In this document: piece by piece, positions 1-64,000 of the stretch
Layout of the letters: each line of letters starts with the position of its first letter
Numbering within the stretch: the first letter of the stretch is position 1
Position numbers and translations under genes: made by a program
IMG/VR virus record: IMGVR_UViG_3300030330_005091
Coordinates: 64,001-128,000 of that record
DNA: 64,000 bases
Strand: one strand, 5' to 3'
From: a virus
Lineage: Duplodnaviria; Caudoviricetes
Notes under the pieces: generated by a model
Seen by the model: only the letters and a program-made list of their open reading frames with translations
Told to the model about the DNA's origin: nothing
Databases searched by the model: none

Positions 1-70
1 AGGTAAAGATTGACCTCTCATCCAGTTCTTCGTTTAATAAAAAATCTCTCCATTGTGAATCTAGTGACAT
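1..70 (-). CDS. 5' end of gene running off the window (MSLDSQWRDFLLNEELDE...), putative virion-internal protein
   Basis: ATG at 70 preceded by GGAAGGA; W-x-x-F-L-L-x-E N-terminus resembles other ORFs here. Confidence 0.6.
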   Translation of the reverse strand, partial: MSLDSQWRDFLLNEELDERSIFT

Positions 71-168
71 ACTTGTTCCTTCCGTTATTGTTGTTAATAA
101 CAGGCTCTTTATAAATCTGTTCCTAAGCTTTTTAAGCTCAACTTTTATATTCCCCTGTCATATTATTA

Positions 169-1302
169 TTATCCTTTGCGTTTTTGCAGTGCCTCTTGTA
201 AAGCTTTCTTTACGAGTGCTTCAATTTGTTCCTTGGTTGGCTTTTTATCTTTTTTCATAGATTTTTCGATAGCCTTACCGCGCTTTTTCTCATAAGAAGA
301 AAGTTTTCCATCATCATCTAAATCAGCTTTGTCAGGATTTTCTAATTCTTCCTCAAGTTCTTCTTCTTCACGAAGTCTGTCAGGGTCTTGACGTCGAACC
401 CTGGGATCACCTTTGCGTTGTGCTGCGCCGCCTTCCTCAAGTTCTTCCTCTTCTTCAAGAGTTTTTCCAGGGGTTCTCGCCTTCTTAGCCTTGCGTTCTT
501 TTTCTGCTTTCTCGGCGGCGGCTTGCTGTTGGGAAGGTGTGAGTGAATCCCTGTAATCTCCACCGGGACCATAATCAGAGGAAATTTCTTCAAGAGTCTC
601 ATCATCGTTTTCTGCGGCTTCATTTTTTTTCTTTTCGTCATCGCGCTTGCCAGCACAGTGTGCTTCATCAAGCTCTTCTTCCTCGTTAATTTCTTCTTCA
701 ACGGACTCTTCAACTGGCTCTTCGGTGTTTTCATCAACAGTTTCAGCAGTTGCTTCAACCTCTTCTTCTTGAACTTCACCGTTACCGTTGAACTCGTTAA
801 ACTCTTCGAGAGTGTTAAATTTAAAACCCCAAGCTTCCGAAAGAAGCTGAGTTAATTCTTTGTTTTTCCAATCTTTTGTAGACATCTTGTTATCTCCTTT
901 TTGTAGATGTTCGTAATAAATAGTACCTTTGCAACTGTCTTCCCAGTCTCTAAAAACTATTGACGCTTGATAAGCTTGAATTTCCATTGTTCTCAGATGA
1001 GAATCCTTCTGTGCATATCCTTGTTCTCCGAGATCCGACGTGTTGTCAAATTGACCTTTACAGTTTTGTGTATGATGCATCAATTCATGAGATAAAGACC
1101 TCATAATATCTTTAGGATGACGCTTCCCAATATAAATGGTAATTGATTCATTTTGTGGATCGTAAAATCCAGTTTTTCCCATAGGGTTGTTAGCTTCATT
1201 GTTGTCGTTCTTTAAAAACAACCGTGGAACCCTATCAAAACCCATTTGCTTTTGTGCAAACGGCATAAACTGTTTAATAAGTGATTTTAAAATATCAACC
1301 AT
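169..1302 (-). CDS. HEXXH zinc-metallopeptidase domain fused to acidic scaffold/head-core-like region (possible internal start at 885)
   Basis: RSLSHELMHHTQ...E motif; E-rich C-terminal half with many L/I-x-E sites. Confidence 0.65.
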   Translation of the reverse strand: MVDILKSLIKQFMPFAQKQMGFDRVPRLFLKNDNNEANNPMGKTGFYDPQNESITIYIGKRHPKDIMRSLSHELMHHTQNCKGQFDNTSDLGEQGYAQKDSHLRTMEIQAYQASIVFRDWEDSCKGTIYYEHLQKGDNKMSTKDWKNKELTQLLSEAWGFKFNTLEEFNEFNGNGEVQEEEVEATAETVDENTEEPVEESVEEEINEEEELDEAHCAGKRDDEKKKNEAAENDDETLEEISSDYGPGGDYRDSLTPSQQQAAAEKAEKERKAKKARTPGKTLEEEEELEEGGAAQRKGDPRVRRQDPDRLREEEELEEELENPDKADLDDDGKLSSYEKKRGKAIEKSMKKDKKPTKEQIEALVKKALQEALQKRKG

Positions 1303-1633
1303 CTAAGAAAACTTCCTTTTGTTTATCAGAATACCAAATATACTCTAAATAGTTACCAAATGGGTCTTTTACATAAACTCCTATTGTTCCATCCCTATGT
1401 TCGACAACAGTTCCTTTTTCAGTTGGTAGATCTTCTTTGTTTTCAACTAAAATTCCAATATGAGCCCATGGGTAATGTTCCTTATCGATAAGCGCTATAT
1501 TTGTGTTTTTTACAGTCAATCTAATATACTTCTCATCTCTAAATGTAACTTTTGCATTTAAATGTGAAATATACCATTCTTCTGCTTCTTCTAAATTATC
1601 TACTAATAATGCAATGTGATCAACTATTGACAT
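1295..1633 (-). CDS. VOC/glyoxalase family protein
   Basis: DHIALLVDNLEEAEEWY ... HIGI ... VYVKDPFGNYLE. Confidence 0.85.
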   Translation of the reverse strand: MSIVDHIALLVDNLEEAEEWYISHLNAKVTFRDEKYIRLTVKNTNIALIDKEHYPWAHIGILVENKEDLPTEKGTVVEHRDGTIGVYVKDPFGNYLEYIWYSDKQKEVFLDG

Positions 1634-1892
1634 TTTCTATTTTTACTCCTGTTTTAGATACTAATCTTAAGCTTAGTGAAAAGTGTTCTATTTCTTTTTT
1701 TGGCCCTTGTAGTGGAACGACTGTGGTTATTGAAACAAGCCTGTTTTGTCTTATTTCATTTCTTGTAGAAGTTATAATGCCATAATTGTGGTTCCAATCT
1801 TGTTGAACATCATCCCAAGTTGACCATTCTACAATATCGCCAATAGAAAATTTTTTTGATACAAGACTTCCAAAGCTTTTATCAGTGCTCAT
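1620..1892 (-). CDS. small SH3/KOW-like (IGDIV) protein
   Basis: FSIGDIVEW...YGII motif. Confidence 0.6.
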   Translation of the reverse strand: MSTDKSFGSLVSKKFSIGDIVEWSTWDDVQQDWNHNYGIITSTRNEIRQNRLVSITTVVPLQGPKKEIEHFSLSLRLVSKTGVKIENVNS

Positions 1893-2073
1893 TGTAGGTA
1901 ACCATCCAAGAACACACTCCTTCTAACAATAATTTTTTCATTGTATATTGTGCTTCATCAATGTTAAAAAAAGGACCTTCAGAAGCTACAGTGGCATTTT
2001 CTTTTTTAAAAACTAGAAACACTATTTTGTCACCATATTCTTCAGATATATACTTTCTATTTTTGCCGCCCAT
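1882..2073 (-). CDS. hypothetical protein
   Basis: ORF in operon, CTATTTA motif just upstream. Confidence 0.55.
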   Translation of the reverse strand: MGGKNRKYISEEYGDKIVFLVFKKENATVASEGPFFNIDEAQYTMKKLLLEGVCSWMVTYNEH

Positions 2074-2095
2074 GCCATAAATAGCACAATTGTTA

Positions 2096-2233
2096 CTATT
2101 TCAAACTATTATTAATACATATAAGTGCCAGCAGAGAAACTACGGTAATTTCAAAACCAAAAACAAGGTAAGCGCACCAACTGGCTGATATAAAAACAAC
2201 ACGCTTCCAAAAATTGTTATACTCAAATAACAT
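2096..2233 (-). CDS. small membrane protein (45 aa, not in ORF track)
   Basis: MLFEYNNFWKRVVFISASWCAYLVFGFEITVVSLLALICINNSLK; TAATG coupling to upstream gene. Confidence 0.5.
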   Translation of the reverse strand: MLFEYNNFWKRVVFISASWCAYLVFGFEITVVSLLALICINNSLK

Positions 2234-2553
2234 TAGTCAAATCCAATTAACTCAATTTGTTCGTCTTCTATCAAGAGTATATCACCATTTATTGAATATA
2301 TTAAAGTTTTACCATCAGAACTGTAATTTTCTTCTACAACATACACTGTTATCCCTCTTTCGACTTTTACAAAAGTTCTGTTATCAGTCAGTAAACAATA
2401 CATAGGCCCATTTCCTTTGATAACATATGCTGGAATAAGTTCTTGAACAAAATCTTCAGTTTTGCCTGAAGTTTGTTCAACAATGCGTTTTAACCTTTCT
2501 GTAATGTGTTTTGGAATACTGCCCATATTGTAACTAGGGGCCGTATTCTCCAA
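2233..2553 (-). CDS. hypothetical protein
   Basis: ORF track, operon context. Confidence 0.55.
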   Translation of the reverse strand: MENTAPSYNMGSIPKHITERLKRIVEQTSGKTEDFVQELIPAYVIKGNGPMYCLLTDNRTFVKVERGITVYVVEENYSSDGKTLIYSINGDILLIEDEQIELIGFD

Positions 2554-2619
2554 TAATTAAAGCGTTTTTTATCCGATGGATAAAACACGTATTTTATATA
2601 TTAATGGAAGTAAAACTTA

Positions 2620-2958
2620 TTAAATAATATCCATAGCCCAGGCTATAGCAAAGCCCATTAAAGACTGAACAACCATAAACATAGTCACAGCTTTTGTCCT
2701 AAAAGTTTTAAGTTCTTCGATATCACTTATAGCCTCTCTTAATTGTGGAGGTGATGCAACATCGTCCATTTTCTCTTTCCATACTTTTAAATCTTGAACT
2801 CTATCTTCTTTTGCTTTAAGTTCTGTAAGTTGATTTTTTACATCTTGTAATTCTGTGCGCAATCCTTCAATGCCGGATGCCATTGTTTCAAGTTGTTGTA
2901 ATACTAATTTTGAATAGGTTTCCCATCCGTTATTATTAGACATGTTGTAGTCCTCCAT
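2620..2958 (-). CDS. coiled-coil protein with C-terminal TM helix (start probably 2943)
   Basis: heptad-rich segment then AVTMFMVVQSLMGFAIAWAM; GGAGG before ATG 2943. Confidence 0.65.
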   Translation of the reverse strand: MEDYNMSNNNGWETYSKLVLQQLETMASGIEGLRTELQDVKNQLTELKAKEDRVQDLKVWKEKMDDVASPPQLREAISDIEELKTFRTKAVTMFMVVQSLMGFAIAWAMDII

Positions 2959-2992
2959 GTGTAATTAGTTAGTGAAAATTAAGAATTTTATA

Positions 2993-3580
2993 TTAATTTT
3001 CATCGACCACATTTTCGGCAATATCTTCGGCATACTTTACTTTTCTTGCTCTAATTTTTACTTTTGGATATTGACTAGACAAGGCTTCTACAGCATCAAC
3101 ATTCTTACCAGAGTCATCAAAAAATAAAACATCGGTTGCTCCGTTTTCAATTCTATTAGCGACCCAATCAGCTTTAGCTTGGGGGTCAGATGTAGCTAAC
3201 AATTCAAATGTAATCTTGGAGGTGTCTAAACCTATACTCTCAAGATAATCTCTAATTGCTCCTTCAGCAGCAGGGTCTCTTGCAGTCAATATCGCAATTT
3301 CTCGACCCTCAATGCCTGCATTTAAAGCATTGCGGATTATATTGGTAATTTGTTTGATTTCTCTCGGGTTTATAACTTCATCAAATTCAGAAAAATCATA
3401 TACGTAATTTGGATTAATTTTGTGAGTTGCGTATTCTCCAGGTGTCATTTCTATTTTCTCACCTGTATCTAACGTAATGTGAATATTTGAATCTGACTTT
3501 GCAATTGTATCATCAAAATCAAAAACGCGAAGTTTTGATTCGTTTAAATATTCTCGCCAATTTTCAAGTAGGAGTTTCAT
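2993..3580 (-). CDS. HAD-superfamily phosphatase with MKLLLENWREYLNE leader
   Basis: FDFDDT motif I, ILTAR motif II, K motif III, FFDDS motif IV. Confidence 0.8.
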   Translation of the reverse strand: MKLLLENWREYLNESKLRVFDFDDTIAKSDSNIHITLDTGEKIEMTPGEYATHKINPNYVYDFSEFDEVINPREIKQITNIIRNALNAGIEGREIAILTARDPAAEGAIRDYLESIGLDTSKITFELLATSDPQAKADWVANRIENGATDVLFFDDSGKNVDAVEALSSQYPKVKIRARKVKYAEDIAENVVDEN

Positions 3581-4043
3581 CGTCTTTTCCAATATTTGAG
3601 CGTTCTTGCCAGTCTGCAGAAACAGAATCCTCTTCTATTGGCCCGCCTTTTGCCCATGTTCGACAAGCTCTAGCAGAGTGACATTTAAAGTGATGCATCC
3701 AACAATACCCTAATATGCCATCTTCGTCAGATGTTTCACCAGGCATACATTCTAACATCCTTGGTGAAATGTCAAATGCCACACAATTACCGCAAACAGA
3801 TTTTTTTGCAGCTTCTTCGGTTGTGTTCCAATACTCCGCAATATTTTTCCAATAATCGGCCGGCTCTGTAACATTTAATGGTCCGTATTGAATATGTTCA
3901 GCATGGATCGCTGAGTCTCTGTTTTTGGTGTTTAGTTTCAAATCTTGAGTGGCTGGTGGGCATATTAGTCCCTTTGTTTTTTTAATAAGTATTTTTATAT
4001 CTTCATTTAAATACTTTCGCCAATTTTCAAGTAAAAGTTTCAT
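3543..4043 (-). repeat. 38-bp direct repeat (3543-3580 and 4006-4043) encoding MKLLLENWRxYLN
   Basis: 34/38 identical by manual comparison. Confidence 0.85.
3564..4043 (-). CDS. Cys-rich protein with MKLLLENWRKYLNE leader
   Basis: CGNC...C...YCWMHHFKCHSARAC..W. Confidence 0.7.
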   Translation of the reverse strand: MKLLLENWRKYLNEDIKILIKKTKGLICPPATQDLKLNTKNRDSAIHAEHIQYGPLNVTEPADYWKNIAEYWNTTEEAAKKSVCGNCVAFDISPRMLECMPGETSDEDGILGYCWMHHFKCHSARACRTWAKGGPIEEDSVSADWQERSNIGKDDETPT

Positions 4044-4279
4044 TTTATTTCTTCTACAGTTTTTTCCATGTGGTCATCAAAATCAGTTCTAATCCATACC
4101 ATTGAATTAAATTGTGCTCTTTTTCTTTCTAAAACCAAAGAGCCTTGAGGTTTTACAAGTGTTCCATCAACTTCGACACCTTCAAAATCGATTTCTGTTT
4201 TTTGTTTGTAAATAACTTTTGGTTCTTCTTCGGGTTCGTTTGCAAGAGCAATACCCAAGATTAAAAATAATAAATGCAT
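4040..4279 (-). CDS. cglF: CglF/GltF-like (adventurous gliding motility) secreted protein homologue
   Basis: signal peptide + KTEIDFEGVEVDGTLVKPQG...RK...F.SMVWIRTDF, resembling the recalled myxobacterial CglF pattern (KTxIDF..xIEGxLxKPxG...LIxxRxxF). Confidence 0.7.
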   Translation of the reverse strand: MHLLFLILGIALANEPEEEPKVIYKQKTEIDFEGVEVDGTLVKPQGSLVLERKRAQFNSMVWIRTDFDDHMEKTVEEIK

Positions 4280-4307
4280 ATCTTAAATAGTAACAATCTC
4301 TGTAAGA

Positions 4308-4898
4308 TTACAATAAACTATCAATTACAGAGCGAACATAAGCTTCATCAAAACCAACAGCACCGCTATAAATTTTTAATTCTTTGTCAATAAACACATA
4401 TGTTGGAAATCCACCAACAAGATACCCAGTTTCCCCCGTTTGATCCATAACACTTCTGTCGGCATACAAAACGGGCGCTGTAGTGATCCCATGACTACTA
4501 ACCCATTCTAAAATTTCTGTCTCTGTGGGTGGTTCTCCTGTGGCACCATCAACCAAAACAGTTACAAACTGTAATTTGTTACCATAGTCGTTTTGAATGC
4601 CCTGAGTATATTGACCTGCCCACTGACATGGACCACACCAGACAGTTGAAAAATCAAGAACTATAACTTTACCTTCTTGTTTATATAATTGCCATACGTT
4701 CATGTTTTGATCGTAAAAAATCATATTACAAACAGATGAACCAATTGTTTTTTGATCACAGTCGGGTGTATCAATAATTCCAAATTCCGTTGGGACCTCT
4801 TCTGCAGTCGCTGGACCCGAATCTAATGGTTGTGTTTCTAATTTTGCTGGATTGCAAGAATTAAGCATTATTAAAGATGCTAATAATATATTTTTCAT
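4308..4898 (-). CDS. TlpA/redoxin-family thioredoxin-like lipoprotein
   Basis: GKVIVLDFSTVWCGPC, GFPTYVFID; N-terminal lipobox-like LNSC. Confidence 0.85.
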   Translation of the reverse strand: MKNILLASLIMLNSCNPAKLETQPLDSGPATAEEVPTEFGIIDTPDCDQKTIGSSVCNMIFYDQNMNVWQLYKQEGKVIVLDFSTVWCGPCQWAGQYTQGIQNDYGNKLQFVTVLVDGATGEPPTETEILEWVSSHGITTAPVLYADRSVMDQTGETGYLVGGFPTYVFIDKELKIYSGAVGFDEAYVRSVIDSLL

Positions 4899-4913
4899 AT
4901 TTGTTTTCCTATT

Positions 4914-6029
4914 TTATTGGTGAGGTAATATTTTGGCGGGTGCAATGCATTCCCAATCATCACCACTGTCTCCACTGCTTGAGTCAATGTTTGCTTGGGA
5001 CCAAGTTTCCCCATCATCAGTGCTATAAAATATACGACCTCTTAAATTGCAAACCACCCAGTTCCCAATTCCATCAGTCGCAACATCACCCACTGCACCC
5101 CCTATTGAATTTGAACCCCAGGTATCTGTGGTAAGTGTCCAAGATGTACCATTAGTGGAGCGTAGCATTTTGCCTCCCGCAACAACAATGTAAACACCAT
5201 TTCCTGCTGCTGCACCTATTTCTACATTTCCAACTTCGTCAGAAGAAACACTCCAGGTGTTTAAATCTGTAGACGTTGCAGCAAACCCGCCACCACCTGC
5301 TGGAGGGCTGACTTCTGAATATGCTATCAACCACCTGCTTCGATGATAAACTACTGCTTTTATAGTTCTACCGTCATTAAAATCTTTTGCTAAAGTCCAA
5401 GTATTTCCATCATCGACAGATTTATAAAGGCGATCTCTTTGTCCAAATACCCAAGTCGATACACCATCACACGCTATAGAAATAATATCGCTTGTCGATA
5501 TATCAGTAAGACTACTAATATCAACAGCACTGAAATTAATACCGTCCGTCGAAACCTGGAGATATTTCCAGCTTTGACCGCCTTCTCCTTGCATTTTTCC
5601 GCACAAAATCCACTTTCCAGTTCTAGAATTAAAAGCACCGCCGCGCAAACCATCAGAACTCGCAGCATTAATAACAGTCCAGTCTCCACTATTGGTTGGA
5701 GGATCAGCAGTAGAAGAAGCTATGATTTCTTCTGAATTATCATCTGTACACATCAACCAGGTTCGATTGCCATCAGAATTTCTGCCATATACTACCCACC
5801 TTATTCTTTCGCCTCCATCAGTCGGACCTGAATAACTTGTCCAATTAGAATTCCAATCATTTCCTTGGGCGTATGCAATTGTTGTAGAGCGAGAACCAGC
5901 TAGCCATGCACTGGATGAAATGGGTGGTCTATTATTAGCATTAATGCTTTCTACCAAATCAATTGGAGTTCCGTTAACGAACGCTATACTACTAGCGCTA
6001 ATTTCTGAAACAGTATCAAAATCTGGCAT
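4914..6029 (-). CDS. BNR/Asp-box beta-propeller virion (receptor-binding-like) protein
   Basis: repeated S-x-D-x-G-x-x-W (SVDDGNTW, STNGTSW, STDDGETW). Confidence 0.7.
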   Translation of the reverse strand: MPDFDTVSEISASSIAFVNGTPIDLVESINANNRPPISSSAWLAGSRSTTIAYAQGNDWNSNWTSYSGPTDGGERIRWVVYGRNSDGNRTWLMCTDDNSEEIIASSTADPPTNSGDWTVINAASSDGLRGGAFNSRTGKWILCGKMQGEGGQSWKYLQVSTDGINFSAVDISSLTDISTSDIISIACDGVSTWVFGQRDRLYKSVDDGNTWTLAKDFNDGRTIKAVVYHRSRWLIAYSEVSPPAGGGGFAATSTDLNTWSVSSDEVGNVEIGAAAGNGVYIVVAGGKMLRSTNGTSWTLTTDTWGSNSIGGAVGDVATDGIGNWVVCNLRGRIFYSTDDGETWSQANIDSSSGDSGDDWECIAPAKILPHQ

Positions 6030-8092
6030 TAGACCACCACCAAATAATCAGGACTTGGGTTAAAATATATAACATTCCCAGTCGTTGTACATGTTCCGAC
6101 AACACGAACTGATTGTCCACTACCAGAAGGTCTAATAGTAGTCAATTGTCCACTGCCTGAAAGATATACAGTGGCGCCTGTTGTGAAACCACCTACAAGT
6201 TGTGTATTGTAATCAAAAAATCCACGAATCAACATACCATCAACAGATGGTGAGGTTCCGAGCGCTGTTGCTAACATTCCTAAGCCACCAGACGCAGGAA
6301 CAGAAATATCAACTTCATCCCAATTTCCATTGCTGTGTAGGTAATAAGTTTTTCCCTGAATCGTTGTGCCGGCGCCAAATTTAACAACTTCACCGCCACC
6401 AGTATCGTTTGCTAATATTGTAGGGTTATGGTGAACATCAAGAGCAGTTTTAGGATCTAAATTAAGAATTCCAACTGCACCTGAGCCTTTTACTTCCAAA
6501 AGAGAGCCGTGGAGATCAGACTTAGCTGATATAAGCGTTTCAGTACCAGAGCCAGTGACATTTATTAATCCTCCAAAATGAGCACCGCCTACAGTAATGG
6601 CACCAGAACCAGAAACACCTAACGCAATACGACCACCACTAGCATCAGTTCCTTGCATGAGTGCTAAAATTTTATTGTTGGTGTCGGATGGTCTAATTGC
6701 TAGCATACCATCCTGTGGACCGCTACCTGCCCGATCGCCAATTGCTATAGATGGATTAGCCCCGGTAACATGAATACCAACAGAACTGGTGATTCTTTGT
6801 GCACTGACATCACCAGTTACTGATAGCACTGAGCTATCAAATGTTAGATTCGACTCACCTTGAACAGTTGAAGTATCAACAGATGTTATAATTCTAGTAG
6901 CACCTGCACTGTTGTAATTTGTAATGGGACCTGCGCTAATTCCATTCAAATTAGAACCATCGCCATAAAATGCAGATGCAGAAATATTAACACTAGCACT
7001 AATATCTCCTGTGACTGATAATGCATGATCAGGTGCAATTGTATCACTTCCTATTCTAGTGTCGGGGGTGAAAAACAACTTATTATCGTCATTATCAAAT
7101 CGAATTGCATTGGTACCACCCGATTTTCGTACTCTAAATGCGTTTACATCTTCAGGTACATTAAAGTAAACTCTGCTACCTACGCCGGCACCGCCATCAA
7201 CTGTTAATACTCCTGATACTATAAGTTCTGTTCCATCAAATGTAAGGTTAGATTCACCTTGTACGCTTGTGGTATCAACAGATGTAATAATGCGGGTGGC
7301 GCCAGTCTCGCCGTATGCTGTAATAGCAGCCGAAGGTAGCCCAGTTAATGAAGAACCGTCTCCAAAAAATTTACCATAAACTTGCGAGGCTGAAACAAAC
7401 ACAGATGCTGATAAGCTAGCTCCAAAAAACGCAGATGCAGAAACGTGTGACGAAGCAGTTAGCTCATTAGTTCTAATTAATGAAGCTGTTAATTGGTTGT
7501 CAGCATAAACTTTTCCAGTTGATTCCACTCTAAAAACTTGTGAGTCGGAATTATTTCTTACCTCAAATTTTGTGTCTCCAGCATCATCACCTAGACGAAT
7601 TCTAACAGCTTTATCCACTTCATCGTTTCTAATATACAAGTTTCCACCAGTAGCTTTAATTTGTGGATTTCCAGACGTTGTATTATTTAAGGATAATTTA
7701 CCATCCCCACCTTGTATAACTGATCCTGAAATTCCTAGAGAAGCAGAAATTTGTCCGGTGGCAGATAATTTAGAACCATCAAATGTAAGGTTAGATTCAC
7801 CCTGAACAGTGGTAGAATTAACTGAAGTGATAATTCTATTGTTGCTTGAGCTATTGTACGTGGTGATTGCCGCCGATGGAAGCCCAGTTAGCCCAGAACC
7901 ATCACCATGAAAAGAGGAAGCTGAAACCGGACCAGAGGCTGATACATGGTTGTTGTTTATCTCTAAACGATATGTTCCTCCGGTTTTTAACTTTATGCTA
8001 TCATCGTCAAAATCAATTTGAGTTTCATTCGGATCTCCCTCATATTGAATATCACCAGTATGTTGTGGACCTTTTTGATTGTTATATGCCAT
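6029..8092 (-). CDS. tail/head fibre-like protein with internal repeats
   Basis: 3x FxGDGSxLxG...RIITSVxxxxVQGESNLTFD; Gly/Ser/Thr-rich. Confidence 0.75.
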   Translation of the reverse strand: MAYNNQKGPQHTGDIQYEGDPNETQIDFDDDSIKLKTGGTYRLEINNNHVSASGPVSASSFHGDGSGLTGLPSAAITTYNSSSNNRIITSVNSTTVQGESNLTFDGSKLSATGQISASLGISGSVIQGGDGKLSLNNTTSGNPQIKATGGNLYIRNDEVDKAVRIRLGDDAGDTKFEVRNNSDSQVFRVESTGKVYADNQLTASLIRTNELTASSHVSASAFFGASLSASVFVSASQVYGKFFGDGSSLTGLPSAAITAYGETGATRIITSVDTTSVQGESNLTFDGTELIVSGVLTVDGGAGVGSRVYFNVPEDVNAFRVRKSGGTNAIRFDNDDNKLFFTPDTRIGSDTIAPDHALSVTGDISASVNISASAFYGDGSNLNGISAGPITNYNSAGATRIITSVDTSTVQGESNLTFDSSVLSVTGDVSAQRITSSVGIHVTGANPSIAIGDRAGSGPQDGMLAIRPSDTNNKILALMQGTDASGGRIALGVSGSGAITVGGAHFGGLINVTGSGTETLISAKSDLHGSLLEVKGSGAVGILNLDPKTALDVHHNPTILANDTGGGEVVKFGAGTTIQGKTYYLHSNGNWDEVDISVPASGGLGMLATALGTSPSVDGMLIRGFFDYNTQLVGGFTTGATVYLSGSGQLTTIRPSGSGQSVRVVGTCTTTGNVIYFNPSPDYLVVV

Positions 8093-8107
8093 TTATAAAA
8101 CCTCTTA

Positions 8108-8452
8108 TTATTTATATTTTTTGACTAACCCCTCAGACAACAAAGTGTTATTTACGTGGATCTCGCCATATTCTCCAATAAGTAGTACCCCAAGACATCT
8201 TCCATACTTACCGATCCCTTCAGACATTAAAATAAAATTACCATTTACTGTGTATAGAAGCTCTTGCAAGCGAGCTTTGGCGGCAAGTCCTTGGTTTTTC
8301 TCGTGCAAGTTTTTTGTACGTGTTTCAGGGGCATTAATGCCGTATAAACGAATTCTTTTTTTAACCCATATATCAAAACCTAAATCAATCATGGCATCAA
8401 CTGTGTCGCCATCAATAACTTCTATTAGTTTTGCATTGTATTCATTTTTCAT
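8108..8452 (-). CDS. thermonuclease (SNase-like)
   Basis: VIDGDT, IRLYGINAPE, GKYGRCL; ATGA-coupled start at 8452. Confidence 0.9.
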   Translation of the reverse strand: MKNEYNAKLIEVIDGDTVDAMIDLGFDIWVKKRIRLYGINAPETRTKNLHEKNQGLAAKARLQELLYTVNGNFILMSEGIGKYGRCLGVLLIGEYGEIHVNNTLLSEGLVKKYK

Positions 8453-8934
8453 TTTGACAAGCCTCTGCGTCCGTAGCCGCCGCGCTGCCAAATATGGTTC
8501 ATAATATGTCCGGTAACAGAATTGTCTTTAAAACCTAAAGCATGTCCTATTTCATGTTCTAAAACTCTTGGCTTGTTTTCCCACCCAACCTTAATTTCTA
8601 TTTTCGCTTTAAAAACTTCTCCAGTATCGGTTCTCCACCAAGTTTTTGTAGTGCCAAGATGATCACCAAAATCAAAACCTTGACTTGGAATATCAATCAT
8701 AATAGTTCCATATGGAGGTTCGCCCGTTACGCAAGGTAAATAATCTCGCGAGGCTCTCATAACAATTCCAAAATCATGATTTAAAGATTTCCAAAATTCT
8801 GTAGCACGATCAATTCTTAAGTTTGTAACTCGTGAATCACTACAAACAATAATATCAGGTTTCATTTCCCATGTTGGTTTTGTAGCAAACAAGTTTGTTA
8901 CAAGCAACAATGCCATACCGACACAATATCCCAC
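8449..8934 (-). CDS. matrixin-like (M10) metalloprotease with signal peptide
   Basis: HEIGHALG...HIM Met-turn; third zinc His replaced by D. Confidence 0.75.
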   Translation of the reverse strand: MGYCVGMALLLVTNLFATKPTWEMKPDIIVCSDSRVTNLRIDRATEFWKSLNHDFGIVMRASRDYLPCVTGEPPYGTIMIDIPSQGFDFGDHLGTTKTWWRTDTGEVFKAKIEIKVGWENKPRVLEHEIGHALGFKDNSVTGHIMNHIWQRGGYGRRGLSK

Positions 8935-8971
8935 AAGGCGCCCTCCTTGATCGTTATATTAGTATCTAGTG

Positions 8972-11521
8972 TTAGTTAGAAAGAAAACGCTTCCAAGTCT
9001 TAACTAAGTATTCATTTAATCCCGCGGTGGCTGGACTTTCTTGTTCTGGCCATTGTCCTGAGTTGATTGTGGCTGCTATTTGTGCTAAAGTCTTATTGAA
9101 TACCACAGTAAGGTTATCTTCATCGTCCATATCGCCCTCTACAAGCTCTTTAAAAAGAGTAACCATCTCATCGGGTTCGTCACGGTTTACTGAGAAGGTA
9201 ACGGTAACTCTGAGTTCTCCTTCAACATATTTATTTGCAAAAGCTTTCATTGATAAAAAGTAATCTGTATTTACTGTTTGTTGCGGTTCTTGTAACAAAT
9301 TACGACGTAACTGAATTTTATAATCGCGAGAATTCAAAATGTCTTTTAAAACATCTTCATTCATTTTAAATTCTTCAACATCATAGTCAAACGAGTATGA
9401 CGCGTATGTTTCATAACTATCTTCATAATCTCCGTCAGTTTCTACATCCCACTCATATGAAGAAACTTCACCGTTTTCAACATCTACAGCAAAGTTTATG
9501 TATTCGCCACCTTGTATAAATCCTTCGCGTGCAAAATAATTTGTAAGTATTTCTTTGAAGGCATCGCGCTTGTCATCTATAATAGTATCGACTGCTGCAC
9601 AAAACTCTTCATACTCTTCGTCTAATGCAAGAAAACGGCCTCCTAACTCTGGGTGTTCTGGCTCTACATCACAATGCCATACAATCAAATCTTCGCCGCG
9701 GCGATTACGTGTTCTTTGCAGATAAGCACCATCAGTCTTTAACAAGTCGCCATATATCTCGTTAATTACATCTGGAGAATACATTACAGCACGATTAACA
9801 GCATTTGGTAAACTATTCCAATCACTTGCCTCCCATTCAATTTGAATTTTTGCTCCTACGGCGATATAAACACCACCATCACCGTCGTCTTCTACATTAT
9901 ACTCAACCTCACATGCCGCCATATGGTTGTTCCAATAATCTGTTCTTCCGCTGCAATAATTTTCGTATTGCTGAACAATATCACCAATTAAATCAGCATC
10001 TAAATTATCTTCAGTGTCTGTGTTTTGTTTCATATTGCCGCTAACGAGAGCTTCTGGACCTAATAATTGTCTCATCAACTTTTCACGACCAGCAGCATTT
10101 GCAGTATCTTCGTAAGAACCACCAAAAATCATAAACCTATTGAGATCAATAATATTATTATCATTTTTAGGCATGTTTTCAATTACTTCTTTTTGATTTT
10201 GTCTAGCCCAATCAGTAACTCTATTTAAAATTCCTGGAATACCTGCGCCATAAATACGAGTTTCTGGCATACCAACGTCTATACCGTCATCATAACGTTT
10301 GGGAGCGTCTGTATCATAGTATCTTACGTGCCTAATGCGTGAACGAGAAATAGGCTCTATAGTTCCTGCATATTGACGCTTATCATCATAGAATATTTCA
10401 CCATCTTGCATTTCCTCTTCAATTTCATCCATGGACATATCACTTCGCCCACTCCACTTAACAATATCTTCGGTTTCCACCACATATGCTACCGCTCCGT
10501 GGCCCTGAGCCTCAGCTACAGCGCATTTATAGTAAGATTGATAGGCACTTGTGCGACTTGCGGGTGAATGACATGATGTAATGTTGTCAAAATCACTCAT
10601 TCTTAGCACATCAATAGGATGACGAGTAATAATAATAGAATATTTGTCATTTGTAATATTTTTTATCTCATTTTTAATATATCCGGCATTTTGTTGCCAA
10701 TATTTGGCTGATTTGGGCATTTTAGTAACTTTTCCGGCTTGAGCATCCTCATATCCACCATAATACTTGCTTAAAAAACCCATCGATGCAGTTCCGGCGT
10801 ATAATTCGAGACCATTCATGATTTGGTAGAGTCGTTTAAGCTGCTCGGTTGTAAGAGCCTTTTGTATCTGTCCTACAGAAAAATTTACACTCCAAGAAGC
10901 CGAATTAGGTTTTTCATAAACGTGTTTAGCAACTATTTGCCGCATTTCTTTGAAATCTCGCAACAATTTGTCTAATTTCATGAAATATTTGCCAATTTTC
11001 ATCTGAAATTTCTTATTTACCTTCTTTTGTGGTGTACCATAGTCTGATAGTGAGCTTACAAAGTTCTCATCGTTCTCGATGGAGTTCTCTGTCCATTCTC
11101 TTTGGGCTGAAACAATGCCTTTTTCCCAATCGACTTGTAATTCAAATTCCTGATCTAACATTTTGGCAAACTGGCCAAGTTCAGACTCAGTATCCATTGT
11201 TGGAAACGGTATAATGGTGCGCATATTGCCATTAAAAAGGTTATTTAGCGGTAAATTTGCTGGTTCAAGTTCATCTAAGACATCTTCAAGCACACGCATT
11301 TCGTCTTCGGTGATTTCACGAAGCACTTTTTCTTCATAAAGTTCAATTTCTTCGTTTTTACGCTTCTTGCGCTTCTTTTTCTTGGACTTTTTGACACAAT
11401 TCGGATACATTTTTCCGAACATCTTCTTCATGCCCTTTTTTTCATAGCCTTTCCAGCATTTTTCTTGCAAATTTGCCAATAATTCAGTAGTATTGGCTAA
11501 AATTTGTTCATCAGTAGCCAT
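8972..11521 (-). CDS. large multi-domain virion-type protein (849 aa)
   Basis: N-terminal CWKGY..MKK..PNCVK basic motif; RHPIDVLRMS..SCH; acidic C-terminal region similar to 43863-47402. Confidence 0.7.
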   Translation of the reverse strand: MATDEQILANTTELLANLQEKCWKGYEKKGMKKMFGKMYPNCVKKSKKKKRKKRKNEEIELYEEKVLREITEDEMRVLEDVLDELEPANLPLNNLFNGNMRTIIPFPTMDTESELGQFAKMLDQEFELQVDWEKGIVSAQREWTENSIENDENFVSSLSDYGTPQKKVNKKFQMKIGKYFMKLDKLLRDFKEMRQIVAKHVYEKPNSASWSVNFSVGQIQKALTTEQLKRLYQIMNGLELYAGTASMGFLSKYYGGYEDAQAGKVTKMPKSAKYWQQNAGYIKNEIKNITNDKYSIIITRHPIDVLRMSDFDNITSCHSPASRTSAYQSYYKCAVAEAQGHGAVAYVVETEDIVKWSGRSDMSMDEIEEEMQDGEIFYDDKRQYAGTIEPISRSRIRHVRYYDTDAPKRYDDGIDVGMPETRIYGAGIPGILNRVTDWARQNQKEVIENMPKNDNNIIDLNRFMIFGGSYEDTANAAGREKLMRQLLGPEALVSGNMKQNTDTEDNLDADLIGDIVQQYENYCSGRTDYWNNHMAACEVEYNVEDDGDGGVYIAVGAKIQIEWEASDWNSLPNAVNRAVMYSPDVINEIYGDLLKTDGAYLQRTRNRRGEDLIVWHCDVEPEHPELGGRFLALDEEYEEFCAAVDTIIDDKRDAFKEILTNYFAREGFIQGGEYINFAVDVENGEVSSYEWDVETDGDYEDSYETYASYSFDYDVEEFKMNEDVLKDILNSRDYKIQLRRNLLQEPQQTVNTDYFLSMKAFANKYVEGELRVTVTFSVNRDEPDEMVTLFKELVEGDMDDEDNLTVVFNKTLAQIAATINSGQWPEQESPATAGLNEYLVKTWKRFLSN

Positions 11522-11524
11522 TTT

Positions 11525-12370
11525 TCACTTACCTTTGCGAGAATATTTACCTGAACATTTCCATTTTTGTCTAGAAAGACACAATGGCGTCCCTCTATCT
11601 TTGCCAGAGCAATCTTTTCCGTGAGATTTCATATCTCCATACGATCTAGCACAATATGCATTGCCTTTTCCAGTCCCAGGCTTAATTCTTGCACCCCCGC
11701 CTTTAGCTTTTCCAGCTTGACCATACGAAACACACTTACCCTTTACTCTTCTAGCAAATTTTTTACCCTTAGATGGCTTGCAAGCTTTTTTCTTTTTCTT
11801 TTTTTCTAAAAGTTCATCATCTTCTTCAATCAACCCGTAATAAAGTGATTCTTCAAGGTAATTTTCGAGTTCTTCTTCCATATATGATTTATTCTTTACA
11901 ACTGCAAAAGGATCAAGTTCTTCTGTTTCATCTTTTTCACTTTCATCCATGCCTCCACCTTCAATTTTTTTCAATAATGCAGCCATTAGCGGTGTTCCGA
12001 TAGCCAAACCAGCAAGCATAGGTGACATTTTTACCAATACATTATAAACAGTTATGAGGTTTTCCAGTGTAAGGTTCTCAACACCTTCTTTCATTCCATC
12101 TTTGTTTTTTAAGAGAGGAAGTAAGCCTGCAACTGTTGAAGCAACATCATCAACCTCTTCTTTATTCGCCTTTGGGCCTAAAAGATCCATAAAGAGCTGG
12201 ACTAATTCGCCCCTCATTTCAGTTTCAAAACCAGGGATACCGCCGGCACCTGCCTGAGCCATTTTTTGAGCTAGCTGTGCTCGTGGATCCATGCTTGGAT
12301 TTTCTTTTAATTGAGAAATTTCTTCTAAAATAAGCTGTTTAAGTAAATTGCTGTCAAGTTTTGTTGTCAT
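11525..12370 (-). CDS. head-type protein with basic Cys-rich C-terminal domain
   Basis: LLKQLILEEI leader; VSYGQAG...YCARS...WKC. Confidence 0.65.
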   Translation of the reverse strand: MTTKLDSNLLKQLILEEISQLKENPSMDPRAQLAQKMAQAGAGGIPGFETEMRGELVQLFMDLLGPKANKEEVDDVASTVAGLLPLLKNKDGMKEGVENLTLENLITVYNVLVKMSPMLAGLAIGTPLMAALLKKIEGGGMDESEKDETEELDPFAVVKNKSYMEEELENYLEESLYYGLIEEDDELLEKKKKKKACKPSKGKKFARRVKGKCVSYGQAGKAKGGGARIKPGTGKGNAYCARSYGDMKSHGKDCSGKDRGTPLCLSRQKWKCSGKYSRKGK

Positions 12371-13209
12371 CCTTTTTTTCCTTTCTTAGATTTTTTGCCC
12401 CACTTGCCTCTTTTACCGCATGCTCCTGGGGTGGGGCGACACGAAGGATATTTTGAACGCTTTTCTCCGCCTGATCTTCCGCATGCAGAGCACTTTTTAC
12501 GTCCTGTTTTCTTGTCTTTGCGGCATGTGTTACAATCAACCCAGCCGCTTTTCTTGCCTTTGGCTCCTTTTCGCCCAAACCAATCACGCAATGAGGTTTC
12601 GGACGATGGCTTAGCCGTCAGTTTTCTTTTTTTTTTACGTTTTTTCTTTTCATCCAAGCTGTTCATTAAAATAACATCACCATCTTCGTGGATTTTAATA
12701 TTGCTAGCGGAATCAATTACCTTTTTAATGTCTTTTTTAGATGCTTTAGTGTGTTTTTTAAGTGCGTCCATGCCTGCTGCGCCGCCTTCTTTACGCAAAG
12801 CGTCGATAACTTTTGATTTTAAATTCGATATCTCTTTTTTTTCTTCTAAAACTTCAAAAAGAGTGTAATAAATAAGATCATCAATAGAATTAATCGGTTC
12901 TGCTTGTCTTTCTTGCAAAACTTGTGTTAATTCATCTTCAATAATAGCTTGAAGATGTTCTTTCTTAGAGTTACCCCAGTTTTTAGCGCCAACATTACGA
13001 CACTTAACAAGAGCACCAGAAGCATATGCACTTGGCCAGACCTTGTAACGTGATTTTACCTTATGATAACATGCGTCTTTTTTACCTTTCTTAGCTTTCT
13101 TTTTAGCGCGCTTCTTTTTTCGTTTACGCTTAGCAGACTTAGATGATTTTTCATCTAAGTCTTCCATTTCTTCTGCTAATTCGCCATATAAATCATTCAT
13201 TACTATCAA
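12367..13209 (-). CDS. basic Cys-rich protein of T4-like phage type
   Basis: KKDACYHKVKSRYKVWPSAYASGALVKCR and LRDWF..GWVDC..YPSCRP motifs. Confidence 0.7.
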   Translation of the reverse strand: MIVMNDLYGELAEEMEDLDEKSSKSAKRKRKKKRAKKKAKKGKKDACYHKVKSRYKVWPSAYASGALVKCRNVGAKNWGNSKKEHLQAIIEDELTQVLQERQAEPINSIDDLIYYTLFEVLEEKKEISNLKSKVIDALRKEGGAAGMDALKKHTKASKKDIKKVIDSASNIKIHEDGDVILMNSLDEKKKRKKKRKLTAKPSSETSLRDWFGRKGAKGKKSGWVDCNTCRKDKKTGRKKCSACGRSGGEKRSKYPSCRPTPGACGKRGKWGKKSKKGKKG

Positions 13210-13651
13210 ATCCTGCTATTTTTAGAGCTTTCTCCAATAAATAGATCGGTATTTCACTATTGGCAATGTCTTTTATTTGTTCAACAGTTGCCCACCTCCA
13301 ATCATCATGCTCTACTTGCCCAGTATGTGGATTTGGTTTTTTCACATCAACGTTTCCGGACCACTTTTGAGTCAAAAAATAATACTTTTTTGGCTTTGGC
13401 ATACCAAGATACACCAAATTATCTGTCTGGCAAAGTAAATTAGTCTCTTCATCGAGTTCGCGAACTGCCCCTGATTCTATAGATCGGTCTTCAGTATCAA
13501 TATGACCACCAGGCAGAGTCCACTGTCCTTCTCTCTCATCAATATTTGAGCGTCTAATAATTAAAAATTGTTGTTTATTATTGAGACAAGCAACAACACC
13601 TACAATCTTTAGCTCATTCTCTGTTAAATAATTTTCCCACAATAGACTCAT
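13193..13651 (-). CDS. NUDIX hydrolase
   Basis: PGGHID...AVRELDEETNL Nudix box. Confidence 0.9.
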   Translation of the reverse strand: MSLLWENYLTENELKIVGVVACLNNKQQFLIIRRSNIDEREGQWTLPGGHIDTEDRSIESGAVRELDEETNLLCQTDNLVYLGMPKPKKYYFLTQKWSGNVDVKKPNPHTGQVEHDDWRWATVEQIKDIANSEIPIYLLEKALKIAGFDSNE

Positions 13652-14371
13652 TTATTTACATGCTCTAGGTTTCTCTGGCATGCTGTCACAAACTGTCTTA
13701 AGAGCAAGTTCCATATTTAAATTCTGTATTGGTGCCACCCAAATCATATTTTCTTGTGGTAATCCGTTTTGTATATCAATACCCCACAATATTCCAATTG
13801 CTTTACCATCTTGATCGTATACTAGAGAACCACTACACCCAAACCAACCGTATGTGTTTAGCAGCATTTGAACACCAGCAGCCGGGTCTGTTTCATAACC
13901 TGCCACATAACCCCTATAAGTCATTAAATTGTGCCATGATGGATAACCTGAATAGGTAATTTCTGTTCCAACCTGTGTTAGCTTTTCGGACGGCTCCCAT
14001 TTAATTCCTTTTTGGTGATCAAAACTTTTTGGCAAGTAAATTACAGCAATATCGTGCAAAGGATCAGAATAAACAAGAACTCCAAGTCTTTGTTCACTCA
14101 AAGTCCTAATCAAATACGTAGTTCCTAAATTTGAATCAGCAACATGTTGCGCTGTTAAAACTAACTGTATGTCCTTATATTTAACTAAGCCGCCTGAGCC
14201 ATGTCCAGTGTGCGACATTACCTTAACAGCGGATTCCCTTGCTCTTTTTTCGATTGAAGTCATCGTGGAGCTAACTTCAATTGGCTCTGTTTTATAATCT
14301 TGTGTAGTAACCGTTGTAGCTGGTGTTGCTGCAATTAAAAGCAAGCAAATAGCAGATAATAATATTCTCAT
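13652..14371 (-). CDS. trypsin-like serine protease with signal peptide
   Basis: LTAQHV, DIAVI, GCSGS triad. Confidence 0.85.
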   Translation of the reverse strand: MRILLSAICLLLIAATPATTVTTQDYKTEPIEVSSTMTSIEKRARESAVKVMSHTGHGSGGLVKYKDIQLVLTAQHVADSNLGTTYLIRTLSEQRLGVLVYSDPLHDIAVIYLPKSFDHQKGIKWEPSEKLTQVGTEITYSGYPSWHNLMTYRGYVAGYETDPAAGVQMLLNTYGWFGCSGSLVYDQDGKAIGILWGIDIQNGLPQENMIWVAPIQNLNMELALKTVCDSMPEKPRACK

Positions 14372-14405
14372 TTTCTATGATCCTCCTGACTTAAGTAGTT
14401 AAGCA

Positions 14406-14579
14406 TCAGTTGTCATGTGGATCAGGCACCAAAAAAATAGTAGATAACAATAGACAGTTTAAAATATGCAATGGTATTATATCATACCTTGAAAACAATA
14501 GACCATAAACTATTACTCCAATATTAATCCCTATTGCCGCTACGCATATTTTTGTCCATAGTTGTTTTATTTTTTTCAT
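14406..14579 (-). CDS. small 2-TM membrane protein (57 aa, not in ORF track)
   Basis: MKKIKQLWTKICVAAIGINIGVIVYGLLF... Confidence 0.45.
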   Translation of the reverse strand: MKKIKQLWTKICVAAIGINIGVIVYGLLFSRYDIIPLHILNCLLLSTIFLVPDPHDN

Positions 14580-14817
14580 CAGCCGGCCTAGAAATAACTT
14601 CTATAACACTTGGAGTTTGTTTAGAAATTGTTTGTGTCTCAAAAGTATATACATCTATACATGGAAACATTTCTAATTGATTGATTTCTTTTTTACCAAC
14701 CACTATGCCGTGATGATAATATGTGCTACCATCAAAATTATGTTTTTTTACTTTTACTAAATATCCTGGTTCAATATCCCAGACTATGTTTCCAAGGAGA
14801 TCATCGATTCGATCCAT
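14524..14817 (-). CDS. small SH3/KOW-like protein
   Basis: IEPGYLVKV...HGIVV. Confidence 0.55.
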   Translation of the reverse strand: MDRIDDLLGNIVWDIEPGYLVKVKKHNFDGSTYYHHGIVVGKKEINQLEMFPCIDVYTFETQTISKQTPSVIEVISRPADEKNKTTMDKNMRSGNRD

Positions 14818-15233
14818 AATTCAGCTTCCTTAGTTGTGTTAAATTTTGGAGATAATCCCTCGATGTATTTGCTGGTGCCGGCTTGGATAGCGGCCCATTG
14901 CCATTTCCAATCAGTTTCTCTATAATAAATTAATGCAGTGCATACTGATTTATTATCAATACCTTTTTTGGATGCAATACGCCCTAGAACACGGTTTCTG
15001 TCCCTTAAGAATTTTTCATTTGTTTCATTAATTTGCTCAGATTGTCTTTCTTGTGACATATCTGCCCTTACGAGACTAAATTTAAGATTTTTTAGTTTTT
15101 CACTTAGATTATTTTTTATATTATTTTCAAAAAATGAAATATGTTCATCTTCTGTTGCTTCAAATTGTGCTATTGGTGCTTTAGCACGCTTGCCGTTTTT
15201 AAAAATTTTGTAAACATTCCAATTATAATTCAA
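14784..15233 (-). CDS. hypothetical protein
   Basis: ORF track, SD present. Confidence 0.6.
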   Translation of the reverse strand: MNYNWNVYKIFKNGKRAKAPIAQFEATEDEHISFFENNIKNNLSEKLKNLKFSLVRADMSQERQSEQINETNEKFLRDRNRVLGRIASKKGIDNKSVCTALIYYRETDWKWQWAAIQAGTSKYIEGLSPKFNTTKEAELWIESMISLET

Positions 15234-15519
15234 AAGTTCCTCCTGTTACTGAATGCCATTCGTATGTTCCAACCACTATAGAAAGTTTCAATCCTTCTTC
15301 TTCTAATATTGTATGCATAGGTGACTCTTCGTAGAATTCTTTTACAACATTATTGATCCATTTGACTTCCCAAACGTATATGTCATCTTCTACTATATCA
15401 ATATGTCGGTTTCTTTTGATAAGAATACCAATATGACCGCCAACATTGTCTACTACTATATCACCTACACTTAGTATAACATGTTTAATTTTATTATGCA
15501 AGTCTTTGTATGTGCTCAT
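15223..15519 (-). CDS. small SH3/KOW-like (VGDIV) protein
   Basis: LSVGDIV...GILI...WEVKW. Confidence 0.65.
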   Translation of the reverse strand: MSTYKDLHNKIKHVILSVGDIVVDNVGGHIGILIKRNRHIDIVEDDIYVWEVKWINNVVKEFYEESPMHTILEEEGLKLSIVVGTYEWHSVTGGTFEL

Positions 15520-15522
15520 ACT

Positions 15523-15798
15523 CTAATTATTTTGATAAAGTTCGAATAAGCCTTCGCGTATCATATTTATTAGCCCAGATTCGGTATACACATACATACG
15601 GACTGTAGAATTGCTAACTTCTGAGCCCGACCACAAAATTTCCCAAGCATTTATACCTGGTAGTTTTTCTTCTATTTGATTATTAAAATTTTCAAGAAGA
15701 TCAATTTTGCGCACCAATATTCCTGATTCTTTAGATTCTGGGTCAAAAATTATATCACCAATATTTAGATTTATAGAAAAGCTGTAAGGATCCACCAC
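15523..15798 (-). CDS. small SH3/KOW-like (IGDII) protein, paralog of 15223-15519
   Basis: LNIGDII...GILV...WEILW..ESGL. Confidence 0.65.
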   Translation of the reverse strand: MVDPYSFSINLNIGDIIFDPESKESGILVRKIDLLENFNNQIEEKLPGINAWEILWSGSEVSNSTVRMYVYTESGLINMIREGLFELYQNN

Positions 15799-15820
15799 AT
15801 ATGTATATAGGTGGTGAAAA

Positions 15821-16075
15821 TCATATAGCTTTAAGCCAAGTTTTGTTAATTTTTACACATTCTCTTATGGATTTTTCTAAATTATTGTTTTTGTCAATAT
15901 TACATTCAGCATGCGGAACAAGTATAAAGTTATTTTGAATTGCGCTATGCTCTATTTCTATTGGTTGCTCATTCTTAAAAATCATAGGAATTGTTAATTT
16001 TCCTTCGGTTTGTTGAGTGTTTACCATCACCGAACTAGCACCTAAAACAGCGATTGAAGTGATAATAATTTTCAT
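15821..16075 (-). CDS. hypothetical exported protein
   Basis: hydrophobic N-terminus, SD. Confidence 0.55.
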   Translation of the reverse strand: MKIIITSIAVLGASSVMVNTQQTEGKLTIPMIFKNEQPIEIEHSAIQNNFILVPHAECNIDKNNNLEKSIRECVKINKTWLKAI

Positions 16076-16125
16076 TGCAAATCTCCCATGTCCCCATAAA
16101 TAGTATATAATTTTTGTATTGTCAT

Positions 16126-16323
16126 TTAGTTGTTTATTGTAATGTATTGACCACGATTTTCACGCACAAGCCAAATATCTTTTGCTATTTTAGGATAGCG
16201 CACAAGCATCATATCTGTCTCTTGATCGACACTCAGCACGTAACCTAGAGAGCGATCATTGCGAAATTCATCTCTAATCCAAGAGCCGATGCTAGCGTTT
16301 TTATAAAACGATTTTTTAATCAT
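16126..16323 (-). CDS. small SH3-like protein
   Basis: IGSWI...LGYVL...LVRY. Confidence 0.5.
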   Translation of the reverse strand: MIKKSFYKNASIGSWIRDEFRNDRSLGYVLSVDQETDMMLVRYPKIAKDIWLVRENRGQYITINN

Positions 16324-16604
16324 TAAATTTTAATCCGATCAATAATATACGGGTGATGGAAAGATAAGTCTTTGTAAAGTTTCTTAATAATCTGCTTTGA
16401 AATATCTGCCATCTCTTTTTGAGTAGCTTTGTCATTCATAGCAGCTTTTACCTCTTCCTTTACTGTTTTTTCGACTGTTTTTTGAACTGCATCTTCCAAA
16501 TCTTTTTTGAGAACATTTTTAATTAATCTCTCAATATCAGATTTATCAGTTTTACTTAATTCTTCAGAAATAATTTGTTTAATTTGATACAAGTCAATGG
16601 TCAT
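16323..16604 (-). CDS. helical protein with IKQIISEEL leader
   Basis: ORF, SD GAGG, CTATTTA motif upstream. Confidence 0.6.
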   Translation of the reverse strand: MTIDLYQIKQIISEELSKTDKSDIERLIKNVLKKDLEDAVQKTVEKTVKEEVKAAMNDKATQKEMADISKQIIKKLYKDLSFHHPYIIDRIKI

Positions 16605-16633
16605 GTCTTTTACCTCGTTAATAAATAGTGTTG

Positions 16634-16858
16634 TTATTCTTTTATCTCATAAGCTAGTTGCAGATGTTTTGCCGATACACTAACTTTTGTTTTATTGTGC
16701 AGCCATAATACACGATACATTCTGCTGCGTGTGCTTTCTATACCAACTTCAATAACTATTCCTATTTTATGTGCCTCTGGTGGATTTTCTATCTCATAGC
16801 CTGTAAAGACCACCAAATCACCTACCATAAATTCACCCACTTGACTATTGTAACTCAT
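16634..16858 (-). CDS. small SH3/KOW-like (VGDLV) protein
   Basis: FMVGDLV...IGIVI...YRVLW...HLQL. Confidence 0.7.
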   Translation of the reverse strand: MSYNSQVGEFMVGDLVVFTGYEIENPPEAHKIGIVIEVGIESTRSRMYRVLWLHNKTKVSVSAKHLQLAYEIKE

Positions 16859-17130
16859 AACTCTAATATGTGCAAACGTTTTTCTTTAATTTTATCATAT
16901 TCGCTTTGGTAATTTTCAACTTTTACCAAATGATCACCATTCCACATTCCTGCATAAAATGAATTAATAGGGGAATTTGTCCAACGCACGATATATTCAT
17001 TTTCTTCGTATACTTTAATGATGATGCCGATGTATTTTTCAAAATCAAAATCTAAAATATTGTTTCTAAAATCTGGAGCAATTGTAACCAAATCGCCTAC
17101 AACAAATGTGCGCCTATAAACCCTGCCCAT
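16855..17130 (-). CDS. small SH3/KOW-like (VGDLV) protein
   Basis: FVVGDLV...IGII...YIVRW...HLV. Confidence 0.7.
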   Translation of the reverse strand: MGRVYRRTFVVGDLVTIAPDFRNNILDFDFEKYIGIIIKVYEENEYIVRWTNSPINSFYAGMWNGDHLVKVENYQSEYDKIKEKRLHILEL

Positions 17131-17137
17131 ATAATAA

Positions 17138-17377
17138 CTATGGATAATAAAAGATTTCTACTTTCCCATCTGGTCTTCTTCTGGCATTTCCTTTCCATGT
17201 GCAAAAATCAATGTGCATTTCTTCGCCCTTTTTCCACATGCGAGTAGCCTGGTCAGATTTAGAACAATGTGCCCACCCCGTGGCACCAGGACAAGACCAA
17301 TAAATTGCCGACCCGCACAAAGGGCAATTGTAAGAACCATTGACAACGTTAAATAAAGATTTCTTTTCGCCTTCCAC
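17138..17377 (-). CDS. zinc-ribbon protein
   Basis: CPLC...HCS...CTWKG. Confidence 0.55.
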   Translation of the reverse strand: MEGEKKSLFNVVNGSYNCPLCGSAIYWSCPGATGWAHCSKSDQATRMWKKGEEMHIDFCTWKGNARRRPDGKVEIFYYP

Positions 17378-17381
17378 AGTA

Positions 17382-17657
17382 TTAGGTAGTGTTTGGATTC
17401 AAAACCTTATACTTCTTTAAGCGAGATATTGAATGCATCCAAACCCTGTTTCCATATCCAGCCGGTAAAGTAATCCACCATATTTTTGCCATATTCATTC
17501 TAGGGTATCCAGTGATTCCATTGTCATATAATTCCAATATTATAGCCACACCGCCGTGGCAAGAGCAGGTAACAAGCATACCCTTTTTTAAATTGTGTTT
17601 TGGAGGAATTTCAAAAAACTCTTTCACTCGTCGCTTCGCCCGCCTAAAAATACCCAC
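17382..17657 (-). CDS. small SH3/KOW-like protein
   Basis: LKKGMLV...AIIL...AKIWW. Confidence 0.55.
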   Translation of the reverse strand: MGIFRRAKRRVKEFFEIPPKHNLKKGMLVTCSCHGGVAIILELYDNGITGYPRMNMAKIWWITLPAGYGNRVWMHSISRLKKYKVLNPNTT

Positions 17658-17718
17658 ATTAATAGGTAGTCAGCGAAGTTGTGCTTTTTTCGAACTTTTT
17701 AAACCGTAAATTTTTTTC

Positions 17719-19212
17719 CTAAATTTTTTTCTTTGTAAAAGGGTTAATGCCTCTTGACACAGGATTGTCTTTTGTCATATTTTCATATTGGCTTAAAGGT
17801 TGCATGTTGTCTAAACTCCAACACGAGATAAACGCAGGATCATCCAAGTCAGTGTATACAAAGCTTGATCGCGGCACAATGTGGTCGATTTGCCAATAAT
17901 ATTGATCAGAGCCCCGACCGTGATTGAGCCAATTCATTTTCTCGTTAAATTGATTTTGAATATGCTCAATAAAATCGTCTAAATTATATCCGCAGTTTTC
18001 TTGAAGTTTTGACCAAATAAGTGTATTGCTAATATCTTCCGCCCAATAACCGCGGTGCCTTGCAAGATCTTGTTTGATTGTTGTAGCAATCAAGGTCCTA
18101 AACTTAAGACGATAGTTTTTCTTAGTTTTTTCTTTGATTGATTCTTTATTTAGTGCCCATCGCTTTTTAGATTTATTGCTTAGGCACTGCCGGCAAGAAG
18201 TTGTGGCACGTCCTTTTTTGATAGGCGCAAAGTAAAAGTTATAATAAGGCTGCGTAACCGAACATGTTGAACAGGTAAACTCTGTAACAAACCCAGAATT
18301 GTTACGGCGTGCATAACGCTTGTTAGCTTCAATGGATTTCTCTAAAGTCGCTAGCGAATATTTACAGCCTTCATGCCAATTGGAGAGCCTTGATTCAAAA
18401 GAATTAAACAGCTTACGTTCGCGATACTCCACAGATTGCCAATCATAATCCGCATTTGGCACACGATCACGCTGCCTTTGTAAGCGGCGCTCATAATTCG
18501 CAGCCTTGTCAGCTGCGCGCTGCAGTTGTCTATCGATGCGCTCCTTTTCCCTACGCGTCCGGGCCTCACGGCGCGCTGCTTCCGCTGCAGCCACACGCTT
18601 AATTCTTTCCTCCTCTCGCGCTTTTATCTCTAACCTACGGGCTTCTACGGCGTCATTTCTATCTTTAATAAACTTTTCTACGTTCTTTTTAAGATATAGA
18701 TGTTGTGTAGTGCACGTGCTATGAGTCTGCTGCCACAACATATCTGGTTTAATTATCTTACTGTAGTTTGTATCAAACGTGTTGCTAGTTATACCAATTA
18801 TCTCGGCTGCTTCTTTCCTCGTTATATAACCTTCTGGAATCGGAGTCTCTGCATAGACTAGCTTTTCAATTGACTCTGGCGGCCAAAACCTTGCATTTCC
18901 TCCACCTGGCGCTGATATCAATTTTCCTTCAACTGTTGATAACTTTTTGGCGCGGTGGTGCACTGCTGTTTTAGTAATACCTAATTTATCCGCCAACTGA
19001 TCAGCTGTCAACCAGTTTTCTTTATACCAATTGTAACGTTCTATACGCTTTTTCTTAGCTGCTTTCTCTAAATCACCTTTTCGAATCCATCCTTCTGGCT
19101 TTCTTCGATTACGATTGTGCCATTTTTTGCTGCATATCTGTGAGCAATATTTTCTGGGTCTATTGCTGTTACTCGGTGGGTTTATAGCTCCGCAATATAA
19201 ACAGTTTGCCAT
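17719..19212 (-). CDS. HNH endonuclease with N-terminal Zn finger and HTH domains
   Basis: WQIDHIVP..SF...CWSLDNMQPL...ENMTK; CLYC..YCSQIC; LTADQLADKLGITK HTH. Confidence 0.8.
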   Translation of the reverse strand: MANCLYCGAINPPSNSNRPRKYCSQICSKKWHNRNRRKPEGWIRKGDLEKAAKKKRIERYNWYKENWLTADQLADKLGITKTAVHHRAKKLSTVEGKLISAPGGGNARFWPPESIEKLVYAETPIPEGYITRKEAAEIIGITSNTFDTNYSKIIKPDMLWQQTHSTCTTQHLYLKKNVEKFIKDRNDAVEARRLEIKAREEERIKRVAAAEAARREARTRREKERIDRQLQRAADKAANYERRLQRQRDRVPNADYDWQSVEYRERKLFNSFESRLSNWHEGCKYSLATLEKSIEANKRYARRNNSGFVTEFTCSTCSVTQPYYNFYFAPIKKGRATTSCRQCLSNKSKKRWALNKESIKEKTKKNYRLKFRTLIATTIKQDLARHRGYWAEDISNTLIWSKLQENCGYNLDDFIEHIQNQFNEKMNWLNHGRGSDQYYWQIDHIVPRSSFVYTDLDDPAFISCWSLDNMQPLSQYENMTKDNPVSRGINPFTKKKI

Positions 19213-19233
19213 GGTCTCTCCTGGTATATTATA

Positions 19234-19262
19234 TTATATCATGGTCGTGCGATATGTGCAAG
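19234..19262 (-). promoter_or_regulatory. sigma70-type promoter of HNH gene
   Basis: TTGCAC-N17-TATAAT then AGGAGAG SD. Confidence 0.6.
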
Positions 19263-19327
19263 CTAAAATCTGGAATTTTACTTTGGTGAAATTTTTGGCC
19301 GCAGATCGAAAACAGGCTTAGCACCGC

Positions 19328-19461
19328 TGTCAAGGTCCTGTCAAGTCATCGAGAGGTATATTCGGGTAGGTGGGGGGTAGGGGGGAGGTCCCACCACATA
19401 CTGACAGCATTTTGACAGCATGTTAAATGTATGTCAAAAACAATATGTCAATCATTTGTCA
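19328..19461. repeat. cluster of TGTCA/TGACA pairs at 11-bp period plus G-run
   Basis: pairs at 19328/19339, 19402/19413, 19421/19432, 19446/19457; G-rich tract ~19364-19388. Confidence 0.75.
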
Positions 19462-19631
19462 GTATTGCATGCACTCTTATAATACCCATAGCTTAATATT
19501 AGTATCTGACTGTATACCATCATGATAATAGGCGTCCAACCTACCATATCAATGCTTTTATCTATTATTTTATGTGTTCTCGGACACTTTTCGCGCAGTC
19601 GTCGCTTTATATGTGACAATCTTTGTCGCAT
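19452..19631 (-). CDS. small basic/TM protein (59 aa, not in ORF track)
   Basis: GGGAGAGG SD; CTACTTA motif upstream. Confidence 0.4.
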   Translation of the reverse strand: MRQRLSHIKRRLREKCPRTHKIIDKSIDMVGWTPIIMMVYSQILILSYGYYKSACNTDK

Positions 19632-19737
19632 AATCCTCTCCCATTAAGGCGAACATAAACTAAGTAGCTGATATTGTTGGCCTTTTATTTAATGTATTCT
19701 CGCATAAATGTGACAGCATGCGACAGCATATGGCCCG

Positions 19738-19854
19738 TTAAAAGCCGGATACCATCAAGTCCGCGTGTGATGCGACGGCATACAGCCACAAGAACGCAGC
19801 GCCGAGCGCAAGGCCAGCACATGCGTCTGCTACTTGGTCTTTGAAAGTATACAT
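19738..19854 (-). CDS. small membrane peptide (38 aa, not in ORF track)
   Basis: MYTFKDQVADACAGLALGAAFLWLYAVASHADLMVSGF; GGAGG SD behind cassette promoter. Confidence 0.55.
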   Translation of the reverse strand: MYTFKDQVADACAGLALGAAFLWLYAVASHADLMVSGF

Positions 19855-19866
19855 TAAACCTCCATT

Positions 19867-19925
19867 ATCATAACACATTACGTGCTACATGTCAACAATA
19901 AAAACGAAATGTCAAAAGAATGTCA
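19867..19925 (-). promoter_or_regulatory. TGACA-box promoter cassette (variant, N14)
   Basis: TGACA-N6-TGACA-N14-TTGACA-N17-TATGAT. Confidence 0.7.
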
Positions 19926-20263
19926 AGAAATATGTGCTTGACAGCGAGAGAGTGTATAGGTATAAAGTCTGTATAAAAATATCACACACAACCATCACAC
20001 TCAAACAAACATAAAGTCTAACTAACGCATATCCACCCCACAATATCCCACCTTAAACCACCATAACCCACAATACACAACTTTAATCATTGAGATATGA
20101 GATACAAACAAACACAGTAAACATCAGATAAACAAATACACTTAACATAAACTAACTCCTATTACGAATAAGATAATCAATAACCACTACTGATACGGTT
20201 GTACCTGTAATATAACCAATAATAAACATTTGCATAAGTATATTCTTTTGTTGTAGTCTCGGC

Positions 20264-21091
20264 CTATTTCTTCTTGGGGCGAGCCTTCATGATGAAACGC
20301 TCCTCAACCATCAGAGTGGTCGCCTTGCCTACAGGCAGCAGCTTGTAAACCTTGGCACCGCGAGCGGCAGATGTGACAGGCTTGGCATCAGTCTCGATAA
20401 CCATAAGTGTTACATTGCGCTTAAGGTAAGCCCCGTCAAGATACCGAACACCGGAAGGAGCGTTTGCGCGAAAAGTGACGAGCGAGCCCGCTGGATACTT
20501 GGCAGGCGCGTGGTGTGAAGCGAGCACCTTTTGTGCATACTTGTTTTTAACCATCTTATTATATTGTGAATAAGTTGGAATAAAAGTATCGTTGCCAATA
20601 ATCTCACGGGCTGTATCTTTGAAGTAACCCGTGGTCATATAATAGTTGGCAACCACGATAGCATCAGCACGGAGATCAGGATTATTTGTATAACTCTCGA
20701 CCCACTTCTGACGCTCGGCCAGTGCAGCATCATCATGCTCTGCTTCGATCTTGCGTAGAATCTCAAGCTGACGATCTGACAGGCGGCGATCACCTTTGAC
20801 TTGACTGGTCAGGCTCTCAACAAAGCCAGCAGCCCAGCTTGAAGGCTCGCAGCGCATGCTGAGAAGATCCAAGCGCATCAAGAACGTCTTGTGCTTCTCG
20901 GTAGCAGCCAACAACTTCTCAGGGGAATAGCGATCCTCCAGTGTAGCAACCCACTTGACACGACCAGCGGACAAGCGACCTTTGCGCTCATAGTAGGACA
21001 GAAGCGATTGAGCAAAGTCCTTATCACGCGCTGAGATAGCGGGATTGTTGATCAGAACTTCAAGGCGGGTGCGGTAGGTTGGACGAGCCAC
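20264..21091 (-). CDS. hypothetical early protein with C-terminal SH3-like domain
   Basis: two F..SL..Q....LS..Q repeats; KYPAGSLV. Confidence 0.7.
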   Translation of the reverse strand: MARPTYRTRLEVLINNPAISARDKDFAQSLLSYYERKGRLSAGRVKWVATLEDRYSPEKLLAATEKHKTFLMRLDLLSMRCEPSSWAAGFVESLTSQVKGDRRLSDRQLEILRKIEAEHDDAALAERQKWVESYTNNPDLRADAIVVANYYMTTGYFKDTAREIIGNDTFIPTYSQYNKMVKNKYAQKVLASHHAPAKYPAGSLVTFRANAPSGVRYLDGAYLKRNVTLMVIETDAKPVTSAARGAKVYKLLPVGKATTLMVEERFIMKARPKKK

Positions 21092-21120
21092 GTGTAATAC
21101 TCCTTGCTGATTACTCTATA

Positions 21121-21174
21121 AATATAGCATAGGGGAGTGAAAAGGTCAAGGTTTAAGTTGTCAAGGGAATGTTA
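21121..21174 (-). promoter_or_regulatory. TGACA-box promoter cassette
   Basis: TAACA-N6-TGACA-N9-TTGACC-N17-TATATT. Confidence 0.85.
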
Positions 21175-21474
21175 AGAGTTGTTTTCTTTCTCTCTACTCT
21201 CCGCATCCAACTCTGCAAGGTCTTTAGCAACGTCAGCAAGGGTCATTTTACGGGTTTTACGCAATTTGTTCTGGGCTCGTTGCAGCTTGCCCCAGCGCCG
21301 TGAGTTAGCAGGGTGCTTACAGATGTGCAGGTTCTCAATGCCGATGGCTGTAAGGCGTCTGAGGCTGTTCTGAGTGGCTTTAAGGGTGTCGGGCTTAGTC
21401 AACACGCGCTCGCTGCCTGAGAGCCTTCCAGCCTCGTTAATCTCAACGTCTGTTTTACTGATATAATACTTCAT
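21172..21474 (-). CDS. hypothetical protein
   Basis: SD AGGAG; stop inside cassette box. Confidence 0.65.
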   Translation of the reverse strand: MKYYISKTDVEINEAGRLSGSERVLTKPDTLKATQNSLRRLTAIGIENLHICKHPANSRRWGKLQRAQNKLRKTRKMTLADVAKDLAELDAESREKENNS

Positions 21475-21486
21475 GATCTCGGCTCC

Positions 21487-22740
21487 TTAGCAGTCGATTG
21501 CGATAACACGTTCATTGGTTTGGAAGTAGGGGCGAGCAGCGTGGACCTTGGTAGTCATCCACATACGTTGGCACTTGGATGCGATAGGCTTCGGAGCGCA
21601 AAGGTCAGTCAAGACAATGTGACCGTCAAAGTCGCCATCATTGACGAACTTGGTCGGCGCGTTGAAGCAAGTGCCGCCAGTCAACACGCGCTCGGTTTTC
21701 TTGGTTTGACCTTTCTTCCAAGTATATACCTTGTCAACGGCTACCTCGGTGTCGAATGGTACAACCGTGAACTCGGCAATCTCGGCCAGCTTGTTCAACT
21801 CGGAGAAGAACGCGGCGAGCATGCCATCATCAACCGATCCAGACTGGTCGATGGAGATAGCGATCTTGGCTTGACGACGCACGCGCTTGCCAGGGTGGAT
21901 CTTTGGGAACCGCTTGTTCAGGCGTCGAGGGGTCGAACGCTTGTCAGCACGTTGTGAGGTCTTGACGAAGTAACGAAGAACTTTGCGCCAATCAACCTTG
22001 GTCGCAACGCGGTCCATAATATCTTGACGCATACCAGACGAGACTGAGCCCCAGTTACGTGCCTTCTCAGCTTCCTCGGCAGCTTGCTTTACAGCTTCCT
22101 TCAATCGCTCTTTAGCAATCTCTTGAGTGGTGCTATCGCCATCACCGAACTGATCGTGACTGTCAAGTGAATCCATGCCACCGAAGGGATCACCATCGCC
22201 TTCACCGGGCTCGCCTTGACCATCGCCGTTGCTGTCTTGGTTCTCGGCCATATCTTTCAAGGCTTCGAGATACCATTCGTAGGTCTTGTTAGCAGGCAAG
22301 TGAGCAAACGGGCCTTCGCCGGGAAATACACCCTTCATGCCTTGACCATCGGCCATGATTGGGCCGGGGTCAGCTTCACACGGCAGCTTACCAGCCATTT
22401 CAGGCAGGCCGTTGATGGCAAGGTCCATCGCAATGTTGTCGATACGCTTGAGGCCATCGGCAGGCTTGCGGCCAGTCACGTGCTCGAAGATGATGTGATA
22501 GAACTCATGCATGAGGACACCAAGCTGATGCTCAGGCTTGAGAGCACCCATGAACTCAGGGTTATAAAGCAACTCGAACTGAGCGGTGTCGGGGTTGACA
22601 CGGACGCCAGCGGTCGGAAGGCTGGTAGTCGCGGTCTTGTCAATGCGACGAGACAGAGCGGCAAAGAACGGCTCGCGCATAAGCAGGCGAGCAGTGTGCA
22701 TGTTGAGATTGAAGGGCTTGATGGTCTTGTCGTCGGACAT
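21487..22740 (-). CDS. DUF2201-type metallopeptidase + VWA domain protein
   Basis: HEFYH, NIAMDLAIN, IDQSGS MIDAS, GGTCF, LTD; SD before ATG 22740. Confidence 0.85.
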   Translation of the reverse strand: MSDDKTIKPFNLNMHTARLLMREPFFAALSRRIDKTATTSLPTAGVRVNPDTAQFELLYNPEFMGALKPEHQLGVLMHEFYHIIFEHVTGRKPADGLKRIDNIAMDLAINGLPEMAGKLPCEADPGPIMADGQGMKGVFPGEGPFAHLPANKTYEWYLEALKDMAENQDSNGDGQGEPGEGDGDPFGGMDSLDSHDQFGDGDSTTQEIAKERLKEAVKQAAEEAEKARNWGSVSSGMRQDIMDRVATKVDWRKVLRYFVKTSQRADKRSTPRRLNKRFPKIHPGKRVRRQAKIAISIDQSGSVDDGMLAAFFSELNKLAEIAEFTVVPFDTEVAVDKVYTWKKGQTKKTERVLTGGTCFNAPTKFVNDGDFDGHIVLTDLCAPKPIASKCQRMWMTTKVHAARPYFQTNERVIAIDC

Positions 22741-22763
22741 GAATCTCTCCTGATTACCTATAT

Positions 22764-22817
22764 AATATAGCACGGGATGAGTGAAAAAGCAAGGGTTAAG
22801 TTGTCAAGGAAATGTCA
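22764..22817 (-). promoter_or_regulatory. TGACA-box promoter cassette
   Basis: TGACA-N6-TGACA-N9-TTGCTT-N17-TATATT. Confidence 0.85.
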
Positions 22818-23021
22818 GGAGATGGGAACACTAAAGGCAGCGTTGATCACTGTGTCGGCATACCATTGGGCACCGTCAGAACTGCCGTCAAATAGCCTGT
22901 AATGGCGTCTGTTGGCGTCAAGCTGTCCCCACTCCTTCTTGTAACTCTCACGCACTTCAACGACCAGACAGGGGCACTTATCGTGCTCCCTGATTAATAG
23001 GTCGCCTACCTTGAACTTCAA
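22815..23021 (-). CDS. small SH3/KOW-like (VGDL) protein
   Basis: FKVGDLLIR. Confidence 0.6.
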   Translation of the reverse strand: MKFKVGDLLIREHDKCPCLVVEVRESYKKEWGQLDANRRHYRLFDGSSDGAQWYADTVINAAFSVPIS

Positions 23022-24100
23022 GAGTTACCGCCAAGGATCTCAACAAGGTGGTCAGAGACACGGCGACCATCGGACGCCTCGGCCTTGTGGAGTGCCACAA
23101 CATTGTCAATGTTGTCGGTGTCACCGAGAACGGTCCACAACTTCATGGCGACCTCGGAAGGCAGGGTTACGAAGTAGTTGGCGAGGTTAGTGACCTGAGC
23201 CTCGGTCAGAGTCTCAGAGAACACATCAGATGCCTCGAACTTCTCAATCATGGCAGCGTGGTCATTGATACCCCACTGCTCGGTCTTCTCGATTTCACCG
23301 TTGTCAAGAATGTCAGCGATGGTCACTTGCCATTCGTACTTCTCAACGAAATCGCGGAGAGCGACAGCAGCCTCGAACCCGACGAAGGCAGTCGCGAGGT
23401 TGAACAGAAGGTCACGGTCGCCTTCCTCACCGAATACGCCGGTTGAAACTGCGGTATCGTTGAACCGCTTCCAGCTACGACGTGACGGGTAAACCTTGTT
23501 AGGCTCGAAGTCACCGCGATGCTCAAGGTGCATGCGGTTTTGGTTGATGAAGTCCCAGAGGATGCCATCAGTGCGGTCGGTCGCCCACTTCAACCAATCC
23601 TCATCGGAAGGCTCGACATCGAACACGGTCCAGCGGTCCAACTCGGCAGGGTCCATTTCGCCAACTTGGTATTGAGCACCGTGCTCGCCACCGTTGACAG
23701 CGGCAACGATCAGGGTGTCAGGGTGCAGACGCCAGCCGTTCAGCTTGCGGCTGTCGGTCAACTCGAAAAGACCCTGACGGACTTCCACAGTCGCACGATC
23801 AACCTCATCGAGGAACAGCATCACGGGCTGCTCACACGCGGTCACAAGCCAGTCAGGGGCGTTCCACGTGGTAGCCTTGCGGCCATTGATCTCGGTGTCT
23901 GCCGTGTCAGGCAGACCGAGAAGATCACCTTCGGTCATCTGGCTGGCACGACGCTCGACCACTGGAAGGTCGCGAGCAGCGGCGATCTGGTAGACCACCT
24001 CGGACTTGCCGACACCGTGACGACCGCGCAGAAGCACGGGCAGCTTGTTGTCGAGGATGTGAGGAGCGACGGTAGTGAATGTTGCGAAGTCGATAGCCAT
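23018..24100 (-). CDS. MoxR-like AAA+ ATPase
   Basis: GRHGVGKS Walker A, LFLDE Walker B, AAVN sensor, DPAELDRW Arg finger. Confidence 0.9.
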   Translation of the reverse strand: MAIDFATFTTVAPHILDNKLPVLLRGRHGVGKSEVVYQIAAARDLPVVERRASQMTEGDLLGLPDTADTEINGRKATTWNAPDWLVTACEQPVMLFLDEVDRATVEVRQGLFELTDSRKLNGWRLHPDTLIVAAVNGGEHGAQYQVGEMDPAELDRWTVFDVEPSDEDWLKWATDRTDGILWDFINQNRMHLEHRGDFEPNKVYPSRRSWKRFNDTAVSTGVFGEEGDRDLLFNLATAFVGFEAAVALRDFVEKYEWQVTIADILDNGEIEKTEQWGINDHAAMIEKFEASDVFSETLTEAQVTNLANYFVTLPSEVAMKLWTVLGDTDNIDNVVALHKAEASDGRRVSDHLVEILGGNS

Positions 24101-24147
24101 GATATGTTCTCCGTGGGAGGGGTTGTGTTCTTTGTTCTTACTCTATA

Positions 24148-24213
24148 AATATAGCATCATCAGAGTAAAAGGTCAAGGTTTATTTTGTCAAGTAAATGTC
24201 AAGGGATTTGTCA
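24148..24213 (-). promoter_or_regulatory. TGACA-box promoter cassette (three boxes)
   Basis: TGACA x3-N9-TTGACC-N17-TATATT. Confidence 0.85.
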
Positions 24214-24690
24214 AGTCGCTGGCTCAAGGTCGCGGGTCGGATAGGTCGGCCAGCCCCACCGTGGTTGAGCCTCACCCGTCCATGCGATGCGAGCATAGTC
24301 GCCAGCGTTGGCTTCCATCACAAGACCGACGCGACCAGCATAGCCCTGACGCATGGCCCGCTTGTTCTGTTTGCCTCGCACCAGTGAGCCAACGGGATAC
24401 TTAGGCGGCGATGGTAACAGGCTCTCACAGACCTGCGTGATGTTATCACGGAACGAGCCAGCGTGATAGTCGGTCATCAGATCAGAGTGGTCATTGACAC
24501 CGCGAACATGGAAGTTGTGCGCGTCGGCATCCATTTGTTCGTCATCAGGGCCACAGCCGTTGGCCAAGAACGAACCAACATAGCCGTTGTGCTGAAATGA
24601 CCAGCGGTGACCTACGAGTTTTACCTCAATGTCGATGCCTTGTTTCTTGAAGTGTGATTTGACTTTCTTGATTGCGTTGCGAACTTTCAT
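24211..24690 (-). CDS. hypothetical protein with C-terminal SH3/KOW-like domain
   Basis: KYPVGSLV...VGLV...ARIAW...DLE. Confidence 0.7.
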   Translation of the reverse strand: MKVRNAIKKVKSHFKKQGIDIEVKLVGHRWSFQHNGYVGSFLANGCGPDDEQMDADAHNFHVRGVNDHSDLMTDYHAGSFRDNITQVCESLLPSPPKYPVGSLVRGKQNKRAMRQGYAGRVGLVMEANAGDYARIAWTGEAQPRWGWPTYPTRDLEPAT

Positions 24691-24716
24691 GTAGTGCTCT
24701 CCTTGATTACTTATAT

Positions 24717-24770
24717 AATATACCACGTGCGGACGAAGATTGCAAGGGCAATCTTGTCAGGGAAATGTCA
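24717..24770 (-). promoter_or_regulatory. TGACA-box promoter cassette
   Basis: TGACA-N6-TGACA-N9-TTGCAA-N17-TATATT. Confidence 0.85.
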
Positions 24771-25646
24771 AAGGTCCAAACTTCTTCGGGCTTCGATGAA
24801 ATGGTTAGTACCATAGCGGCTCGATTCTTGATTGAACTTCGTAACATTCTCGGCATCGCGGAAGTCCCAATCACGGGCTTTGCCTGATGGATAGTATTGA
24901 TTGAAGTTTAGATCGTCAGCTTGAAGCCATCCAGCGGGCGGTTCAATCTTACCAGCAAGGGTGATCTCATTTTTATGAACCATGCCATTGACACTATGTG
25001 TGCTCTCAGTCGTCACCGCGTAGTGATCGCGAGGCGTAAGCCCTTCATTCAACGTGGCAGCATCTTGAAAACCGTATATACTTTCACTGTTTCGATGGTT
25101 AGGTGCAACCACTTGCCAGTTGAAGCTGGTCAGCATCATAGGACGCTCACGCGATCCCCACTGTTGGTTCTCGCCCCAGTATCCATAGCGCGTCATGATG
25201 GCCATAGAACCAATGCCAGCGCCCACATTGCGCATTTCCTCAAGGCGTTGGGCCCTGACCATCTGAGCGGCCTTGATGAATACGCGCCGATCTTCTTTGA
25301 GGATAGAACACGTGCGCCGAGTGTGACCCCGATCTCCACAATATGAGCATGTAACGGTTCTCATGCGGTCGGCTTTCGCGGCCGCCTTCTGCTCTTTCGT
25401 CATGACAATAGAAGCGCCCGTGTCAGGGTCACAGCGCGTGCGCTTGGTATATTGGCGTGCGTAAGATTCCATTTGCGTGCGGTAACCAGCAGCACCATTG
25501 TCATCGCCGTTAGCTTCGCATATTGCAAGGTTTTGTTTAGCAGTCTTATAGCGCTTGCGAAGGCGCAGATTCAACTCAGGGCAAGAGCGTTTGTTGTGGC
25601 CAGTTTGGTAGCAGTAAGAGCAGCGGACGGTTCCATTATATGACAT
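24768..25646 (-). CDS. protein with two CCHC zinc knuckles
   Basis: CSYCYQTGHNKRSC and CSYCGDRGHTRRTC. Confidence 0.8.
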   Translation of the reverse strand: MSYNGTVRCSYCYQTGHNKRSCPELNLRLRKRYKTAKQNLAICEANGDDNGAAGYRTQMESYARQYTKRTRCDPDTGASIVMTKEQKAAAKADRMRTVTCSYCGDRGHTRRTCSILKEDRRVFIKAAQMVRAQRLEEMRNVGAGIGSMAIMTRYGYWGENQQWGSRERPMMLTSFNWQVVAPNHRNSESIYGFQDAATLNEGLTPRDHYAVTTESTHSVNGMVHKNEITLAGKIEPPAGWLQADDLNFNQYYPSGKARDWDFRDAENVTKFNQESSRYGTNHFIEARRSLDL

Positions 25647-25670
25647 GTAGTTCTCCTTGATTACTTATAT

Positions 25671-25724
25671 AATATAGCACAGGCGAGAGGGGTTCGCAAG
25701 GGGTTCTTTGTCAAGAAGATGTCA
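25671..25724 (-). promoter_or_regulatory. TGACA-box promoter cassette
   Basis: TGACA-N6-TGACA-N9-TTGCGA-N17-TATATT. Confidence 0.85.
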
Positions 25725-25914
25725 AGGCACCATCAACAAGTGAAAGGTGTTGGCTCGCTTCGGTTTCTGGCTGTGTCTTGTCATTCCACAAAACTTTAAC
25801 ATCGCGGTTGCCAGTGTATTTACCAGTCTCGACAATCAGACCAACGTGGACAGATAGACCCTTTTGCCATCGTGTTCGTTGAAAGTAGTATGTCACCAGA
25901 TCACCGACTTGCAT
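25711..25914 (-). CDS. MxVGDLV array member
   Basis: MQVGDLVTY; GGAGGT SD; 14-nt overlap with upstream gene. Confidence 0.75.
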   Translation of the reverse strand: MQVGDLVTYYFQRTRWQKGLSVHVGLIVETGKYTGNRDVKVLWNDKTQPETEASQHLSLVDGALTSS

Positions 25915-26089
25915 TAACGACCTCCACGCGATGAGCCTCAATCCAACTTGTTCGCCCGTCATTCCATGTTACAACAGGATGGTTCGAGCGTTGAGTGTTA
26001 TCAGGCCATCTTGTATCTGTCCAATCAATAATAACCCCAAGCATACCGCTTTCTGACCAAAGGTTTCTCACCAGATCACCGACTTTCAT
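25901..26089 (-). CDS. MxVGDLV array member
   Basis: MKVGDLV...VEVVNASR. Confidence 0.8.
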   Translation of the reverse strand: MKVGDLVRNLWSESGMLGVIIDWTDTRWPDNTQRSNHPVVTWNDGRTSWIEAHRVEVVNASR

Positions 26090-26113
26090 GTGATTTCTCC
26101 TTTCTATACATAT

Positions 26114-26167
26114 AATATAGCATCGGCTGGGGCGGTTGTCAATGGCTCAAATGTCAGGGAAATGTTA
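26114..26167 (-). promoter_or_regulatory. TGACA-box promoter cassette
   Basis: TAACA-N6-TGACA-N9-TTGACA-N17-TATATT. Confidence 0.85.
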
Positions 26168-26521
26168 AGCCTTGCCTTTGTGGTTTGCATTTCCAGCGTT
26201 GTAAGCCACGTGGCGCATTGGTCGGTTTCCAATAGTTGTGTTAGAACCTGACAAATGACAAGACTTGCCCTTGTGGAAACCAGTCACAGCCTTCCAAGCC
26301 TTAGAATACGACTCGCGATCTTCGTTGGACTCGAACGCAACGATTGAGATACCAGCGGCCTTACCATCACCAGCGGACAGCCCCAGATACTTAACAGCAG
26401 TCTCGGTGCCAAGTTCCTCAACGCAGTCAGGACACTCGTTGATCTTACCGCCGGCTTGCTTCTTGGCGGTCGAGTCAAGATCAAAAGAGATTCCACAATG
26501 TTTACATTCTTTGGTGTTCAT
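26165..26521 (-). CDS. zinc-ribbon protein
   Basis: CKHC...CPDC. Confidence 0.7.
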   Translation of the reverse strand: MNTKECKHCGISFDLDSTAKKQAGGKINECPDCVEELGTETAVKYLGLSAGDGKAAGISIVAFESNEDRESYSKAWKAVTGFHKGKSCHLSGSNTTIGNRPMRHVAYNAGNANHKGKA

Positions 26522-26527
26522 TTCTAC

Positions 26528-26884
26528 CTACCAGTCAATGGGGTCGTTAGCAACAGGGTTTGCAGTGCCGCGCATTAGTCTCTGTTCCACAGTCTCGGCG
26601 TCCTCGACTTGAAACTCACCGAAGCGCACGCCGCGGCGCTCTGCCGCACGGCTGGATGCCTTCTGCATCTCGCGAGCACGGATGCCAGCGTCAACGAAAG
26701 CAGCCTCGGCAATCTCGGTAGGCTCCCACTCATCAACCACGTCACCTGATTGTTCCATCAAATCATGGCAAAGTTCAATAGCAGGCTGACCATCGGCATC
26801 CGTGCGTGTGCCAGCCTCGTGAAGAAGATCGAGAATCAAATCAAGTTCGCGCTGGGTAACTCGAATGTTTAGAATGTCAGACAT
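26528..26884 (-). CDS. hypothetical protein
   Basis: SD AGGAG behind cassette. Confidence 0.7.
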   Translation of the reverse strand: MSDILNIRVTQRELDLILDLLHEAGTRTDADGQPAIELCHDLMEQSGDVVDEWEPTEIAEAAFVDAGIRAREMQKASSRAAERRGVRFGEFQVEDAETVEQRLMRGTANPVANDPIDW

Positions 26885-26906
26885 GTTTGCTCCTTGTTAT
26901 GTATAT

Positions 26907-26960
26907 AATATAGCCCATAACTTGGCTGTTGTCAATGGTTAAAATGTAAAGAGAATGTCA
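26907..26960 (-). promoter_or_regulatory. TGACA-box promoter cassette
   Basis: TGACA-N6-TTACA-N9-TTGACA-N17-TATATT. Confidence 0.8.
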
Positions 26961-27101
26961 AGCCCGCTATACATGAATCGCTGTTCTCGCCGCGTCTTTC
27001 ACTCGCCAGCCACCTTTCAACTCCCCAAAGGGTATGGGTTCATGGGTGACATTGAACCCGTTACTCTGTATAGTTTATAGATAGCCGACTTGACATTCTC
27101 T
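26950..27101 (-). repeat. 152-bp non-coding element bounded by 21-bp inverted repeats (candidate ncRNA)
   Basis: agagaatgtcaagcccgctat (26950-26970) vs revcomp of 27081-27101, 19/21; internal GGGTTCA/TGAACCC hairpin. Confidence 0.6.
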
Positions 27102-27108
27102 AGTAAAA

Positions 27109-27483
27109 TCAATAGGTTGCGGACCTTTCGATGTGAATATCAAAGCCCCAGCCTTCAACTTCGTTGTCGTCCATTTCCTCACCGATGCGAACGAAGCGGT
27201 AATATTCATCTGCGTTGACTTCCTTGCCGTCAACTTGAATCTGTTCAGACTGACACCACTCGATGAAGTCTTGAATAGCAGCAACTTCTTCAAAGCTGTC
27301 GTACCACTTGATGTGACTCCAGCGAAACAAGAACGCGCCCTCGATGTCGCAGTAGTCCTTGATCATTGTGTCAGCTTCCCCGAAACACATCTTGCGAGCC
27401 TCGGGAGACTTTGCCATAGTGACCATAAACTGTGGCATAACTTCAGGACCAACAGCCAAAATAACTTCTGAACGATAACCCAT
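27109..27483 (-). CDS. conserved phage hypothetical protein
   Basis: MGYRSEV...KWY...RFVRIGEE..D motif. Confidence 0.75.
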   Translation of the reverse strand: MGYRSEVILAVGPEVMPQFMVTMAKSPEARKMCFGEADTMIKDYCDIEGAFLFRWSHIKWYDSFEEVAAIQDFIEWCQSEQIQVDGKEVNADEYYRFVRIGEEMDDNEVEGWGFDIHIERSATY

Positions 27484-27485
27484 CT

Positions 27486-27677
27486 CTACGCCTCCGCTGC
27501 GTTGTGGAGTGCTGCGGCTGCGATGATGAGCGCATCAGTCAACTCGGGGTTCTTCTCTTGTGCAATCTGTCCAGTGATCATCATCATTGTGATTGATACC
27601 TCAAGGTTTGAGCGGTTCTCTTCCATCGGCGTCAGCTTCGGGAAAGTGTTGATAAGGTTGATGGGCTTCAAGTTCAT
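27486..27677 (-). CDS. hypothetical protein
   Basis: SD AGGAGA behind cassette. Confidence 0.65.
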   Translation of the reverse strand: MNLKPINLINTFPKLTPMEENRSNLEVSITMMMITGQIAQEKNPELTDALIIAAAALHNAAEA

Positions 27678-27698
27678 TTCGTTTCTCCTTATGCTTAT

Positions 27699-27752
27699 AA
27701 TATAGCATCGTGGGAGGGGTTCGTCAAGGATTAAGTTGTCAAGAGAATGTCA
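27699..27752 (-). promoter_or_regulatory. TGACA-box promoter cassette
   Basis: TGACA-N6-TGACA-N9-TTGACG-N17-TATATT. Confidence 0.85.
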
Positions 27753-27935
27753 GGTGATTTGTTTGAGGTAGCGGCTGCTCATAACTTCGCGCTTGCCACT
27801 ACCAACCCACTCGACAATCCACCACTCTCCAAGGCGGGATGACTTCGGGACTGCGATGACGATGCCGACAGGACGCCGACCCTCGCCATAAGTTCTTTCT
27901 ACCAACATTCCGGGTGTAAGTTGAGTCATGGTCAC
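27750..27935 (-). CDS. small SH3/KOW-like protein
   Basis: LTPGMLV...GIVI...WIVEW...YL. Confidence 0.7.
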   Translation of the reverse strand: MTMTQLTPGMLVERTYGEGRRPVGIVIAVPKSSRLGEWWIVEWVGSGKREVMSSRYLKQIT

Positions 27936-28264
27936 GCTGCGATCTCCATATGCATCATATCAAGTTGATAGCCATAGTTATTACTCCATGTAAGTTCTGA
28001 CCAGCTTTGAAAGATCGACCACAACTCGTCGCGCTTCATATCTCTCATTTTGGCTTGATCCCATTCATATGGTTCAGCCTGTTCGCCGTCAGTCTCGCGA
28101 TATGCGTTGTGGTTGTTCATAGCACTCAAGGCGGTTTCCTCATCCTCGACACCAAGAAACTCAAGCACATCAGCGATACACGCCAGCGCACAACCCTTTT
28201 CAGTCAGATGAACTGAAGAAAACAAATCGCCTTCGTGGATACCTTGCATCACCCAAACTTTCAT
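27932..28264 (-). CDS. hypothetical protein
   Basis: ATGA-coupled, GAGGT SD. Confidence 0.65.
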   Translation of the reverse strand: MKVWVMQGIHEGDLFSSVHLTEKGCALACIADVLEFLGVEDEETALSAMNNHNAYRETDGEQAEPYEWDQAKMRDMKRDELWSIFQSWSELTWSNNYGYQLDMMHMEIAA

Positions 28265-28410
28265 GCTATCACCTCAAAGTGAGTTTTATCAGCCCACATC
28301 TTATAGTTTGTTTTTTGGTTAATGATTAACACGCTCTCTGCAATCTCATCAAGAGCGAGCCACACTGAATCGTTAAACCTGTTTCTAAGCAAACACCCTA
28401 CCTCAATCAT
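28261..28410 (-). CDS. small SH3-like protein (49 aa, not in ORF track)
   Basis: MIEVGCLL...HFEVIA; coupled on both sides. Confidence 0.6.
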   Translation of the reverse strand: MIEVGCLLRNRFNDSVWLALDEIAESVLIINQKTNYKMWADKTHFEVIA

Positions 28411-28757
28411 TATGCACTCTCCCGCTTTGCACGCGAATCTTCAATCATCTTCTCAATCCAGTGCCCACCAAACTCTGCTGCATACTCGTTGCGGAGCACC
28501 AGCAGCTTCTCACCGTCTTTAGTTTCGTTCTTCAGCTTGTAGCCGGGGATCACAAACTCCGTGCCGATAGGGGCACCCAGGAAGCACTCACACACAGCGT
28601 AGGGCACCGACTTCCATCGGCTTTTAGTCTCGCCAGTTGCCTTGTCCTTCCAGCTACGACGGAAGCGCCGAAACTGCATATCGACAACGCGGGCTTGAAT
28701 GTTCGCGCCCGATGCGGATGGGATGATTACGAGGTCGTCTTTTGTGAGATAGGCCAT
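28410..28757 (-). CDS. hypothetical protein (SH3-like N-terminus)
   Basis: LTKDDLVII; AGGAGG SD. Confidence 0.7.
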   Translation of the reverse strand: MAYLTKDDLVIIPSASGANIQARVVDMQFRRFRRSWKDKATGETKSRWKSVPYAVCECFLGAPIGTEFVIPGYKLKNETKDGEKLLVLRNEYAAEFGGHWIEKMIEDSRAKRESA

Positions 28758-28782
28758 TGTGGTCCTCCTTGATTACCTATAT

Positions 28783-28836
28783 AATATATCACAGGCAGAT
28801 GTAAAGATCAATAGAAAAGTTGTCAAGAGGTTGTCA
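28783..28836 (-). promoter_or_regulatory. TGACA-box promoter cassette
   Basis: TGACA-N6-TGACA-N9-TTGATC-N17-TATATT. Confidence 0.85.
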
Positions 28837-29002
28837 AGACAGTTAAACTGTTCTCAAAACACCACTCTTTGTGACCGGGACCGAAAAGCGACTCGCCCTG
28901 TGTAGTCCAAAGAACGTGTGCGCCAATGTCGCCCCGTACCTCAAGCACGATACCGATCTGTTCGGTAAGAAAATGTTTAACAATATCACCTACTTGCGGC
29001 AC
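28823..29002 (-). CDS. MxVGDLV array member (59 aa, not in ORF track)
   Basis: GTG start MPQVGDIVKHF...HVLW...LTTS; GGAGGT SD. Confidence 0.7.
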   Translation of the reverse strand: MPQVGDIVKHFLTEQIGIVLEVRGDIGAHVLWTTQGESLFGPGHKEWCFENSLTVLTTS

Positions 29003-29171
29003 TTATCACCTCCATATAATGTGTTGCCACCTCATGTACCTTTGTCTGGCCATGAGCGGTCCACGCTATACGTGCCCAGCCTCTCGACGGACCCAAATCT
29101 CTCAGATCCAGTATAATACCAGAACCCATCAGTGTTCCATACTTGTGTTTTACAATGTCACCGACTTGCAT
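28986..29171 (-). CDS. MxVGDLV array member
   Basis: MQVGDIV...MEVISAASR. Confidence 0.8.
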   Translation of the reverse strand: MQVGDIVKHKYGTLMGSGIILDLRDLGPSRGWARIAWTAHGQTKVHEVATHYMEVISAASR

Positions 29172-29328
29172 TAAGTACCTCCAAGAATCGACTACTCTCG
29201 ATCTTAGGCTTGGGCTCATTTGTCCACATCACCCATACGTCATCGTCTTTGGCCCAGCGCCTTTTGCAAGGCCCCATCACAAGGCCAACCGATCCTCTCC
29301 AGCTTACTAATGTTCCTGTTTTAAGCAT
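29158..29328 (-). CDS. MxVGDLV array member (head of array)
   Basis: MLKTGTLV...VWVMW...LEVLNASR. Confidence 0.75.
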   Translation of the reverse strand: MLKTGTLVSWRGSVGLVMGPCKRRWAKDDDVWVMWTNEPKPKIESSRFLEVLNASR

Positions 29329-29349
29329 ATCTCTCCCTTTCATATATAT

Positions 29350-29403
29350 AATATAACACCTGAGAGCATGAAAGTCAATGCTTCAAATGTCAAGGAAATG
29401 TCA
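29350..29403 (-). promoter_or_regulatory. TGACA-box promoter cassette
   Basis: TGACA-N6-TGACA-N9-TTGACT-N17-TATATT. Confidence 0.85.
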
Positions 29404-29781
29404 AGGCTTTTCTGACAGGATAGAATACTTGAGCGTCGGTGAAATGTTTGAGTATTCAAACTTCTCGAACTCATTTTCTTTGCGGTCCTTGAAGGTATGG
29501 CCAACGATGAACATCTTGCCCACAAGATCACTTTCAGGGTCGGTAACAACCCAGAAAGTGTGCTTCATACCTCGCTCACGATGAGCGCACACAACGCCCG
29601 TACCCTTCGGTATGACGCCAGCATGCCAGAACTGCGATACGTTGCCGTCTGCATCGCGCCAGTAGTGCGGGATACCTGTGGCGTCTTTGATGGTATCAAA
29701 CATGCTGAGATTGATGAACGGCACCTCTGCATCCCGTTTGAAGAACCCGACTGTGTGTCGCCTGACCTTGGCTTGCTTCAT
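29401..29781 (-). CDS. hypothetical protein
   Basis: ATGA-coupled; stop in cassette box. Confidence 0.65.
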   Translation of the reverse strand: MKQAKVRRHTVGFFKRDAEVPFINLSMFDTIKDATGIPHYWRDADGNVSQFWHAGVIPKGTGVVCAHRERGMKHTFWVVTDPESDLVGKMFIVGHTFKDRKENEFEKFEYSNISPTLKYSILSEKP

Positions 29782-29984
29782 TGTTGCACTCTTGGCGAGA
29801 ACATTTCAATCTCCTGCTTTGAATACCAGCGTTCAGCATCGCCAGCAAGCTGACACATCAGACGCATCCGCATCTCATCCGTCCGCGACCAATCGCCCGA
29901 GATTGGAACAATCTCTGTACGAAGACCGACAACGATTTTCTTTTCATCTGTCCGTAAAACCTTAACAATATCACCCACTTGCAC
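29778..29984 (-). CDS. MxVGDLV array member
   Basis: MQVGDIVKV. Confidence 0.75.
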   Translation of the reverse strand: MQVGDIVKVLRTDEKKIVVGLRTEIVPISGDWSRTDEMRMRLMCQLAGDAERWYSKQEIEMFSPRVQQ

Positions 29985-30126
29985 TAATCACCTCCAGCGA
30001 TGTCCCATAGTTGTCGGCATCCTCAACGATGCCATCATCGAACCACTTAATCAATGTCTCATAGGCATTGACGCATATCACGATTGCCAAATGCCCGTTG
30101 CTGCTTACCAGATCACCGACTTGCAT
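29971..30126 (-). CDS. MxVGDLV array member (51 aa, not in ORF track)
   Basis: MQVGDLVSS...IKW...LEVISASG. Confidence 0.75.
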   Translation of the reverse strand: MQVGDLVSSNGHLAIVICVNAYETLIKWFDDGIVEDADNYGTSLEVISASG

Positions 30127-30277
30127 TGATCACCTCCATGTGTTGTTCGTGCATAAGAGAGATTCCGCCATGCCAGAAGATGTGCCAAAAGCCATCACCA
30201 TGCACAGGGGTTGGCTCGACCAAGATACATGGTCCGGGCGTTGCAAACGTGCAGTACATTAGGTCACCCGCTTGCAT
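30113..30277 (-). CDS. MxVGDLV array member (54 aa, not in ORF track)
   Basis: MQAGDLMY...WHIFW...MEVINASR. Confidence 0.75.
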   Translation of the reverse strand: MQAGDLMYCTFATPGPCILVEPTPVHGDGFWHIFWHGGISLMHEQHMEVINASR

Positions 30278-30446
30278 TTAAGACCTCCATATCACATTCA
30301 GATGCGATTGTTCGAGCGCAAGTGTGATCGCGCAGCGCGACAACCCACGCAGCGTTGCCAAGCGCGTGACCCCACGGCTTGACAATCACGCCAATCTTGC
30401 CGCCAGCATGCTTTGTGTCCACTCTAACCAAATCACCGACTTTCAC
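30264..30446 (-). CDS. MxVGDLV array member
   Basis: MKVGDLV...MEVLNASG. Confidence 0.8.
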   Translation of the reverse strand: MKVGDLVRVDTKHAGGKIGVIVKPWGHALGNAAWVVALRDHTCARTIASECDMEVLNASG

Positions 30447-30615
30447 TGATTACCTCCAGCCATTTCTTCGGTTCCCATGATGCTTCTGCATCTTCAATCC
30501 AATATACTTCAACACGACCAAGCCCATGCTTTTCCCCGTCTGGTTTCTCTCTCAAAACAATACCTGTGGCTGGCTCAATCGACCCAGGCATTATTACCAA
30601 ATCACCGACTTGCAC
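30433..30615 (-). CDS. MxVGDLV array member
   Basis: MQVGDLV...VEVYW...LEVISESR. Confidence 0.8.
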   Translation of the reverse strand: MQVGDLVIMPGSIEPATGIVLREKPDGEKHGLGRVEVYWIEDAEASWEPKKWLEVISESR

Positions 30616-30787
30616 TGATCACCTCCAAATGTTGTGGTTGAAAGCAACACACGGCCCCAGTGTGGGACAACATGACGCCCCACAAATCAGATACCTTAAA
30701 GTATTCGACAACGATACCTGTCGCAAATGACCCGTTAGCGCGTCGGCTATGGACTGTCAGACATTTAACTAAGTCACCGACTTTCAT
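30602..30787 (-). CDS. MxVGDLV array member
   Basis: MKVGDLV...LEVISASR. Confidence 0.8.
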   Translation of the reverse strand: MKVGDLVKCLTVHSRRANGSFATGIVVEYFKVSDLWGVMLSHTGAVCCFQPQHLEVISASR

Positions 30788-30947
30788 TGACTACCTTCAA
30801 ATAGCATACTGAATAGTTACCCACATCGCCATCGTTCCATGTGACTTCAACTTCTTCCATATCGCCAATCTGTTCAGGATCTACGCATGTGATAATACCC
30901 AACGCTGGCAATCCTCCCCGCATCTTAACTAAATCACCGACTTTCAT
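30774..30947 (-). CDS. MxVGDLV array member, head of array (57 aa, not in ORF track)
   Basis: MKVGDLVKM...VEVTW...LKVVNESR. Confidence 0.8.
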   Translation of the reverse strand: MKVGDLVKMRGGLPALGIITCVDPEQIGDMEEVEVTWNDGDVGNYSVCYLKVVNESR

Positions 30948-30969
30948 ATTTCTCCCTGATTACTTATAT

Positions 30970-31023
30970 AATATAGCATCATCGAACACTGCCGTCAATG
31001 GTTTGTTTGTCAAGGAAATGTCA
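30970..31023 (-). promoter_or_regulatory. TGACA-box promoter cassette
   Basis: TGACA-N6-TGACA-N9-TTGACG-N17-TATATT. Confidence 0.85.
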
Positions 31024-31212
31024 AGCCTCGCTGACAACTTCGATTTTATCCACCGAAGGGCTAATAATATGCACTCTTGCTCTCTCAAAGCACCACATTT
31101 GCCAAACACAGTCCTGACCACAATCAGGCGTTTGAAACACAATACCATGGAATGGACTTGTCCAGTCCTCTTCTTCACGGTATCTAACTTTAATCAAATC
31201 ACCGAGCTTCAT
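31021..31212 (-). CDS. MxVGDLV array member
   Basis: MKLGDLI...IEVVSEA. Confidence 0.75.
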   Translation of the reverse strand: MKLGDLIKVRYREEEDWTSPFHGIVFQTPDCGQDCVWQMWCFERARVHIISPSVDKIEVVSEA

Positions 31213-31405
31213 CAATCGGCTTCAGGTCAGTCAACGGCACACCGCGTAATGTGCCCTTGAACAATATACGGGCGAAGGGTTCAGGCTCAATATCTTTGAA
31301 GCTGACAGCCTTCCCGCGCTCTGCGGTGCGCCACATCTTACTTTCATAAAGTTCTGTAATGAGGGTCGGATGGCCATTCCACATTACCAAATCATTTACT
31401 TTCAT
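31199..31405 (-). CDS. MxVGDLV array member
   Basis: MKVNDLV...LKPIDEAR. Confidence 0.7.
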   Translation of the reverse strand: MKVNDLVMWNGHPTLITELYESKMWRTAERGKAVSFKDIEPEPFARILFKGTLRGVPLTDLKPIDEAR

Positions 31406-31530
31406 TAAAAACTCCAGATCGCATAGGCAATCATACCCAATGCTGATAAGATTCCAATCCAACTGACGATGAGAACATTTTTTTCGGCTGCCTCAATATC
31501 ATCTTTGAATGTTTTTTTATTGTGTTTCAT
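31405..31530 (-). CDS. small membrane peptide (41 aa, not in ORF track)
   Basis: MKHNKK...VSWIGILSALGMIAYAIWSF; coupled both sides. Confidence 0.5.
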   Translation of the reverse strand: MKHNKKTFKDDIEAAEKNVLIVSWIGILSALGMIAYAIWSF

Positions 31531-31753
31531 ATTCCACCTTTGCTGTTTTCACATAAAATACAACTTTGTCTCCATTTTTAACATGTTTAAGTTGTTTTTT
31601 ATTTAGCTTGACCCAAGTAAACGCGCCCGGTGCGTTCGTAATCTCAACCAAGACCATTCTATCAAAATACATTTGATCGTCTACAACTGTTCCGTTTAGT
31701 TTTGCTCTGTTAGCAGAACACCCGACTAAAAATAGTAAAGTTAAAAACTTCAT
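31517..31753 (-). CDS. small lipoprotein
   Basis: MKFLTLLFLVGC lipobox. Confidence 0.65.
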   Translation of the reverse strand: MKFLTLLFLVGCSANRAKLNGTVVDDQMYFDRMVLVEITNAPGAFTWVKLNKKQLKHVKNGDKVVFYVKTAKVEYETQ

Positions 31754-32049
31754 TTTACTCCCTCAATGTGGCGACATTTGCGCCGATAACTAAACCCAGG
31801 ACAGGTGCAAGAATATGCACCGTCAGATAGCTTGACTGTATAAATATTTCCTTTGCTACCCTCAACCTTCCATACCTTTTCTCCGGCAGGACGCTTGATT
31901 TCACGGGGCTTATAGGTCATGTATTTGTGCAGTTCATCAAAAGTTGTTTCTGGTGGGACTTCAACCCACGCAGAACCAGCGATTGCATAACAGATTCCAT
32001 CAGCATTTCTGAAAAGTGCCGGTGGTATTGATACTTCGATAGGTTTCAC
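31750..32049 (-). CDS. SWIM zinc-finger protein
   Basis: GSKGNIYTV...CTCPGF...CRHI. Confidence 0.85.
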   Translation of the reverse strand: MKPIEVSIPPALFRNADGICYAIAGSAWVEVPPETTFDELHKYMTYKPREIKRPAGEKVWKVEGSKGNIYTVKLSDGAYSCTCPGFSYRRKCRHIEGVK

Positions 32050-32121
32050 ATCAACCCCATTGTTACAATCATGCCGATCAGGAACCCAAGACCGACCATT
32101 ACTACATACTCAGTGACCATT

Positions 32122-32244
32122 TTATGCTCCACATGTAAAAAAATGAATACCAAAGAAAAGCAGTGCGCCCCAACACACGGCATCCACCGCGACCAAAGCC
32201 ATCGCAAATCTATTGCGTCCAATCATCATAGCTGTTTTACCCAT
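32122..32244 (-). CDS. small membrane peptide (40 aa), followed by a 24-aa TM peptide at 32046-32120
   Basis: AGGAGA SD directly behind cassette; hydrophobic. Confidence 0.5.
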   Translation of the reverse strand: MGKTAMMIGRNRFAMALVAVDAVCWGALLFFGIHFFTCGA

Positions 32245-32267
32245 TAGTGTTCTCCTGTCATACATAT

Positions 32268-32321
32268 AATATAGCATCGTCAATATCATTAGTCAACCTT
32301 TCAAATGTGAAGAAGATGTCA
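32268..32321 (-). promoter_or_regulatory. TGACA-box promoter cassette
   Basis: TGACA-N6-TCACA-N9-TTGACT-N17-TATATT. Confidence 0.8.
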
Positions 32322-32514
32322 AGTAGATTATATCATCAAGTCTTGGGTTTACCAAAAACTTCCCGCCGTCACACCAAACAATCCAAATAGTATCTTTCCA
32401 GCCGCCTGCACGCCTATCGTCATTGACATAAGCATCCAACACAATGCAAGGGTTTGACCAGTCATCTTCTCCAAAAGATTTTGGCTTGAATGAGATTAGA
32501 TCACCGACTCGCAC
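32293..32514 (-). CDS. MxVGDLV array member
   Basis: GTG start MRVGDLISF...WIVW. Confidence 0.75.
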   Translation of the reverse strand: MRVGDLISFKPKSFGEDDWSNPCIVLDAYVNDDRRAGGWKDTIWIVWCDGGKFLVNPRLDDIIYLTSSSHLKG

Positions 32515-32695
32515 TAACGACCTCAAGAACTTGCGTATCAAACCACACCGTTTCTCCGCCGGCGAATAAAACTTGTGCAGACTTTGTTTTGTGACCGGTC
32601 TTTGAAATCTGTAATACAAGCCCGTAGGATTTGGTGTGATAATCCATGCTATCGTTCAAAACACTTTCCCAACTTACCAAATCACCTACTTTCAC
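32501..32695 (-). CDS. MxVGDLV array member
   Basis: MKVGDLV...LEVVSASR. Confidence 0.8.
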   Translation of the reverse strand: MKVGDLVSWESVLNDSMDYHTKSYGLVLQISKTGHKTKSAQVLFAGGETVWFDTQVLEVVSASR

Positions 32696-32885
32696 TAATC
32701 ACTCTTATTTCATCCTGATACATAATAGAACCACCATCTTCACTCAGCCATATAGGGTGTCTCCACAGAACTTTGACGCCTGCGGGCTCTTGGGGCTGGC
32801 CCCACATATTAAGATCAGTTTCCAGCACAATCCCAATACCGTGTTCAGGCTCATTAATGTTTAGCACCAAATCACCCACCTTCAT
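32682..32885 (-). CDS. MxVGDLV array member
   Basis: MKVGDLV...VKVLW...IRVISESR. Confidence 0.8.
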   Translation of the reverse strand: MKVGDLVLNINEPEHGIGIVLETDLNMWGQPQEPAGVKVLWRHPIWLSEDGGSIMYQDEIRVISESR

Positions 32886-33048
32886 TGATTCTCTCCAGCT
32901 TTTTTGCTTGCTCATGTGTATAATGCCACTGGCCATTTATATTATCCCACTTTACAATCACATAGTCAAGTGTTATTTTGACAACAGATCCTACGGGGTT
33001 TTCCACTCTAAGCACAGACGCTCTTGTAACTCTGTCACCTACGTTCAC
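32872..33048 (-). CDS. MxVGDLV array member (58 aa, not in ORF track)
   Basis: MNVGDRV...VIVKW...LERINEGG. Confidence 0.75.
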   Translation of the reverse strand: MNVGDRVTRASVLRVENPVGSVVKITLDYVIVKWDNINGQWHYTHEQAKKLERINEGG

Positions 33049-33211
33049 TAATGACCTCCAATAAATCTACAGCCTCCCAAGAGTTATGTTGCTCGCCGTT
33101 CCATTTTACCATGACTTCTACACCTTTTTTTAGTTTCGGTCCCTGTGTCGCAGTTACAATACCATACCATTTGTGATACCTCACAAGGTCGCCTTTGTTT
33201 ATTTTTTTCAT
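33035..33211 (-). CDS. MxVGDLV array member (58 aa, not in ORF track)
   Basis: MKKINKGDLV...VMVKW...LEVISERR. Confidence 0.75.
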   Translation of the reverse strand: MKKINKGDLVRYHKWYGIVTATQGPKLKKGVEVMVKWNGEQHNSWEAVDLLEVISERR

Positions 33212-33432
33212 TCAACATGCTCCATAAACATTTCATGAAATCTTAACACAACACCGTTTGTCATGAGAACCTTCCACTGTTTTGGTTGTCTCTTGTCTTT
33301 GTCTTTGCCCCAATATTGAATCGTGATATTTCTTTCTATAAGGTGTCCCATTCTTGACGTAGGCATACGCTCATCATGTGTCCCTTCTTTGATGCGAACA
33401 AAGTCACCGCTATTAAATATCTTCTTCATCAT
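33208..33432 (-). CDS. small SH3/KOW-like protein
   Basis: FNSGDFVRI...WKVL. Confidence 0.7.
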   Translation of the reverse strand: MMKKIFNSGDFVRIKEGTHDERMPTSRMGHLIERNITIQYWGKDKDKRQPKQWKVLMTNGVVLRFHEMFMEHVE

Positions 33433-33778
33433 CTTCTAAGTTTTCTTTGTTATATATGTCATAATAAAACTCATCTGTTGAGGGCCCATCCCATTCCCAA
33501 GTGCTTTCATAGTATCCCTCATCGTTATAGCCTGATTCAAAAGTATAATGATTATAATATTCTTCGTCACTCATTGGAACATAAAAAAGCGTTCCAGTTT
33601 TTGTTGGGTCACCCAACTGATCCATTATATTCCCAAGAAGATAGCGCATGTATTGTATTTCTTCTTCGTTATCAACTTCTTGCTGGATGCGAGCCTTTTC
33701 AGCTTCTTCTTCTTCTTCTTCCTTCTGCTTGCGAAAAGCAGCGAGATCAACAACGTTGTCATCATATTCTTTCGACAT
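33413..33778 (-). CDS. acidic hypothetical protein
   Basis: NVVDLAAFRK motif; D/E-rich. Confidence 0.65.
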   Translation of the reverse strand: MSKEYDDNVVDLAAFRKQKEEEEEEAEKARIQQEVDNEEEIQYMRYLLGNIMDQLGDPTKTGTLFYVPMSDEEYYNHYTFESGYNDEGYYESTWEWDGPSTDEFYYDIYNKENLEDDEEDI

Positions 33779-34107
33779 TAGAATGGCACCTCATCTCTAA
33801 ATAGTGGAGAACATTCGGAAACCAACTGGTGGAATATTGTGTCTGCAAACCTTTTTGCAAGTTCGATGTGTGCAAGCGTAGCTTTGATATTGTGTTCATA
33901 GCTTAACGGAACATCGTTGAGGTCAAGGTCCGCCACAACACATACACCAGCATCGGTGCGGTGACCAATCTTGCGATGATATGATAGCAACTCACCATCA
34001 AGTGCCATCAAGGTATGATGGTGATTACGCGCATTTTTTCCTTCTTTCCACAACTTGAGTACATTAAAGTTGTCGGTCACATGTACGTTATCGTATGGAT
34101 TAATCAC
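33778..34107 (-). CDS. hypothetical protein (GTG start)
   Basis: GGAGAG SD before GTG 34107; L.SY...IG motif. Confidence 0.6.
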   Translation of the reverse strand: MINPYDNVHVTDNFNVLKLWKEGKNARNHHHTLMALDGELLSYHRKIGHRTDAGVCVVADLDLNDVPLSYEHNIKATLAHIELAKRFADTIFHQLVSECSPLFRDEVPF

Positions 34108-34375
34108 CTTTATCTCTCCAGATTTCGTCCGCAAATGTCTTAGTGAAGCGTAGCGATGCAATATCCTCAATGTCAAAGAGTTCGTCAGTTTTATACCTTT
34201 CCACAGCTTGCCTGCCAAACTTGCGAAGTGCTTTGATATATTCAATCTTGCCAAACGACTTGTTGCCAGCGCCATAAGGGACGCCAACATACTTCGTATA
34301 CATGATACGAACCATTTTGTATGCGTCCTCAATGCCATTAATGTCATCCGAGTCTATAACGATTGTCATTTTCAT
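34100..34375 (-). CDS. hypothetical protein (probably leaderless)
   Basis: ATG 6 nt after -10 of cassette. Confidence 0.65.
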   Translation of the reverse strand: MKMTIVIDSDDINGIEDAYKMVRIMYTKYVGVPYGAGNKSFGKIEYIKALRKFGRQAVERYKTDELFDIEDIASLRFTKTFADEIWRDKGD

Positions 34376-34381
34376 AACTAT

Positions 34382-34435
34382 AATATACCTTATTGCATTG
34401 GAGTTGTCAAGTCGTGCGATGTCATGTGGTTGTCA
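34382..34435 (-). promoter_or_regulatory. TGACA-box promoter cassette
   Basis: TGACA-N6-TGACA-N9-TTGACA-N17-TATATT. Confidence 0.85.
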
Positions 34436-34477
34436 AGAAAGGAAAATTTTGGGCGAAGGAAAAAATCGCGGATCGGG

Positions 34478-34795
34478 CTATCGGCTGGATGCCCTCAACA
34501 TCGGAACACCTGCTGGAACCTCCCCTTCGACCATGCCGCCGTGCTTCGCGATAACATTTGTTACCACTTGTGTTGGAACGTAGCCATAAACTGTGCCTGT
34601 TGGATCTTCTTTGTCCTCGCACCAATCCATCAAAAGCGGCTCTTCCGATGACGGGAAACCGACTTCGACTTCATCATAACTTTCTGCATTGTCGATGCGT
34701 GGTGAACAGTATGCGCCATCGTGGGCTTGCACGCTCATTTTGAACCCATCGGCGCAAACAACTTGTTGGTTTAATTTACTTCTAAATTTATTCAT
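34478..34795 (-). CDS. conserved phage hypothetical protein
   Basis: CADGFKMSVQA...YCSPR...EVGFPS...TVYGYVP...HGG. Confidence 0.8.
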   Translation of the reverse strand: MNKFRSKLNQQVVCADGFKMSVQAHDGAYCSPRIDNAESYDEVEVGFPSSEEPLLMDWCEDKEDPTGTVYGYVPTQVVTNVIAKHGGMVEGEVPAGVPMLRASSR

Positions 34796-34994
34796 CGTCT
34801 AAGATACTCTGGATTGCGGTGTGGAGTTCATACATTGATGGTGGTGCTTCGCGAGCGTCGTTCAAAATCTTTTGAATATCAATCAGCTTTTTTTGGGGCG
34901 AGATAATCTTAATCTTTGGATTCTCGGTCTCTTCTTTCTCGTTTGATTTGTTGCTCCACCTTGTTTCATAAAGGTTACGGTCATGGTATCCCAT
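34788..34994 (-). CDS. hypothetical protein
   Basis: AGGAGA SD. Confidence 0.6.
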   Translation of the reverse strand: MGYHDRNLYETRWSNKSNEKEETENPKIKIISPQKKLIDIQKILNDAREAPPSMYELHTAIQSILDDE

Positions 34995-35021
34995 TTATGT
35001 TTTTCTCCTTTGGGTTGTAAA

Positions 35022-35097
35022 TGGTGCGCCTAGCGGGATTTGAACCCGCGACACCTGCTTTATAAGAACAACGCTCTAACCCCTGAGCTATAGGCGC
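35022..35097 (-). tRNA. tRNA-Ile(UAU)
   Basis: cloverleaf GCGCCTA.../TAGGCGC ACCA, loop CT-TAT-AA, TTCAAAT. Confidence 0.85.
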
Positions 35098-35169
35098 GTG
35101 GGCTGGGGTTAACTTGTGGCGTCCGGTCGATTGACTCTAGTTTATGTCCGAGTAAGCTGTCTCCTAAAG

Positions 35170-35245
35170 TGGCACATCTGGTAGGATTCGAACCTACGAC
35201 TCTCGGCTTAGAAGGCCGATACTCTATCCACTGAGTTACAGATGC
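35170..35245 (-). tRNA. tRNA-Arg(UCU)
   Basis: cloverleaf, TCGGC-CT-TCT-AA-GCCGA, GCCA end. Confidence 0.92.
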
Positions 35246-35255
35246 ATTGATTGGT

Positions 35256-35537
35256 CTATGTCATTTCAAAAACATTGTCATATACATCAATCGGCTCGTT
35301 GGTGCTTTTGCGTGTTGATTCTGACTTTGCATTATCATTGACAAAATTATCGTAAAAATAAACTGGGTGGTCACCAGGCACCAAGGCTATCAAGCACATG
35401 TTATTGCTACCGCCCATTTTTGCGGCAGCTAACCACGCCGCTTTTCTATCTATAACTCCAGTATATCTTGAGCAACTTAGCTGTCCTTGTGGGCCTTGAA
35501 AAATGGCAGTATAAATCATCTCATTGTTCTCCATCAT
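35256..35537 (-). CDS. hypothetical protein
   Basis: ORF between tRNAs. Confidence 0.6.
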   Translation of the reverse strand: MMENNEMIYTAIFQGPQGQLSCSRYTGVIDRKAAWLAAAKMGGSNNMCLIALVPGDHPVYFYDNFVNDNAKSESTRKSTNEPIDVYDNVFEMT

Positions 35538-35772
35538 TTGTTTTGCTATCTCCTTGAGGATCTTTACATATAATAACAGGTACAGATTCTTCTGTCAACT
35601 TTAAAATGTAGAAAGTGTCGCCTTCTTTTACTACACACGGAAAAGCATGCAAAGGCAGCACAGCATGCCCAGCTTGTTGGGTCGCTGGGTTCATGTTAAT
35701 TTCAACCGTGGCGAAGAAGTCATCTCTCGAATCCACTGTTCCAACCAGTAGAAATGTAGTTAGTAGTTTCAT
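35521..35772 (-). CDS. hypothetical protein
   Basis: ORF between tRNAs. Confidence 0.6.
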   Translation of the reverse strand: MKLLTTFLLVGTVDSRDDFFATVEINMNPATQQAGHAVLPLHAFPCVVKEGDTFYILKLTEESVPVIICKDPQGDSKTNDGEQ

Positions 35773-35789
35773 ATTATTCTCTTATTAGA

Positions 35790-35866
35790 TGGTGGGCCCT
35801 CTGGGGCTCGAACCCAGGACTATCCCGTTATGAGCGGGGTGCTCTGACCAACTGAACTAAAGGCCC
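35790..35866 (-). tRNA. tRNA with CAU anticodon, probably Ile2 (lysidine) rather than Met
   Basis: GGGCCTT acceptor stem with C4-G69/C5-G68, loop CT-CAT-AA, ACCA. Confidence 0.85.
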
Positions 35867-35872
35867 GTGTTT

Positions 35873-36184
35873 TTAAAATTTGTTAGTTACTTGGAACACC
35901 GTATGATCTGCTCCCTTCTGTTCTGACTTCTCAATCTTTTTGTTGTTTTCTGGCCCCAATGGATCTTCAACCGGAGTATGGATACATGCTGCCATAAGAT
36001 CCTCTTTGTTAGTCCACCTAACAAGAACAATTCTGTCGTCTGTTTTTTCAATTCGACGTGTTCCATATTGCATGTATGGATATTTTGTTTTATATACTTC
36101 ACATGCTTGCTCAATCTCTTCTGTTGAGCCGGATGCCGTATAACATGTCTTGAAACAATCCATTGGTACTTCATAGTCTTGCAT
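35873..36184 (-). CDS. hypothetical protein
   Basis: AGGAGA SD. Confidence 0.6.
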   Translation of the reverse strand: MQDYEVPMDCFKTCYTASGSTEEIEQACEVYKTKYPYMQYGTRRIEKTDDRIVLVRWTNKEDLMAACIHTPVEDPLGPENNKKIEKSEQKGADHTVFQVTNKF

Positions 36185-36203
36185 ATTATCTATCTCCTTA
36201 AAG

Positions 36204-36278
36204 TGGTGGGTCGTCTGGGATTCGAACCCAGAACCTATTGGTTAAAAGCCAAGTGCTCTGCCGTTGAGCTAACGACCC
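36204..36278 (-). tRNA. tRNA-Lys(UUU)
   Basis: GGGTCGT/ACGACCC stem, CT-TTT-AA, ACCA. Confidence 0.92.
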
Positions 36279-36287
36279 GATTCTTAA

Positions 36288-36494
36288 TTAAAACTTGTGG
36301 AACTTCTCTTTTGGGTATCGGGATGGCTTGCAAAGACCTTCTTCAATCAGATGCATCGCGTGCCTACCAAACCAACCCTGCAATCTCCAAGCCAAGCCAG
36401 TGTCAATAAGATGCTGCCACGCTTCATAGTATTGTTCTGGTTTCTCAGGCTCTGTATAGCCTTCTGCAATATTAATAGCTTCCACATCAGACAT
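36288..36494 (-). CDS. conserved phage hypothetical protein
   Basis: AWQHLIDTGLAWRLQGWFGR.A..LIE.G. Confidence 0.75.
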   Translation of the reverse strand: MSDVEAINIAEGYTEPEKPEQYYEAWQHLIDTGLAWRLQGWFGRHAMHLIEEGLCKPSRYPKEKFHKF

Positions 36495-36696
36495 GCTCCT
36501 CTCCATTGTGAAGTGTTTCTTCGTGAACCGTAAGCAACTCACCGGTTTGAAGCAAGTGAATCACCCAGCCCTTTTCCGTGGTCGGAACCACATCATCAAC
36601 CTCTTCAATCGCGATTGATTCGCCTTCAACATCACATTGTTCTAGCAATACTGCGGGGCCTTGGTCGAGCCACGCCTTTACTTGTCCTGCTCTCAT
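36487..36696 (-). CDS. hypothetical small beta protein
   Basis: AGGAGAG SD. Confidence 0.6.
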   Translation of the reverse strand: MRAGQVKAWLDQGPAVLLEQCDVEGESIAIEEVDDVVPTTEKGWVIHLLQTGELLTVHEETLHNGEEHV

Positions 36697-36717
36697 TGTT
36701 TTTTACTCTCCTTAAAA

Positions 36718-36804
36718 TGGTGCTTGAGGCGGGAATCGAACCCGCACGCCCAGATGGGCGACAGATTTTAAGTCTGTTGTGTCTACCTATTCCACCACTC
36801 AAGC
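36718..36804 (-). tRNA. tRNA-Leu(UAA)
   Basis: long variable arm, ACAGA-CT-TAA-AA-TCTGT, ACCA. Confidence 0.92.
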
Positions 36805-36812
36805 ATATACAT

Positions 36813-36876
36813 ATTCTATCCGATGTGATGTTGCTTGTCAACAACTTTCTTTATGTTTTTTGTGAGCGAAATGTCA
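36813..36876 (-). promoter_or_regulatory. TGACA-box promoter cassette of tRNA operon (N19 variant)
   Basis: TGACA-N6-TCACA-N19-TTGACA-N17-TAGAAT. Confidence 0.75.
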
Positions 36877-37134
36877 AGACACTTTGCAAACCTCATCCTC
36901 TGAAAAAAAGCGCCTGACTCCATCTGTGCAATGCACAACGTAGAGAATGTCAAAGTCATCTTCATAGCCGTCCCAACAAGCATAATCAATATCAACAACG
37001 ATACCAAAGTGCTCATCCTCTAAATCCTTGTCGTCATTGTGCCAAGCATAGTAATAGTGATAGTTGTAATAAACATGAATACACCGCACAAAGTCGCCCA
37101 CGCGGTAGCGGGGATGTATCTGAAAATCGTCCAC
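36874..37134 (-). CDS. small SH3/KOW-like (VGDFV) protein
   Basis: YRVGDFV...FGIVV...LYVV. Confidence 0.7.
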   Translation of the reverse strand: MDDFQIHPRYRVGDFVRCIHVYYNYHYYYAWHNDDKDLEDEHFGIVVDIDYACWDGYEDDFDILYVVHCTDGVRRFFSEDEVCKVS

Positions 37135-37146
37135 ATAATAACTATA

Positions 37147-37524
37147 TCACTTTACCTTTCGCAACCAATCAATCGGACACCATTCTTCGATTTCTTTAGT
37201 TTGATTAGTCTCATACATTGAAGGCTGTTCAAACCATCGCACTCTTACAAACTCTTTTTTGGGTTTCTTCGCCCAACTTGCATTGTAAATCATGCATGTG
37301 GTAATCAAATCAGGGTGCTTTGCGTGCTCTCTGAGTTTTCTGCGATATGCGGCACGCGCATCATACTTACTACCAAACGCATCAAGAGCTTCCATAAACT
37401 CGTCAAACGTCACACCTGCTTCTGCTCTCTCAATGAGATCTCCCGCGTGCTCCAGCACGATACCCATTCCTTTATTCTTGCGGCGATACATGCAAACAAG
37501 ATCGCCAACTTTAACTTTAGCCAT
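37147..37524 (-). CDS. SH3/KOW-like (VGDLV) protein with helical insertion
   Basis: MAKVKVGDLV..GMGIVL...VRVRW...WLRKV. Confidence 0.75.
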   Translation of the reverse strand: MAKVKVGDLVCMYRRKNKGMGIVLEHAGDLIERAEAGVTFDEFMEALDAFGSKYDARAAYRRKLREHAKHPDLITTCMIYNASWAKKPKKEFVRVRWFEQPSMYETNQTKEIEEWCPIDWLRKVK

Positions 37525-37542
37525 ACTTTCTCCTACACCACT

Positions 37543-37595
37543 AATATAGCACACTCACAGTGTTATGCAAGCAATTAGTTGTCAAGGAAATGTCA
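37543..37595 (-). promoter_or_regulatory. TGACA-box promoter cassette
   Basis: TGACA-N6-TGACA-N9-TTGCAT-N16-TATATT. Confidence 0.8.
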
Positions 37596-37889
37596 GTAGT
37601 CGGAGCGCTCTGGTGCTTCGAGAATAGCATCAATATATCCAGGCGGCACTTTTGTAACCACATAGCGCCAGCCGTGCCACTTAGAGTGCTTGAATGCATC
37701 TTGTTGCAATCCTGTAAGTGGTTGGGACGGTTGTTCGACTTCAAGATAAACATTCAGGACCGTGCCACCGTCATCACTATCAAACTTGACACAAAATCGA
37801 CCGTCAAAAATACCAACAACATATTGACTGACTTTTTTGATGGTGGTCTGTTTATCTAATTTTTCACCACTAAAATGTCTACTTGCCAT
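37593..37889 (-). CDS. hypothetical protein
   Basis: ORF; stop in cassette box. Confidence 0.65.
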   Translation of the reverse strand: MASRHFSGEKLDKQTTIKKVSQYVVGIFDGRFCVKFDSDDGGTVLNVYLEVEQPSQPLTGLQQDAFKHSKWHGWRYVVTKVPPGYIDAILEAPERSDY

Positions 37890-38136
37890 TCTTCACCCCT
37901 CCGGTGCTTAACACTTCAATATTTTCTTCGGCGCCATCAAGAATTATAAGAGTTACAGGGCAACTCTTAACACATGAATTAACAATAATTGCTTCAGGAT
38001 TAATTTCAGACACCTCCATTATAATTCCATAACTATAAATCGGTGTGGATCCCACAAGAAACTCATTGTGTGCTTCATAAACACTATGACCAGTAACCCA
38101 TCTAATTAAATCGCCCTTTTTAAATCTGTTGCCCAT
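37879..38136 (-). CDS. small SH3/KOW-like protein
   Basis: FKKGDLIRW...YGII...IEVLS. Confidence 0.65.
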   Translation of the reverse strand: MGNRFKKGDLIRWVTGHSVYEAHNEFLVGSTPIYSYGIIMEVSEINPEAIIVNSCVKSCPVTLIILDGAEENIEVLSTGGVKNGK

Positions 38137-38169
38137 ATAGTAAATATGAGGCTGTGGATGGTAATTTCT

Positions 38170-38400
38170 CTACAAATGTTCTTGCAGTTGTTCATAGCCA
38201 CCAATAATGACATTTTCATGTTCACTACACTGAATAATAATAGGAAATGTCGACCATTTATATTTCTTTTTTATATGATCTCGATAGGTTTTTGAGAAAT
38301 CAGTTTCAATAAAAACATATTCATGATCACGCTCCATTAGATCGGCGCACGCCCTCAAACAAGAGGGGCAGTCAGTGATTCCATATACTTTATAATACAT
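38170..38400 (-). CDS. glutaredoxin
   Basis: CPSC, TFPII, IGGYEQL. Confidence 0.85.
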   Translation of the reverse strand: MYYKVYGITDCPSCLRACADLMERDHEYVFIETDFSKTYRDHIKKKYKWSTFPIIIQCSEHENVIIGGYEQLQEHL

Positions 38401-38402
38401 TT

Positions 38403-38666
38403 TTACTCTTTTAGTTTGGTTTTATATATTTTTACAAACTCTGTGTCGCTTTGATATTTTACTTCATAGTCGCATTTGCCTTTTAGCGTGTTTCTCAACA
38501 ACTTGAGAGAGCACGGCTCGGGTGGACTAATTGAGGTCATATAAACTTTTGAGGCTCCTTTGTTACAGACTCTAAGTGCGTCCCTATGGACTGCTCTCAG
38601 GGATGAGTAAACACCTAAAAAGTTTTCAAACTTATCAAATAAACAATAAATATAAATCTTAGTCAT
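38403..38666 (-). CDS. hypothetical protein
   Basis: ORF in operon. Confidence 0.6.
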   Translation of the reverse strand: MTKIYIYCLFDKFENFLGVYSSLRAVHRDALRVCNKGASKVYMTSISPPEPCSLKLLRNTLKGKCDYEVKYQSDTEFVKIYKTKLKE

Positions 38667-38946
38667 AGTTTTGTTGAGGTTTGTCCAAATCTTCTTCTTG
38701 TTGGAAACTTTCGTAATTTTGTGTTGCGAGGCTTACAACTGATTCTAAAAACTTTACTTTGTCTTCAAGATTTTTTATGTCTGATTCAGTTGCTTCTATT
38801 TTCTTGGCTATATCTAATTCCCTCTCTGCTTCAATAAGTTCTTCAATTGTTTCGGCATATAAATAATTCATATAAACATTTGATGCAAATTTTTCAATTG
38901 CTATTTTATTCTCAGCAAACAAGCCAACGAGCAAACCCTTATACAT
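38659..38946 (-). CDS. coiled-coil hypothetical protein
   Basis: ORF in operon. Confidence 0.6.
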   Translation of the reverse strand: MYKGLLVGLFAENKIAIEKFASNVYMNYLYAETIEELIEAERELDIAKKIEATESDIKNLEDKVKFLESVVSLATQNYESFQQEEDLDKPQQNYD

Positions 38947-38948
38947 AG

Positions 38949-39134
38949 TTAATTGTCCTCGTTGGTAGGTGGAGTATTGTGCGTGGTTTCGTAAATGCTA
39001 GAAAGGATGCTAGTCAAAAACTCTCTCTGTATTTTGCAATCCAAGATTTCTTTTCTTAGTTTGGTTTCTCTCTCATCGACTATCGACATTTGAATATTAC
39101 AAAAATTAATAATTTGTTGTTTTAAATCTTCCAC
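38949..39134 (-). CDS. hypothetical protein
   Basis: ORF in operon. Confidence 0.5.
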   Translation of the reverse strand: MEDLKQQIINFCNIQMSIVDERETKLRKEILDCKIQREFLTSILSSIYETTHNTPPTNEDN

Positions 39135-39144
39135 GTTACTTCCA

Positions 39145-39387
39145 TTATTTGAATGATGAGCACCCTTTACAGTTTGTGTGCTTTCTAGAATTATGTTCTT
39201 TAGCAGTTAGCCTTATCTTTTTAAAATGAGAAACCTTATCTTCCAGTAGTTGTCCCTTAGATAAACACCTTATCATGTCTTTCTCCCAATTAAACGCACC
39301 ACAAAGCACTATTTCCATAGTGGGCTCATATAATAGATACTCGCCTGGGTAAATTTTAGATTTTTCATTTATTTCGTCAAACTTCAT
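39145..39387 (-). CDS. hypothetical protein
   Basis: ATGA-coupled; IYPGEYL, C-terminal CKGC. Confidence 0.6.
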   Translation of the reverse strand: MKFDEINEKSKIYPGEYLLYEPTMEIVLCGAFNWEKDMIRCLSKGQLLEDKVSHFKKIRLTAKEHNSRKHTNCKGCSSFK

Positions 39388-40310
39388 TTAACACTCATTA
39401 GCCTATCATATGCATCATACTTCATATCGTTTAATTTTTGTAGTGCTTCTTCTCTTCTTAAAATTTTAAACGCTATATTTTCAGGAGAAAATTCTTGTGC
39501 TGGACTATCCAGGCCTGCTCTCCGCATGCGTCTAATTTTATCTTTCAGTCTTTCAACACTCTTTAATACTGATTCGTATTTTCCACTGTCAAGAACATGC
39601 TGAAGCAGATTGATTTGTGTTTCTATGTCGTCGCTCTTTTTTCTAGCACAACTCATACTAAAATTAACAGCCGTTGAATCTGGTTCAACTACCCAAGATG
39701 CGTTGGTGATAGAATAAATGCCCGAAGACTTGTGGACATCTCCGACATTTTCCACATATATCTCAACCTCATAGCCGTATATCTTGATATTGTGGGTATC
39801 GTTCCATTTCATTCTAACTGCATCAAAAAATGATTTTACTAGTTCAGTATCCTCATCAATTTTATCAAAGTCTACAACAATGTGAAGGTCTACGTCAGAG
39901 TATTTTGACCAGTTGTAATTGGCAAGCGAGCCAGTGAATCTAATGTCTTCTATTTCAACTTCAATCTCAAGATTATCGATAAAATCATTTGCAATCTTAG
40001 TTAATCGACGTGATATGTTAGGATATAATCTATCGTGCAGCCAAAACTGTGGTTCTAGTTCGTCATTTTTTTCAAAGCTGTCTGCTCCAACCTCTTCCTC
40101 AAAACGAAGTCGGCTAGTTCCAGCTCTCTTTGTTTTTTTATTGTATGGTGCACCACTGGACAAGTTTTTGTGCCCAGCAATTGTTGAATATATATCATTC
40201 TTGCGACGTTGTTTTTTATATCGTTTCTGAGCCTTACTTTTGAAGGGGGTAGGCTCTCTTCTTTTTCGTTTTTTACGACCTTCGTTGATCAATGTTTGCC
40301 ATTTGTCCAT
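39384..40310 (-). CDS. Pol-beta-superfamily nucleotidyltransferase
   Basis: TGSLANYNWSKYSDVDLHI, VEIYV; MDKWQTLINE leader. Confidence 0.85.
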   Translation of the reverse strand: MDKWQTLINEGRKKRKRREPTPFKSKAQKRYKKQRRKNDIYSTIAGHKNLSSGAPYNKKTKRAGTSRLRFEEEVGADSFEKNDELEPQFWLHDRLYPNISRRLTKIANDFIDNLEIEVEIEDIRFTGSLANYNWSKYSDVDLHIVVDFDKIDEDTELVKSFFDAVRMKWNDTHNIKIYGYEVEIYVENVGDVHKSSGIYSITNASWVVEPDSTAVNFSMSCARKKSDDIETQINLLQHVLDSGKYESVLKSVERLKDKIRRMRRAGLDSPAQEFSPENIAFKILRREEALQKLNDMKYDAYDRLMSVK

Positions 40311-40327
40311 GTTATAAATAGTCCCCA

Positions 40328-41806
40328 TTATGTAATATCATATTCCCACACACATGTAACATTTACATTCCCGTGTGGGCCCGTGGGATCAACACTGACA
40401 CCGATAACATCACCAGCCGCAAAGTGATTTGCATTTGCAAAGTTAAAAGTATATGAAATGTTTGCATTACTTACATTAACTGTTACAGTTTCCTCGGCTG
40501 TTGAATTGACCACGGTGCTACCATCTGTCCCAATGTGCACACCAACAATAGTATTGCCCATAGTTGGATTGGCCTTGCTAGAACGGATTAAGACCTTTAA
40601 TAATCTACCATTGTAAGGAGCAACACCTTGAGTGATCCAACTAGGGCTATTTTGCTCAGATGTTCCAGCCCACGGGATATACTCCTTGCCAGTTCCCGAG
40701 CCATCATTATATCGATGGTGTGTCATGTGCATCATTTTACCTGTGATAGTTCCATCGACGGAGAGATTGGTGCCATTTAATAATTGCAGCGAGTCTGATC
40801 TGAGTCGAGCGGTAACTGTTTGTGAACCATTCTTTATATTGGAAAACTCTATGATGCCATCTTCGCTGTTATTAGAGGCGTCAGATATTTTTCCAGTTAT
40901 CTTCGCATAAGTTACTACGCCATTTCCATCATCCTTACCAACAAACTTTAGTTGACCTAAGTAATCTGAGTCTGCGGGTGATGCACTCAGCCTTGTCAAC
41001 TCAAATACTGGGCCGGCGGTTGAGCTATCGTCTGTCGTTTGTATTTTTAAAATTGAGTCTGTGCTGTTACTTCCTACAGTAAGAGTAGTGTCGTCCCAAG
41101 TTAAATTTGAGCTTGCGCCAAAGTTTGCTCCGCCGTCATTAAATTGTATTTGTGTGTCTGCTCCTGCGGGCGAGCCACCGCCACCGCCACTGATACCAGT
41201 CAGGTTTGAGCCATCACCATAGAAAGCAGATGCTGAAATATTTACCGAGGCCGATATATCTCCGGCGACTGATAGTGTGTGATCGGGGGAGTCCGTGTTA
41301 ATACCGATCCTATCAGCCCCGCCGCTGACAAACAACATGTGAGTGTTATTTTCAGATTCCACTCTGAAATCTATCAAAGAGTCGTCGCCGCTAACGCCGT
41401 GCTGTTCGTTGATTACCACTTCTGGGACAGCGCCGTTTAATCTTAAACCTTCTCGGGTTACTCCCTGATCATTTACCTTGAATACAATATGCTTATTTAC
41501 ATACTGCTGATGAAATACTAAGTTATTCGAAGTGTTGATACCAATCTTTGCTCGGTCTGAGCCGGCTTCCTGAAATTGAATGAAGCACTCATCGCCATCT
41601 GCTTGAGCATTAATAGAGAGTAATTCAGAAGGAGAGGTCGTGCCAATGCCGACTGCATCAGCCTGCGCATGCAATATTTGCGAACCACTTGGCCGGAGTG
41701 TTATAGTGTCCTGGCCGAAATCAATATATGTTGGTTCACCTTCGCGATCATCTTCGTAATATACATCGCCGCGGCGAACGCTACCTGTTGAAAACTTATA
41801 ACTCAT
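40328..41806 (-). CDS. fibre-like virion protein, paralog of 6029-8092
   Basis: VGIGTTSP, GDISASVNISASAFYGDGSNL, DTQIQFNDGG. Confidence 0.75.
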   Translation of the reverse strand: MSYKFSTGSVRRGDVYYEDDREGEPTYIDFGQDTITLRPSGSQILHAQADAVGIGTTSPSELLSINAQADGDECFIQFQEAGSDRAKIGINTSNNLVFHQQYVNKHIVFKVNDQGVTREGLRLNGAVPEVVINEQHGVSGDDSLIDFRVESENNTHMLFVSGGADRIGINTDSPDHTLSVAGDISASVNISASAFYGDGSNLTGISGGGGGSPAGADTQIQFNDGGANFGASSNLTWDDTTLTVGSNSTDSILKIQTTDDSSTAGPVFELTRLSASPADSDYLGQLKFVGKDDGNGVVTYAKITGKISDASNNSEDGIIEFSNIKNGSQTVTARLRSDSLQLLNGTNLSVDGTITGKMMHMTHHRYNDGSGTGKEYIPWAGTSEQNSPSWITQGVAPYNGRLLKVLIRSSKANPTMGNTIVGVHIGTDGSTVVNSTAEETVTVNVSNANISYTFNFANANHFAAGDVIGVSVDPTGPHGNVNVTCVWEYDIT

Positions 41807-41829
41807 TATCAATCTCCATATTACATAGT

Positions 41830-42426
41830 TTATGAGTTGCCATCGAACCCATCAGAAAATCTCGTGTCGTGAAAATAATATCCCGTGCCATCTGTTTGCC
41901 AGGAACCGCCATCGCGCCTGAATTGTAGTCTTAACGAGCCACCGCCGGGGTCATTGCCTCCCACCAAAGCAATTGCATAATAAAGATCGGTGCCATCACC
42001 AGCAGACTTTGATAATGTAAGATTGGCACTCGTAACTTCTACATTTGTGTGAAAACCACCATTTTTAACTATTGCGTTGTTTACATTCAAACTAATTGTT
42101 GAACCTGTTGCATCGTTATCGATCCACAACCATGAACCATCATTAGATCGAACCCTAAACTGCCACGAATTTGATGTTTGATCAGGCTTAAAATAGCCTC
42201 GATAAACAAAAGTGGTTTTTGAGCCAGTAATGGAGCGACTTATGCTAGTGTCTGCACCTGAAATGCCGGTGGTCCAGGCAGACGATGAAAGGCCATAAGG
42301 GTTTGGTGAAGCATCACCATATGGGGCACCGGGGACACTCTCAAGATAAATATCATATTGTCTATACTTTAAGCCTGCCCCGTCTGCTTGACGAGGCATA
42401 AACGGATTTCTAAATTTGTAAGTCAT
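41830..42426 (-). CDS. PA14-domain (carbohydrate-binding) virion protein
   Basis: YRGYF.P....WQF...SNDGS.LWI...NGG.H. Confidence 0.7.
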   Translation of the reverse strand: MTYKFRNPFMPRQADGAGLKYRQYDIYLESVPGAPYGDASPNPYGLSSSAWTTGISGADTSISRSITGSKTTFVYRGYFKPDQTSNSWQFRVRSNDGSWLWIDNDATGSTISLNVNNAIVKNGGFHTNVEVTSANLTLSKSAGDGTDLYYAIALVGGNDPGGGSLRLQFRRDGGSWQTDGTGYYFHDTRFSDGFDGNS

Positions 42427-42429
42427 GAA

Positions 42430-42765
42430 TTACCCTCCGTCATAAATAGTTTGCTCGCCATCTTCAAACGTAATAATTGTCTTATTTGTTGGGTGTGGTT
42501 TTATATGGATTTTTAGGAAATCATCAAATGCATCAAAAAATGCAATAGAACCACGTGGGGCCGGCGTTAACCAGTGGATAACAGTATGGCCGGTGGCAAA
42601 AGTAACACCTTCAATTACTACTCCTTCACCCGACACACCTGATTCATCGTGCTGCCGACACACAGTAAAAGTTCTGATTCCTTGGGGCGCTCGATTACTG
42701 GGTTTTTTTGGTTTTAGATCCTCAAGATCGGTGGTTGTGTCCACCATCTCAGCAATTTCGCTCAT
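42430..42765 (-). CDS. conserved phage hypothetical protein
   Basis: R..DESGVSG.GVV.EG..F..G....W motif. Confidence 0.75.
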   Translation of the reverse strand: MSEIAEMVDTTTDLEDLKPKKPSNRAPQGIRTFTVCRQHDESGVSGEGVVIEGVTFATGHTVIHWLTPAPRGSIAFFDAFDDFLKIHIKPHPTNKTIITFEDGEQTIYDGG

Positions 42766-43007
42766 TATGCGTCCCCTTCAGGCTCTCTATCGAGTAGGGT
42801 ATCTAAGCATATTTGTTCAATTGATTCTAAAAGTGCAGTCTCTGATTCTAATAAGTCAGGACAAAATTCCTCATCGGGATCTAGTTGTGCAGAAAATTTT
42901 TGTTTTAATTCGGAAACACCTTGTGACATTTTGTTTATCTGATCTTCTATTCTGCTTAATTTAAACAAAATGCCTCTGTAACATTCTTGCTTTTTATCTG
43001 TGGGCAT
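42765..43007 (-). CDS. hypothetical protein
   Basis: ORF in operon. Confidence 0.6.
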   Translation of the reverse strand: MPTDKKQECYRGILFKLSRIEDQINKMSQGVSELKQKFSAQLDPDEEFCPDLLESETALLESIEQICLDTLLDREPEGDA

Positions 43008-43010
43008 GTT

Positions 43011-43847
43011 TTAATCCTCGCTATTTGTTTCGTTATAATTAGCTGTGTCTTCTGCTTCCGGCACAATCTGGGGGGCTGCGAAAACTGATGTCCAATTTAT
43101 TCTATAGGCCGGCACAACTAAAACTACGTTTTCTAATATCGTAGGGCCCTCGAAACCAGGACCCACATCAATGGCTAATACATACCCAATGTAATCGCCC
43201 TTTTGAGAAAAAACACCAGAACCTGAAGAGCCAGACCACGCATATGAGTTTATATAGATATAGTCATCTGGGCTATATCCCATCACTTTACCATCTATTG
43301 TTAGTGGACCTAGACTATTAGGGAACCCTGTGTAGTATGTTTTTGACATTATTGCCAAGGCATCGATCCAATCACGTTTTGTATTGGCAACACCGCTCGG
43401 GATCCTGATCGGTCGCCTATGATCAATTCTATTGATTTGTATCAATGCGTAGTCAACTTCATCGTTTCTCTCAATGAAACTTATGCAGTCATACATCTGA
43501 CTGTCAGCCATTACTTTCGTTGATGCACAGTCACCAACAATGCCATGATTTGTGGTTATAATAAAATAATTGTTTTTCAACCTTACGTAAGTGCCACTGG
43601 ATGAAGCTAAGCCACCTGAGTCAGCTGAGTATGACATGACCCTTACCGCACTTTGGCGAGATCTTTCTATAATTCTCTTCTGGTTGCTGATTAGAAAATG
43701 TTTTGAATTATTGTCCTTGCTAGTTAGTTCTTCATGTGTGGGAGCGGAATACATCTTTGTTATTTGGTGGGTTGTCGTTGTACCCAAAAACAAACCTACG
43801 GCTGCCATGAATAATATTCTTAGTAATAGTTTTATTTTATTAGCCAT
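43011..43847 (-). CDS. trypsin-like serine protease, membrane-anchored/secreted
   Basis: ITTNHG, DYALI, GSSGSG. Confidence 0.85.
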   Translation of the reverse strand: MANKIKLLLRILFMAAVGLFLGTTTTHQITKMYSAPTHEELTSKDNNSKHFLISNQKRIIERSRQSAVRVMSYSADSGGLASSSGTYVRLKNNYFIITTNHGIVGDCASTKVMADSQMYDCISFIERNDEVDYALIQINRIDHRRPIRIPSGVANTKRDWIDALAIMSKTYYTGFPNSLGPLTIDGKVMGYSPDDYIYINSYAWSGSSGSGVFSQKGDYIGYVLAIDVGPGFEGPTILENVVLVVPAYRINWTSVFAAPQIVPEAEDTANYNETNSED

Positions 43848-43862
43848 ATAGTATGTATTTCG

Positions 43863-46800
43863 TTAAACTTGTTTTTGATAACTTAAAAATACTGGTAACT
43901 CAGATAGTCCTGATTTTTTAGCAAACCAAACGAGATCTTCGTTGCCTGTAATTTTAATTCTCCCATTTCTTCCAATCGCCAGAAACACTGGGGCCCTGGC
44001 GCCATTTCTAATAAATTCTTGGTATCTGCCTCTAAAGTCATTCATATCGCCCCTGTATTCTCTAGATATATACGGTTCCAATTCTTCCACTGGTATCATA
44101 ACATGGTAGCGCATGTCCGTGGTATCAGTGGGAGCGTCATACATCATAACGGAGCCCTCTGCCCAGTCATCTAATATTGTTTGTAATTGAGGTCGTGGAG
44201 TTTTTGTTTCTTTGCCATGTGTATATCTCTGTGCACCCAGGTTGCTGGCAACACCGCCACCAAAACCGTACTCTTGCAAGGATTGAATTTCGGAAAGCTT
44301 TTTCCCAGGTGTCACTTCAACGGGAGCGGACCAGCCTATACCGGGCCTATTTACAACAGTCACACCATCTATAGAATTCATGGTGGGAATTAGCTGTTCT
44401 TGAGCAAAAGTAAGACTTGACGCTTGCCCCTTAAGAGTGAATTTAACACCAAATCTAACGAATTCTCCACCAATAGTTTCTTTTGAGGCTTCAGATGTAA
44501 CAGTTGTGACGTTTGTGATCCCTCTTAATTGATCTTGAAGTTGTTTGGTTTTCCTTAATCTATCAGATGAAATTTTAGCATCTACTTCCATCTTGTATAA
44601 TCTTATATCCACATCTTCAACCAAGCTAGCTTGGCTGTTAATCAATCTTTCAATGCGATCAATCTGTGCTTCCATGCTTTCTTGCGCAGGTCTTGGTTCT
44701 CCAAGAGTTCCAGCCATTGTCTGTCCTTGTGCGAGGCGCATATTAACTGGTTGACCACCCATCATTTCTCTTTGGGCCGCGGCTAACTCACCAAACATAA
44801 CTGGGGCACCTGTATTGTTGTCAATTTGGCCCATATCGGAGTAAGAGCGAAAGTTGTTTTGTGATATTGGAATAAGAAACTTAGTGGCCATCACATATCT
44901 TTCAGCTTCCCCCATGTCAGAGTAATTGCTTTCAAACCATTGCAAGATGGTGACTATTCTATTCGCAACTTCACCAGTAGCACCATCAGCCTCAATTTTT
45001 CCGTAAACATCCATACCTCTGTTGATGAGATCTTGTATCTCTTGGTTGTCCATCACTTTGTCTTTACGTCTTTGTATGTTCTCCATCAGCCCATCAACAT
45101 ACGTGCCAATAACTTTGTCGGCTGCTTGGGTTACAAGCTCTTCGTGCTCGTTTAAATACGCAGCAATATCTTGGATAATTTCAGCTTCATCTGGCTCAGA
45201 CTCAGGACTAATGCGCATGCGATACAACCACTTGATACCTATGCTGGGATATCTTCTACTTCTTTGAGAGGAAAACGGACCACCATGATAGGTAACATCA
45301 GAAAACACAACAAAGTCTGTATCGTCTGCCAAGATCATAGTTGGATCAACGTCCTTGTATTGATCTCCAAAGTCAAAGCTTTGCTGGCCTTCTGGTGCGC
45401 GCTTAGACTTAATCTGTGCTGTGATACCTCTTGATAGTTCGCGGGCAAATGCGTTAGCGATAATAGGATCGTTAATACCTTGCTTGTTAGCAAAGCTGTA
45501 TCTCTGACCAAACCCAAACATTTCTCTCATCACAGCATCAGGGTTGATGCCCATGCGGTTGCCTGTTCCTGTTCCATACATTTGTGCTCTCACGTCATCA
45601 AGCGGTGGCTGTCCTGAGTATGTGTGAAGCGGCTGGCCGTCATCAGCGGTCCAGTCAAACTCAAGCATGCTGCCCTGTTGCTTTACATGCCATTTATCGA
45701 GGTTTGTCAGCTTCATCAACTCTTCTTTTGAGCGGTCGTAGGCAGTCTTTGCCATGTAACCACCTTCAGCAAGGTTCTGTCTAATTTGCTCCCTATAATT
45801 GTCGGCAGTATCTTCTTCAAATGCCAGCATGTTATCGACAAACTCATCAAACTCTGGCACATCACCATCGTCATCAACAGATAAATTTTGATTGGTGTAT
45901 AATGTTATTCTTAAATGTGCGGTGGGCTTTTCTGACCCAGCTGGCACGCCTGCGGGCTGCGCGCCGATGAGCATTACTAAGTCATATTCATAGTCGCCGT
46001 CATCTCCAGGCATCTCATACATCATGTCATCGACGCCAATTTCGTCAATAAAGTCACGCATTTTGCTGTATGTTCTTGGGATCTCTTCAAAGTCTTGCGG
46101 ATTTTCAGGGGGGCTGCCGGCTACGTAGCCGCTTTCGGTTTCTTCAATGCCAGTCCAGCCAAGGTTAATTTCAAAGCTATACTGAGCACTGGCATAGCAA
46201 TAAATGTCATGTGCATCCATTTCTTCTATAGTGTAACCAACGCTTCCATATTCAAGTTCGTCTTGGTTGTCAATATAGCGTTGTTCAACATTTGCACAAT
46301 AATCTTCAGCTTTCTCCATACGATCTTCAATTGAACCGTGGAAGCTGGCGTTGGTTTGACTGGCGAGGTATTCAATCATTTCTTGGATTGTTTCAACATC
46401 ACTTGAATGTTCACCTGTCTCTTCTACATTTTGGACATTATAATTGTTAATGAACCATGCGATATGATCCCAAGTCTCTTCGGGCGGTGCATCGTTTGAA
46501 CGACCCTTGATTTGATAAATAGTGCTCTCGTATTCGCTATAAGTCATTGTAATATAAGATGACGATTCACGGCGCTTACCTTGCTTCTTGCGGAGAGACA
46601 CAAGCACCCCACGGCTGTCAGAGCCACAGTGTCCCATTCGTGATGCCTCGACATCGCAAGAAGACACATTCAAATTGTACCAGTAGGAACCATCATCAAA
46701 TGTGTGCATGACAAACTCTGGATCTTCTTTATCTCGAAGGTATCTCTCAGCATATTCCTGTGCATCCTGAATGCTGTATTCATCTTTGATTAATTCATAG

Positions 46801-47402
46801 TTGGTAGCGTCATCATTAAGGAATGCGACAAGTTCCGAGTATTGGCTCAACCACTGGTGAAAAGCCTTAGTGTAAATTGAGCGTAGATACTCTTTAATGC
46901 TCTCGACCTTTTCGCTTGGAAGCCCTGCTTTGCTTAAGCCCTTAACAGCTTTCATGAATGCCTTACGCCACTGTCCCATAGGTTTGCCAACTGCATTGCG
47001 AATATTTTGAATAACAAATTTGACTTTTTCGTTTTGTTTTATTCTCTCGTCGTCATACATCTCCCGCTCTTTCTCTGGCTCGTCCATATTGTAGCTTGGT
47101 AATGTGCGGGCCTCTATATCATCGCCTACAGATTGGTGTTGTTTTATAACATATTGATCAAGTTGTTTGATAAGAAAAGACAGAACCTCATATCTGAATG
47201 ATTCGGTTGTATAATACCCAGCTATGGTGCCTCTAGATTGCTTCCATCCATTCGCAATATACATGCGGGCTTTCTCGGATGCATCAGGCATTGCGTCTTC
47301 TAAATAATCAATAACAAACTCTGGAAGACCTATATCTCTCAGCCCTTCTGTTAAAACTTCTTCACGAAGATACTCAAACCAATTGCCTGTAGAAATGTCC
47401 AT
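43863..47402 (-). CDS. large multi-domain virion-type protein (PcfJ-like domain; ParB-like C-terminus)
   Basis: EASRMGHCG...LVSLR...YQIKGRSND; C-terminal PVFL..GNEDL..AKKSGLSELPV; WFEYLREE leader. Confidence 0.7.
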   Translation of the reverse strand: MDISTGNWFEYLREEVLTEGLRDIGLPEFVIDYLEDAMPDASEKARMYIANGWKQSRGTIAGYYTTESFRYEVLSFLIKQLDQYVIKQHQSVGDDIEARTLPSYNMDEPEKEREMYDDERIKQNEKVKFVIQNIRNAVGKPMGQWRKAFMKAVKGLSKAGLPSEKVESIKEYLRSIYTKAFHQWLSQYSELVAFLNDDATNYELIKDEYSIQDAQEYAERYLRDKEDPEFVMHTFDDGSYWYNLNVSSCDVEASRMGHCGSDSRGVLVSLRKKQGKRRESSSYITMTYSEYESTIYQIKGRSNDAPPEETWDHIAWFINNYNVQNVEETGEHSSDVETIQEMIEYLASQTNASFHGSIEDRMEKAEDYCANVEQRYIDNQDELEYGSVGYTIEEMDAHDIYCYASAQYSFEINLGWTGIEETESGYVAGSPPENPQDFEEIPRTYSKMRDFIDEIGVDDMMYEMPGDDGDYEYDLVMLIGAQPAGVPAGSEKPTAHLRITLYTNQNLSVDDDGDVPEFDEFVDNMLAFEEDTADNYREQIRQNLAEGGYMAKTAYDRSKEELMKLTNLDKWHVKQQGSMLEFDWTADDGQPLHTYSGQPPLDDVRAQMYGTGTGNRMGINPDAVMREMFGFGQRYSFANKQGINDPIIANAFARELSRGITAQIKSKRAPEGQQSFDFGDQYKDVDPTMILADDTDFVVFSDVTYHGGPFSSQRSRRYPSIGIKWLYRMRISPESEPDEAEIIQDIAAYLNEHEELVTQAADKVIGTYVDGLMENIQRRKDKVMDNQEIQDLINRGMDVYGKIEADGATGEVANRIVTILQWFESNYSDMGEAERYVMATKFLIPISQNNFRSYSDMGQIDNNTGAPVMFGELAAAQREMMGGQPVNMRLAQGQTMAGTLGEPRPAQESMEAQIDRIERLINSQASLVEDVDIRLYKMEVDAKISSDRLRKTKQLQDQLRGITNVTTVTSEASKETIGGEFVRFGVKFTLKGQASSLTFAQEQLIPTMNSIDGVTVVNRPGIGWSAPVEVTPGKKLSEIQSLQEYGFGGGVASNLGAQRYTHGKETKTPRPQLQTILDDWAEGSVMMYDAPTDTTDMRYHVMIPVEELEPYISREYRGDMNDFRGRYQEFIRNGARAPVFLAIGRNGRIKITGNEDLVWFAKKSGLSELPVFLSYQKQV

Positions 47403-47440
47403 TTATTTACCTCTTTCACAATAAATAGTATTGTTTATAA

Positions 47441-48202
47441 CTAACCGCTGGCAAAAAGGTCAGTCTTAAAAAGCGCTGCTGTGTCTTGCCAACATTCTAC
47501 TTCAACAGCTTCTCCATTAGGACAACGCTTGACTGCTTCTGCAAGCGAATGATCATTGCCAGGAAACGGGATTCGGTCTCCAACAAATACGATACGATGG
47601 TCTTCTAGTTTATCTGCGAAGTGTGTGATGACTTGACCTTTATCGTGACCTTTGTTAAAAATATCAATACTCACAGCGCCACCAATCACAAAGTCAAGAG
47701 TTGGATGCTTCTTAGATAGCTTTGCTACAATCTTTTCTCTCTCTTTGTTTTCTTTATCATACTCTTCGTATTCTTTGCGTTGTTTCATCGTAGCGTTACG
47801 ACCAACAATAGAAAAGTTTACCATGCCGACACGTTCTTCATAATGGCGACCGGTCTTGGTGTGGTAGCCCGAATTCATAACATAGCGTTCAAGTTCGCTA
47901 AAGAACAACTTAGGCTTATCAACAGTAAATTTGTTTTCATATATAAGTGACCAAGAGCTATATCCATCTATGTCTGTTATTTTTTTATAGTGCGCATTTC
48001 CCATACAAGAAAACACCCCAAGCATTTGATCAGTGATTTTGCGACCAAGTTGATCTACAATTCTTGGAAACGAACCACCAGACACAATATAGGCTTCTTT
48101 CTGCTTCTGCCAATTATAAAAATCTTTGGCAAAGCTCTGCTCTATTTTACTTTTTGCTGGTGTCAGTGTGCCATCTACATCGAACAAATAGATAGTTTTC
48201 AT
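47441..48202 (-). CDS. phosphomannomutase, eukaryotic PMM-type HAD
   Basis: LFDVDGTLT, EERVGMVNFSIVGRNA, GGAVSIDIF, FVGD...GND. Confidence 0.85.
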   Translation of the reverse strand: MKTIYLFDVDGTLTPAKSKIEQSFAKDFYNWQKQKEAYIVSGGSFPRIVDQLGRKITDQMLGVFSCMGNAHYKKITDIDGYSSWSLIYENKFTVDKPKLFFSELERYVMNSGYHTKTGRHYEERVGMVNFSIVGRNATMKQRKEYEEYDKENKEREKIVAKLSKKHPTLDFVIGGAVSIDIFNKGHDKGQVITHFADKLEDHRIVFVGDRIPFPGNDHSLAEAVKRCPNGEAVEVECWQDTAALFKTDLFASG

Positions 48203-48528
48203 CGGTCGTAGTCATCCGCAAGTCTCACAACATCGTTCAAATGCGGTGTGCTAACTTCAACAATCTCGACGGAGCTTTCGTTGGCGCCAAACCTGTGTAT
48301 TTGTCCTACGTTGACATGAAATGATTGGCCTGGTGTGAATTTCTGGATGTTGTCGTCTTGGTCATAGTTATACAATGTGCCCTTAAGGACATACACTGTC
48401 TCTTCTTTGACCTCGTGAAATTGTTTTGATAGGCGATGGCCAGCATTGATATGCAAAATTTTACCTACATAGTCGCCAGTTTCAGCCCAGATAATTTCGT
48501 GTCCCCAAGGTTTTTCAACTCTTCTCAT
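48199..48528 (-). CDS. cupin, mannose-6-phosphate isomerase type-II-like domain
   Basis: EKPWG, LSKQFH..KEE, HRF, EVSTP..DVVRL.DDY.R. Confidence 0.85.
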   Translation of the reverse strand: MRRVEKPWGHEIIWAETGDYVGKILHINAGHRLSKQFHEVKEETVYVLKGTLYNYDQDDNIQKFTPGQSFHVNVGQIHRFGANESSVEIVEVSTPHLNDVVRLADDYDR

Positions 48529-48529
48529 A

Positions 48530-48880
48530 TCATCTCCAAAATAATTGTATACCAACGATAGCAAACGATAGTGCTACGCAAAGCATTGTTTTCACTGTAA
48601 ACATACTTTCATTTAAAAAATACCAAGTTAAAATAGGAAAGGTAAAATATGACATACAAAAGATTAAAAATCTTGGACCCCACACTTCTCCCCACTCTTC
48701 ATAACAAAGCTTGATTCCATACCAAAAACAGATGCCTGTTGGAATAGAGAACAACGTTGCTGATAGTATCGGCTTGTCCTTCCACCAATCCCACACGAAC
48801 TGAGAATTAAGCTGGAACCATCCTAATGTTTGCCCCATCACAAACAAAAAGCATGCAAATAAAATATTAAAAGTTGGCAA
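48530..48880 (-). CDS. 4-TM DMT/SMR-like membrane protein
   Basis: four hydrophobic segments, YFLNE motif. Confidence 0.6.
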   Translation of the reverse strand: MPTFNILFACFLFVMGQTLGWFQLNSQFVWDWWKDKPILSATLFSIPTGICFWYGIKLCYEEWGEVWGPRFLIFCMSYFTFPILTWYFLNESMFTVKTMLCVALSFAIVGIQLFWR

Positions 48881-49634
48881 TTATAACCTCGACTGCGTTT
48901 TCTTTATTATCTGTTTTTTTACCATATTTGTCAATAAAAATTTTATTACTTGATTTAAAAAACTTGTCAACCCTCTTGTCGAAGTTGTAAATCAGCATTA
49001 GTTTTTTATCTGTTTCACCCAATAGCTTCTTTAGTTTTCGGTGATCGATTGTGTAAGTATCATAACTTTGGCTTTTACCATGTTCAAATAAATTATAACT
49101 AAAGTTTCCAGCAAACACAAGAACGTAATCACCATGTAATTCACCTTTAATTGGCTCTATGAAATCTTCTGTTTTATCTAAAACAAAATGTATATTGCTC
49201 GATGATTTGAAAGTCCTCAAGTTTCCCAAGGCCACCGGGTTAAATGATTGATTCACCAATTTGCCAAAAGACACCGCACCAGTTTCAGACATCTGGTTCA
49301 GTGTAAAAAATATAGCGCTACGAACAATAGGATCTTTAAACTCCACCCATCTTCTTTGCATGATCTCATACATTGTGGGGTGAAACTTAAACTGATCTGC
49401 TGTTACAATCTTATACATTCTAGCTGGATCTGATTGAAGCGACCACCAGAATTCGTATATTGCATACTTGTTTGTGTGCGCTATGACAAAGCGTTCGTAT
49501 TCTGCTAAGTTTATCTCTACATCGCCGGCAAACAACAAAAAGGTATCTACAGCCGATCCAGCAGGTATAATTTCAAGCAGTTGTCTTAGGCATTTCTTTG
49601 GAGAATTTGGATTTTTGAGAGGCGACTGTATCAT
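48867..49634 (-). CDS. degenerate Dam (D12-class) methyltransferase-like protein
   Basis: SPL..P..K N-terminus, FLLFAGDV motif-I remnant, EVIIANF end; no DPPY. Confidence 0.55.
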   Translation of the reverse strand: MIQSPLKNPNSPKKCLRQLLEIIPAGSAVDTFLLFAGDVEINLAEYERFVIAHTNKYAIYEFWWSLQSDPARMYKIVTADQFKFHPTMYEIMQRRWVEFKDPIVRSAIFFTLNQMSETGAVSFGKLVNQSFNPVALGNLRTFKSSSNIHFVLDKTEDFIEPIKGELHGDYVLVFAGNFSYNLFEHGKSQSYDTYTIDHRKLKKLLGETDKKLMLIYNFDKRVDKFFKSSNKIFIDKYGKKTDNKENAVEVIIANF

Positions 49635-50037
49635 ATGTATCTTGCATACTATTGGATTTAAATTGTTGTAATTTTGATTCTAATTCATCTAGCTTATCTT
49701 CTGCGTGCACTTCGGGTGCCGGATAGAGTTCTGGCTCCAACTCTTGATCTTGGGCCTGCTCATCTTCTTGCTTCTCAGGTGTGGTAACATAATTAATATA
49801 TCCGTTCATTATATTGGCAACATCGAGCAAGGAGTGATCGATAGAAGCAATTTTAGATCTTATTTCATTGATATTATATATGGATTGCAACGAAATATCA
49901 ACTTGCTCATCACCTTCGCTTACTGTCATCATCGACAATTGCTTTAATTGCGAATCGATTAGCTTAGACAATCTATCCAATTCAGACGGAAGTTCCTCAA
50001 TATCAACGGAATATTGAATGTTTACTCTTTGTGACAT
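49573..50037 (-). CDS. hypothetical protein
   Basis: GAGG SD; coiled-coil. Confidence 0.6.
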   Translation of the reverse strand: MSQRVNIQYSVDIEELPSELDRLSKLIDSQLKQLSMMTVSEGDEQVDISLQSIYNINEIRSKIASIDHSLLDVANIMNGYINYVTTPEKQEDEQAQDQELEPELYPAPEVHAEDKLDELESKLQQFKSNSMQDTYDTVASQKSKFSKEMPKTTA

Positions 50038-50038
50038 T

Positions 50039-50329
50039 TTAACCTCTTAGTAATTGTTTGTTTGAATTTAATGAGTTTTCTACAACCTCTGGTGAGCCCA
50101 CAACAATTATTTCAGTTCCTGTGTGACCCCTGTTGATCGTTAATTTAGTGAATCTATGTTCTGAACGTAGACCAGTTGGCAATAAACCTTGTTCATTTAG
50201 TGAACGCATTCTAGCCTCTTCTCTTATCATAATCACGTGCTCAGGGTTCACGAAAACATCTCTTAAAGTGTAATCTTGTTTTGTAGTAAGTGCACCATTT
50301 TGACATACTTCTGTTAGTTTTACCAGCAT
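50039..50329 (-). CDS. FlbD-like small protein
   Basis: VKLT...FVNPEHV..IRE...T.L......V..SPE.V. Confidence 0.55.
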   Translation of the reverse strand: MLVKLTEVCQNGALTTKQDYTLRDVFVNPEHVIMIREEARMRSLNEQGLLPTGLRSEHRFTKLTINRGHTGTEIIVVGSPEVVENSLNSNKQLLRG

Positions 50330-50544
50330 TCTTGCTCCATCGGATATATACACTTTAACGACACTGATGTTTCTTGGCCCAAGGCAAAAACCCTACAAGT
50401 ATTAAATGCATCCATTTTTAAAAAGACTCCTGTAATTGGCTTCTTAGTTTTGAAATAGTTTAGATTAGGTGTATTCTCTTCAACGTCCCACAAATCAACA
50501 TCTTGTGGAATATAAATTAGGTCCCCTTTCTTCATGGTTATCAT
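50320..50544 (-). CDS. small SH3/KOW-like protein
   Basis: MKKGDLIYI. Confidence 0.6.
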   Translation of the reverse strand: MITMKKGDLIYIPQDVDLWDVEENTPNLNYFKTKKPITGVFLKMDAFNTCRVFALGQETSVSLKCIYPMEQECW

Positions 50545-50547
50545 ATT

Positions 50548-52125
50548 TTACTCCGTTTGAATGATGCCGTAGTTGGTAGTAATTAGTGTGCCAGCGCAAC
50601 TTGCAGCATTTTGAAGTGCTGTTCTTGTTACTTTTACAGGATCAACTATACCACTGTCGAATAATTTTGTCAACTCTTGAGTTTTAAAATTCCAACCACA
50701 GTCATCATCACTAGTTTCTAAAATTTTTGATATAATAATATCAGCAGATATCTGCCCTGAGTTTGTAGCCATTTGTCTTATTGGTTCACGGCATGCCGCT
50801 TGTATAACTGAGGCGCCTATAGCTTGATCCGTGCTGTTCGTGGTAACCACAAGAGAACTGCTTGCTCTCAGTAACGAGGCACCACCGCCGGCAACTATAC
50901 CCTCATCAAGCGCTGATCTAACAGCCTCCAAGGCATCTTCGATACGATGTTTTCTTTCGGTCATTTCAACTTCTGTTGAGCCTCCGACTCGAATAACCGC
51001 TACTCCCGAAGAGAGTCTGACGATCCTACCTTGTATTCTTTCACACTCATCCATTGATTCTGTTTCTTGTATTTGTGATTTTAGACTTTCAATTTTTGTT
51101 TCGACGCCTTCAAAGTCACATTCTCCGCCAACAATTGTTGTAAAATACTTACTGCATTCGATTGACTTAGCACTACCCAAGTCAGCTAATGTTACTTCGT
51201 TTAATTTTGTGCCACTCTCGCGGCTGATAAACGAGGCGCCAGTAGATATTGCAAGATCTTGCAGCAGATCTCTGCGTTCCTCTCCATAAAATGGAGCCTT
51301 GATCGCTGCTATCTTCAGCGTGCCACGCATAGCATTCATGATCATCGCTGCCAATGCTTGACCTTCAATATCTTCTGCAACAAAGATAAGTGGACGACTT
51401 TCTCTTGCGGCCATCTCCAAGATAGGCATGATGGGCTCAACAGCAGAAATCTTATGGTCTGTTACCAAAATAAGTGGTTCCTCATGTGACATGATTGATC
51501 TGCGCTCATCTGTTACAAATGCGCCAGCGGCATACCCTGCCTGAAATCTAAATCCTTCAGTTATATCAACAGATGTTTCAAGCGACCGAGATTCTTCGAT
51601 TGTGATTGATCCATCTTGGCCAACCTTATCAACAGCCATAGCGATCAGTTTGCCAATCGTGACGTCATTATTAGCGGAAATGGTCGCAATGTGTTCGATA
51701 TCCTCAATGCTCCGAATTGGGTGAGATAAGTCTTTTAGGTTCTTAACCACCTCATCGACGGCTAACAGAATGCCGCGCTGTAGCTCAGTAGGGGAGACAC
51801 CTGATGCAATAAACCGCTGTGACTCTCGCAAAATAGCACGCGCTAGCACTGTCGCAGTCGTTGTGCCATCACCAGCATCAGAATTAGTTTGCACTGCTGC
51901 TTGTTTGATAACTTGCACGGCTGCGTTTTCAATAGGATCTTCAAGAGCAACAAACTGTGCCACTGTCACGCCATCTTTTGTGACAAATGGGGTCTTACCC
52001 TTTTCTTGTAGCAGAACATTTCGACCTCTTGGGCCAAGTGTTGATGCAACATTGTCTGCTAAAATGTTGGCCCCTCTCATAATTTTTTGTTGTAGTGTTT
52101 GGTTGTCGTCGTATTCTCGACTCAT
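50548..52125 (-). CDS. groEL: GroEL-like chaperonin
   Basis: TLGPRGRNV, TKDGVTVA, GDGTTTATVLA, GIVAGGG, DPVKVTRTAL. Confidence 0.95.
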   Translation of the reverse strand: MSREYDDNQTLQQKIMRGANILADNVASTLGPRGRNVLLQEKGKTPFVTKDGVTVAQFVALEDPIENAAVQVIKQAAVQTNSDAGDGTTTATVLARAILRESQRFIASGVSPTELQRGILLAVDEVVKNLKDLSHPIRSIEDIEHIATISANNDVTIGKLIAMAVDKVGQDGSITIEESRSLETSVDITEGFRFQAGYAAGAFVTDERRSIMSHEEPLILVTDHKISAVEPIMPILEMAARESRPLIFVAEDIEGQALAAMIMNAMRGTLKIAAIKAPFYGEERRDLLQDLAISTGASFISRESGTKLNEVTLADLGSAKSIECSKYFTTIVGGECDFEGVETKIESLKSQIQETESMDECERIQGRIVRLSSGVAVIRVGGSTEVEMTERKHRIEDALEAVRSALDEGIVAGGGASLLRASSSLVVTTNSTDQAIGASVIQAACREPIRQMATNSGQISADIIISKILETSDDDCGWNFKTQELTKLFDSGIVDPVKVTRTALQNAASCAGTLITTNYGIIQTE

Positions 52126-52147
52126 TGTTACCTCGAAGTTATGTTAT

Positions 52148-52176
52148 ATTATAATATCATATGAAAACTTTGTCAA
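52148..52176 (-). promoter_or_regulatory. consensus sigma70 promoter of groEL
   Basis: TTGACA-N17-TATAAT. Confidence 0.8.
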
Positions 52177-52178
52177 GT

Positions 52179-53963
52179 TTATTTATCAGTTTTAAGGATT
52201 TCTTTTGAACTAATATTATTGGCATTTTGAATTGAAGCATTAGCTAAAGAATCATCAGCTAAGCCTCCAGCAAAGAAAGTGTTGAGACTGTCAGATAATA
52301 TTTTAAGCGACCTGAATATTTCTGTTACCTCGTCATTCAATATGTCCCTGATGTTGTTCACAACTTTTGCAACTTCTTCGCGGCCAACTCTAATTGAACC
52401 TACTGCTATTGTGTTCGTGGGCGCTCCTTGGTTTACTGCTTGTCTTTGATTTAAAGAAAAGTGACCGGTTGTAAGATAGCCCCAGCTATTCAATAGTGCC
52501 ACGCGCTTTTGACGTGGACCCATTTCTTTATATGCTCTTGCAGACTCTTCAGGGCTCAAGAATTCTCCTTCAGCAACCATGCGCTTAATTTCGCTAGCAC
52601 GCTCATCAGCTTGGCGTTTCTTTGATTGACCTTTAATGACAGCATTATTGGCAGCAACAACCATGCTTGCTAATTGATACTCTCCTACCTTGGCGCCGGC
52701 CTCTGTTCTCATTGGAAGCCAATCAAGGTCATCCAATATTTTTCTCACAAGTTGCTTATTCAGTGCAGAGCGGCCTCTTACTACACCTTTGTTGACTGTT
52801 TCGTCGCCTAATTTTGGAGTCCAGTCTAAGAATAGTTCGTCTTTTTTTCCATAGTCTAAGCCTTGCAGAACATCATCGGTTTGCATTTGAGATAACGCTA
52901 CACCTTTTTGGGTAAGTATTTCATTAAGGTAAGCAATAAATTGTTTTTCAAGCTCTTCATCACTTGGTAAGTTTTGCTCACTTGGTAATCGATCAGCCAT
53001 GCTTACACCATCGACTCGGCCGGCCCTTAAGGCACTAACAATTTCTTTGGGTAGCATAATGCATTGTTGTGACTTTGGTTTAGAAACAGCAATAATATCT
53101 AAAACATTATCCAAACTAAAATCGAACTGGTAGAAATCGATTTGGCCTTCTTGTTCTAAGTCATCGCCGGCTAACGTCTTTGTGCATACCACGTAGCGCA
53201 TAGCGCCCCCAATAGAGTTGGGATACTTTGGATCAACCAAATCCCTAACAAGGTCTGTATAGCTGCCGCCAACCTCCAGATTACCTTCTTTGTAGAGCTT
53301 AAGGCTCACTGGGATTTCTTCGCCACTTGCTCTATCAACATAGTCGGCAATAGTTCCAGTGTTTGCTGGGATTTGGAACCCATTTACCAGTGCGGCAAGA
53401 AACGATTCAAAGCTAAAGCCGGCTGATGATGCATTGAAGTTCGTGATAACTTTCGTAAGTGTTTTATAAAACACAAGATATGAGATAGCCTGTGCGATTC
53501 TTTTCGTTCTGTCGTTCCCGGCTTGCTGCTCAACCATGCCAACGCCGTTGGAGTAGAACTGGGAGACACTTCTAATCTTGTCTGCAAAATCTGAACCTTG
53601 AATATTACTAAGGTAACCCTCTAGAAGCTTCCTTTGCGGGCCTTTTATTTCACCAGCTTCTCCGTCGCCAGGGGTTCGAACATCAGACCAGCCAATCTCA
53701 GAAACTTCAATGTTAGGGATCATCTTGAGAATCATTTCGATAGCCTCTTCATCAGATGCTCCATCGATATTTGGTGCCTCTTCCTTTATTTGGTCCACTG
53801 CTTCGGTAGAAGAAACAGCTTCTTCAATCATCGACATCAAAGTCCTCAAGTCTATTTTTTGAGCCTCTTTGATAAAATCTTCTTTCAAAACTTGCTCTAT
53901 TTGTGGAACATCTTGTTCGTGTCTCTCAACTTCTATGAACATATCTTTAATGTAATCAGCCAT
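52179..53963 (-). CDS. 594-aa protein, possible PD-(D/E)xK nuclease-like core, virion-type leader
   Basis: AGFSFESFLAAL..G...IADY...VSLKLY; L/I-K-E sites in N-terminus. Confidence 0.55.
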   Translation of the reverse strand: MADYIKDMFIEVERHEQDVPQIEQVLKEDFIKEAQKIDLRTLMSMIEEAVSSTEAVDQIKEEAPNIDGASDEEAIEMILKMIPNIEVSEIGWSDVRTPGDGEAGEIKGPQRKLLEGYLSNIQGSDFADKIRSVSQFYSNGVGMVEQQAGNDRTKRIAQAISYLVFYKTLTKVITNFNASSAGFSFESFLAALVNGFQIPANTGTIADYVDRASGEEIPVSLKLYKEGNLEVGGSYTDLVRDLVDPKYPNSIGGAMRYVVCTKTLAGDDLEQEGQIDFYQFDFSLDNVLDIIAVSKPKSQQCIMLPKEIVSALRAGRVDGVSMADRLPSEQNLPSDEELEKQFIAYLNEILTQKGVALSQMQTDDVLQGLDYGKKDELFLDWTPKLGDETVNKGVVRGRSALNKQLVRKILDDLDWLPMRTEAGAKVGEYQLASMVVAANNAVIKGQSKKRQADERASEIKRMVAEGEFLSPEESARAYKEMGPRQKRVALLNSWGYLTTGHFSLNQRQAVNQGAPTNTIAVGSIRVGREEVAKVVNNIRDILNDEVTEIFRSLKILSDSLNTFFAGGLADDSLANASIQNANNISSKEILKTDK

Positions 53964-53973
53964 TTAATTTCCT

Positions 53974-54645
53974 CTAGATAATAATATCAGCGATCCCTAA
54001 TTCTACCGCTTCTTCTGCAGATAAATAGACATTTACTTTACGTTCTATCATTTTTTTAAGTTTTGCTCTTGTCAGTTTGGTTTCAGCAATTAGTGCATCG
54101 CAATACATGTCCTGTAACTGTTCTATAGCTTCTAATTCGTTCATCATGTTGTGAAGCGAGCCATGGTTGCCACCCATAACAGAGTGAATCATAACGCGAC
54201 AATTTTTGCCAATCTTGCGCTTGCCCTTGGTGCCAGACGCCAAAAGTAGAACGCCGGCGGACATTACTTTACCGAGCCCGATAGTGTGTATTTCGCTGGT
54301 CTCTTTTACTTGTCTAATAACATCATAGAGACCGAACATATCATCAGCATTGCCACCATATGTTGAAATATAAAACTCTATTGGTTTTCTCTTGTCTTCT
54401 TTTGTTAATTTGTTCATTTCATCCAGCACTAATAAGCCGTGAATTAGTTCTGCAATTTTTTCTTCATGAACATCAGCAAACAAACCTATAATTCTTAAAT
54501 CTGGTTCTGGTGGCGGGCCAGCTTCGTCATCCAGGCCCAGGGCTGCGGGATCTATCATAATAATTTTTTTCTCTTTATTTGATTTATCAGTAGATGTTGA
54601 ACCGCTCGAATCTGTTGTCAGTATCTCTTTTATTTTTTTAATCAT
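53974..54645 (-). CDS. clpP: ClpP-like protease subunit
   Basis: YISTYGG, GKVMSAG, MIHSV, YLSAEEAVELGIAD. Confidence 0.9.
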   Translation of the reverse strand: MIKKIKEILTTDSSGSTSTDKSNKEKKIIMIDPAALGLDDEAGPPPEPDLRIIGLFADVHEEKIAELIHGLLVLDEMNKLTKEDKRKPIEFYISTYGGNADDMFGLYDVIRQVKETSEIHTIGLGKVMSAGVLLLASGTKGKRKIGKNCRVMIHSVMGGNHGSLHNMMNELEAIEQLQDMYCDALIAETKLTRAKLKKMIERKVNVYLSAEEAVELGIADIII

Positions 54646-54657
54646 TAAAGTGTCCTT

Positions 54658-55047
54658 TTAATCTTTGAGTTGGCTGTTAGGTGTGGTGGCGTCTAGAAAT
54701 GCGATAGCGGAATCCCAGTCATCAAACAAGATGGCGGTCTTGAAATGTTCTGGGAATACTTTATTTATATCTCTAATTGCGTTTACTTTCAGATGCTTCA
54801 TATCATTTTCTAGATATAATTTAAAATTATCTATATCTCTTTCTGATGCATTTGATTTAATCATTCTTTCAATGCAAAACGTTTTAGCATAGCTGTAGTT
54901 TTCGATTGTCCTTACCATCATCATCAGCGAAGTTCTTTGAGCAGATCTTAACATGAATAGACTATTGCGTGCAACGCGATATATAAAAAATGTTCTATAT
55001 GTAAAAAATCCAAATAAAAAAACTAGGGCATATAGTAAAAATTGCAT
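54658..55047 (-). CDS. membrane-anchored hypothetical protein
   Basis: N-terminal TM. Confidence 0.6.
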   Translation of the reverse strand: MQFLLYALVFLFGFFTYRTFFIYRVARNSLFMLRSAQRTSLMMMVRTIENYSYAKTFCIERMIKSNASERDIDNFKLYLENDMKHLKVNAIRDINKVFPEHFKTAILFDDWDSAIAFLDATTPNSQLKD

Positions 55048-55055
55048 ATTAGTTC

Positions 55056-55095
55056 CAAAAAATAACCACTAGAGTATATAGCTCCAGTGGTTATT
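55056..55095 (-). terminator. rho-independent terminator
   Basis: minus strand AATAACCACTGGAG-loop-CTCTAGTGGTTATT then U-tract. Confidence 0.65.
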
Positions 55096-55122
55096 ATAAC
55101 TGCTCGTATTTATTTAGTCAAG

Positions 55123-55797
55123 TTATTTTGTTAATCTTTTGAGGATTCTTTCTGCCAATTGATCAACTAGCTTTTCTTTAGAGTCCTCTTGTTTAAGTCG
55201 CATTGCAACTCGACGTGCAACTTCAGATACAATTTCGTCCTCGGAAAGAGTAAAGTCTTCTTCATCTTCCATCATAGGATCTTCATCCTCATCCTCGTCA
55301 TCTGCTCCGTCGAGGTCAGCTGGGCCCGTATCAAGTGAAACATCACCTCCTTCTGGGGCCTCTGGCTCGGCTTCCGGTGCGGGCATATCTAAGGGATCTG
55401 CTCCCATGTCCATGTCGCCCATTGCATCTTCCTCGCCGGCTTCAACATCTACCCGATCTTCAATACCAAGCGCTTGTGCTACAGCCGCCACGACGTCGGC
55501 CATAATCTCTTCTCTCTCGGAAACGTCCAAGTCGCTACCTGCGTCGTCGTCTAAATCAACATCTGCATCGTCAGCGGCAAGGTCGACCTCTAACTCGTCG
55601 TTGTCTCCTGGCTCATCGTCCATCGAAACGTCCAACTCAGCCTCTGGGGCGGGATCACCCATGTCGTCCACGTCACGGTCGCCTGGCGCCATAGTGCCTC
55701 CGTATTCCTGGATTTTATCCTCACCAACGCTACCGATGTTAGCGAGTTTTAAAAATTTACGAACCTCGTGTTCGTTTAAAAGTGTTTTACGAGCCAT
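55123..55797 (-). CDS. highly acidic scaffold/head-core-like protein
   Basis: D/E-rich, LLNE leader, EVARRVA.RL helix. Confidence 0.65.
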   Translation of the reverse strand: MARKTLLNEHEVRKFLKLANIGSVGEDKIQEYGGTMAPGDRDVDDMGDPAPEAELDVSMDDEPGDNDELEVDLAADDADVDLDDDAGSDLDVSEREEIMADVVAAVAQALGIEDRVDVEAGEEDAMGDMDMGADPLDMPAPEAEPEAPEGGDVSLDTGPADLDGADDEDEDEDPMMEDEEDFTLSEDEIVSEVARRVAMRLKQEDSKEKLVDQLAERILKRLTK

Positions 55798-55865
55798 TTT
55801 AAAAAAATCTCCTTTTCTATTTAAAGAAACTCAAAAATAAGTAGTTGTGTGTTACAATAACGGCA

Positions 55866-56129
55866 TTAAAAATAAGAATCAATGTTTCCAATCCGTTTTT
55901 TAATTTTCTGCAGGGCTTTAGATTCAATTTGTTTTATTCTTGCAAAAGAAAGGTGTATCCTCTCCGCAACTTGCCTGAGAGTCATTGGCCCATTTTCATA
56001 AACAGATACCAAACAACAGTTAAACTCTTTCGGATAATTTATCCAGTGCCTACATTCATCCACCTTACAAGAGGTGCCTGTTTTCATGCATTTTCTTGAG
56101 CATGGCAATAGTCCATCAGTATTTTTCAT
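55866..56129 (-). CDS. stand-alone sigma-70 region 4 HTH protein with Cys-rich N-terminus
   Basis: MTLRQVAERIHLSFARIKQIESKALQKIK. Confidence 0.85.
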   Translation of the reverse strand: MKNTDGLLPCSRKCMKTGTSCKVDECRHWINYPKEFNCCLVSVYENGPMTLRQVAERIHLSFARIKQIESKALQKIKKRIGNIDSYF

Positions 56130-56452
56130 AACTCTGGAAACACCTCTGCAATCATATCGAATATATTTTCGACTTCCGTGTTATTTAAACCCATCTCTTG
56201 CATTTTTTTATTTCCATTTTCTCGAAGTTTTTTGCTTTTCTTCTTCTTTTTTATGGATACATCACTTATGTCTTCGATAAATTCATATAATCTTGCGTCA
56301 TCGTTAATCAAGCCGGTTATAACATATCTAAAAAACTTTGATTGTGTCAGGCCTATCGATTTTAGTTTCATCAGAAAATTGACATGCCGGTGGTCATTTT
56401 CAGTGAACACTATTCGTTTGTTTAGTTTTCCGTAATCTATATTATGTTCCAT
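56126..56452 (-). CDS. hypothetical (RHH-like) protein
   Basis: KRIVF...LK..GLTQS.FFR. Confidence 0.55.
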   Translation of the reverse strand: MEHNIDYGKLNKRIVFTENDHRHVNFLMKLKSIGLTQSKFFRYVITGLINDDARLYEFIEDISDVSIKKKKKSKKLRENGNKKMQEMGLNNTEVENIFDMIAEVFPEL

Positions 56453-56453
56453 T

Positions 56454-57494
56454 TCACCACGACCTATGGTTAATATGGGTTTTGCTTTCCGAAAGCCCAG
56501 AAGAGGTTTGCAACATCATATCAGCCTTAGCTTGAAGTTCTGTGGCGTTTCTGGCTCCCGAATATGAGTAGCCAGAACGAATACCTCTTTCAAGGTTATC
56601 TAAAATATCTGCCATGGCACCGCGATAAGGCACACGTGTAGACACACCCTCAAAAGATGAATACTTGCCTTTCCAGTCAACTTGAGCTTCCTTGCTAGCC
56701 ATTCCACGGTAAGTTTTCCACTTATTACCGCGTTCGTCAGTTATTACATTTCCAGGCGCTTCGTGTGTTCCTGCAAACAAAGAACCACACATGACAGCAT
56801 CTGCTCCAGCGGCAATTGCCTTGACTATATCTCCGGAGTTTTTTATGCCTCCGTCAGCAATGATTTTCACATCTCTATCAGTTTGAGCACAATCAATAAT
56901 TGTCTGTAGTCCTGGGACGCCATGGCCAGTTTGTATACGAGTTGAACAAATCGAGCCGCCACCAATGTTGCAGCGCACGGAATCAGCACCCCAGTCTGCC
57001 AAATCATTAACCCCCTGCAAGGTGGCAACGTTCCCAGCCATGATATGATAATCGTCGCCAAGCATAACTCTCAATCTATGTAAGGCAATCTTCATCATAT
57101 TATGATGACCATGAGCGACATCAACACAAATAAATGTTGCACCAGCATTAAACACAGCGGTTGCTCTTTCTAAATAATCTCCCGTGATTCCAATGGCAGC
57201 ACCCACATTATCTCTGACTCTATCGACAGAATTGGAAACAATACTTGCTTGTTCATCAATAGTGTTGTATCTGTGGATTATAGCAGCACCACCCGCTTTG
57301 TCTAGAGCAACTGCCATTTCTGTGTCTGATATTGTATCCATCGGTGAAGCAAAAATGGGAAACCTTAGCTGTAGCGAATTGCCTAGGTCCGCAGAAATAT
57401 CTATTTCACTTCTAGAGTTTATATCAGAATACTGTGGAACAAGAAGAACATCATCGTATGATAAGCCCTGTTTATACTTTCTGTTATCGAACAT
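56454..57494 (-). CDS. guaB: IMP dehydrogenase/GMP reductase family (no CBS domains)
   Basis: [41 protein letters not shown]. Confidence 0.9.
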
Positions 57495-57495
57495 T

Positions 57496-57864
57496 TTATC
57501 TCTCCTTATCGATAAAGTTTTTAATCTGCTTGGTGGTAAACCAAGTCTTCTCATTTGGGTTCTCAGGATCTTTCAAGTTTGATATTTTTGCTCTTTTACC
57601 GCGTGAAATCTTAAAAGTAGTAACTGACGGCACCCCATTCAGTTTTAATTTCTCTGAGATTTCTTCGTCGTCGTCCACGTTGAAAGCAAAGAATAATACA
57701 TCTTCGTATGAATTTGATATATCTACATAATAACTGCTCAGAGCGTGACACAGGTGGCAGCTATTTGAATAAAACTTTACCACACAAAGGGTGTCGTCTT
57801 CTACTGTTACTTCTCCCTTGATCATTTTTAAAATTGATTCTTTAGATATTCTACTTACGGACAT
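57496..57864 (-). CDS. thioredoxin
   Basis: VKFY..SCHLC...GVP. Confidence 0.8.
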   Translation of the reverse strand: MSVSRISKESILKMIKGEVTVEDDTLCVVKFYSNSCHLCHALSSYYVDISNSYEDVLFFAFNVDDDEEISEKLKLNGVPSVTTFKISRGKRAKISNLKDPENPNEKTWFTTKQIKNFIDKER

Positions 57865-58123
57865 TTTCTATCTCCTTTCTCCATTCATTGATTACATGAT
57901 TTGCCATTTTCCAACATTCAGGGCAATAAAGCCTCACAGTCTCTTCATCTCTAACCACCACACTCCATGTTTTAACCATCTTTTTATTTTTTTTGTCAAA
58001 AGGCTTTTCACATGTAAGACACTTATCTGGTAAGTTACCAAATTGTGTTACTTTATCCGACAGCTGCTTAGAGCTATCCTTGTTGGTCATTTTTGACAGT
58101 GCGCGGCGTTGCTTACGATTCAT
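57851..58123 (-). CDS. zinc-ribbon protein
   Basis: MNRKQRR; CLTC...CPEC. Confidence 0.7.
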   Translation of the reverse strand: MNRKQRRALSKMTNKDSSKQLSDKVTQFGNLPDKCLTCEKPFDKKNKKMVKTWSVVVRDEETVRLYCPECWKMANHVINEWRKEIENVRK

Positions 58124-58490
58124 CTTTTTCGTTTGCTCTTGACTTTAGCGCCTCATTATTCATGGCCTTGCGATACGTGCCTGATCTGGTTGCTAATTGC
58201 TCTTCAGTGATAGCTTGTTGTTCTGGCTCTTCTTCGACTAAAACTTCTGTAGCTTCTTCGGGCAAATTTGACTCTGCTTCTGCATCGGTCTGTTTAGCCA
58301 AAATTGGTGCATATTGTTGCAAAGTGACCATGGCTCCCTCAAGTTGGGCTAGCGCAATTGCATGTTGGGTAATTTGGTCAACAGTTTCAATTGTTGCTGG
58401 TCTATGATATAGATCTTTGATTATTGCAAATCGCTCGGTTGCTTTTGCTTTTAAGCCCGTGATGGCTGATTGTAAAATTTCTTCGGTCAT
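58113..58490 (-). CDS. hypothetical protein
   Basis: AGGAGA SD. Confidence 0.65.
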   Translation of the reverse strand: MTEEILQSAITGLKAKATERFAIIKDLYHRPATIETVDQITQHAIALAQLEGAMVTLQQYAPILAKQTDAEAESNLPEEATEVLVEEEPEQQAITEEQLATRSGTYRKAMNNEALKSRANEKDES

Positions 58491-58501
58491 TATATTTTCT
58501 C

Positions 58502-58975
58502 CTATCTATTAATGCCTTCAACTCTCCAAAGTTCTCCGCCTCCGTCAAACACAACTACAGCGGAGGGAAACGGTGCAGAGTTTTCACTGTCTCCAAATTT
58601 AAGACGACCCTTCACAAAATGAATTTCGGATGCCTTCATAACGTAATTGTGCCAATACTTGGTATCTGTTCTTGCAGGTATAAGCATAACAACCTTTGTG
58701 CCTGAATTCTTAGCTTCATTATATGCTTTTTCAATCCACTTGTCAATACCTCTCCCATATGGAGGGTTTACAAAACACGTAAAGCCTTCCCAACTCTTTT
58801 CCAAGCCATTCTCTGCTTCAGTGAAAAAATTTGCACACTTAGTATTGTGCGGACTAGCACAAGGATCCAAATTGAACGGACCAAAGCGCCAGTTTAGTTT
58901 ATTAAAAAAGTCTTGTGGTGTTGCCCAATTTCCAGTTTTAGAACTGAACATGGTTTTTTGAGTTTCTGTGTTCAT
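58502..58975 (-). CDS. phage DNA N6-adenine methyltransferase (Dam-type)
   Basis: WATPQ, LDPCA, NPPYG, LIPARTDT. Confidence 0.9.
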   Translation of the reverse strand: MNTETQKTMFSSKTGNWATPQDFFNKLNWRFGPFNLDPCASPHNTKCANFFTEAENGLEKSWEGFTCFVNPPYGRGIDKWIEKAYNEAKNSGTKVVMLIPARTDTKYWHNYVMKASEIHFVKGRLKFGDSENSAPFPSAVVVFDGGGELWRVEGINR

Positions 58976-59804
58976 ATTTTTCTTTTGTTTCCTTATAAGA
59001 TGTTATTAGTTCGTGTTTTGATATGCTGGGATTTCCAGCAGTATCGTATTTTGGGCTTTCGTTGTCGTCCCATTTTATGTTAGACATTATATATTCTACG
59101 TCACGGCAGTTCTGTTTAATATAATAATGGCTTTTCCAGTCTCTGTATATTATGTTGTAATCTTTATAAATCTTCCCTGCGGCACCTCCAACTCGGCGCA
59201 CACAAAAGTCTGAATTGTCACATTGAAGCTTTTTTTGTTCTTCGTTAACTGGCTTACCAATCGGAACAAAGTCAAAATCCTCGTGTTTAGATAATGTTTT
59301 TATTGTGCCTCTTTCAATTTGCTTTTTTTTCCAAACTTGAAACACAGTTGGAACTTCATATGACTGTCCCGATGGTGTGTAAAATGCTTGTAGTGGTAGA
59401 AGCTTTTGTTCTACTAAGTGAAAGTGTCTATTCAAGCGATTTATGATAGAAGGCTTCCTAAATGTTCGCGGCAATATAAATGCTATACAGTCAGAAAATT
59501 GTGCAGCGTGGTTGAAAAATTTAACCGCAGTGCTAGAGTTTTTACCAAATGGCGGATTGCCAATAGTTAATACATTTTTTGTTTCTGTAGGCTTGAAGTC
59601 AAAAAAGTTCTTCTTTGTTATTCCTGATGTTGCTGGCTCTAAGTCAATCCCAACGCTCTTATCGGGCGGTAGTCTTTTCAAAAAATCACCGGCACCCGCA
59701 GAAGGCTCAATAATTAAATCATATTGATTATAGTCCACTAATCTCAAAACTTGCTCAACGATGGCTGGTTTTGTGTAAAACTGATCTAGTCTATGCGGCG
59801 GCAT
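58938..59804 (-). CDS. N6-adenine DNA methyltransferase
   Basis: DQFYT, IEPSAGAG, GNPPFG. Confidence 0.85.
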   Translation of the reverse strand: MPPHRLDQFYTKPAIVEQVLRLVDYNQYDLIIEPSAGAGDFLKRLPPDKSVGIDLEPATSGITKKNFFDFKPTETKNVLTIGNPPFGKNSSTAVKFFNHAAQFSDCIAFILPRTFRKPSIINRLNRHFHLVEQKLLPLQAFYTPSGQSYEVPTVFQVWKKKQIERGTIKTLSKHEDFDFVPIGKPVNEEQKKLQCDNSDFCVRRVGGAAGKIYKDYNIIYRDWKSHYYIKQNCRDVEYIMSNIKWDDNESPKYDTAGNPSISKHELITSYKETKEKYEHRNSKNHVQF

Positions 59805-60258
59805 CAAAGAATTCCTTTCTTTTACTTTTGCTGATACACCCATTAGGATATTTCTCAGATAGCTCGCTACCTTTCTTGAAAACAACATTAATCTTGGGAA
59901 AGTCAACAATATCACAAATGATGTAATTCATTTTTTGGGTCTTATAAATAAACCTTTCTTCATCAAATGTTCGACCAGTGCCAATCATGCTAGATGGCAG
60001 AAACTTACAACCACCTGCAGTAAAGTTCTTTGCATCATATTGTATGTTTTCATCCAATCTGTTAACATGATCGTGGTCTTCGCAACCCTTGATGTGCCTC
60101 AGTTCTGGGAACCAAAACACGAGTTGTCGCTCCAAAAGGTGAGATGCTACACGACCATCTTTATAGATATCAATTAGCATATCTGTTGATAAGTTTCCAA
60201 ACGAAAAAGTCCCAGACAAGTCAAATGTATAGGTTTGATCAAATGCAATCTTATGCAT
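59791..60258 (-). CDS. putative PD-(D/E)xK restriction-endonuclease-like protein
   Basis: E...DHD...YDAK pattern; coupled to methylase. Confidence 0.5.
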   Translation of the reverse strand: MHKIAFDQTYTFDLSGTFSFGNLSTDMLIDIYKDGRVASHLLERQLVFWFPELRHIKGCEDHDHVNRLDENIQYDAKNFTAGGCKFLPSSMIGTGRTFDEERFIYKTQKMNYIICDIVDFPKINVVFKKGSELSEKYPNGCISKSKRKEFFDAAA

Positions 60259-60709
60259 CGGTGCTCCCCAAGGCTCCATCACCTCTATCGCTAATCGTGA
60301 TCGGACTTTGATACAGGTTACCTGATTCGCTTTGCATTGTTCTAAAATGAACAACAGGGATCATCACTAACTGCGCAATCTTGTCTCCCTTTCTAATATA
60401 TTGTGTAGAGGATCCGACGTTGTGTAAATTTACAAACACTTCTCCATCGTATCCAGAATCAACTACACATGCTCCCACAATAAGAGAACGCTTGGCGGCA
60501 ACGGAACTACGATTCTTAACCTCAAGCATATAACCATGCGGAACACCAAAACGAAGGCCAGTGGGAATCACCTTGCTGTCGCCAGGGCCAATTGCAATGG
60601 CTTGGTTGTCTTGATCAGGAGAATAAAACACATCCAGTCCTGCATCAGAGGGATTTGCTCGCTGTGGACTATGTGCGTTAGGTCTAGTTAAGGCATACTC
60701 AAGAATCAC
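60251..60709 (-). CDS. dut: dUTPase
   Basis: AGLD, RSSVA, VVDSGYDGE, KIAQL, RGDGALGST. Confidence 0.95.
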   Translation of the reverse strand: MILEYALTRPNAHSPQRANPSDAGLDVFYSPDQDNQAIAIGPGDSKVIPTGLRFGVPHGYMLEVKNRSSVAAKRSLIVGACVVDSGYDGEVFVNLHNVGSSTQYIRKGDKIAQLVMIPVVHFRTMQSESGNLYQSPITISDRGDGALGSTDA

Positions 60710-60953
60710 TGCCACCTCCACTAAACATCTCAAAGTTCTCAACAACCTCATCAATGTTTACATTGTCCTTGAAAAGTCGATATGCCTTCACAGCAGCACG
60801 AATCTCATCAGTGTTTAACCAGCCGTTTTCTTTATATTCAGCACGCAAATCGCGCTTCTGTTCCTTGTAAGGCTCCATTGCCTCTTCAATAGCTACCATG
60901 GATCGGATATATTCCTTAACATAGCGCTTTCGTTCATCGTTTGTTGTAGCCAT
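60699..60953 (-). CDS. GapR/T4 DsbA-like dsDNA-binding protein
   Basis: YI..M..IEE......KRDL..EYK..G helical pattern. Confidence 0.55.
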   Translation of the reverse strand: MATTNDERKRYVKEYIRSMVAIEEAMEPYKEQKRDLRAEYKENGWLNTDEIRAAVKAYRLFKDNVNIDEVVENFEMFSGGGSDS

Positions 60954-60979
60954 TCGGCCCTCCTTTTTAATTCTTTATT

Positions 60980-61008
60980 AATATATCAGTTGCGAACACG
61001 ATTGTCAA
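60980..61008 (-). promoter_or_regulatory. sigma70-type promoter
   Basis: TTGACA-N17-TATATT, GGAGG SD downstream. Confidence 0.7.
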
Positions 61009-61014
61009 CTAAAT

Positions 61015-61749
61015 TTATTGGTTATTAGATGAAATATTCCCAAAAACTTGCCTCATAAATTTTTCAATTAGTTGATCTCTTTGTTCATCCGTTTCAGTCT
61101 CTGAAAAAGAATAGTTGTAAGTTCTTGTGACAGCCGCTATCTCGGCACGGACTTTATCAAGCTCTTTCTTCATCCATCTTATTTGTTGCCTGTAGTTTTT
61201 TGGTATGGGAACATCTAGTTGCTCAGCATAGTCGATTAATATAAAATACCTCTTCTGTTCTAAAGCATTTTTTGCTTCTGTAAACATACTGCTCATTTCT
61301 TGTTTTTTCTCATCACTATAGTCAGAATTGTTTAGTTTGTCTGGGTGAAGCACCGTGGCTAATTTACGAAAAAGTTTGGAGAATACATCATATAATTCCT
61401 TGTCATCTCCAGCATCAAGTGGTGGTTCTTGGATATTGTTTACATCAGCTTGTTCTTTTTTGTTCTCAGGCTTGTTTGCGGAAACCAATGCTGTTGAATC
61501 TGAGTGTTCTATTTGTCGCGGCTCTTCTTTATCTTCTTTCTTTTTGGAATATAATTTACTTATCCTATCTTCATGTTGTTTATTTAAAGATTTTCTGTCT
61601 ATATTCTTTTTCAAACAATAATTTTCATAGTATTCTTGAAACTCAACAGCAGCTTCGTTGGATATAGTTTTTACAATATCCAATTCACTATAAAGATACC
61701 TTAGCTGTGTGGTTATCTTTTTCCATTTTAATTTAGTTGTAGCAGACAC
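61015..61749 (-). CDS. J-domain-like protein
   Basis: LFRKLATVLHPDK...F..AK.A. Confidence 0.7.
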   Translation of the reverse strand: MSATTKLKWKKITTQLRYLYSELDIVKTISNEAAVEFQEYYENYCLKKNIDRKSLNKQHEDRISKLYSKKKEDKEEPRQIEHSDSTALVSANKPENKKEQADVNNIQEPPLDAGDDKELYDVFSKLFRKLATVLHPDKLNNSDYSDEKKQEMSSMFTEAKNALEQKRYFILIDYAEQLDVPIPKNYRQQIRWMKKELDKVRAEIAAVTRTYNYSFSETETDEQRDQLIEKFMRQVFGNISSNNQ

Positions 61750-61762
61750 ATATTAAATAGAC

Positions 61763-62368
61763 CTACTTGAAGTTGAAACTGACCTTAGTTTCTATTTTTA
61801 GTTCTGGAACATGTGTGTGGTTTGCTAGGTTATGTTTCACGCAATCATCAATTTCTAAAAACCAATCAGCATGACCCTTTTCGTGCACAATGTCTAAAAA
61901 ATAATCTTTATGGTGGCCACAGTTTTCGGCCATCATGTGATAAATCTTTTTGTTAAGCCTCTCCGTTTCCTCGGCCGAAGCCTTGATTTCCTCTACTTTT
62001 CCATACTCCATAGAGCTAACATCATGTATCATCACAGTGGCATCTGGGTCCATATAGCGCTTACCTTCAGCGCCGAAACTAAAAAGTATTGCGCCACAGG
62101 ACATTGCCTTCCCTTGCACGATTGTGGCTACAGGGATACGACTATGTTTAATGTCTGATATCATAGACATCAAGCTATACACTTGGCCACCATAACTATC
62201 AATTATAACTGGTAAAACTGGCTGGCCTGTGTTCTGTGCTTTTGAGACAAGCGATGAAAATTCTTTTGCGGACAGCTCATCAAATTTTCTTACTCGAATT
62301 ACTACCGGCAAATCATCTATCAGCTTTGCCTCTTTTAAAAGTGGACTAAAGTTTTTTAAAATATTCAT
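61763..62368 (-). CDS. clpP: ClpP-like protease subunit
   Basis: IDSYGGQV, AMSCG, MIHDV, DWFL. Confidence 0.9.
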   Translation of the reverse strand: MNILKNFSPLLKEAKLIDDLPVVIRVRKFDELSAKEFSSLVSKAQNTGQPVLPVIIDSYGGQVYSLMSMISDIKHSRIPVATIVQGKAMSCGAILFSFGAEGKRYMDPDATVMIHDVSSMEYGKVEEIKASAEETERLNKKIYHMMAENCGHHKDYFLDIVHEKGHADWFLEIDDCVKHNLANHTHVPELKIETKVSFNFK

Positions 62369-62781
62369 TACCATTCCTCCTTTTGGCCAATCCAATCTTT
62401 ATATTTTTCCTCGCCTCCGCGAGCTTCCCAGTCTGAATCAATAGTTAGCTTTGAACTTATACCTCCACGAGCATTGCACACCATAACAAGTCGTAATCGC
62501 TCAGGCTCATAAACTTCCATCATGTCGTCGAATATCACATTAATTAGGCGCTCATACGAGTAAATTTTACTTCTGAATTGGTAAAAATATTCTTTCATAG
62601 ATTTCAGTTCAATCACTTTTTTATTAGGATAGAACGTAATATACAACAAGGCAAAGTCTGGTTGACCTCGCACGCCTTCAAATGTGATCTCTGGTGCTTT
62701 TAGTTTGATCTCATATGCACCCGAAGATGGGTTTGGGATAGATTTTAAAATAGTCTTGTCTGACCATTGCTTCTTTTTCAT
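62368..62781 (-). CDS. queF: QueF-like T-fold protein lacking the catalytic Cys
   Basis: PEITF...GQPDF, IELKSMKEY, SYE, ARGGI; no CP motif. Confidence 0.8.
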   Translation of the reverse strand: MKKKQWSDKTILKSIPNPSSGAYEIKLKAPEITFEGVRGQPDFALLYITFYPNKKVIELKSMKEYFYQFRSKIYSYERLINVIFDDMMEVYEPERLRLVMVCNARGGISSKLTIDSDWEARGGEEKYKDWIGQKEEW

Positions 62782-64000
62782 GCTAATAACCTAAATGTTT
62801 TACCGACTGCATAGGTGGAGAACCCCCAATTTTCGTCGTAGTTAAGTCTCGCCATGTAAGGACGGTTAAGATGAACACGATCCTTTTCTGGTTTGATACC
62901 CCAGCATCGAATTCTAGTCAGTTCATTATTGGAATCGATAACTTCTACGATCCAATAATCTTTACCTTTCTTCGTTTTTCTTGGGATGATTTTGCGCGGA
63001 ATAAACCAACACACCTGAAGTTCTTGGTCGAATTCAGAAATCGGTGGGATAAATTTATCCTGCAGCCTTTGGACCGTTTCGGCACTAATGACCAAATTCA
63101 TGGGGAACACACCGGTTAGTTCAGACTTAAATTGTATAATCTCTTCTTCACTAAAATCGCCTTCTGGGCGATATGTCTCCATGTTGTCCGATAGCTTTTT
63201 CAGATTCTTTGGCCTATCCACAATACATGCAGACCAAAAGTGTTTGCGGCCTGTGAATCGGTCGTCCACAATGTTGTCCAGCGCACCGCCGCGACAGAGC
63301 GCGTCTAAAGACTTCTTGTTAAGTTTTGAATAGGTAATATTTTCATTGAACAACAAATCCTCAGCATTTGTAATTGGGCGGTTAGCCAAAATCTGTTCAA
63401 TCGCTGCCATACCCAGACCCTTGATAGAGGTCAGGGGTTGAATCAAAGTCTTGCCATCTTCGCTGATCTCCCAGACTGTGCCAGACTTGTTGACATCCAA
63501 GGGTGCGATGTTGAAACCATATTGCTTGGCGATGTTAATGGCCTTCTCCTTGCGTGTCTCAGGCTCCTTGTCCAAGAATGCAGCCATCCACTCTGCCGGG
63601 TAGTAGTTCCACAACCAAGCACACTGGTATGAAATGATAGAATATGACACGGCATGTGACTTGTTGAAACCATATCCTGAGAAGTATTCAAACTTATCCC
63701 AGAGAGCTTGTGCCTCGTCACGGTCGATGTTCTTCTCAACACAGCCGCTGATAAACTTGTCATGCAACTTGCCCTTAACAGAGCCCTTGCCGGTTCCCTT
63801 CTTGGTCAACACCTTACGGAGCATGTTGCCTTCATCAAGAGTTAGACCACCGAGCTTGTGGGCCAGCAATGCAATCTGCTCTTGGAAAATCAGGAAGCCA
63901 AATGTCTCTTCAGTAATCTCTCTTGCTTCTTCAGATAGGTAGCTGATTCGCTGTGGGTGCCCCTTGGCTTCAACGTAGTCACCGTCAACACCTGCAGAAA
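62778..64000 (-). CDS. dnaE: DNA polymerase III alpha subunit, 3' part (starts beyond window)
   Basis: FGFLIFQEQI, FSGYGFNKSHAVSYS, PLTSIKGLG, OB-fold C-terminus. Confidence 0.92.
   Translation of the reverse strand, partial: SAGVDGDYVEAKGHPQRISYLSEEAREITEETFGFLIFQEQIALLAHKLGGLTLDEGNMLRKVLTKKGTGKGSVKGKLHDKFISGCVEKNIDRDEAQALWDKFEYFSGYGFNKSHAVSYSIISYQCAWLWNYYPAEWMAAFLDKEPETRKEKAINIAKQYGFNIAPLDVNKSGTVWEISEDGKTLIQPLTSIKGLGMAAIEQILANRPITNAEDLLFNENITYSKLNKKSLDALCRGGALDNIVDDRFTGRKHFWSACIVDRPKNLKKLSDNMETYRPEGDFSEEEIIQFKSELTGVFPMNLVISAETVQRLQDKFIPPISEFDQELQVCWFIPRKIIPRKTKKGKDYWIVEVIDSNNELTRIRCWGIKPEKDRVHLNRPYMARLNYDENWGFSTYAVGKTFRLLA

Follow-up and report, generated by a model that had tools for sequence, protein, structure and literature searches.

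In the genome of an uncultured marine relative of T4 (195,690 bp, 258 called genes), either of two short tags heads some 15 proteins that are unrelated to one another and include several enzymes. These tags are probably the T4-type capsid-targeting sequence of this phage lineage, which would be cut by a gp21-family protease and whose cargo would be injected into the host. The window analysed here is a stretch of 64,000 nucleotides of this genome; coordinates refer to the window unless marked as genome coordinates, which equal the window position plus 64000. The initial annotation had pointed to a shared N-terminal signal, W-x-x-[YF]-L-x-E, on unrelated proteins of the window. This signal was confirmed: the peptides listed are all present, every one on the minus strand, and both the enrichment within the genome and the comparison of IMG/VR contigs with prokaryote genomes place it far above chance.

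On the coding strand of the whole genome the pattern of the first tag (type 1) occurs six times, and in five cases no more than 17 residues separate it from a start codon. Among the 258 called genes, W..[YF]L.E is N-terminal five times and internal once (Fisher p = 4e-6), and [LI][LI].EE[LI] is N-terminal seven times and internal once (p = 3e-8); both patterns were picked post hoc, from data already inspected, and the independent check is the one made in IMG/VR. There, a degenerate DNA pattern written for the tag's core of 9 residues gave at least 133 matches in at least 117 stretches. Among the matches listed, the core is N-terminal in 129 of 133, and the 129 cargos behind it form at least 62 unrelated BLAST clusters. 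The identical pattern matched 40 times in 596 Gbp of prokaryote genomes, and 36 of these matches are internal to ordinary proteins, e.g., SecA and transposases. No paper containing the type-1 or the type-2 tag string was found in the literature, and the canonical type-1 tag was not found among cultured phages.

The type-1 tag occupies the extreme N-terminus, with a length of 10, 11 or 14 residues, and in every copy the tryptophan and the Y/F stand six and three residues ahead of the final Glu. The copies in the window terminate in L-N-E, L-T-E, I-N-E, L-R-E or L-V-E. A Sec or Tat signal peptide was rejected by inspection of the translations; a basic n-region and then at least seven uninterrupted hydrophobic residues are required, and in the tag the longest hydrophobic run is four residues, with Glu, Asn, Trp and Arg coming next. 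Two enzymes show how the tag is attached. The canonical 14-residue form (3539-3580, minus strand) heads a HAD-like phosphatase (gene 2993-3580), which truly begins with the ATG at 3580 and not with the TTG at 3592. In its alignment the tag is invariant though the bodies are only 29-36% identical, with an indel immediately behind Glu14; the motifs DxDxT, TAR, K and DDS were found in the body. An 11-residue variant (13619-13651, minus strand) heads a NUDIX hydrolase (gene 13193-13651; Pfam E = 5e-18, domain from residue 17), and alignments with PDB NUDIX chains begin at residues 13-20 of the window protein. The NUDIX orthologue of the relative G002 is 68% identical overall, yet all that it retains of the tag is W, the aromatic residue, L and E. 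Both cores begin just behind the tag, which is therefore an appendage on these two enzymes.

A further canonical tag (4002-4043, minus strand) heads a 159-residue Cys-rich protein (gene 3564-4043), and an identically tagged orthologue was found in an IMG/VR locus (L088). The 10-residue form (40281-40310, minus strand) opens a 308-residue nucleotidyltransferase-like protein of the pol-beta type (gene 39384-40310, start at either 40310 or 40328), whose likeness to the DrrA/SidM adenylyltransferase domain is weak (Pfam E = 2.5e-3, PDB E = 1.3e-3). Its G002 orthologue also opens with the 10-residue form, and in four IMG/VR contigs the orthologous basic linkers bear the canonical 14-residue tag. 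A variant with an extra residue between the aromatic and L-N-E (29-70, minus strand) heads an 84-residue helical protein (genome 64070-63816), the body of which extends past the left end of the window. Six [LI]-x-E sites lie in its mature part, and because of them this protein may belong to the core and be degraded, instead of serving as cargo. Two further type-1 copies lie beyond the window, at genome 181057 and 170954. The earlier proposal of a cocktail of nucleotide-acting enzymes thus stands firmly for the NUDIX hydrolase, while the HAD assignment comes from motifs and the nucleotidyltransferase from E values of about 1e-3; most cargo of this phage and its relatives is without recognisable function.

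The largest bearer is a protein of 1179 residues (gene 43863-47402), in which the type-1 tag (47361-47402, minus strand; W8, Y11, L12, E14) is followed by a second L-T-E/G site at residues 17-20, five residues past E14, the whole element spanning 47343-47402 on the minus strand. Its family of at least 240 homologues, found by whole-protein homology, has a mean column identity of 48%. W8, F9, E19 and G20 are invariant and Y11, L12 and E14 at least 90% conserved; W8, Y11, L12 and E14 rank among the best-conserved columns, and homologues with Asp or Lys at E14 retain the invariant L-T-E/G site. An AF2 model places residues 2-16 in a low-confidence helix separate from the body. The protein has 14 internal [LI]-x-E sites. 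Pfam, PHROGs, a PDB sequence search, the protein Atlas and PDB Foldseek returned nothing for this protein, and by BFVD Foldseek it weakly resembles phage proteins of the ParB/Srx and PcfJ-like kinds (E 2e-3 or worse).

The tag is conserved at the protein level and is portable across unrelated proteins. In the 129 IMG/VR cargos listed, Leu12 is written with all six codons and Arg9 with five, and among the copies listed conservation ends at the Glu. This bears on the very improbable reading that the element acts as DNA or RNA, as a translation-initiation or repressor site or a cassette-shuffling recombination joint, with the peptide as a by-product. The adjacent leaders 3539-3580 and 4002-4043 do share 37 of 42 nucleotides, codon choice within the tags is skewed, and an indel and domain swaps are found directly behind the tag. 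Against such an element stand the constant amino acids with variable codons, the orthologues that retain only four spaced residues, and the recurrence of the motif at C-termini; recombination of leaders is likely a route of spread and not the function.

The second tag (type 2) is of the M-K-I-T-K-x-Q-L-K-Q-I-I-K-E-E-L type, about 22 residues long, with two [LI]-x-E sites and with Leu and Ile where type 1 has its two aromatics. It is N-terminal in about 150 of 160 viral-contig matches in IMG/VR, and the consensus from these contigs is conserved to about residue 22, with background level beyond. Near-identical 22-residue leaders head numerous small proteins that are unrelated to one another and whose genes often form arrays of three to five. 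The initial annotation had cited three copies of this helix in the window, two of which proved to be N-terminal. One (12302-12370, minus strand) matches the IMG/VR consensus and heads a 281-residue protein (gene 11525-12370) whose tail is basic and Cys-rich; the other (16557-16604, minus strand) heads a 93-residue protein (gene 16323-16604), in which I-L-N-E is retained at the same position in the G002 orthologue. The third copy (12928-12954, minus strand) is a type-2-like helix inside a 277-residue protein (gene 12367-13200), near residue 83, where it stands behind a basic Cys-containing module, an arrangement that would be compatible with a cleavable polyprotein. Beyond the window, type-2 copies lie at genome 187076, 182698, 179974 and 179729, with a possible one at 170043. 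Tagged genes at genome 170954, 170043 and 179-187 kb are within or adjoining the head module.

Two other elements of the window were evaluated. The C-terminal copy reported on the 849-residue protein (gene 8972-11521) is present at 8975-9019 (minus strand) as a module of L-N-E, five residues and the terminal W-K-R-F-L-S-N. It is kept in 118 of 120 homologues (45-97% identity), defined as [LIVMT]-[NSQD]-E, five residues, W-[KRQT]-x-[FYW]-[LIVMY] and then 0-4 residues; a narrower core, W-[KR]-x-[FY]-[LI], never occurs internally in 95,372 residues. The proposed tag MARKTLLNE (55771-55797, minus strand) on a very acidic 224-residue protein (gene 55123-55797) ends in L-L-N-E and is near-invariant, as M-A-[RH]-K-T-L-L-[NT]-E, in 120 homologues (34-71% identity). 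It is a family-specific conserved N-terminus and was dropped as a copy of the W tag.

A protease suited to such tags is encoded by the phage. A Peptidase_S77 gene (the T4 gp21 family; genome 171552-170947) was identified with E = 7e-35, above the curated cut-off, and genes for a portal of the gp20 type and a capsid protein of the gp23 type lie near it. This protease is present in every one of the 13 tag-bearing viral contigs whose completeness is 60% or more, a co-occurrence that does not discriminate between readings because these contigs may all be one phage lineage. In T4, IPII and IPIII carry a 10-residue N-terminal peptide in which residues 4 and 7 (Tyr, Phe) steer targeting (PMC9026906); residues 8 and 10 (Ile, Glu) steer processing, and gp21 cuts after L/I-x-E (PMC9026906). 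When positions are counted back from the final Glu in the T4 leaders (taken from NC_000866), the W, Y/F, L and E of the marine tag occupy the four mapped positions of T4, and the 10-residue form at 40281-40310 is in register with the T4 leader residue for residue. The agreement comprises these four functional positions and the register, in peptides too short for a homology statistic; such likeness of an amphipathic helix could be convergent or coincidental.

The marine tags resemble the gp21-removed leaders of T4 IPI, IPII, IPIII and Alt in being N-terminal peptides of 10-20 residues, portable across unrelated proteins, with aromatics six and three residues before the final Glu, an aliphatic residue two before it and an L/I-x-E end; both phages encode a gp21-family protease. 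They differ in having Trp for Tyr, a four-residue hydrophobic extension, two tag classes and a C-terminal form. The marine genome has about 15 bearers, compared with roughly five to eight in T4, and its relatives have at least 62 cargo families, recognisable enzymes included, known from sequence alone.

Two other roles for the peptide were weighed against capsid targeting. An address outside the capsid (a membrane, the compartment in which the phage replicates, or a chaperone, for example the phage GroEL) or a signal for degradation would suit the amphipathic character of the tag helix, with its hydrophobic moment of 0.55, and the GroEL encoded in the genome. It is quite improbable, for it leaves unexplained the invariant terminal Glu, the conservation that stops exactly there, the backup L-T-E site, the C-terminal mirror arrangement, the avoidance of [LI]-x-E and the match to the mapped residues of T4. 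Still less credible is a leader that a modifying enzyme would recognise: the complete genome lacks the radical-SAM family PF04055, for which 14 of 14 control genomes were matched, and among the bearers are proteins as long as 1179 residues, with enzyme folds of their own. The head protease is the only enzyme co-present in all tested contigs, being also the sole family searched there.

If tagged proteins are cut after [LI]-x-E and persist, this motif is expected to be scarce in their mature parts. In mature type-1 cargo the observed/expected ratio is 0.77 (CI 0.62-0.93, 56 clusters), compared with 1.17 (1.10-1.24) in neighbouring untagged ORFs, and the control motif [VA]-x-E gives 1.12 and 1.01, respectively. 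The mature parts of T4 IPI, IPII and IPIII contain no [LI]-x-E in 349 residues; the small type-1 set of the marine genome itself shows no avoidance (31 observed, 28.5 expected). These ratios bear on the unlikely case that the bearers, although targeted to the prohead, are assembly or core components that are cut up and expelled at maturation like T4 gp22, gp67 and gp68, and never delivered. Type-2 bearers would suit it, being mostly small and acidic, without enzyme domains and clustered beside head genes; T4 gp22, gp67 and gp68 also start with short helices ending in [LI]-x-E, and the 84-residue protein at position 70 has its six internal sites. A scaffold role is implausible, however, for NUDIX, HAD-like and nucleotidyltransferase-like enzymes, and the avoidance of internal cutting motifs by type-1 cargo is the reverse of what is expected for a degraded protein. 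The propeptides of T4 gp22, gp67, gp68, gp24 and gp21 resemble type 2 in their short N-terminal helices with an [LI]-x-E end, and the T4 core proteins, like type-2 bearers, are small, acidic and encoded beside the protease gene. In T4, however, these are single genes with dissimilar leaders, whereas marine type 2 is one leader on many proteins.

Expression timing was assessed from a putative late promoter, ACTATTTA, present 27 times on the coding strand and absent from the opposite strand. It stands upstream of sheath, baseplate wedge, adaptor and scaffold-like genes, 27 nt upstream of the gene of the 1179-residue protein and 25 nt upstream of that of the 93-residue protein. Of the 16 tagged genes, 15 have it as their nearest promoter-like element upstream, compared with 132 of 240 untagged genes (p = 0.0014), promoter class being assigned from sequence only and the nearest promoter lying up to 7.5 kb away. 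The sole tagged candidate with an early-type nearest promoter is the acidic 224-residue protein. Equal frequency of the motif among early and replication proteins had been named as an argument against the tag, and no tagged gene lies in an early-promoter or replication block. Across the IMG/VR loci, type 1 is weakly associated with the promoter (10.9% vs 5.6%, p = 0.02), and type 2 shows no association.

Other phages load proteins by different routes. In phiKZ, 201phi2-1 and SPN3US, many head-internal proteins are cut after Glu by a gp21-related protease, and the paralogues gp53 and gp54 of giant phages share an identical 15-residue N-terminus (PMC5694885). Unlike the marine tags, the propeptides of these giant phages mostly exceed 100 residues, with the cutting motif S/A-x-E, nor has one short tag that is portable between proteins been described for them. 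Polyvalent proteins and the P1 Dar/DdrB proteins are large, late-gene, head-carried proteins with ParB/Srx-type domains, co-delivered with DNA (PMC5512222). The 1179-residue protein is likewise large, with its weak ParB/Srx- and PcfJ-like matches and nothing found by Pfam; P1 loading, in contrast, proceeds via DarA/Hdf and autoproteolysis, without a short shared tag.

We infer that tagged proteins bind the core, are cleaved, stay in the head and are injected. A tagged protein would be synthesized late during infection, its short amphipathic N-terminal helix would attach to the scaffolding core of the assembling prohead, and the shell would close around it. The gp21-family protease (Peptidase S77) would then cleave behind the tag-final Glu of [LI]-x-E, and the released protein would be retained in the head with the DNA and injected into the next host. 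Type-1 tags would bring the NUDIX, HAD-like and nucleotidyltransferase-like enzymes and large proteins such as that of 1179 residues, type-2 bearers may either act as accessories of the core or scaffold, as T4 gp67/gp68 do, or be additional cargo, and the 849-residue protein would carry a mirror-image C-terminal version, with the cutting site upstream of the targeting helix. The original proposal of a T4-type tag is thus partly supported, by the protease, the register, the appended position, the timing, the motif avoidance and the C-terminal copy, each computational test capable of refuting it having come out in favour; its account of the cargo was overstated, and MARKTLLNE is not the same tag.

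The injected proteins of this phage can probably be read from its sequence. More tentatively, with the balance slightly against it, uncultured marine 'far-T4' phages in general may have a sequence-readable injected proteome, in which the Trp tag marks protease-resistant enzymes and large effectors and the second tag small acidic head-internal proteins, together with a mirror-image C-terminal form. If this is true, the tags would define dozens to hundreds of unknown effector families, which act during the first seconds of infections in the ocean.

The window covers bases 64001-128000 of a single IMG/VR record of 195,690 bp, rated 100% complete, in which the minus strand carries almost all genes. 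The record encodes a T4-type head module consisting of a gp20-type portal (phrog_213, E = 1.6e-70), a gp21-type prohead protease (Pfam Peptidase_S77, E = 7e-35) and a gp23-type major capsid protein (phrog_138, E = 1.5e-68), together with a tail sheath, a tail tube and a baseplate wedge. A phage-encoded GroEL homologue lies at window 50548-52125 (phrog_5725, E = 6e-139). The capsid protein and the protease are nearest to those of Rhodothermus phage RM378, Flavobacterium phage immuto and Microcystis phage Mel-JY01, and since the identity is only 34-51%, the phage is a distant uncultured marine relative of T4. A megablast search of 20 kb of the window against GenBank revealed no close phage. The 296-aa gene following the protease gene was considered as gp22 and dropped, as the comparison with immuto suggests that another gene, at genome position 164057 and directly preceding the capsid gene, is the scaffold-like one. 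The corresponding immuto gene (NC_055915, 12925-14166) is annotated as "DNA polymerase phi-like"; given its location at the scaffold position and its resemblance to the gene at 164057, the label is probably an artefact of an acidic low-complexity run.

All peptides listed in the initial annotation are present in their places. Genome-wide, the three frames of the coding strand contain six occurrences of the pattern W-x-x-[YF]-L-x-E (type 1), five of them no more than 17 residues from a start codon, and the opposite strand contains none (N-terminal excess p = 4e-6, 258 called genes). The second helix pattern (type 2) was found seven times at N-termini and once internally (p = 3e-8, same genes). 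Eight type-1 copies are recognized, at window 3580, 4043, 13651, 40310, 47402 and 70 and at genome 181057 and 170954. A profile built from the canonical 14-residue tags of viral contigs finds only three canonical copies in this genome, and the variants were recognized through the pattern and orthologue evidence. Type 2 is represented by six clear copies (window 12370 and 16604; genome 187076, 182698, 179974 and 179729), a weaker one at genome 170043 and, inside a protein, one at window 12928-12954. The acidic 224-aa protein beginning MARKTLLNE, initially counted among the bearers of the first tag, has its own near-invariant nine-residue N-terminus ending in L-L-[NT]-E, and by its sequence is best treated as a separate class.

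Because both patterns had been picked after the fact, independent data were used to test them. A degenerate DNA pattern covering the nine residues of the type-1 core gave at least 133 matches in at least 117 IMG/VR stretches; among the matches listed, 129 of 133 are N-terminal, nearly always within a 14-residue leader composed of M-K-[LI]-[LI]-[LFM] and the core. Cellular genomes, 596 Gbp searched with this pattern, yielded only 40 matches; 36 fall inside ordinary proteins, and the few at N-termini come from short MAG contigs. An apparent 10-residue form, methionine plus core (21 viral-contig matches), was discarded: apart from two distinct cases, these matches proved to be 14-residue tags whose position 5 is Met or another residue. 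For type 2, about 150 of 160 matches in viral contigs are N-terminal; 112 of these follow Met at a distance of exactly seven residues, and the genes often form arrays of three to five adjacent small genes. Type-2 conservation reaches approximately residue 22 and then falls to background, with a second [LIVM]-x-E at that point in 75 of 116 copies. Searches of GenBank phages gave one distant, uncultured hit for the HAD-like protein and noise only for the leader DNA. Among cultured relatives, N-termini similar to the tags occur in Flavobacterium phage vB_FspM_immuto (about ten candidates), Microcystis phage Mel-JY01 and Rhodothermus phage RM378.

Several features indicate that selection acts on the tag as a peptide: (i) among the matches listed, 116 distinct leaders have fixed amino acids and varying codons, with all six codons used for Leu12 and five for Arg9; (ii) at positions 3 and 4, which are unconstrained, Leu predominates, with five different codons at each; (iii) in public viral contigs the 129 cargos, the protein bodies behind the tag, fall into at least 62 BLAST clusters; (iv) ten HAD-like proteins share an invariant 14-residue tag, while their bodies are 29-36% identical and an indel stands right after Glu14; (v) the residue following the tag Glu is under no constraint. 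The most telling evidence is the comparison with G002, a complete relative of 195,459 bp. The NUDIX orthologues are 68% identical overall, and within the tag only W, the aromatic residue, L and E are common; the nucleotidyltransferase-like orthologues have the 10-residue leader in common and unrelated linkers behind it. Two adjacent leaders, at window 3539-3580 and 4002-4043, are identical at 37 of 42 nucleotides, the similarity stopping at the final Glu codon, which is consistent with a leader recently copied onto a new gene. Domains are shuffled behind the tag: the basic linker of the nucleotidyltransferase-like protein (window 39384-40310) is homologous to one that, in the contigs L045, L065, L079 and L097, lies between the canonical tag and a HAD domain, and the unrelated linker in G002 is 75 residues longer.

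The initial proposal that the tagged proteins are nucleotide-acting enzymes is secure for the NUDIX protein (E = 5e-18); the HAD-like and nucleotidyltransferase-like matches are weaker. The HAD-like protein shows all four motifs of its family and matches Pfam below threshold, and a 308-aa protein has a G-S ... D-x-D signature with marginal matches to the DrrA/SidM adenylyltransferase domain. The 1179-aa protein (window 43863-47402) belongs to a family of at least 240 homologues with identities as low as 38%. W8 and F9 never vary in it, and conservation at Y11, L12 and E14 reaches 90% or more. Residues 17-20 form a second L-T-E|G site, in which E19 and G20 are invariant; homologues with Asp or Lys at E14 still have this site. 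PHROGs, Pfam, a PDB sequence search, protein Atlas and PDB Foldseek returned nothing usable for this protein; BFVD gave weak matches to PcfJ-like and ParB/Srx phage proteins, domains of a type that occurs in head-packaged "polyvalent" proteins (PMC5512222). The family also has, at residues of about 233-306, invariant His, Cys, Glu and Arg, an M-G-H-C-G run and Q-I-K-G, a constellation which suggests an unrecognized enzyme. Adjoining the tagged NUDIX gene, two minus-strand genes (window 11525-13200) encode acidic stretches and an internal type-2-like helix that are flanked by Lys/Arg-rich modules with paired Cys; the modules look like protamine-like, DNA-binding parts of cleavable polyproteins. 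The tag itself is an appendage in front of the fold: the Pfam NUDIX domain starts at residue 17 and PDB NUDIX chains align from residues 13-20, HAD motif I follows five to ten residues behind the tag, and residues 2-16 of the 1179-aa protein are modelled by AF2 (mean pLDDT of the whole model 76.7) as a low-confidence helix apart from the body. The possibility that the tag is a leader for a radical-SAM enzyme was rejected, as the studied genome has no radical-SAM domain.

In T4 a handful of proteins carry the capsid targeting sequence (CTS), among them IPI, which inhibits a host restriction enzyme, and Alt, an enzyme reprogramming the host RNA polymerase. The putative marine counterpart is larger in scale and comprises two tag classes and a C-terminal form. 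In T4 (NC_000866), IPII and IPIII have one common 10-residue leader and IPI a related one of 19 residues. For encapsidation, the ten N-terminal residues of IPIII are enough; residues 4 and 7 are important in targeting and residues 8 and 10 in processing, and gp21 cleaves after L/I-x-E (PMC9026906, a review of the Black laboratory's work). These four residues are Tyr4, Phe7, Ile8 and Glu10; counted from the final Glu, the type-1 tag has W, Y/F, L and E in the same four places, and in the 10-residue tag at window 40281-40310 the absolute register is also equal. The T4 core proteins gp22, gp67, gp68, gp24 and gp21 start with short helices ending in [LI]-x-E that resemble the type-2 tag, whose bearers are small, acidic and located beside head genes. 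The same review raises the idea of the CTS as perhaps a general loading route in T4-like phages; in the literature, no paper was found showing CTS loading outside T-even and giant phages, containing either tag string or linking capsid targeting to marine phages.

In the 849-aa protein, an L-N-E site is followed by five residues and the terminal W-K-R-F-L-S-N. The same arrangement, [LIVMT]-[NSQD]-E, five residues, W-[KRQT]-x-[FYW]-[LIVMY] and 0-4 further residues, terminates 118 of 120 homologues (45-97% identical), and the narrower core W-[KR]-x-[FY]-[LI] is absent internally from their 95,372 residues. With the cutting site first and the helix last, this is the order that a removable C-terminal address would need; processing at C-termini is described for T4 Alt and gp21 (PMC9026906). 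A second C-terminal Trp motif, outside the window (genome 56951-56460, minus strand), belongs to a 163-aa protein ending in I-S-E, a cutting-type site, and then L-W-K-N-Y-L-W.

The S77 protease is encoded in all 13 tag-bearing contigs that are at least 60% complete, and the two contigs lacking it are 28% and 53% complete; this fits capsid targeting and is not discriminating. Tagged proteins that encounter an [LI]-x-E protease and have to survive it would be expected to avoid this motif in their mature parts. With one weight per BLAST cluster, the observed/expected ratio of [LI]-x-E is 0.77 in type-1 cargo (CI 0.62-0.93; 56 clusters), 0.88 (0.71-1.07) in type-2 cargo and 1.17 (1.10-1.24) in neighbouring untagged ORFs, compared with 1.12 in type-1 cargo and 1.01 in untagged ORFs for the control motif [VA]-x-E. 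T4 IPI, IPII and IPIII have no [LI]-x-E in 349 mature residues. In the studied genome alone, a sample too small to show the effect, the ratios are 1.09 (type 1), 0.68 (type 2) and 1.19 (untagged).

Use of the T4 late promoter TATAAATA was rejected, given six coding-strand copies versus 15 on the other strand. The element ACTATTTA is restricted to the coding strand, with 27 copies genome-wide (in the window, for example, at 47429, 16629, 16104, 4291 and 42450, minus strand). Copies are located 23-60 nt upstream of the genes for the sheath, baseplate wedge and head-tail adaptor and of the scaffold-like gene. The element also precedes the 1179-aa gene, the gene at window 16604 and the small operon holding the two canonical tags, and is a candidate late promoter unlike TATAAATA of T4. 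Sigma-70-like promoters (TTGAC, 17-19 nt, TATAWT), 19 on the coding strand versus one on the other, extend from genome 142542 to 36606 (window, for example, 61008, 58746, 55121, 52176 and 34410-21149) and mark a GC-richer mini-gene region and other non-structural blocks. The initial annotation had named equal frequency of the motif among early and replication proteins as a refutation, a test that the promoter assignment addresses: by sequence-based assignment reaching up to 7.5 kb, 15 of 16 tagged and 132 of 240 untagged genes have ACTATTTA as their closest promoter-like element on the upstream side (p = 0.0014). In the IMG/VR loci type 1 shows this enrichment weakly and type 2 not at all.

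The tags are genuine, widespread and portable, are under selection as peptides and are specific to phages with the T4-type head protease. By analogy with T4, their role is probably capsid targeting followed by proteolytic removal; we further infer that the cargo may be delivered into the host and may have an anti-defence role. The tag classes, the C-terminal form and the motif-avoiding cargo bear on the evolution of a protease-linked address system, and the tag could double as a loading signal for engineered cargo. If the marine tags act like those of T4, a simple N-terminal pattern would reveal proteins injected by abundant uncultured ocean phages. The at least 62 protein families marked in public contigs, including NUDIX, HAD-like and nucleotidyltransferase-like enzymes and the conserved 1179-aa protein of unknown fold, would then form a ready catalogue of candidate anti-defence and takeover factors.

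What the first reader, a model, noticed from the sequence alone, without database searches (positions are those of the whole stretch)
4040..4279. Phage-encoded homologue of the myxobacterial gliding-motility protein CglF/GltF
Seen: signal peptide + KTEIDFEGVEVDGTLVKPQGSLVLERKRAQFNSMVWIRTDF. Known (recalled, not searched): CglF/GltF is a small periplasmic component of the Agl-Glt gliding machinery of Myxococcota/Bdellovibrionota. Inference: this points to a predatory deltaproteobacterial-type host. It suggests the phage manipulates gliding or blocks a Glt-associated receptor (superinfection exclusion), an unusual class of auxiliary gene.
Basis: partly seen in the sequence, partly recalled or inferred. 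Interest (0 to 1): 0.75.

Follow-up and report, generated by a model that had tools for sequence, protein, structure and literature searches.

The report
Phage copy of GltF envelope-machine linker
A 196-kb uncultured marine T4-type phage carries a well-preserved, exported copy of GltF, the small periplasmic linker of the myxobacterial Glt/Nfs-type envelope machine; this points to aquatic Myxococcota as hosts and suggests the phage puts its own part into that machine.

Summary
Window 4040-4279 (minus strand) is a real 79-aa gene with a type I signal peptide.

- **Family match:** it matches NCBIfam NF033764 (CglF) at E 1.4e-13 over nearly the whole profile. The score is 50.7 bits, below the 90-bit equivalog cut-off.
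- **Cut-off is narrow:** only 3 of 201 sampled genomes of the phylum pass it.
- **Cellular relatives:** the closest ones (47-71% identity, aquatic Myxococcota MAGs) all sit as the F gene of barrel-gltC-D-E-F-G-H clusters.
- **Which paralogue:** the phage and aquatic type is closer to the second (Nfs-like) class than to the gliding CglF of Myxococcus-type genomes. "Glt/Nfs-type linker" is therefore the safe name.
- **Phage identity:** the record has major head, portal, large terminase and baseplate genes. It has no other glt gene and no TonB-like partner domain.
- **Conservation:** about 25 related viral contigs and several more distant T4-type lineages also carry a lone copy. Purifying selection is strong (dN/dS about 0.11) and the gene has phage-like base composition.
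- **Contact elements:** both elements that a published model assigns to GltG and GltC binding are retained.

The effect on the host (supply or jamming) is untested, and the host is inferred. I found no paper reporting viral glt genes. This scan has noted the same gene on other DNA, in at least 39 genomes.

The parts
4040..4279 (-). gltF-like gene (79 aa plus stop): an exported Glt/Nfs-type periplasmic linker homologue
   Evidence: ORF. NF033764 E 1.4e-13, 50.7 bits. 47-71% identity to syntenic cellular GltF. dN/dS 0.11.
4241..4279 (-). signal peptide, residues 1-13, ending A-L-A before N-E
   Evidence: Read directly from the sequence. A11 and A13 align with the conserved A-x-A of cellular copies. 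AF2 predicts a helix at residues 3-11.
4142..4210 (-). residues 24-46, the Y-K-x-K-T-E-I-D-F-E-G...G-x-L-V-K-P-Q-G core; the inferred equivalent of the GltF strand modelled to pair with the GltG TonB-like C-terminal domain
   Evidence: Y24, T28-F32, G39, K43 and P44 are invariant in phage and close cellular copies. The mapping to M. xanthus residues 94-111 (PMC11761067) is made by anchoring at the C-terminus and is an inference.
4043..4087 (-). residues 65-79, the C-terminal helix; the inferred equivalent of the GltF helix modelled to sit in the GltC crevice
   Evidence: AF2 predicts a helix at residues 68-78, in the most confident blocks of the model (pLDDT 84-86). F67 is conserved throughout; E70, M71 and S74 are conserved in the family, but the window copy has H70 and T74.
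3564..4043 (-). downstream Cys-rich 159-aa gene whose ATG overlaps the gltF stop (ATGA), so the two are probably translationally coupled
   Evidence: No family match.
4308..4898 (-). upstream neighbour: a thioredoxin-fold lipoprotein (lipobox L-N-S-C, W-C-G-P-C motif), 28 nt from gltF; a second envelope-directed accessory gene
   Evidence: Pfam Thioredoxin_2 and Thioredoxin, NCBIfam ResA-like. Among the viral loci it is present only in L039.
8109..8116 (-). TATAAATA, a T4-type late-promoter-like motif 17 nt upstream of the first gene (6029-8092) of the same-strand block that includes gltF
   Evidence: 8 matches in the window against 3.9 expected, so this is weak. No convincing terminator between it and gltF.

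Best explanation
The gene encodes a host-derived auxiliary protein. It is a roughly 66-residue, mostly unfolded periplasmic peptide (after signal-peptide cleavage) that copies the F subunit of the Glt/Nfs-type envelope-spanning machine of aquatic Myxococcota.

Shown here: it is homologous to GltF, it is carried by a phage, it is the only glt gene in that phage, it is under purifying selection, and the family's conserved core and C-terminal helix are retained.

Inferred: in the infected cell it docks onto host partners as GltF is modelled to do. Its strand would pair with the TonB-like C-terminal domain of GltG, and its C-terminal helix would sit in the crevice of GltC. That would place it as the link between the inner-membrane motor side and the outer-membrane platform.

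My committed reading is that it works as a functional linker. It would replace or top up the host's own small and probably short-lived F subunit once host gene expression falls. The machine would then stay coupled, or be re-tuned, during infection.
For: - Family match and full-length alignment.
- All 36 close cellular relatives lie in gltC-D-E-F-G-H order. GltC, GltE, GltG and CglE/GltH were confirmed by NCBIfam, and a myxobacterial beta-barrel gene lies upstream.
- The phage has hallmark structural genes and no other Glt protein, TonB_C or myxo_SS_tail domain, so any partner must come from the host.
- Both predicted contact elements are kept. Overall constraint is stronger in phage copies than in cellular ones (dN/dS 0.11 against 0.28; columns).
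- The C-terminal helix of the marine phage clade carries the D-F-D-D-E-M state of the marine G001/G002 family, not the D-F-N-A-E-M state of freshwater clades. That fits adaptation to one host's partners.
- The candidate hosts encode GltC and GltG.
- AF2 gives an extended chain with only a C-terminal helix, as published for GltF.
- In P0162 a GltF-like module lies directly before an AgmX/PglI TonB-like domain, a natural fusion that supports that contact.
- gltF is required for gliding and for GltD cluster localisation in M. xanthus (PMC3169522).
Against: - No binding, expression or phenotype data exist. The GltF contacts themselves are AlphaFold predictions without biochemistry.
- A lytic phage's benefit from keeping this machine running is not obvious.
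- The window subclade has changed residues that are at least 85-100% conserved in close cellular copies: E40T, P59S, L60M, I61V, L63I, E70H and S74T. That could mean altered function and not a faithful replacement.
- The host is unproven. There is a large GC gap (phage 39%, cellular loci 56-70%).
- The host machine may not be a gliding machine at all.
Confidence: 0.45

Rival explanations
1. The protein is a poison subunit or superinfection-exclusion factor. Made in excess, or in altered form, the phage linker would occupy GltC and the TonB-like domain of GltG separately. This would uncouple the outer-membrane platform from the proton-driven motor. The result could be to stop an energy-consuming machine, or to block later phages that need an energised Glt outer-membrane complex for irreversible adsorption, as T1 and phi80 need TonB.
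For: - The phage carries only the bridging subunit of a machine with eight or more parts.
- A bridge in excess saturates both partners (inference).
- Position 40 is Glu in 45 of 46 close cellular copies but a non-acidic residue in 28 of 34 viral copies. The window subclade has also rewritten F-N-P-L-I-K-L-R to F-N-S-M-V-W-I-R.
- The gene sits in a variable accessory block next to another envelope-directed protein.
- Small exported phage proteins commonly serve exclusion or lysis control (established knowledge for T4 Imm/Sp and T5 Llp).
Against: - Position 40 is variable across the wider family (E 44, T 29, Q 9, V 8 of 119). An above-cut-off CglF has Asp there, so the change need not be disabling.
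- Phage subclade B keeps F-N-P-M-I-K-L-R.
- Both interfaces are conserved and evolution is slow, with none of the rapid change expected of an arms-race inhibitor.
- No evidence exists that any phage uses Glt components as a receptor.
Confidence: 0.3
2. The protein acts on a different partner. The GltF-like module would be a general ligand for AgmX/PglI-type TonB-like domains. The phage protein would then target another host envelope protein that carries such a domain, or a VWA-type surface protein system, and not the Glt/Nfs machine itself.
For: GltF-like modules occur inside VWA ('marine sortase target'-like) and MuiA-like proteins. Candidate hosts have several proteins with the GltJ/GltG-type C-terminal domain. 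Many genomes of the phylum have 2-3 paralogues.
Against: The nearest cellular relatives, at 47-71% identity, are all the F gene of glt-type clusters. The fused forms are much more distant, scoring 32-42 bits on NF033764.
Confidence: 0.15
3. The gene is a neutral passenger, a recently picked-up host gene with no role in infection.
For: It lies in a region where the neighbouring genes vary between related phages.
Against: It is retained in about 25 related contigs and in more distant T4-type phages. dN/dS is 0.11 with saturated dS. GC3 is 0.19 against 0.6-0.85 in cells, which shows long residence in phage genomes.
Confidence: 0.03

Closest known systems
GltF = CglF of Myxococcus xanthus (MXAN_4868; NCBIfam NF033764)
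   Same: Small exported protein with a type I signal peptide. Same conserved core (Y-K-x-K-T-x-x-D-F-E ... G-x-L-x-K-P) and a C-terminal helix ending S-V-x-E-[LIV]. Mostly disordered in models. Alignable without gaps over 61 residues (34% identity, E 2e-12) to an above-cut-off CglF (PMC3169522, PMC11761067).
   Different: Scores 50.7 bits against a 90-bit cut-off. Has F-N-S-M-V-W-I-R where above-cut-off CglF proteins have R-H-S-S-L-I-R-I-R. Encoded alone in a phage, not within gltD-E-F-G-H-I-J. No evidence of a role in gliding.
F subunits of barrel-gltC-D-E-F-G-H clusters of aquatic Myxococcota MAGs, including the marine family of G001/G002 (records labelled Myxococcota bacterium XB_MAG53 and Deltaproteobacteria bacterium UBA2957)
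   Same: 47-71% identity and the same length and layout. The marine family shares the E-E-E-P-K-V, G-V-E-V-D-G and D-F-D-D-E-M states with the marine phage clade.
   Different: Cellular copies are GC-rich (GC3 0.6-0.85) and always sit inside the cluster. Glu40, Pro59 and Ile61 are nearly invariant in them but are changed in the window copy.
Second (Nfs-like) paralogue class of the F subunit in genomes with two glt-type clusters (for example G022, locus L103)
   Same: Best-scoring Myxococcus-type relative of the phage protein (45% identity, 65 bits, against 35-43% and 47-55 bits for CglF proper). Shares the F-[ND]-[PS]-L-I-x-L-R signature and the A/B-to-H cluster layout with no GltI-like gene following.
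   Different: That this cluster is Nfs (spore-coat assembly) could not be confirmed. The contig ends after the G gene and no Nfs models were available.
Host-derived auxiliary genes of T4-type phages that replace labile host components (for example cyanophage psbA)
   Same: A single subunit of a multi-protein host machine, captured by a large lytic phage, ameliorated in composition, under purifying selection and widespread in marine viromes. The psbA comparison rests on established knowledge; the rest is.
   Different: This is a structural linker of an envelope motility-type machine, not a metabolic or photosynthetic enzyme. I found no such case in the literature.

Membership tests
CglF/GltF equivalog (NCBIfam NF033764) | Whole-protein score at or above the curated cut-off of 90 bits | tested here: not met
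   50.7 bits and 49.4 bits in the genome search. Only 3 of 201 genomes of the phylum pass, and syntenic F genes of aquatic MAGs score 54-58 bits.
CglF/GltF equivalog (NCBIfam NF033764) | Significant, near full-length alignment to the profile | tested here: met
   E 1.4e-13, profile positions 15-88 of 88, protein residues 11-78.
CglF/GltF equivalog (NCBIfam NF033764) | Sequence signature of above-cut-off members (R-H-[KS]-S-L-I-[KR]-I-R-[DE]-N-F) | tested here: not met
   The window copy has F-N-S-M-V-W-I-R-T-D-F and its close relatives have F-N-P-[LM]-I-K-L-R-T-D-F.
CglF/GltF equivalog (NCBIfam NF033764) | Small exported protein with a type I signal peptide and no lipobox | tested here: met
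   Sequence inspection and alignment of the A-x-A site. CglF has a type I signal sequence (PMC3325183; PMC3169522). No dedicated signal-peptide predictor was available.
CglF/GltF equivalog (NCBIfam NF033764) | Gene lies within a gltD-E-F-G-H cluster | tested here: not met
   The phage genome has no other Glt protein. The feature is met for all 36 close cellular relatives.
CglF/GltF equivalog (NCBIfam NF033764) | Required for gliding and localises to focal adhesion clusters | not testable with these tools
   Known only for M. xanthus (PMC3169522).
Broader Glt/Nfs-type F-subunit family | Conserved core and C-terminal helix, with the nearest cellular relatives being the F gene of barrel-C-D-E-F-G-H clusters | tested here: met
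   AF2 predicts a helix at residues 68-78 and an extended chain elsewhere.
Broader Glt/Nfs-type F-subunit family | Binds GltC through the C-terminal helix and the GltG TonB-like domain through a strand | not testable with these tools
   This rests only on a published AlphaFold multimer model. No multimer prediction was available here. The P0162 fusion gives indirect support.
Phage auxiliary (host-derived) gene | Lies inside a real phage genome between phage genes, has cellular homologues, and is under purifying selection | tested here: met
Known superinfection-exclusion proteins (T4 Imm/Sp, T5 Llp, Cor) | Sequence or family similarity | tested here: not met
   No PHROG or Pfam family matches the protein. 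The functional analogy remains untested.

The most novel reading that the evidence does not exclude
Large aquatic T4-type phages take over the coupling point of a TonB-like, proton-driven envelope machine of uncultured Myxococcota by exporting their own version of its smallest linker. They would use it to uncouple the outer-membrane platform from the motor. This would be a new kind of superinfection exclusion or motility shut-off aimed at a bacterial focal-adhesion-type machine. It would also be a natural probe for how GltF links GltC to GltG.
Probability: 0.3. Interest if true: 0.75.

Novelty: new variant of a known kind. Interest (0 to 1): 0.55.

Why it matters
- **New type of auxiliary gene.** Phage auxiliary genes are mostly enzymes. 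A captured structural linker of an envelope-spanning motility-type machine would be a different sort of host take-over. I found no report of it in the literature, including a 2026 survey of 790 myxophages.
- **Host marker.** The gene is a culture-free marker that ties a widespread group of large marine and freshwater T4-type phages to uncultured, small-genome aquatic Myxococcota.
- **Test of the GltF model.** GltF's proposed role as the GltC-GltG bridge is so far only a prediction. The many natural phage variants (including the changes at position 40 and in the 59-63 segment) are ready-made material for binding and complementation tests.

Tried and rejected
The contexts of metagenome proteins P0001-P0120 could not be read. 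I used viral contigs and genome-contig loci instead.
- **Host inference from other phage genes failed.**
  - The GroEL scan found no close cellular relative.
  - The thioredoxin-like lipoprotein gave only a 25% match in an Omnitrophota MAG.
  - The dehydrogenase matched a 44%-GC contig of a Pelagibacteraceae single-cell genome at 65%. That contig shares no other gene with the phage, so I rejected it as a host signal.
- **Capsid and terminase kinship gave only distant cultured phages** (34-47% identity) on hosts from three phyla, so it says nothing about the host.
- **I first read the tree as showing several independent captures**. The AU test does not reject a single viral clade (p 0.55), so I dropped that claim. 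A second constrained test did not finish in time.
- **I considered the Glu40 replacement to be a convergent viral signature.** The column is variable in the wider family, so I downgraded it to a lead.
- **Other negative results.**
  - A profile search of the PDB found no solved relative.
  - No fold search was run because the model is largely unfolded (pTM 0.22).
  - Public records give the relatives no names.
  - Pathak and Wall 2012 (PMC3318471) is not held in the library.

Full report
**1. Observation.**
The ORF is at exactly 4040-4279 on the minus strand. The N-terminus is a short hydrophobic segment ending A-L-A before N-E. In an alignment with cellular relatives this coincides with their A-x-A / Q-D-E cleavage site, and there is no lipobox cysteine. 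The mature product would be an acidic, soluble periplasmic peptide of about 66 residues. The stop codon overlaps the ATG of the next gene (ATGA).

**2. What the window is.**
- The window is bases 64001-128000 of a 195,690-bp IMG/VR virus record that CheckV rates as complete.
- The record has 236 ORFs, 220 of them on one strand, and 39% GC.
- It encodes a major head protein, portal, large terminase, baseplate wedge, ribonucleotide reductase and DnaB helicase.
- It carries eight tRNAs.
- The nearest cultured phages are distant T4-type myoviruses at only 34-47% identity: Flavobacterium immuto, Microcystis Mel-JY01 and Rhodothermus RM378.

So this is a real, large, uncultured T4-type phage, and its virion genes say nothing about the host.

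**3. Identity of the protein.**
Pfam and PHROGs have no match. NCBIfam NF033764 (adventurous gliding motility protein CglF) matches at E 1.4e-13 and 50.7 bits over profile positions 15-88 of 88, below the 90-bit equivalog cut-off. That cut-off is very narrow:
- In 201 genomes sampled from the phylum of the closest cellular relative, 151 have the family but only 3 pass the cut-off.
- F genes that sit in glt clusters of aquatic MAGs score 54-58 bits.

A pairwise alignment with an above-cut-off CglF is gap-free over 61 residues to the C-terminus (34% identity, E 2e-12).

**4. Cellular relatives and their context.**
A scan of one genome per species found 37 cellular loci at 28-63% identity by that scan. 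Re-scored, the marine G001/G002 family reaches 65-71%. All are MAGs labelled Myxococcota, Deltaproteobacteria or (wrongly) other taxa.
- In L013 the neighbours are GltC, a 1066-aa TPR protein in the GltD position, GltE, the F gene, GltG and CglE/GltH by NCBIfam.
- tblastn with these proteins shows the same C-D-E-F-G(-H) order in all 36 close loci.
- A myxobacterial beta-barrel gene lies upstream of gltC.
- The five genomes with the most similar copies (3.5-4.2 Mb, one GTDB family) all encode GltC and a GltG-type protein.

**5. Gliding GltF or a sister class?**
In genome G022, which has an above-cut-off CglF, there are two barrel-C-D-E-F-G clusters.
- The cluster with the true CglF continues into a giant TPR protein in the GltI position.
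- The second cluster carries an F subunit that is the better match to the aquatic and phage type. It is 56% identical to the aquatic L013 copy, against 38% for the true CglF. For the phage protein it gives 45% identity and 65 bits, against 35-43% and 47-55 bits for the four CglF-type (high-scoring) F proteins.
- Those four high-scoring CglF-type proteins share R-H-S-S-L-I-R-I-R-E-N-F. The phage, aquatic and second-paralogue copies have F-[ND]-[PS]-x-I-x-L-R.
- The aquatic clusters have no GltI-like gene after H.

I therefore file the protein in the Glt/Nfs-type F-subunit family and not as the gliding equivalog. Whether the host machine drives gliding is open. I tested the point here and it changed my wording.

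**6. Distribution in viruses.**
- Thirty-three IMG/VR contigs carry a relative. About 25 of them (64-89% identity, 37-41% GC) share a syntenic block with this phage, while the immediate neighbours of gltF vary.
- More distant viral contigs (33-57% GC) also carry a lone copy. L066 is another T4-type phage, with a topoisomerase II large subunit and a tail fibre.
- No viral locus, and not this phage genome, has any other glt gene. The phage has no TonB_C or AgmX/PglI-type domain.
- The unconstrained tree separates a main marine phage clade and places three GC-rich viral copies inside a freshwater cellular clade. The AU test does not reject one clade for all viral copies (p 0.55). One ancient capture or several cannot be told apart with 79 residues.
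- More than 120 clusters at 90% identity from marine metagenomes are at least 67% identical to the window copy. None of the ten close-relative clusters looked up, nor any listed hit, carries a functional name.

**7. Selection and composition.**
Median dN/dS is 0.11 among phage copies, with dS about 1 and many pairs saturated. Among cellular copies it is 0.28. The window gene has GC3 of 0.19 against 0.6-0.85 in cells. The gene has therefore been in phage genomes for a long time and is kept by selection.

**8. Anatomy against the published model.**
In M. xanthus, gltF is needed for gliding and for GltD cluster formation, and GltF-mCherry sits at focal adhesion clusters (PMC3169522). CglF has a type I signal sequence and is thought to be associated with the outer membrane and transferable between cells (PMC3325183). 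An AlphaFold-based model describes GltF as largely disordered. In that model a strand (residues 94-111) pairs with the TonB-like C-terminal domain of GltG, and a C-terminal helix (133-147) sits in a crevice of GltC, so GltF bridges the outer-membrane platform to the periplasmic and inner-membrane part (PMC11761067).
- Anchoring at the C-terminus, these elements correspond to phage residues about 26-43 and 65-79. This mapping is an inference.
- The first element contains the family's most conserved residues, which are identical in phage and cellular copies.
- The second is the only confident secondary structure, besides the signal peptide, in the AF2 model (helix 68-78; mean pLDDT 75.5, pTM 0.22).
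- Natural fusions place a GltF-like module directly before an AgmX/PglI TonB-like domain (P0162) and inside VWA-type proteins. This supports the GltG-type contact independently.

**9. Phage-specific changes.**
The window subclade differs from close cellular copies at positions that are 85-100% conserved in them: E40T, P59S, L60M, I61V, L63I, E70H and S74T, plus K62W at a position that is Lys in 72% of them. Position 40 is non-acidic in 28 of 34 viral copies. In the wider family, however, that column is variable, and a true CglF has Asp there. I treat this as a lead and not as evidence of disabled function.

**10. Host.**
The evidence is gene kinship only.
- The marine phage clade is most similar to the marine G001/G002 family and shares its E-E-E-P-K-V, G-V-E-V-D-G and D-F-D-D-E-M states.
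- The Bacteriovoracales copy is only 28-33% identical.
- The GC gap (39% against 56-70%) is large. The tRNA set (Ile-TAT, Arg-TCT, Lys-TTT, Leu-TAA, Thr-TGT, Met and two Asn-GTT) includes five that read A-ending codons. This fits a low-GC phage in a GC-rich host, but the set is also typical of T4-type phages, so it is weak support.
- Other phage genes gave no host signal.

I put about 0.7 on an aquatic Myxococcota host with a glt-type cluster.

**11. Mechanism and verdict.**
The most economical reading is that the exported peptide docks on host GltC and GltG. Both interfaces are kept under strong constraint, and the helix tracks the marine host family. I therefore lean towards a working replacement or supplement of the host linker (0.45) over a jamming or exclusion role (0.30), action on another TonB-like partner (0.15), or a neutral passenger (0.03).

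Expression may be late. A TATAAATA motif lies 17 nt before the first gene of the same-strand block, and no convincing terminator lies in between. This is weak evidence.

No paper that I could find reports viral glt genes. This scan has noted the same gene on other DNA, with 58 notes in at least 39 genomes.

Noticed in passing
window 3564-4043 and 2993-3592 (minus strand): Two adjacent, otherwise unrelated genes begin with nearly the same leader, M-K-L-L-L-E-N-W-R-[KE]-Y-L-N-E. One is a Cys-rich 159-aa protein and the other a HAD/polynucleotide-kinase-phosphatase-like 199-aa protein. Earlier notes of this scan flag it as a possible targeting tag.
   Followed up: no
window 4308-4898 (minus strand): A thioredoxin-fold protein with a lipoprotein signal (L-N-S-C) and a W-C-G-P-C active site lies directly upstream of gltF. 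It is a second envelope-directed accessory gene. Among related viral loci it is found only in L039 (35% identity).
   Followed up: partly
L005, L010, L011, L017, L030 (genome contigs): MAG records titled Klebsiella pneumoniae, Enterobacteriaceae or Enterobacterales carry glt genes in the same order as the Myxococcota MAGs (complete gltC-D-E-F-G(-H) clusters in L005, L011, L017 and L030; only gltF-gltG on the 3-kb contig L010) at 60-70% GC. Their GltF genes group with those of Myxococcota MAGs. The organism labels are almost certainly wrong.
   Followed up: partly
P0162, P0215, P0269, P0199 (protein representatives): A GltF-like module occurs as an internal domain of large VWA ('marine sortase target'-like) and MuiA-like proteins. 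In P0162 it is followed directly by an AgmX/PglI TonB-like C-terminal domain.
   Followed up: partly
window 56454-57554 (minus strand); L102; L002 6084-6929: The phage 'dehydrogenase' (phrog_9582) is 65% identical to a gene on a 44%-GC, 7-kb contig binned with a Pelagibacteraceae single-cell genome. It is 41% identical to a gene about 5 kb from gltF in L002, and 12 other cellular glt loci also hold a homologue. The SAG contig shares nothing else with the phage.
   Followed up: partly
window 20001-32000: A GC-rich island (47-52% GC, against 35-40% in the flanks) holds HNH endonuclease and AAA ATPase genes. It overlaps the mini-gene and promoter cassette arrays described in earlier notes.
   Followed up: no
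residue 40 of the GltF alignment (window 4160-4162): Glu in 45 of 46 close cellular copies, but T, S, Q, M, V, A, L or I in 28 of 34 viral copies. The column is variable in the wider family, so the meaning is unclear.
   Followed up: partly
window 50548-52125 (minus strand): A phage-encoded GroEL (phrog_5725, E 6e-139) has no close cellular relative detectable by the pattern-based genome scan.
   Followed up: partly

Follow-up and report, generated by a model that had tools for sequence, protein, structure and literature searches.

What reads the paired TGACA boxes that stand ahead of one early promoter after another in a T4-related phage, and what do they do there? The phage in question is uncultured and marine, with a genome of 196 kb in which 16 early gene modules are each opened by one copy of the same promoter cassette. 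We analyzed a window of 64,000 nucleotides from this genome, the whole stretch of DNA to which all coordinates below refer, along with related loci. New here are the contrast in constraint between boxes and -35 elements, the conservation maximum at the boxes, the box arrays at a non-coding landmark, the evidence from codons for early timing, and the lack of a phage-encoded OmpR-type domain.

Anatomy and positions of the cassettes

All 16 copies listed in the preliminary description are present at the left-end positions it gave, between 19867 and 37596, and all lie on the minus strand, the one that codes throughout the genome. A genome-wide scan confines them to 83.9-101.6 kb of the genome, a GC-rich zone. 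The layout is cTTGACA-N5-cTTGACA-N9-TTGnnn-N17-TATATT, then a short leader, AAGGAGA (the Shine-Dalgarno sequence) and a start codon. The -35 position starts with TTG in 16 of 16 cassettes and is followed by a 17-nt spacer; 14 copies have TATATT as their -10, and most have an extended -10 (TGn); with -35- and -10-like hexamers 17 nt apart upstream of a gene, these are sigma70-type promoters. The tail ATATAnGTAATCAAGGAGA is frequent among them. The box pair spans about -61 to -45, with its center near -53, immediately upstream of the -35. We counted 14 occurrences of TGACA-N6-TGACA in the window, where shuffled sequence would give 0.23. Both boxes are exact in 11 cassettes, and five have one mismatch: TAACA in box 1 of cassettes 15 and 10 (at 21174 and 26167), TTACA in box 2 of cassette 9 (at 26960), and TCACA in box 2 of cassettes 4 and 2 (at 32321 and 36876). 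As in the earlier account, box 2 stands 9 nt from the -35 in 14 copies; the tRNA-operon promoter (36876) has 19 nt here, and the copy at 19925 has 14 nt.

Cassette 1 (37543-37596), with exact boxes, a gap of 9 nt, -35 TTGCAT and -10 TATATT, drives a 125-aa ORF (37147-37524). Cassette 2 (36813-36877), with an A-rich 19-nt gap, -35 TTGACA and -10 TAGAAT, is the promoter of the tRNA operon on its 3' side (35022-36804, minus strand), which encodes Leu-TAA, Lys-TTT, Met, Arg-TCT and Ile-TAT tRNAs with small ORFs between them. There follow cassettes 3 (34382-34436), 4 (32268-32322), 5 (30970-31024), 6 (29350-29404), 7 (28783-28837), 8 (27699-27753), 9 (26907-26961) and 10 (26114-26168). Cassette 11 (25671-25725) is the promoter for a 292-aa protein whose sequence matches a C2H2 zinc finger. 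Beyond cassette 12 (24717-24771), cassette 13 (24148-24202) drives an AAA_5 (MoxR/CobS-like) ATPase (23018-24100), cassette 14 (22764-22818) a DUF2201 metallopeptidase/VWA protein (21487-22740), and cassette 15 (21121-21175) a 275-aa ORF (20264-21091). Cassette 16 (19867-19926) is a variant with a gap of 14 nt, -35 TTGACA and -10 TATGAT.

The observation that sigma70 promoters outside the zone lack the boxes is borne out for sigma70-like promoters elsewhere in the genome. The groEL gene (50548-52125, minus strand) has its own boxless sigma70-type promoter, TTGACA-N17-TATAAT, at 52148-52176 on the minus strand. The promoter at 60980-61008 (TTGACA-N17-TATATT, minus strand), which had been assigned to groEL, is likewise boxless and in fact serves an 84-aa gene together with one that is dUTPase-like. 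Because other boxless sigma70-type promoters are found both in and outside the zone, the statement that a regulator gates the entire early region exceeds the data.

Box pairs also occur away from the cassettes. A conserved, single-copy, non-coding landmark at 19290-19465 (minus strand) consists of a C-rich tract, CCCCCCTACCCCCC, and a conserved block of about 45 nt; in most relatives the palindrome GGGGGTACCCCC lies just ahead of the C-rich tract. The landmark is flanked by arrays of TGACA-N6-TGACA pairs, here between 19328 and 19461 and in both orientations, with one pair on the plus strand. In the related loci these arrays have up to six boxes in 11-12-bp steps and no standard core promoter at the cassette distance.

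Early expression and module exchange

Genes in the zone have a GC3 of 0.52-0.57, against 0.31 elsewhere, and they avoid AUA, AGA, AAA and UUA; these are precisely the codons for which the phage tRNA operon, itself under a boxed promoter, supplies tRNAs. Since the avoided codons match the phage's own tRNAs, we take the zone genes to be early-expressed. Promoter anatomy, codon evidence and the module swaps described next together uphold the suggestion that this is an early, hyperplastic block with host-type (sigma70-like) promoters in a T4-related phage.

The module downstream of cassette 7 (28838-27956) and the next one (27656-27065) are in inverted order in the related genome G009, and other modules are relocated. 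The breakpoints of the module swaps between genomes G000 and G009 lie at cassettes, in agreement with the proposed tie between repeated early cassettes and module shuffling. Upstream ORFs read into the boxes: their stop codon (TGA or TAA) lies inside box 1 in nine of 15 cassettes, as in cassette 10, where TAACA supplies the TAA, inside box 2 in three and inside the -35 in one. Terminator-like sites number 14 against 16 expected; none is positioned before any cassette, and no hairpin was found there. From the box TGA that usually ends the upstream ORF and the lack of a terminator between genes, it follows that the cassette could act as a seam for module exchange. Compact and portable, and combining a stop codon with an operator, a promoter and a ribosome-binding site, the cassette helps explain the shuffling of early modules in this clade.

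The closest precedent in this respect is the PeSL of T4-type phages, a mobile regulatory cassette in which a stem-loop and an AT-rich stretch precede the promoter (Arbiol 2010, PMC2839356; Comeau 2014, PMC4122927). PeSLs likewise recur at the head of small ORFan genes in a hyperplastic region, each with a sigma70-like early promoter followed by Shine-Dalgarno sequence and start codon, and likewise gene modules differ between related genomes at the cassettes. The difference is in the upstream part, which here is not a stem-loop but two rigid, GC-containing TTGACA boxes that supply a stop codon.

Constraint on the boxes across the clade

The cassette design is common to more than 100 IMG/VR stretches and belongs to a clade of 185-205-kb phages. 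Box pairs are absent from the three nearest cultured or database relatives checked, and a BLAST search with one cassette against a cultured-phage collection gave no match. Across 0.94 Mb of related loci, TGACA starts on the same strand are 11 bp apart 478 times, 10 bp apart twice and 12 bp apart 23 times; of 362 cassettes, 333 have 9 nt between the boxes and the -35. Spacers are fixed in length and variable in sequence. The 19-nt gap at the tRNA promoter, longer by 10 bp, is kept in both G000 and G009, which fits a dependence on the helical face.

We then profiled the constraint on each element while the other elements were held fixed. Three box positions are invariant (T2, A4 and C5, each 100%) and A6 nearly so (95-100%); more freedom is seen at position 1, with T in 82-89%, and at position 3, with G in 85-90%. 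In the -35, TTG is at 98-100%, followed by A4 at 77%, C5 at 75%, and T (43%) or A (26%) at position 6. As the boxes keep T2, A4, C5 and A6, whereas the -35 keeps TTG and varies toward its 3' end, the boxes are not simply extra -35 elements. The boxes are also the best-conserved part of the cassette: between syntenic cassettes of G000 and G009, identity is 94% in the boxes, 79% in the -10, 71% in the -35 and 53% elsewhere. Rigid spacing and constraint profile together favor a dedicated dimeric binder as the probable reader.

Candidate readers of the boxes

We put at about one in two the prospect that the cassette is a PeSL-like compound early promoter with a tandem operator for a dimer of the host OmpR/PhoB-family type. 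Its first part, read by the RNA polymerase holoenzyme, would be a strong core of the host sigma70 type: cCTTGACn, a 17-nt spacer with TGn at its end, and TATATT. The second would be the head-to-tail operator yTTGACA-N5-yTTGACA at about -61 to -45, read not by sigma region 4 but by a dimeric protein that binds DNA sequence-specifically, most likely, judging from geometry and half-site, a host response regulator of the OmpR/PhoB family. From this class-I position the regulator would boost the first phage transcription or tie it to the state of the host. The third part would be the short leader with its strong Shine-Dalgarno sequence, and the whole would double as a PeSL-style seam for swapping gene modules among related phages.

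OmpR/PhoB-type sites show two or more direct-repeat half-sites at a period of 10-11 bp, as the boxes do at 11 bp, and the position of the boxes suits either activation or repression. A profile search for the OmpR-type domain PF00486 (Trans_reg_C) found none above cut-off in six complete clade genomes, so an OmpR-type reader would have to be supplied by the host. The weak or absent -35 of an activator-dependent core is not seen here; with TTG at 98-100%, an extended -10 and a near-consensus -10, the core should be strong without an activator. This is atypical of regulator-dependent promoters, and repression or shut-off would be equally possible.

Among characterized sites, judged by motif, the closest match would be that of CenR, an essential OmpR-family regulator of alphaproteobacteria, which recognizes TGA-N8-TGA as a direct repeat, located upstream of the -35 in the operons it activates, with listed sites reading TGAC(G/A)-N6-(G/T)TGAC (PMC9275681, PMC11328730). 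TGACA-N6-TGACA is a perfect instance of this motif, with its 11-bp period and its place upstream of the -35, a resemblance at the level of the motif only. The cyanobacterial regulator RpaB binds HLR1 direct repeats, (G/T)TTACA(T/A)(T/A), and activates when these are centered at about -51 (PMC6525291). HLR1 shares with the boxes two half-sites ending in ACA, the class-I position (here about -53) and the flanking T/A preference, but its period is 10 bp (8 + 2) rather than 11, and it has T rather than G at position 3; Mel-JY01, the nearest cyanophage relative, has no box pairs. The cassette core equals the sigma70 consensus of the rhizobium Sinorhizobium meliloti, CTTGAC-N17-CTATAT (PMC2873474). 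In bacterial genomes the exact double box is not clearly enriched, with 74 matches against 40 in the control for sampled Marinimicrobia and 31 against 17 for sampled Alphaproteobacteria (including two from the unpublished G203), and the full geometry in the sampled Alphaproteobacteria is not above uniform expectation.

A bolder version, which we regard as improbable, would wire the clade's immediate-early programme and tRNA operon to an essential host OmpR-family regulator, for example a CenR-like regulator of envelope and division. Infection would then start only, or most strongly, when that regulator is active, and the landmark arrays would be a second, non-promoter docking platform for that regulator, perhaps at an origin or as a regulator sink.

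Because the box is also the universal -35 consensus, sigma region 4 or a protein resembling it could be the reader. The boxes might thus be auxiliary -35 elements, an antenna that captures holoenzyme and feeds it to the core promoter without any further regulator. They do match the extended -35 consensus cTTGACAt, they stand only upstream of sigma70-type promoters and in the direction of transcription, and their constancy over a diverged clade is expected of a universally conserved host reader. Yet the tolerated changes are opposite, T-ACA being fixed in the boxes and TTG in the -35 of the same cassettes; a holoenzyme has one region 4, which leaves the sharp 11-bp pairing unexplained; and the landmark arrays have no matching core promoter. 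On balance we think this unlikely. Promoter UP elements offer a partial analogy: they are A/T tracts between -40 and -60 read in the minor groove, with alpha-CTD sites near -42 and -52 in T4 early promoters. There, too, extra upstream elements with helical periodicity let phage early promoters outcompete those of the host, but the boxes are not A/T tracts, have an invariant T-ACA (with C5 and mostly G3), and stand some 5 bp out of phase with the UP subsites.

Alternatively, a phage protein could read the boxes. The best candidate is a Cys-rich zinc/sigma-region-4 mini-protein of 87 aa (55866-56129, minus strand), which would act as a tandem dimer; it has the helix-turn-helix of sigma70 region 4, and its C-terminal tail ends in F. 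Its own promoter being boxless, it would turn the boxed early promoters off or readjust them. It matches PF04545 (E = 7.5e-9), its helix-turn-helix aligns with RpoD region 4.2, and its gene lies outside the boxed zone. A search of nine other clade genomes recovered it in eight, and 83 metagenomic protein clusters contain it; it was not detected in the cultured-phage collection or, by profile search, in two cultured relatives. This co-occurrence with the cassettes is, however, confounded by shared ancestry. In the complete genome G005, which has at least eight box pairs, not even a profile search detected a homologue, and the protein has F/L and A/V/S at the positions equivalent to sigma70 R584 and E585. 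Its conserved hydrophobic tail better suits a clamp-binding, gp33-like late co-activator, which is the alternative role for this candidate (late promoters: ACTATTTA). We therefore hold a phage-encoded reader of this kind to be doubtful.

It is quite unlikely that the boxes are mainly structural seams, universal stop codons and recombination targets kept alike by gene conversion and not by protein binding. The stop codons inside the boxes, the breakpoints at cassettes and the PeSL precedent all speak for such a role, but gene conversion would homogenize the spacers, which vary at fixed length, and for a stop TGA alone would do, with no need for two copies of T-ACA 11 bp apart. A role in initiation is suggested by the 9 nt held exactly between boxes and -35 and by the kept 10-bp variant, and box arrays also occur at the non-genic landmark.

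PhoBR is known to be exploited by marine phages, and the 11-bp direct repeat does contain TGACA, which on the opposite strand is TGTCA, the Pho-box core of E. coli; that these are Pho boxes through which host PhoB couples early transcription to phosphate status is nonetheless highly improbable, because the Pho consensus is CTGTCAT-N4-CTGTCAT on the coding strand in place of the -35, whereas here the core is inverted (TTGACA-N5-TTGACA on the coding strand), the half-site is yTTGACA, and a separate -35 with invariant TTG is kept. No phosphate-acquisition gene was seen among the annotated zone genes. Of the preliminary description's comparison with OmpR/PhoB-type sites, the 11-bp direct-repeat geometry with rigid spacing stands, and the link to PhoB and phosphate is not supported.

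Because all genes are on one strand, the orientation of the boxes alone would also be compatible with a role at the RNA level, in read-through transcripts. Should a host response regulator read the boxes, as we favor, abundant uncultured ocean phages would sense host physiology at the first step of gene expression, and the box would be a sequence tag for host lineage and regulator; a phage-encoded reader would be a new early-transcription switch in T4-related phages without MotA/AsiA. The contrast in constraint between box and -35 supplies a concrete set of point mutations.

Architecture of the boxed promoter cassettes

All sixteen copies of the promoter cassette claimed in the preliminary description are real when read on the minus strand, the coding strand of the cassette-bearing block (the "zone", window 19867-37596). 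On that strand the order is cTTGACA, 5 nt, cTTGACA, 9 nt, TTGnnn, 17 nt and TATATT, with the spacer mostly ending in TGn, followed by ATATAnGTAATC, AAGGAGA and the start codon. The window contains 14 copies of TGACA-N6-TGACA, as compared with 0.23 expected, and five cassettes have one box mismatch. Two gaps deviate from 9 nt, as described: the one at the tRNA operon measures 19 nt and the one at 19925 measures 14 nt. Genome-wide, cassettes are found only at 83.9-101.6 kb of the genome, and the spacing of the box pairs is very sharp (11 bp, n=478; 10 bp, n=2; 12 bp, n=23).

We measured the composition of each element (box 1, box 2 and -35) with the other two held fixed. T2, A4 and C5 (100%) and A6 (95-100%) are invariant in both boxes, and variation is confined to position 1 (T in 82-89%, otherwise mostly C) and position 3 (G in 85-90%, otherwise T or A). 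In the true -35 it is T1, T2 and G3 that are invariant (98-100%), with A4 at 77%, C5 at 75% and position 6 divided between T (43%) and A (26%), among others. The boxes and the -35 share a consensus but have opposite constraint profiles. Between syntenic cassettes of the studied genome and its clade relative G009, where the flanking proteins share about 50-85% identity, the values are 94% in the boxes, 79% in the -10, 71% in the -35 and 53% at other positions. A single holoenzyme has one region 4, thus the 11-bp box pair is not explicable by holoenzyme. The boxes are not A/T tracts, which rules out UP elements, and the Pho-box reading fails, as the half-site sequence and orientation are wrong for Pho boxes and the boxed promoters keep their -35; the proposed link to PhoB and phosphate is not supported.

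The cassettes also sit at the seams between modules. Of 15 cassettes, nine have the stop codon of the upstream ORF (TGA or TAA) within box 1, three have it within box 2 and one has it within the -35; the variant box 1 TAACA supplies a TAA stop. Module order differs between the studied genome and G009, with breakpoints at cassettes; modules 28838-27956 and 27656-27065, for example, are in inverted order in G009. No terminator-like hairpin was found before the cassettes, so the stem-loop that defines the promoter-early stem-loop (PeSL) cassettes of T4-type phages is missing here. We read the element as a PeSL-like early promoter cassette with a tandem operator that a dimeric regulator would bind, most likely a host OmpR-family response regulator in a class-I position, and we give this reading about an even chance. 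As the core promoter is strong, a bound protein may boost, gate or shut off transcription.

Distribution among phages and cellular genomes

The virus record is 195,690 bp long with a 98-bp terminal overlap, and thus the assembly closes on itself. Every large ORF is on the minus strand, and T4-type major head, portal, large terminase and tail-sheath proteins are encoded. The nearest cultured relatives, Flavobacterium phage immuto, Microcystis phage Mel-JY01 and Rhodothermus phage RM378, are distant, with terminase and capsid identities of 44-47%. The exact pattern was matched in 102 stretches of IMG/VR, many of them on contigs of 185-205 kb. Five complete relatives each have their box pairs clustered in one 12-20-kb zone, nearly all in the same orientation, and control patterns gave 0-1 matches. 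Mel-JY01 and immuto have no box pairs and no such zone, nor does the 484-kb uncultured phage LR756508 have one, with two stray matches. One cassette searched by BLAST against 50,697 phage records gave zero matches, and we did not find the cassette described in the literature searched.

Matches in a scan of GTDB genomes were mostly single and at chance level; two were convincing. The "WOR-3 bin77 chromosome" and a Neomarinimicrobiota MAG both contain full, apparently host-borne cassettes, but the sequences concerned are binned fragments of a related phage. They carry many phage genes, among them those for a terminase with 68% identity and a 1173-aa protein with 72% identity. These scattered pieces (loci L123 and L139-L142 in CP070664.1; L116 in NZIV01000080.1) are binning or scaffolding contaminants, neither prophages nor host promoters; they are no evidence of host and hint only weakly, if at all, at co-abundance. 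Two alphaproteobacterial MAGs have a cassette-like promoter on true chromosome beside lpxA and lpxB; this is a lone site, probably a chance occurrence. The double box showed no clear enrichment in sampled Marinimicrobia (74 versus 40 control matches) or in sampled Alphaproteobacteria (31 versus 17, with two of the 31 from the unpublished genome G203), and the full cassette geometry gave 14 matches in Alphaproteobacteria versus 2 in the control, where a uniform expectation would be about 17.

Timing of the zone and other promoter classes

The zone differs from the remaining genome in composition (GC 0.45-0.55 versus 0.36-0.40), and most of its genes have no annotated function by Pfam and PHROGs. 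The GC3 of zone genes is 0.52-0.57, versus 0.31 in other genes, and the codons decoded by the five zone-encoded tRNAs are exactly those that zone genes avoid: AUA makes up 6-11% of Ile codons in the zone and 32% elsewhere, AGA 8-14% and 46% of Arg, AAA 31-41% and 71% of Lys, and UUA 3-5% and 33% of Leu. The tRNA operon is itself under a boxed promoter. The simplest reading would be that translation of zone genes draws on the host tRNA pool, at a time when the phage tRNAs have yet to accumulate, and codon use further suggests a host of higher GC content than the phage. Codon avoidance and GC3 would then mark the zone as early independently of the T4 analogy, and the pattern points to two codon regimes, in the zone and in the remaining genome, matched to timing. 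The preliminary interpretation is supported in part, for the early host-type promoters, OmpR-like repeat geometry and module shuffling, and not for the PhoB/phosphate link.

Three promoter classes are present in the genome: the boxed cassettes, boxless sigma70-type promoters and a third motif, (A/C)ACTATTTA(T/A). The boxless promoters (TTGACA-N17-TATAAT or TATATT) are found elsewhere in the genome, with a few in the zone. One at 52148-52176 precedes groEL; another, at 60980-61008, had been correctly recognized as boxless but assigned to groEL, whereas the genes that follow it are one of 84 aa and a dUTPase-like one. The third motif occurs 22-42 nt upstream of start codons genome-wide, those of structural genes included (for example, at window 47428, 42449, 33804, 16628, 16103 and 923), with 44 occurrences on the coding strand versus 9 on the other. 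It is likely the late-promoter consensus of the clade, the counterpart of T4 TATAAATA.

Candidate readers of the boxes and the downstream landmark

The published sites that appear to fit the boxes best are those of OmpR-family regulators, a resemblance and not a test. RpaB/HLR1 sites are direct repeats with an ACA core that activate when centered at about -51. CenR of the alphaproteobacteria recognizes a TGA-N8-TGA direct repeat, which in activated operons precedes the -35, and its listed sites read like TGACG...GTGAC; the TGACA-N6-TGACA of the cassette, centered near -53, fits this motif. The cassette core equals the Sinorhizobium meliloti sigma70 consensus, CTTGAC-N17-CTATAT. Six complete clade genomes yielded no OmpR-type winged-helix domain above the cut-off, and no Sigma70_r4_2 domain was found.

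The phage does encode a clade-specific protein of 87 aa (55866-56129, minus strand), whose helix-turn-helix is of the sigma70 region 4.2 type (PF04545, E = 7.5e-9) and which has homologues in eight of nine further clade genomes searched and in 83 clusters of metagenomic proteins; this mini-protein might be predicted to read the boxes. We consider this improbable, since a complete cassette-bearing genome (G005) has no copy detectable even by profile search, and the counterparts of the base-contacting R584 and E585 are altered. The N-terminal half has invariant cysteines and is probably zinc-binding, and the conserved hydrophobic C-terminal tail, ending in F, resembles a sliding-clamp-binding peptide, which also counts against the mini-protein as box reader. 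By comparison with T4 gp33 and gp55, the tail suggests a gp33-like late co-activator, and the mini-protein may be a sigma-4-derived analogue of gp33. A fold search gave weak sigma matches only, and no homologues were detected in cultured phages.

Just downstream of the zone, once per genome, is a non-coding landmark (window 19290-19465, minus strand) conserved across 40 aligned copies (for example, L018, L035, L077 and L134). Its parts are, in order, a C-rich tract CCCCCCTACCCCCC, preceded in most relatives by the palindrome GGGGGTACCCCC; then GGAATGTATGTC; and then a stretch of conserved sequence, about 45 nt long, reading GCTAAG..TTTTCGAT..AAAAATTT.GAGATAT. The landmark has TGACA-N6-TGACA pairs to either side, and the upstream array has as many as six boxes, spaced 11-12 bp apart. 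Such arrays resemble a series of binding sites for an oligomerizing protein, and argue for a dedicated reader. Searched as a structured RNA, the landmark matched no Rfam family and gave no consensus fold, and its A-tract/AGATAT motif does not mark a promoter class found across the genome. The landmark may be an origin, a Rho-utilization site or a regulator platform. The adjoining gene (17719-19212, minus strand) encodes a 497-aa protein with HTH and EndoVII/HNH domains, probably a free-standing homing endonuclease; the gene is an insertion missing at the syntenic site in G009, and we rejected its product as the box reader.

Elsewhere in the window, a full-length GroEL is encoded at 50548-52125 (minus strand), and a 244-aa protein at 61015-61749 (minus strand) has an HPD motif resembling that of a J-domain, although Pfam did not confirm the domain. 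The two together suggest a phage-encoded chaperone set.
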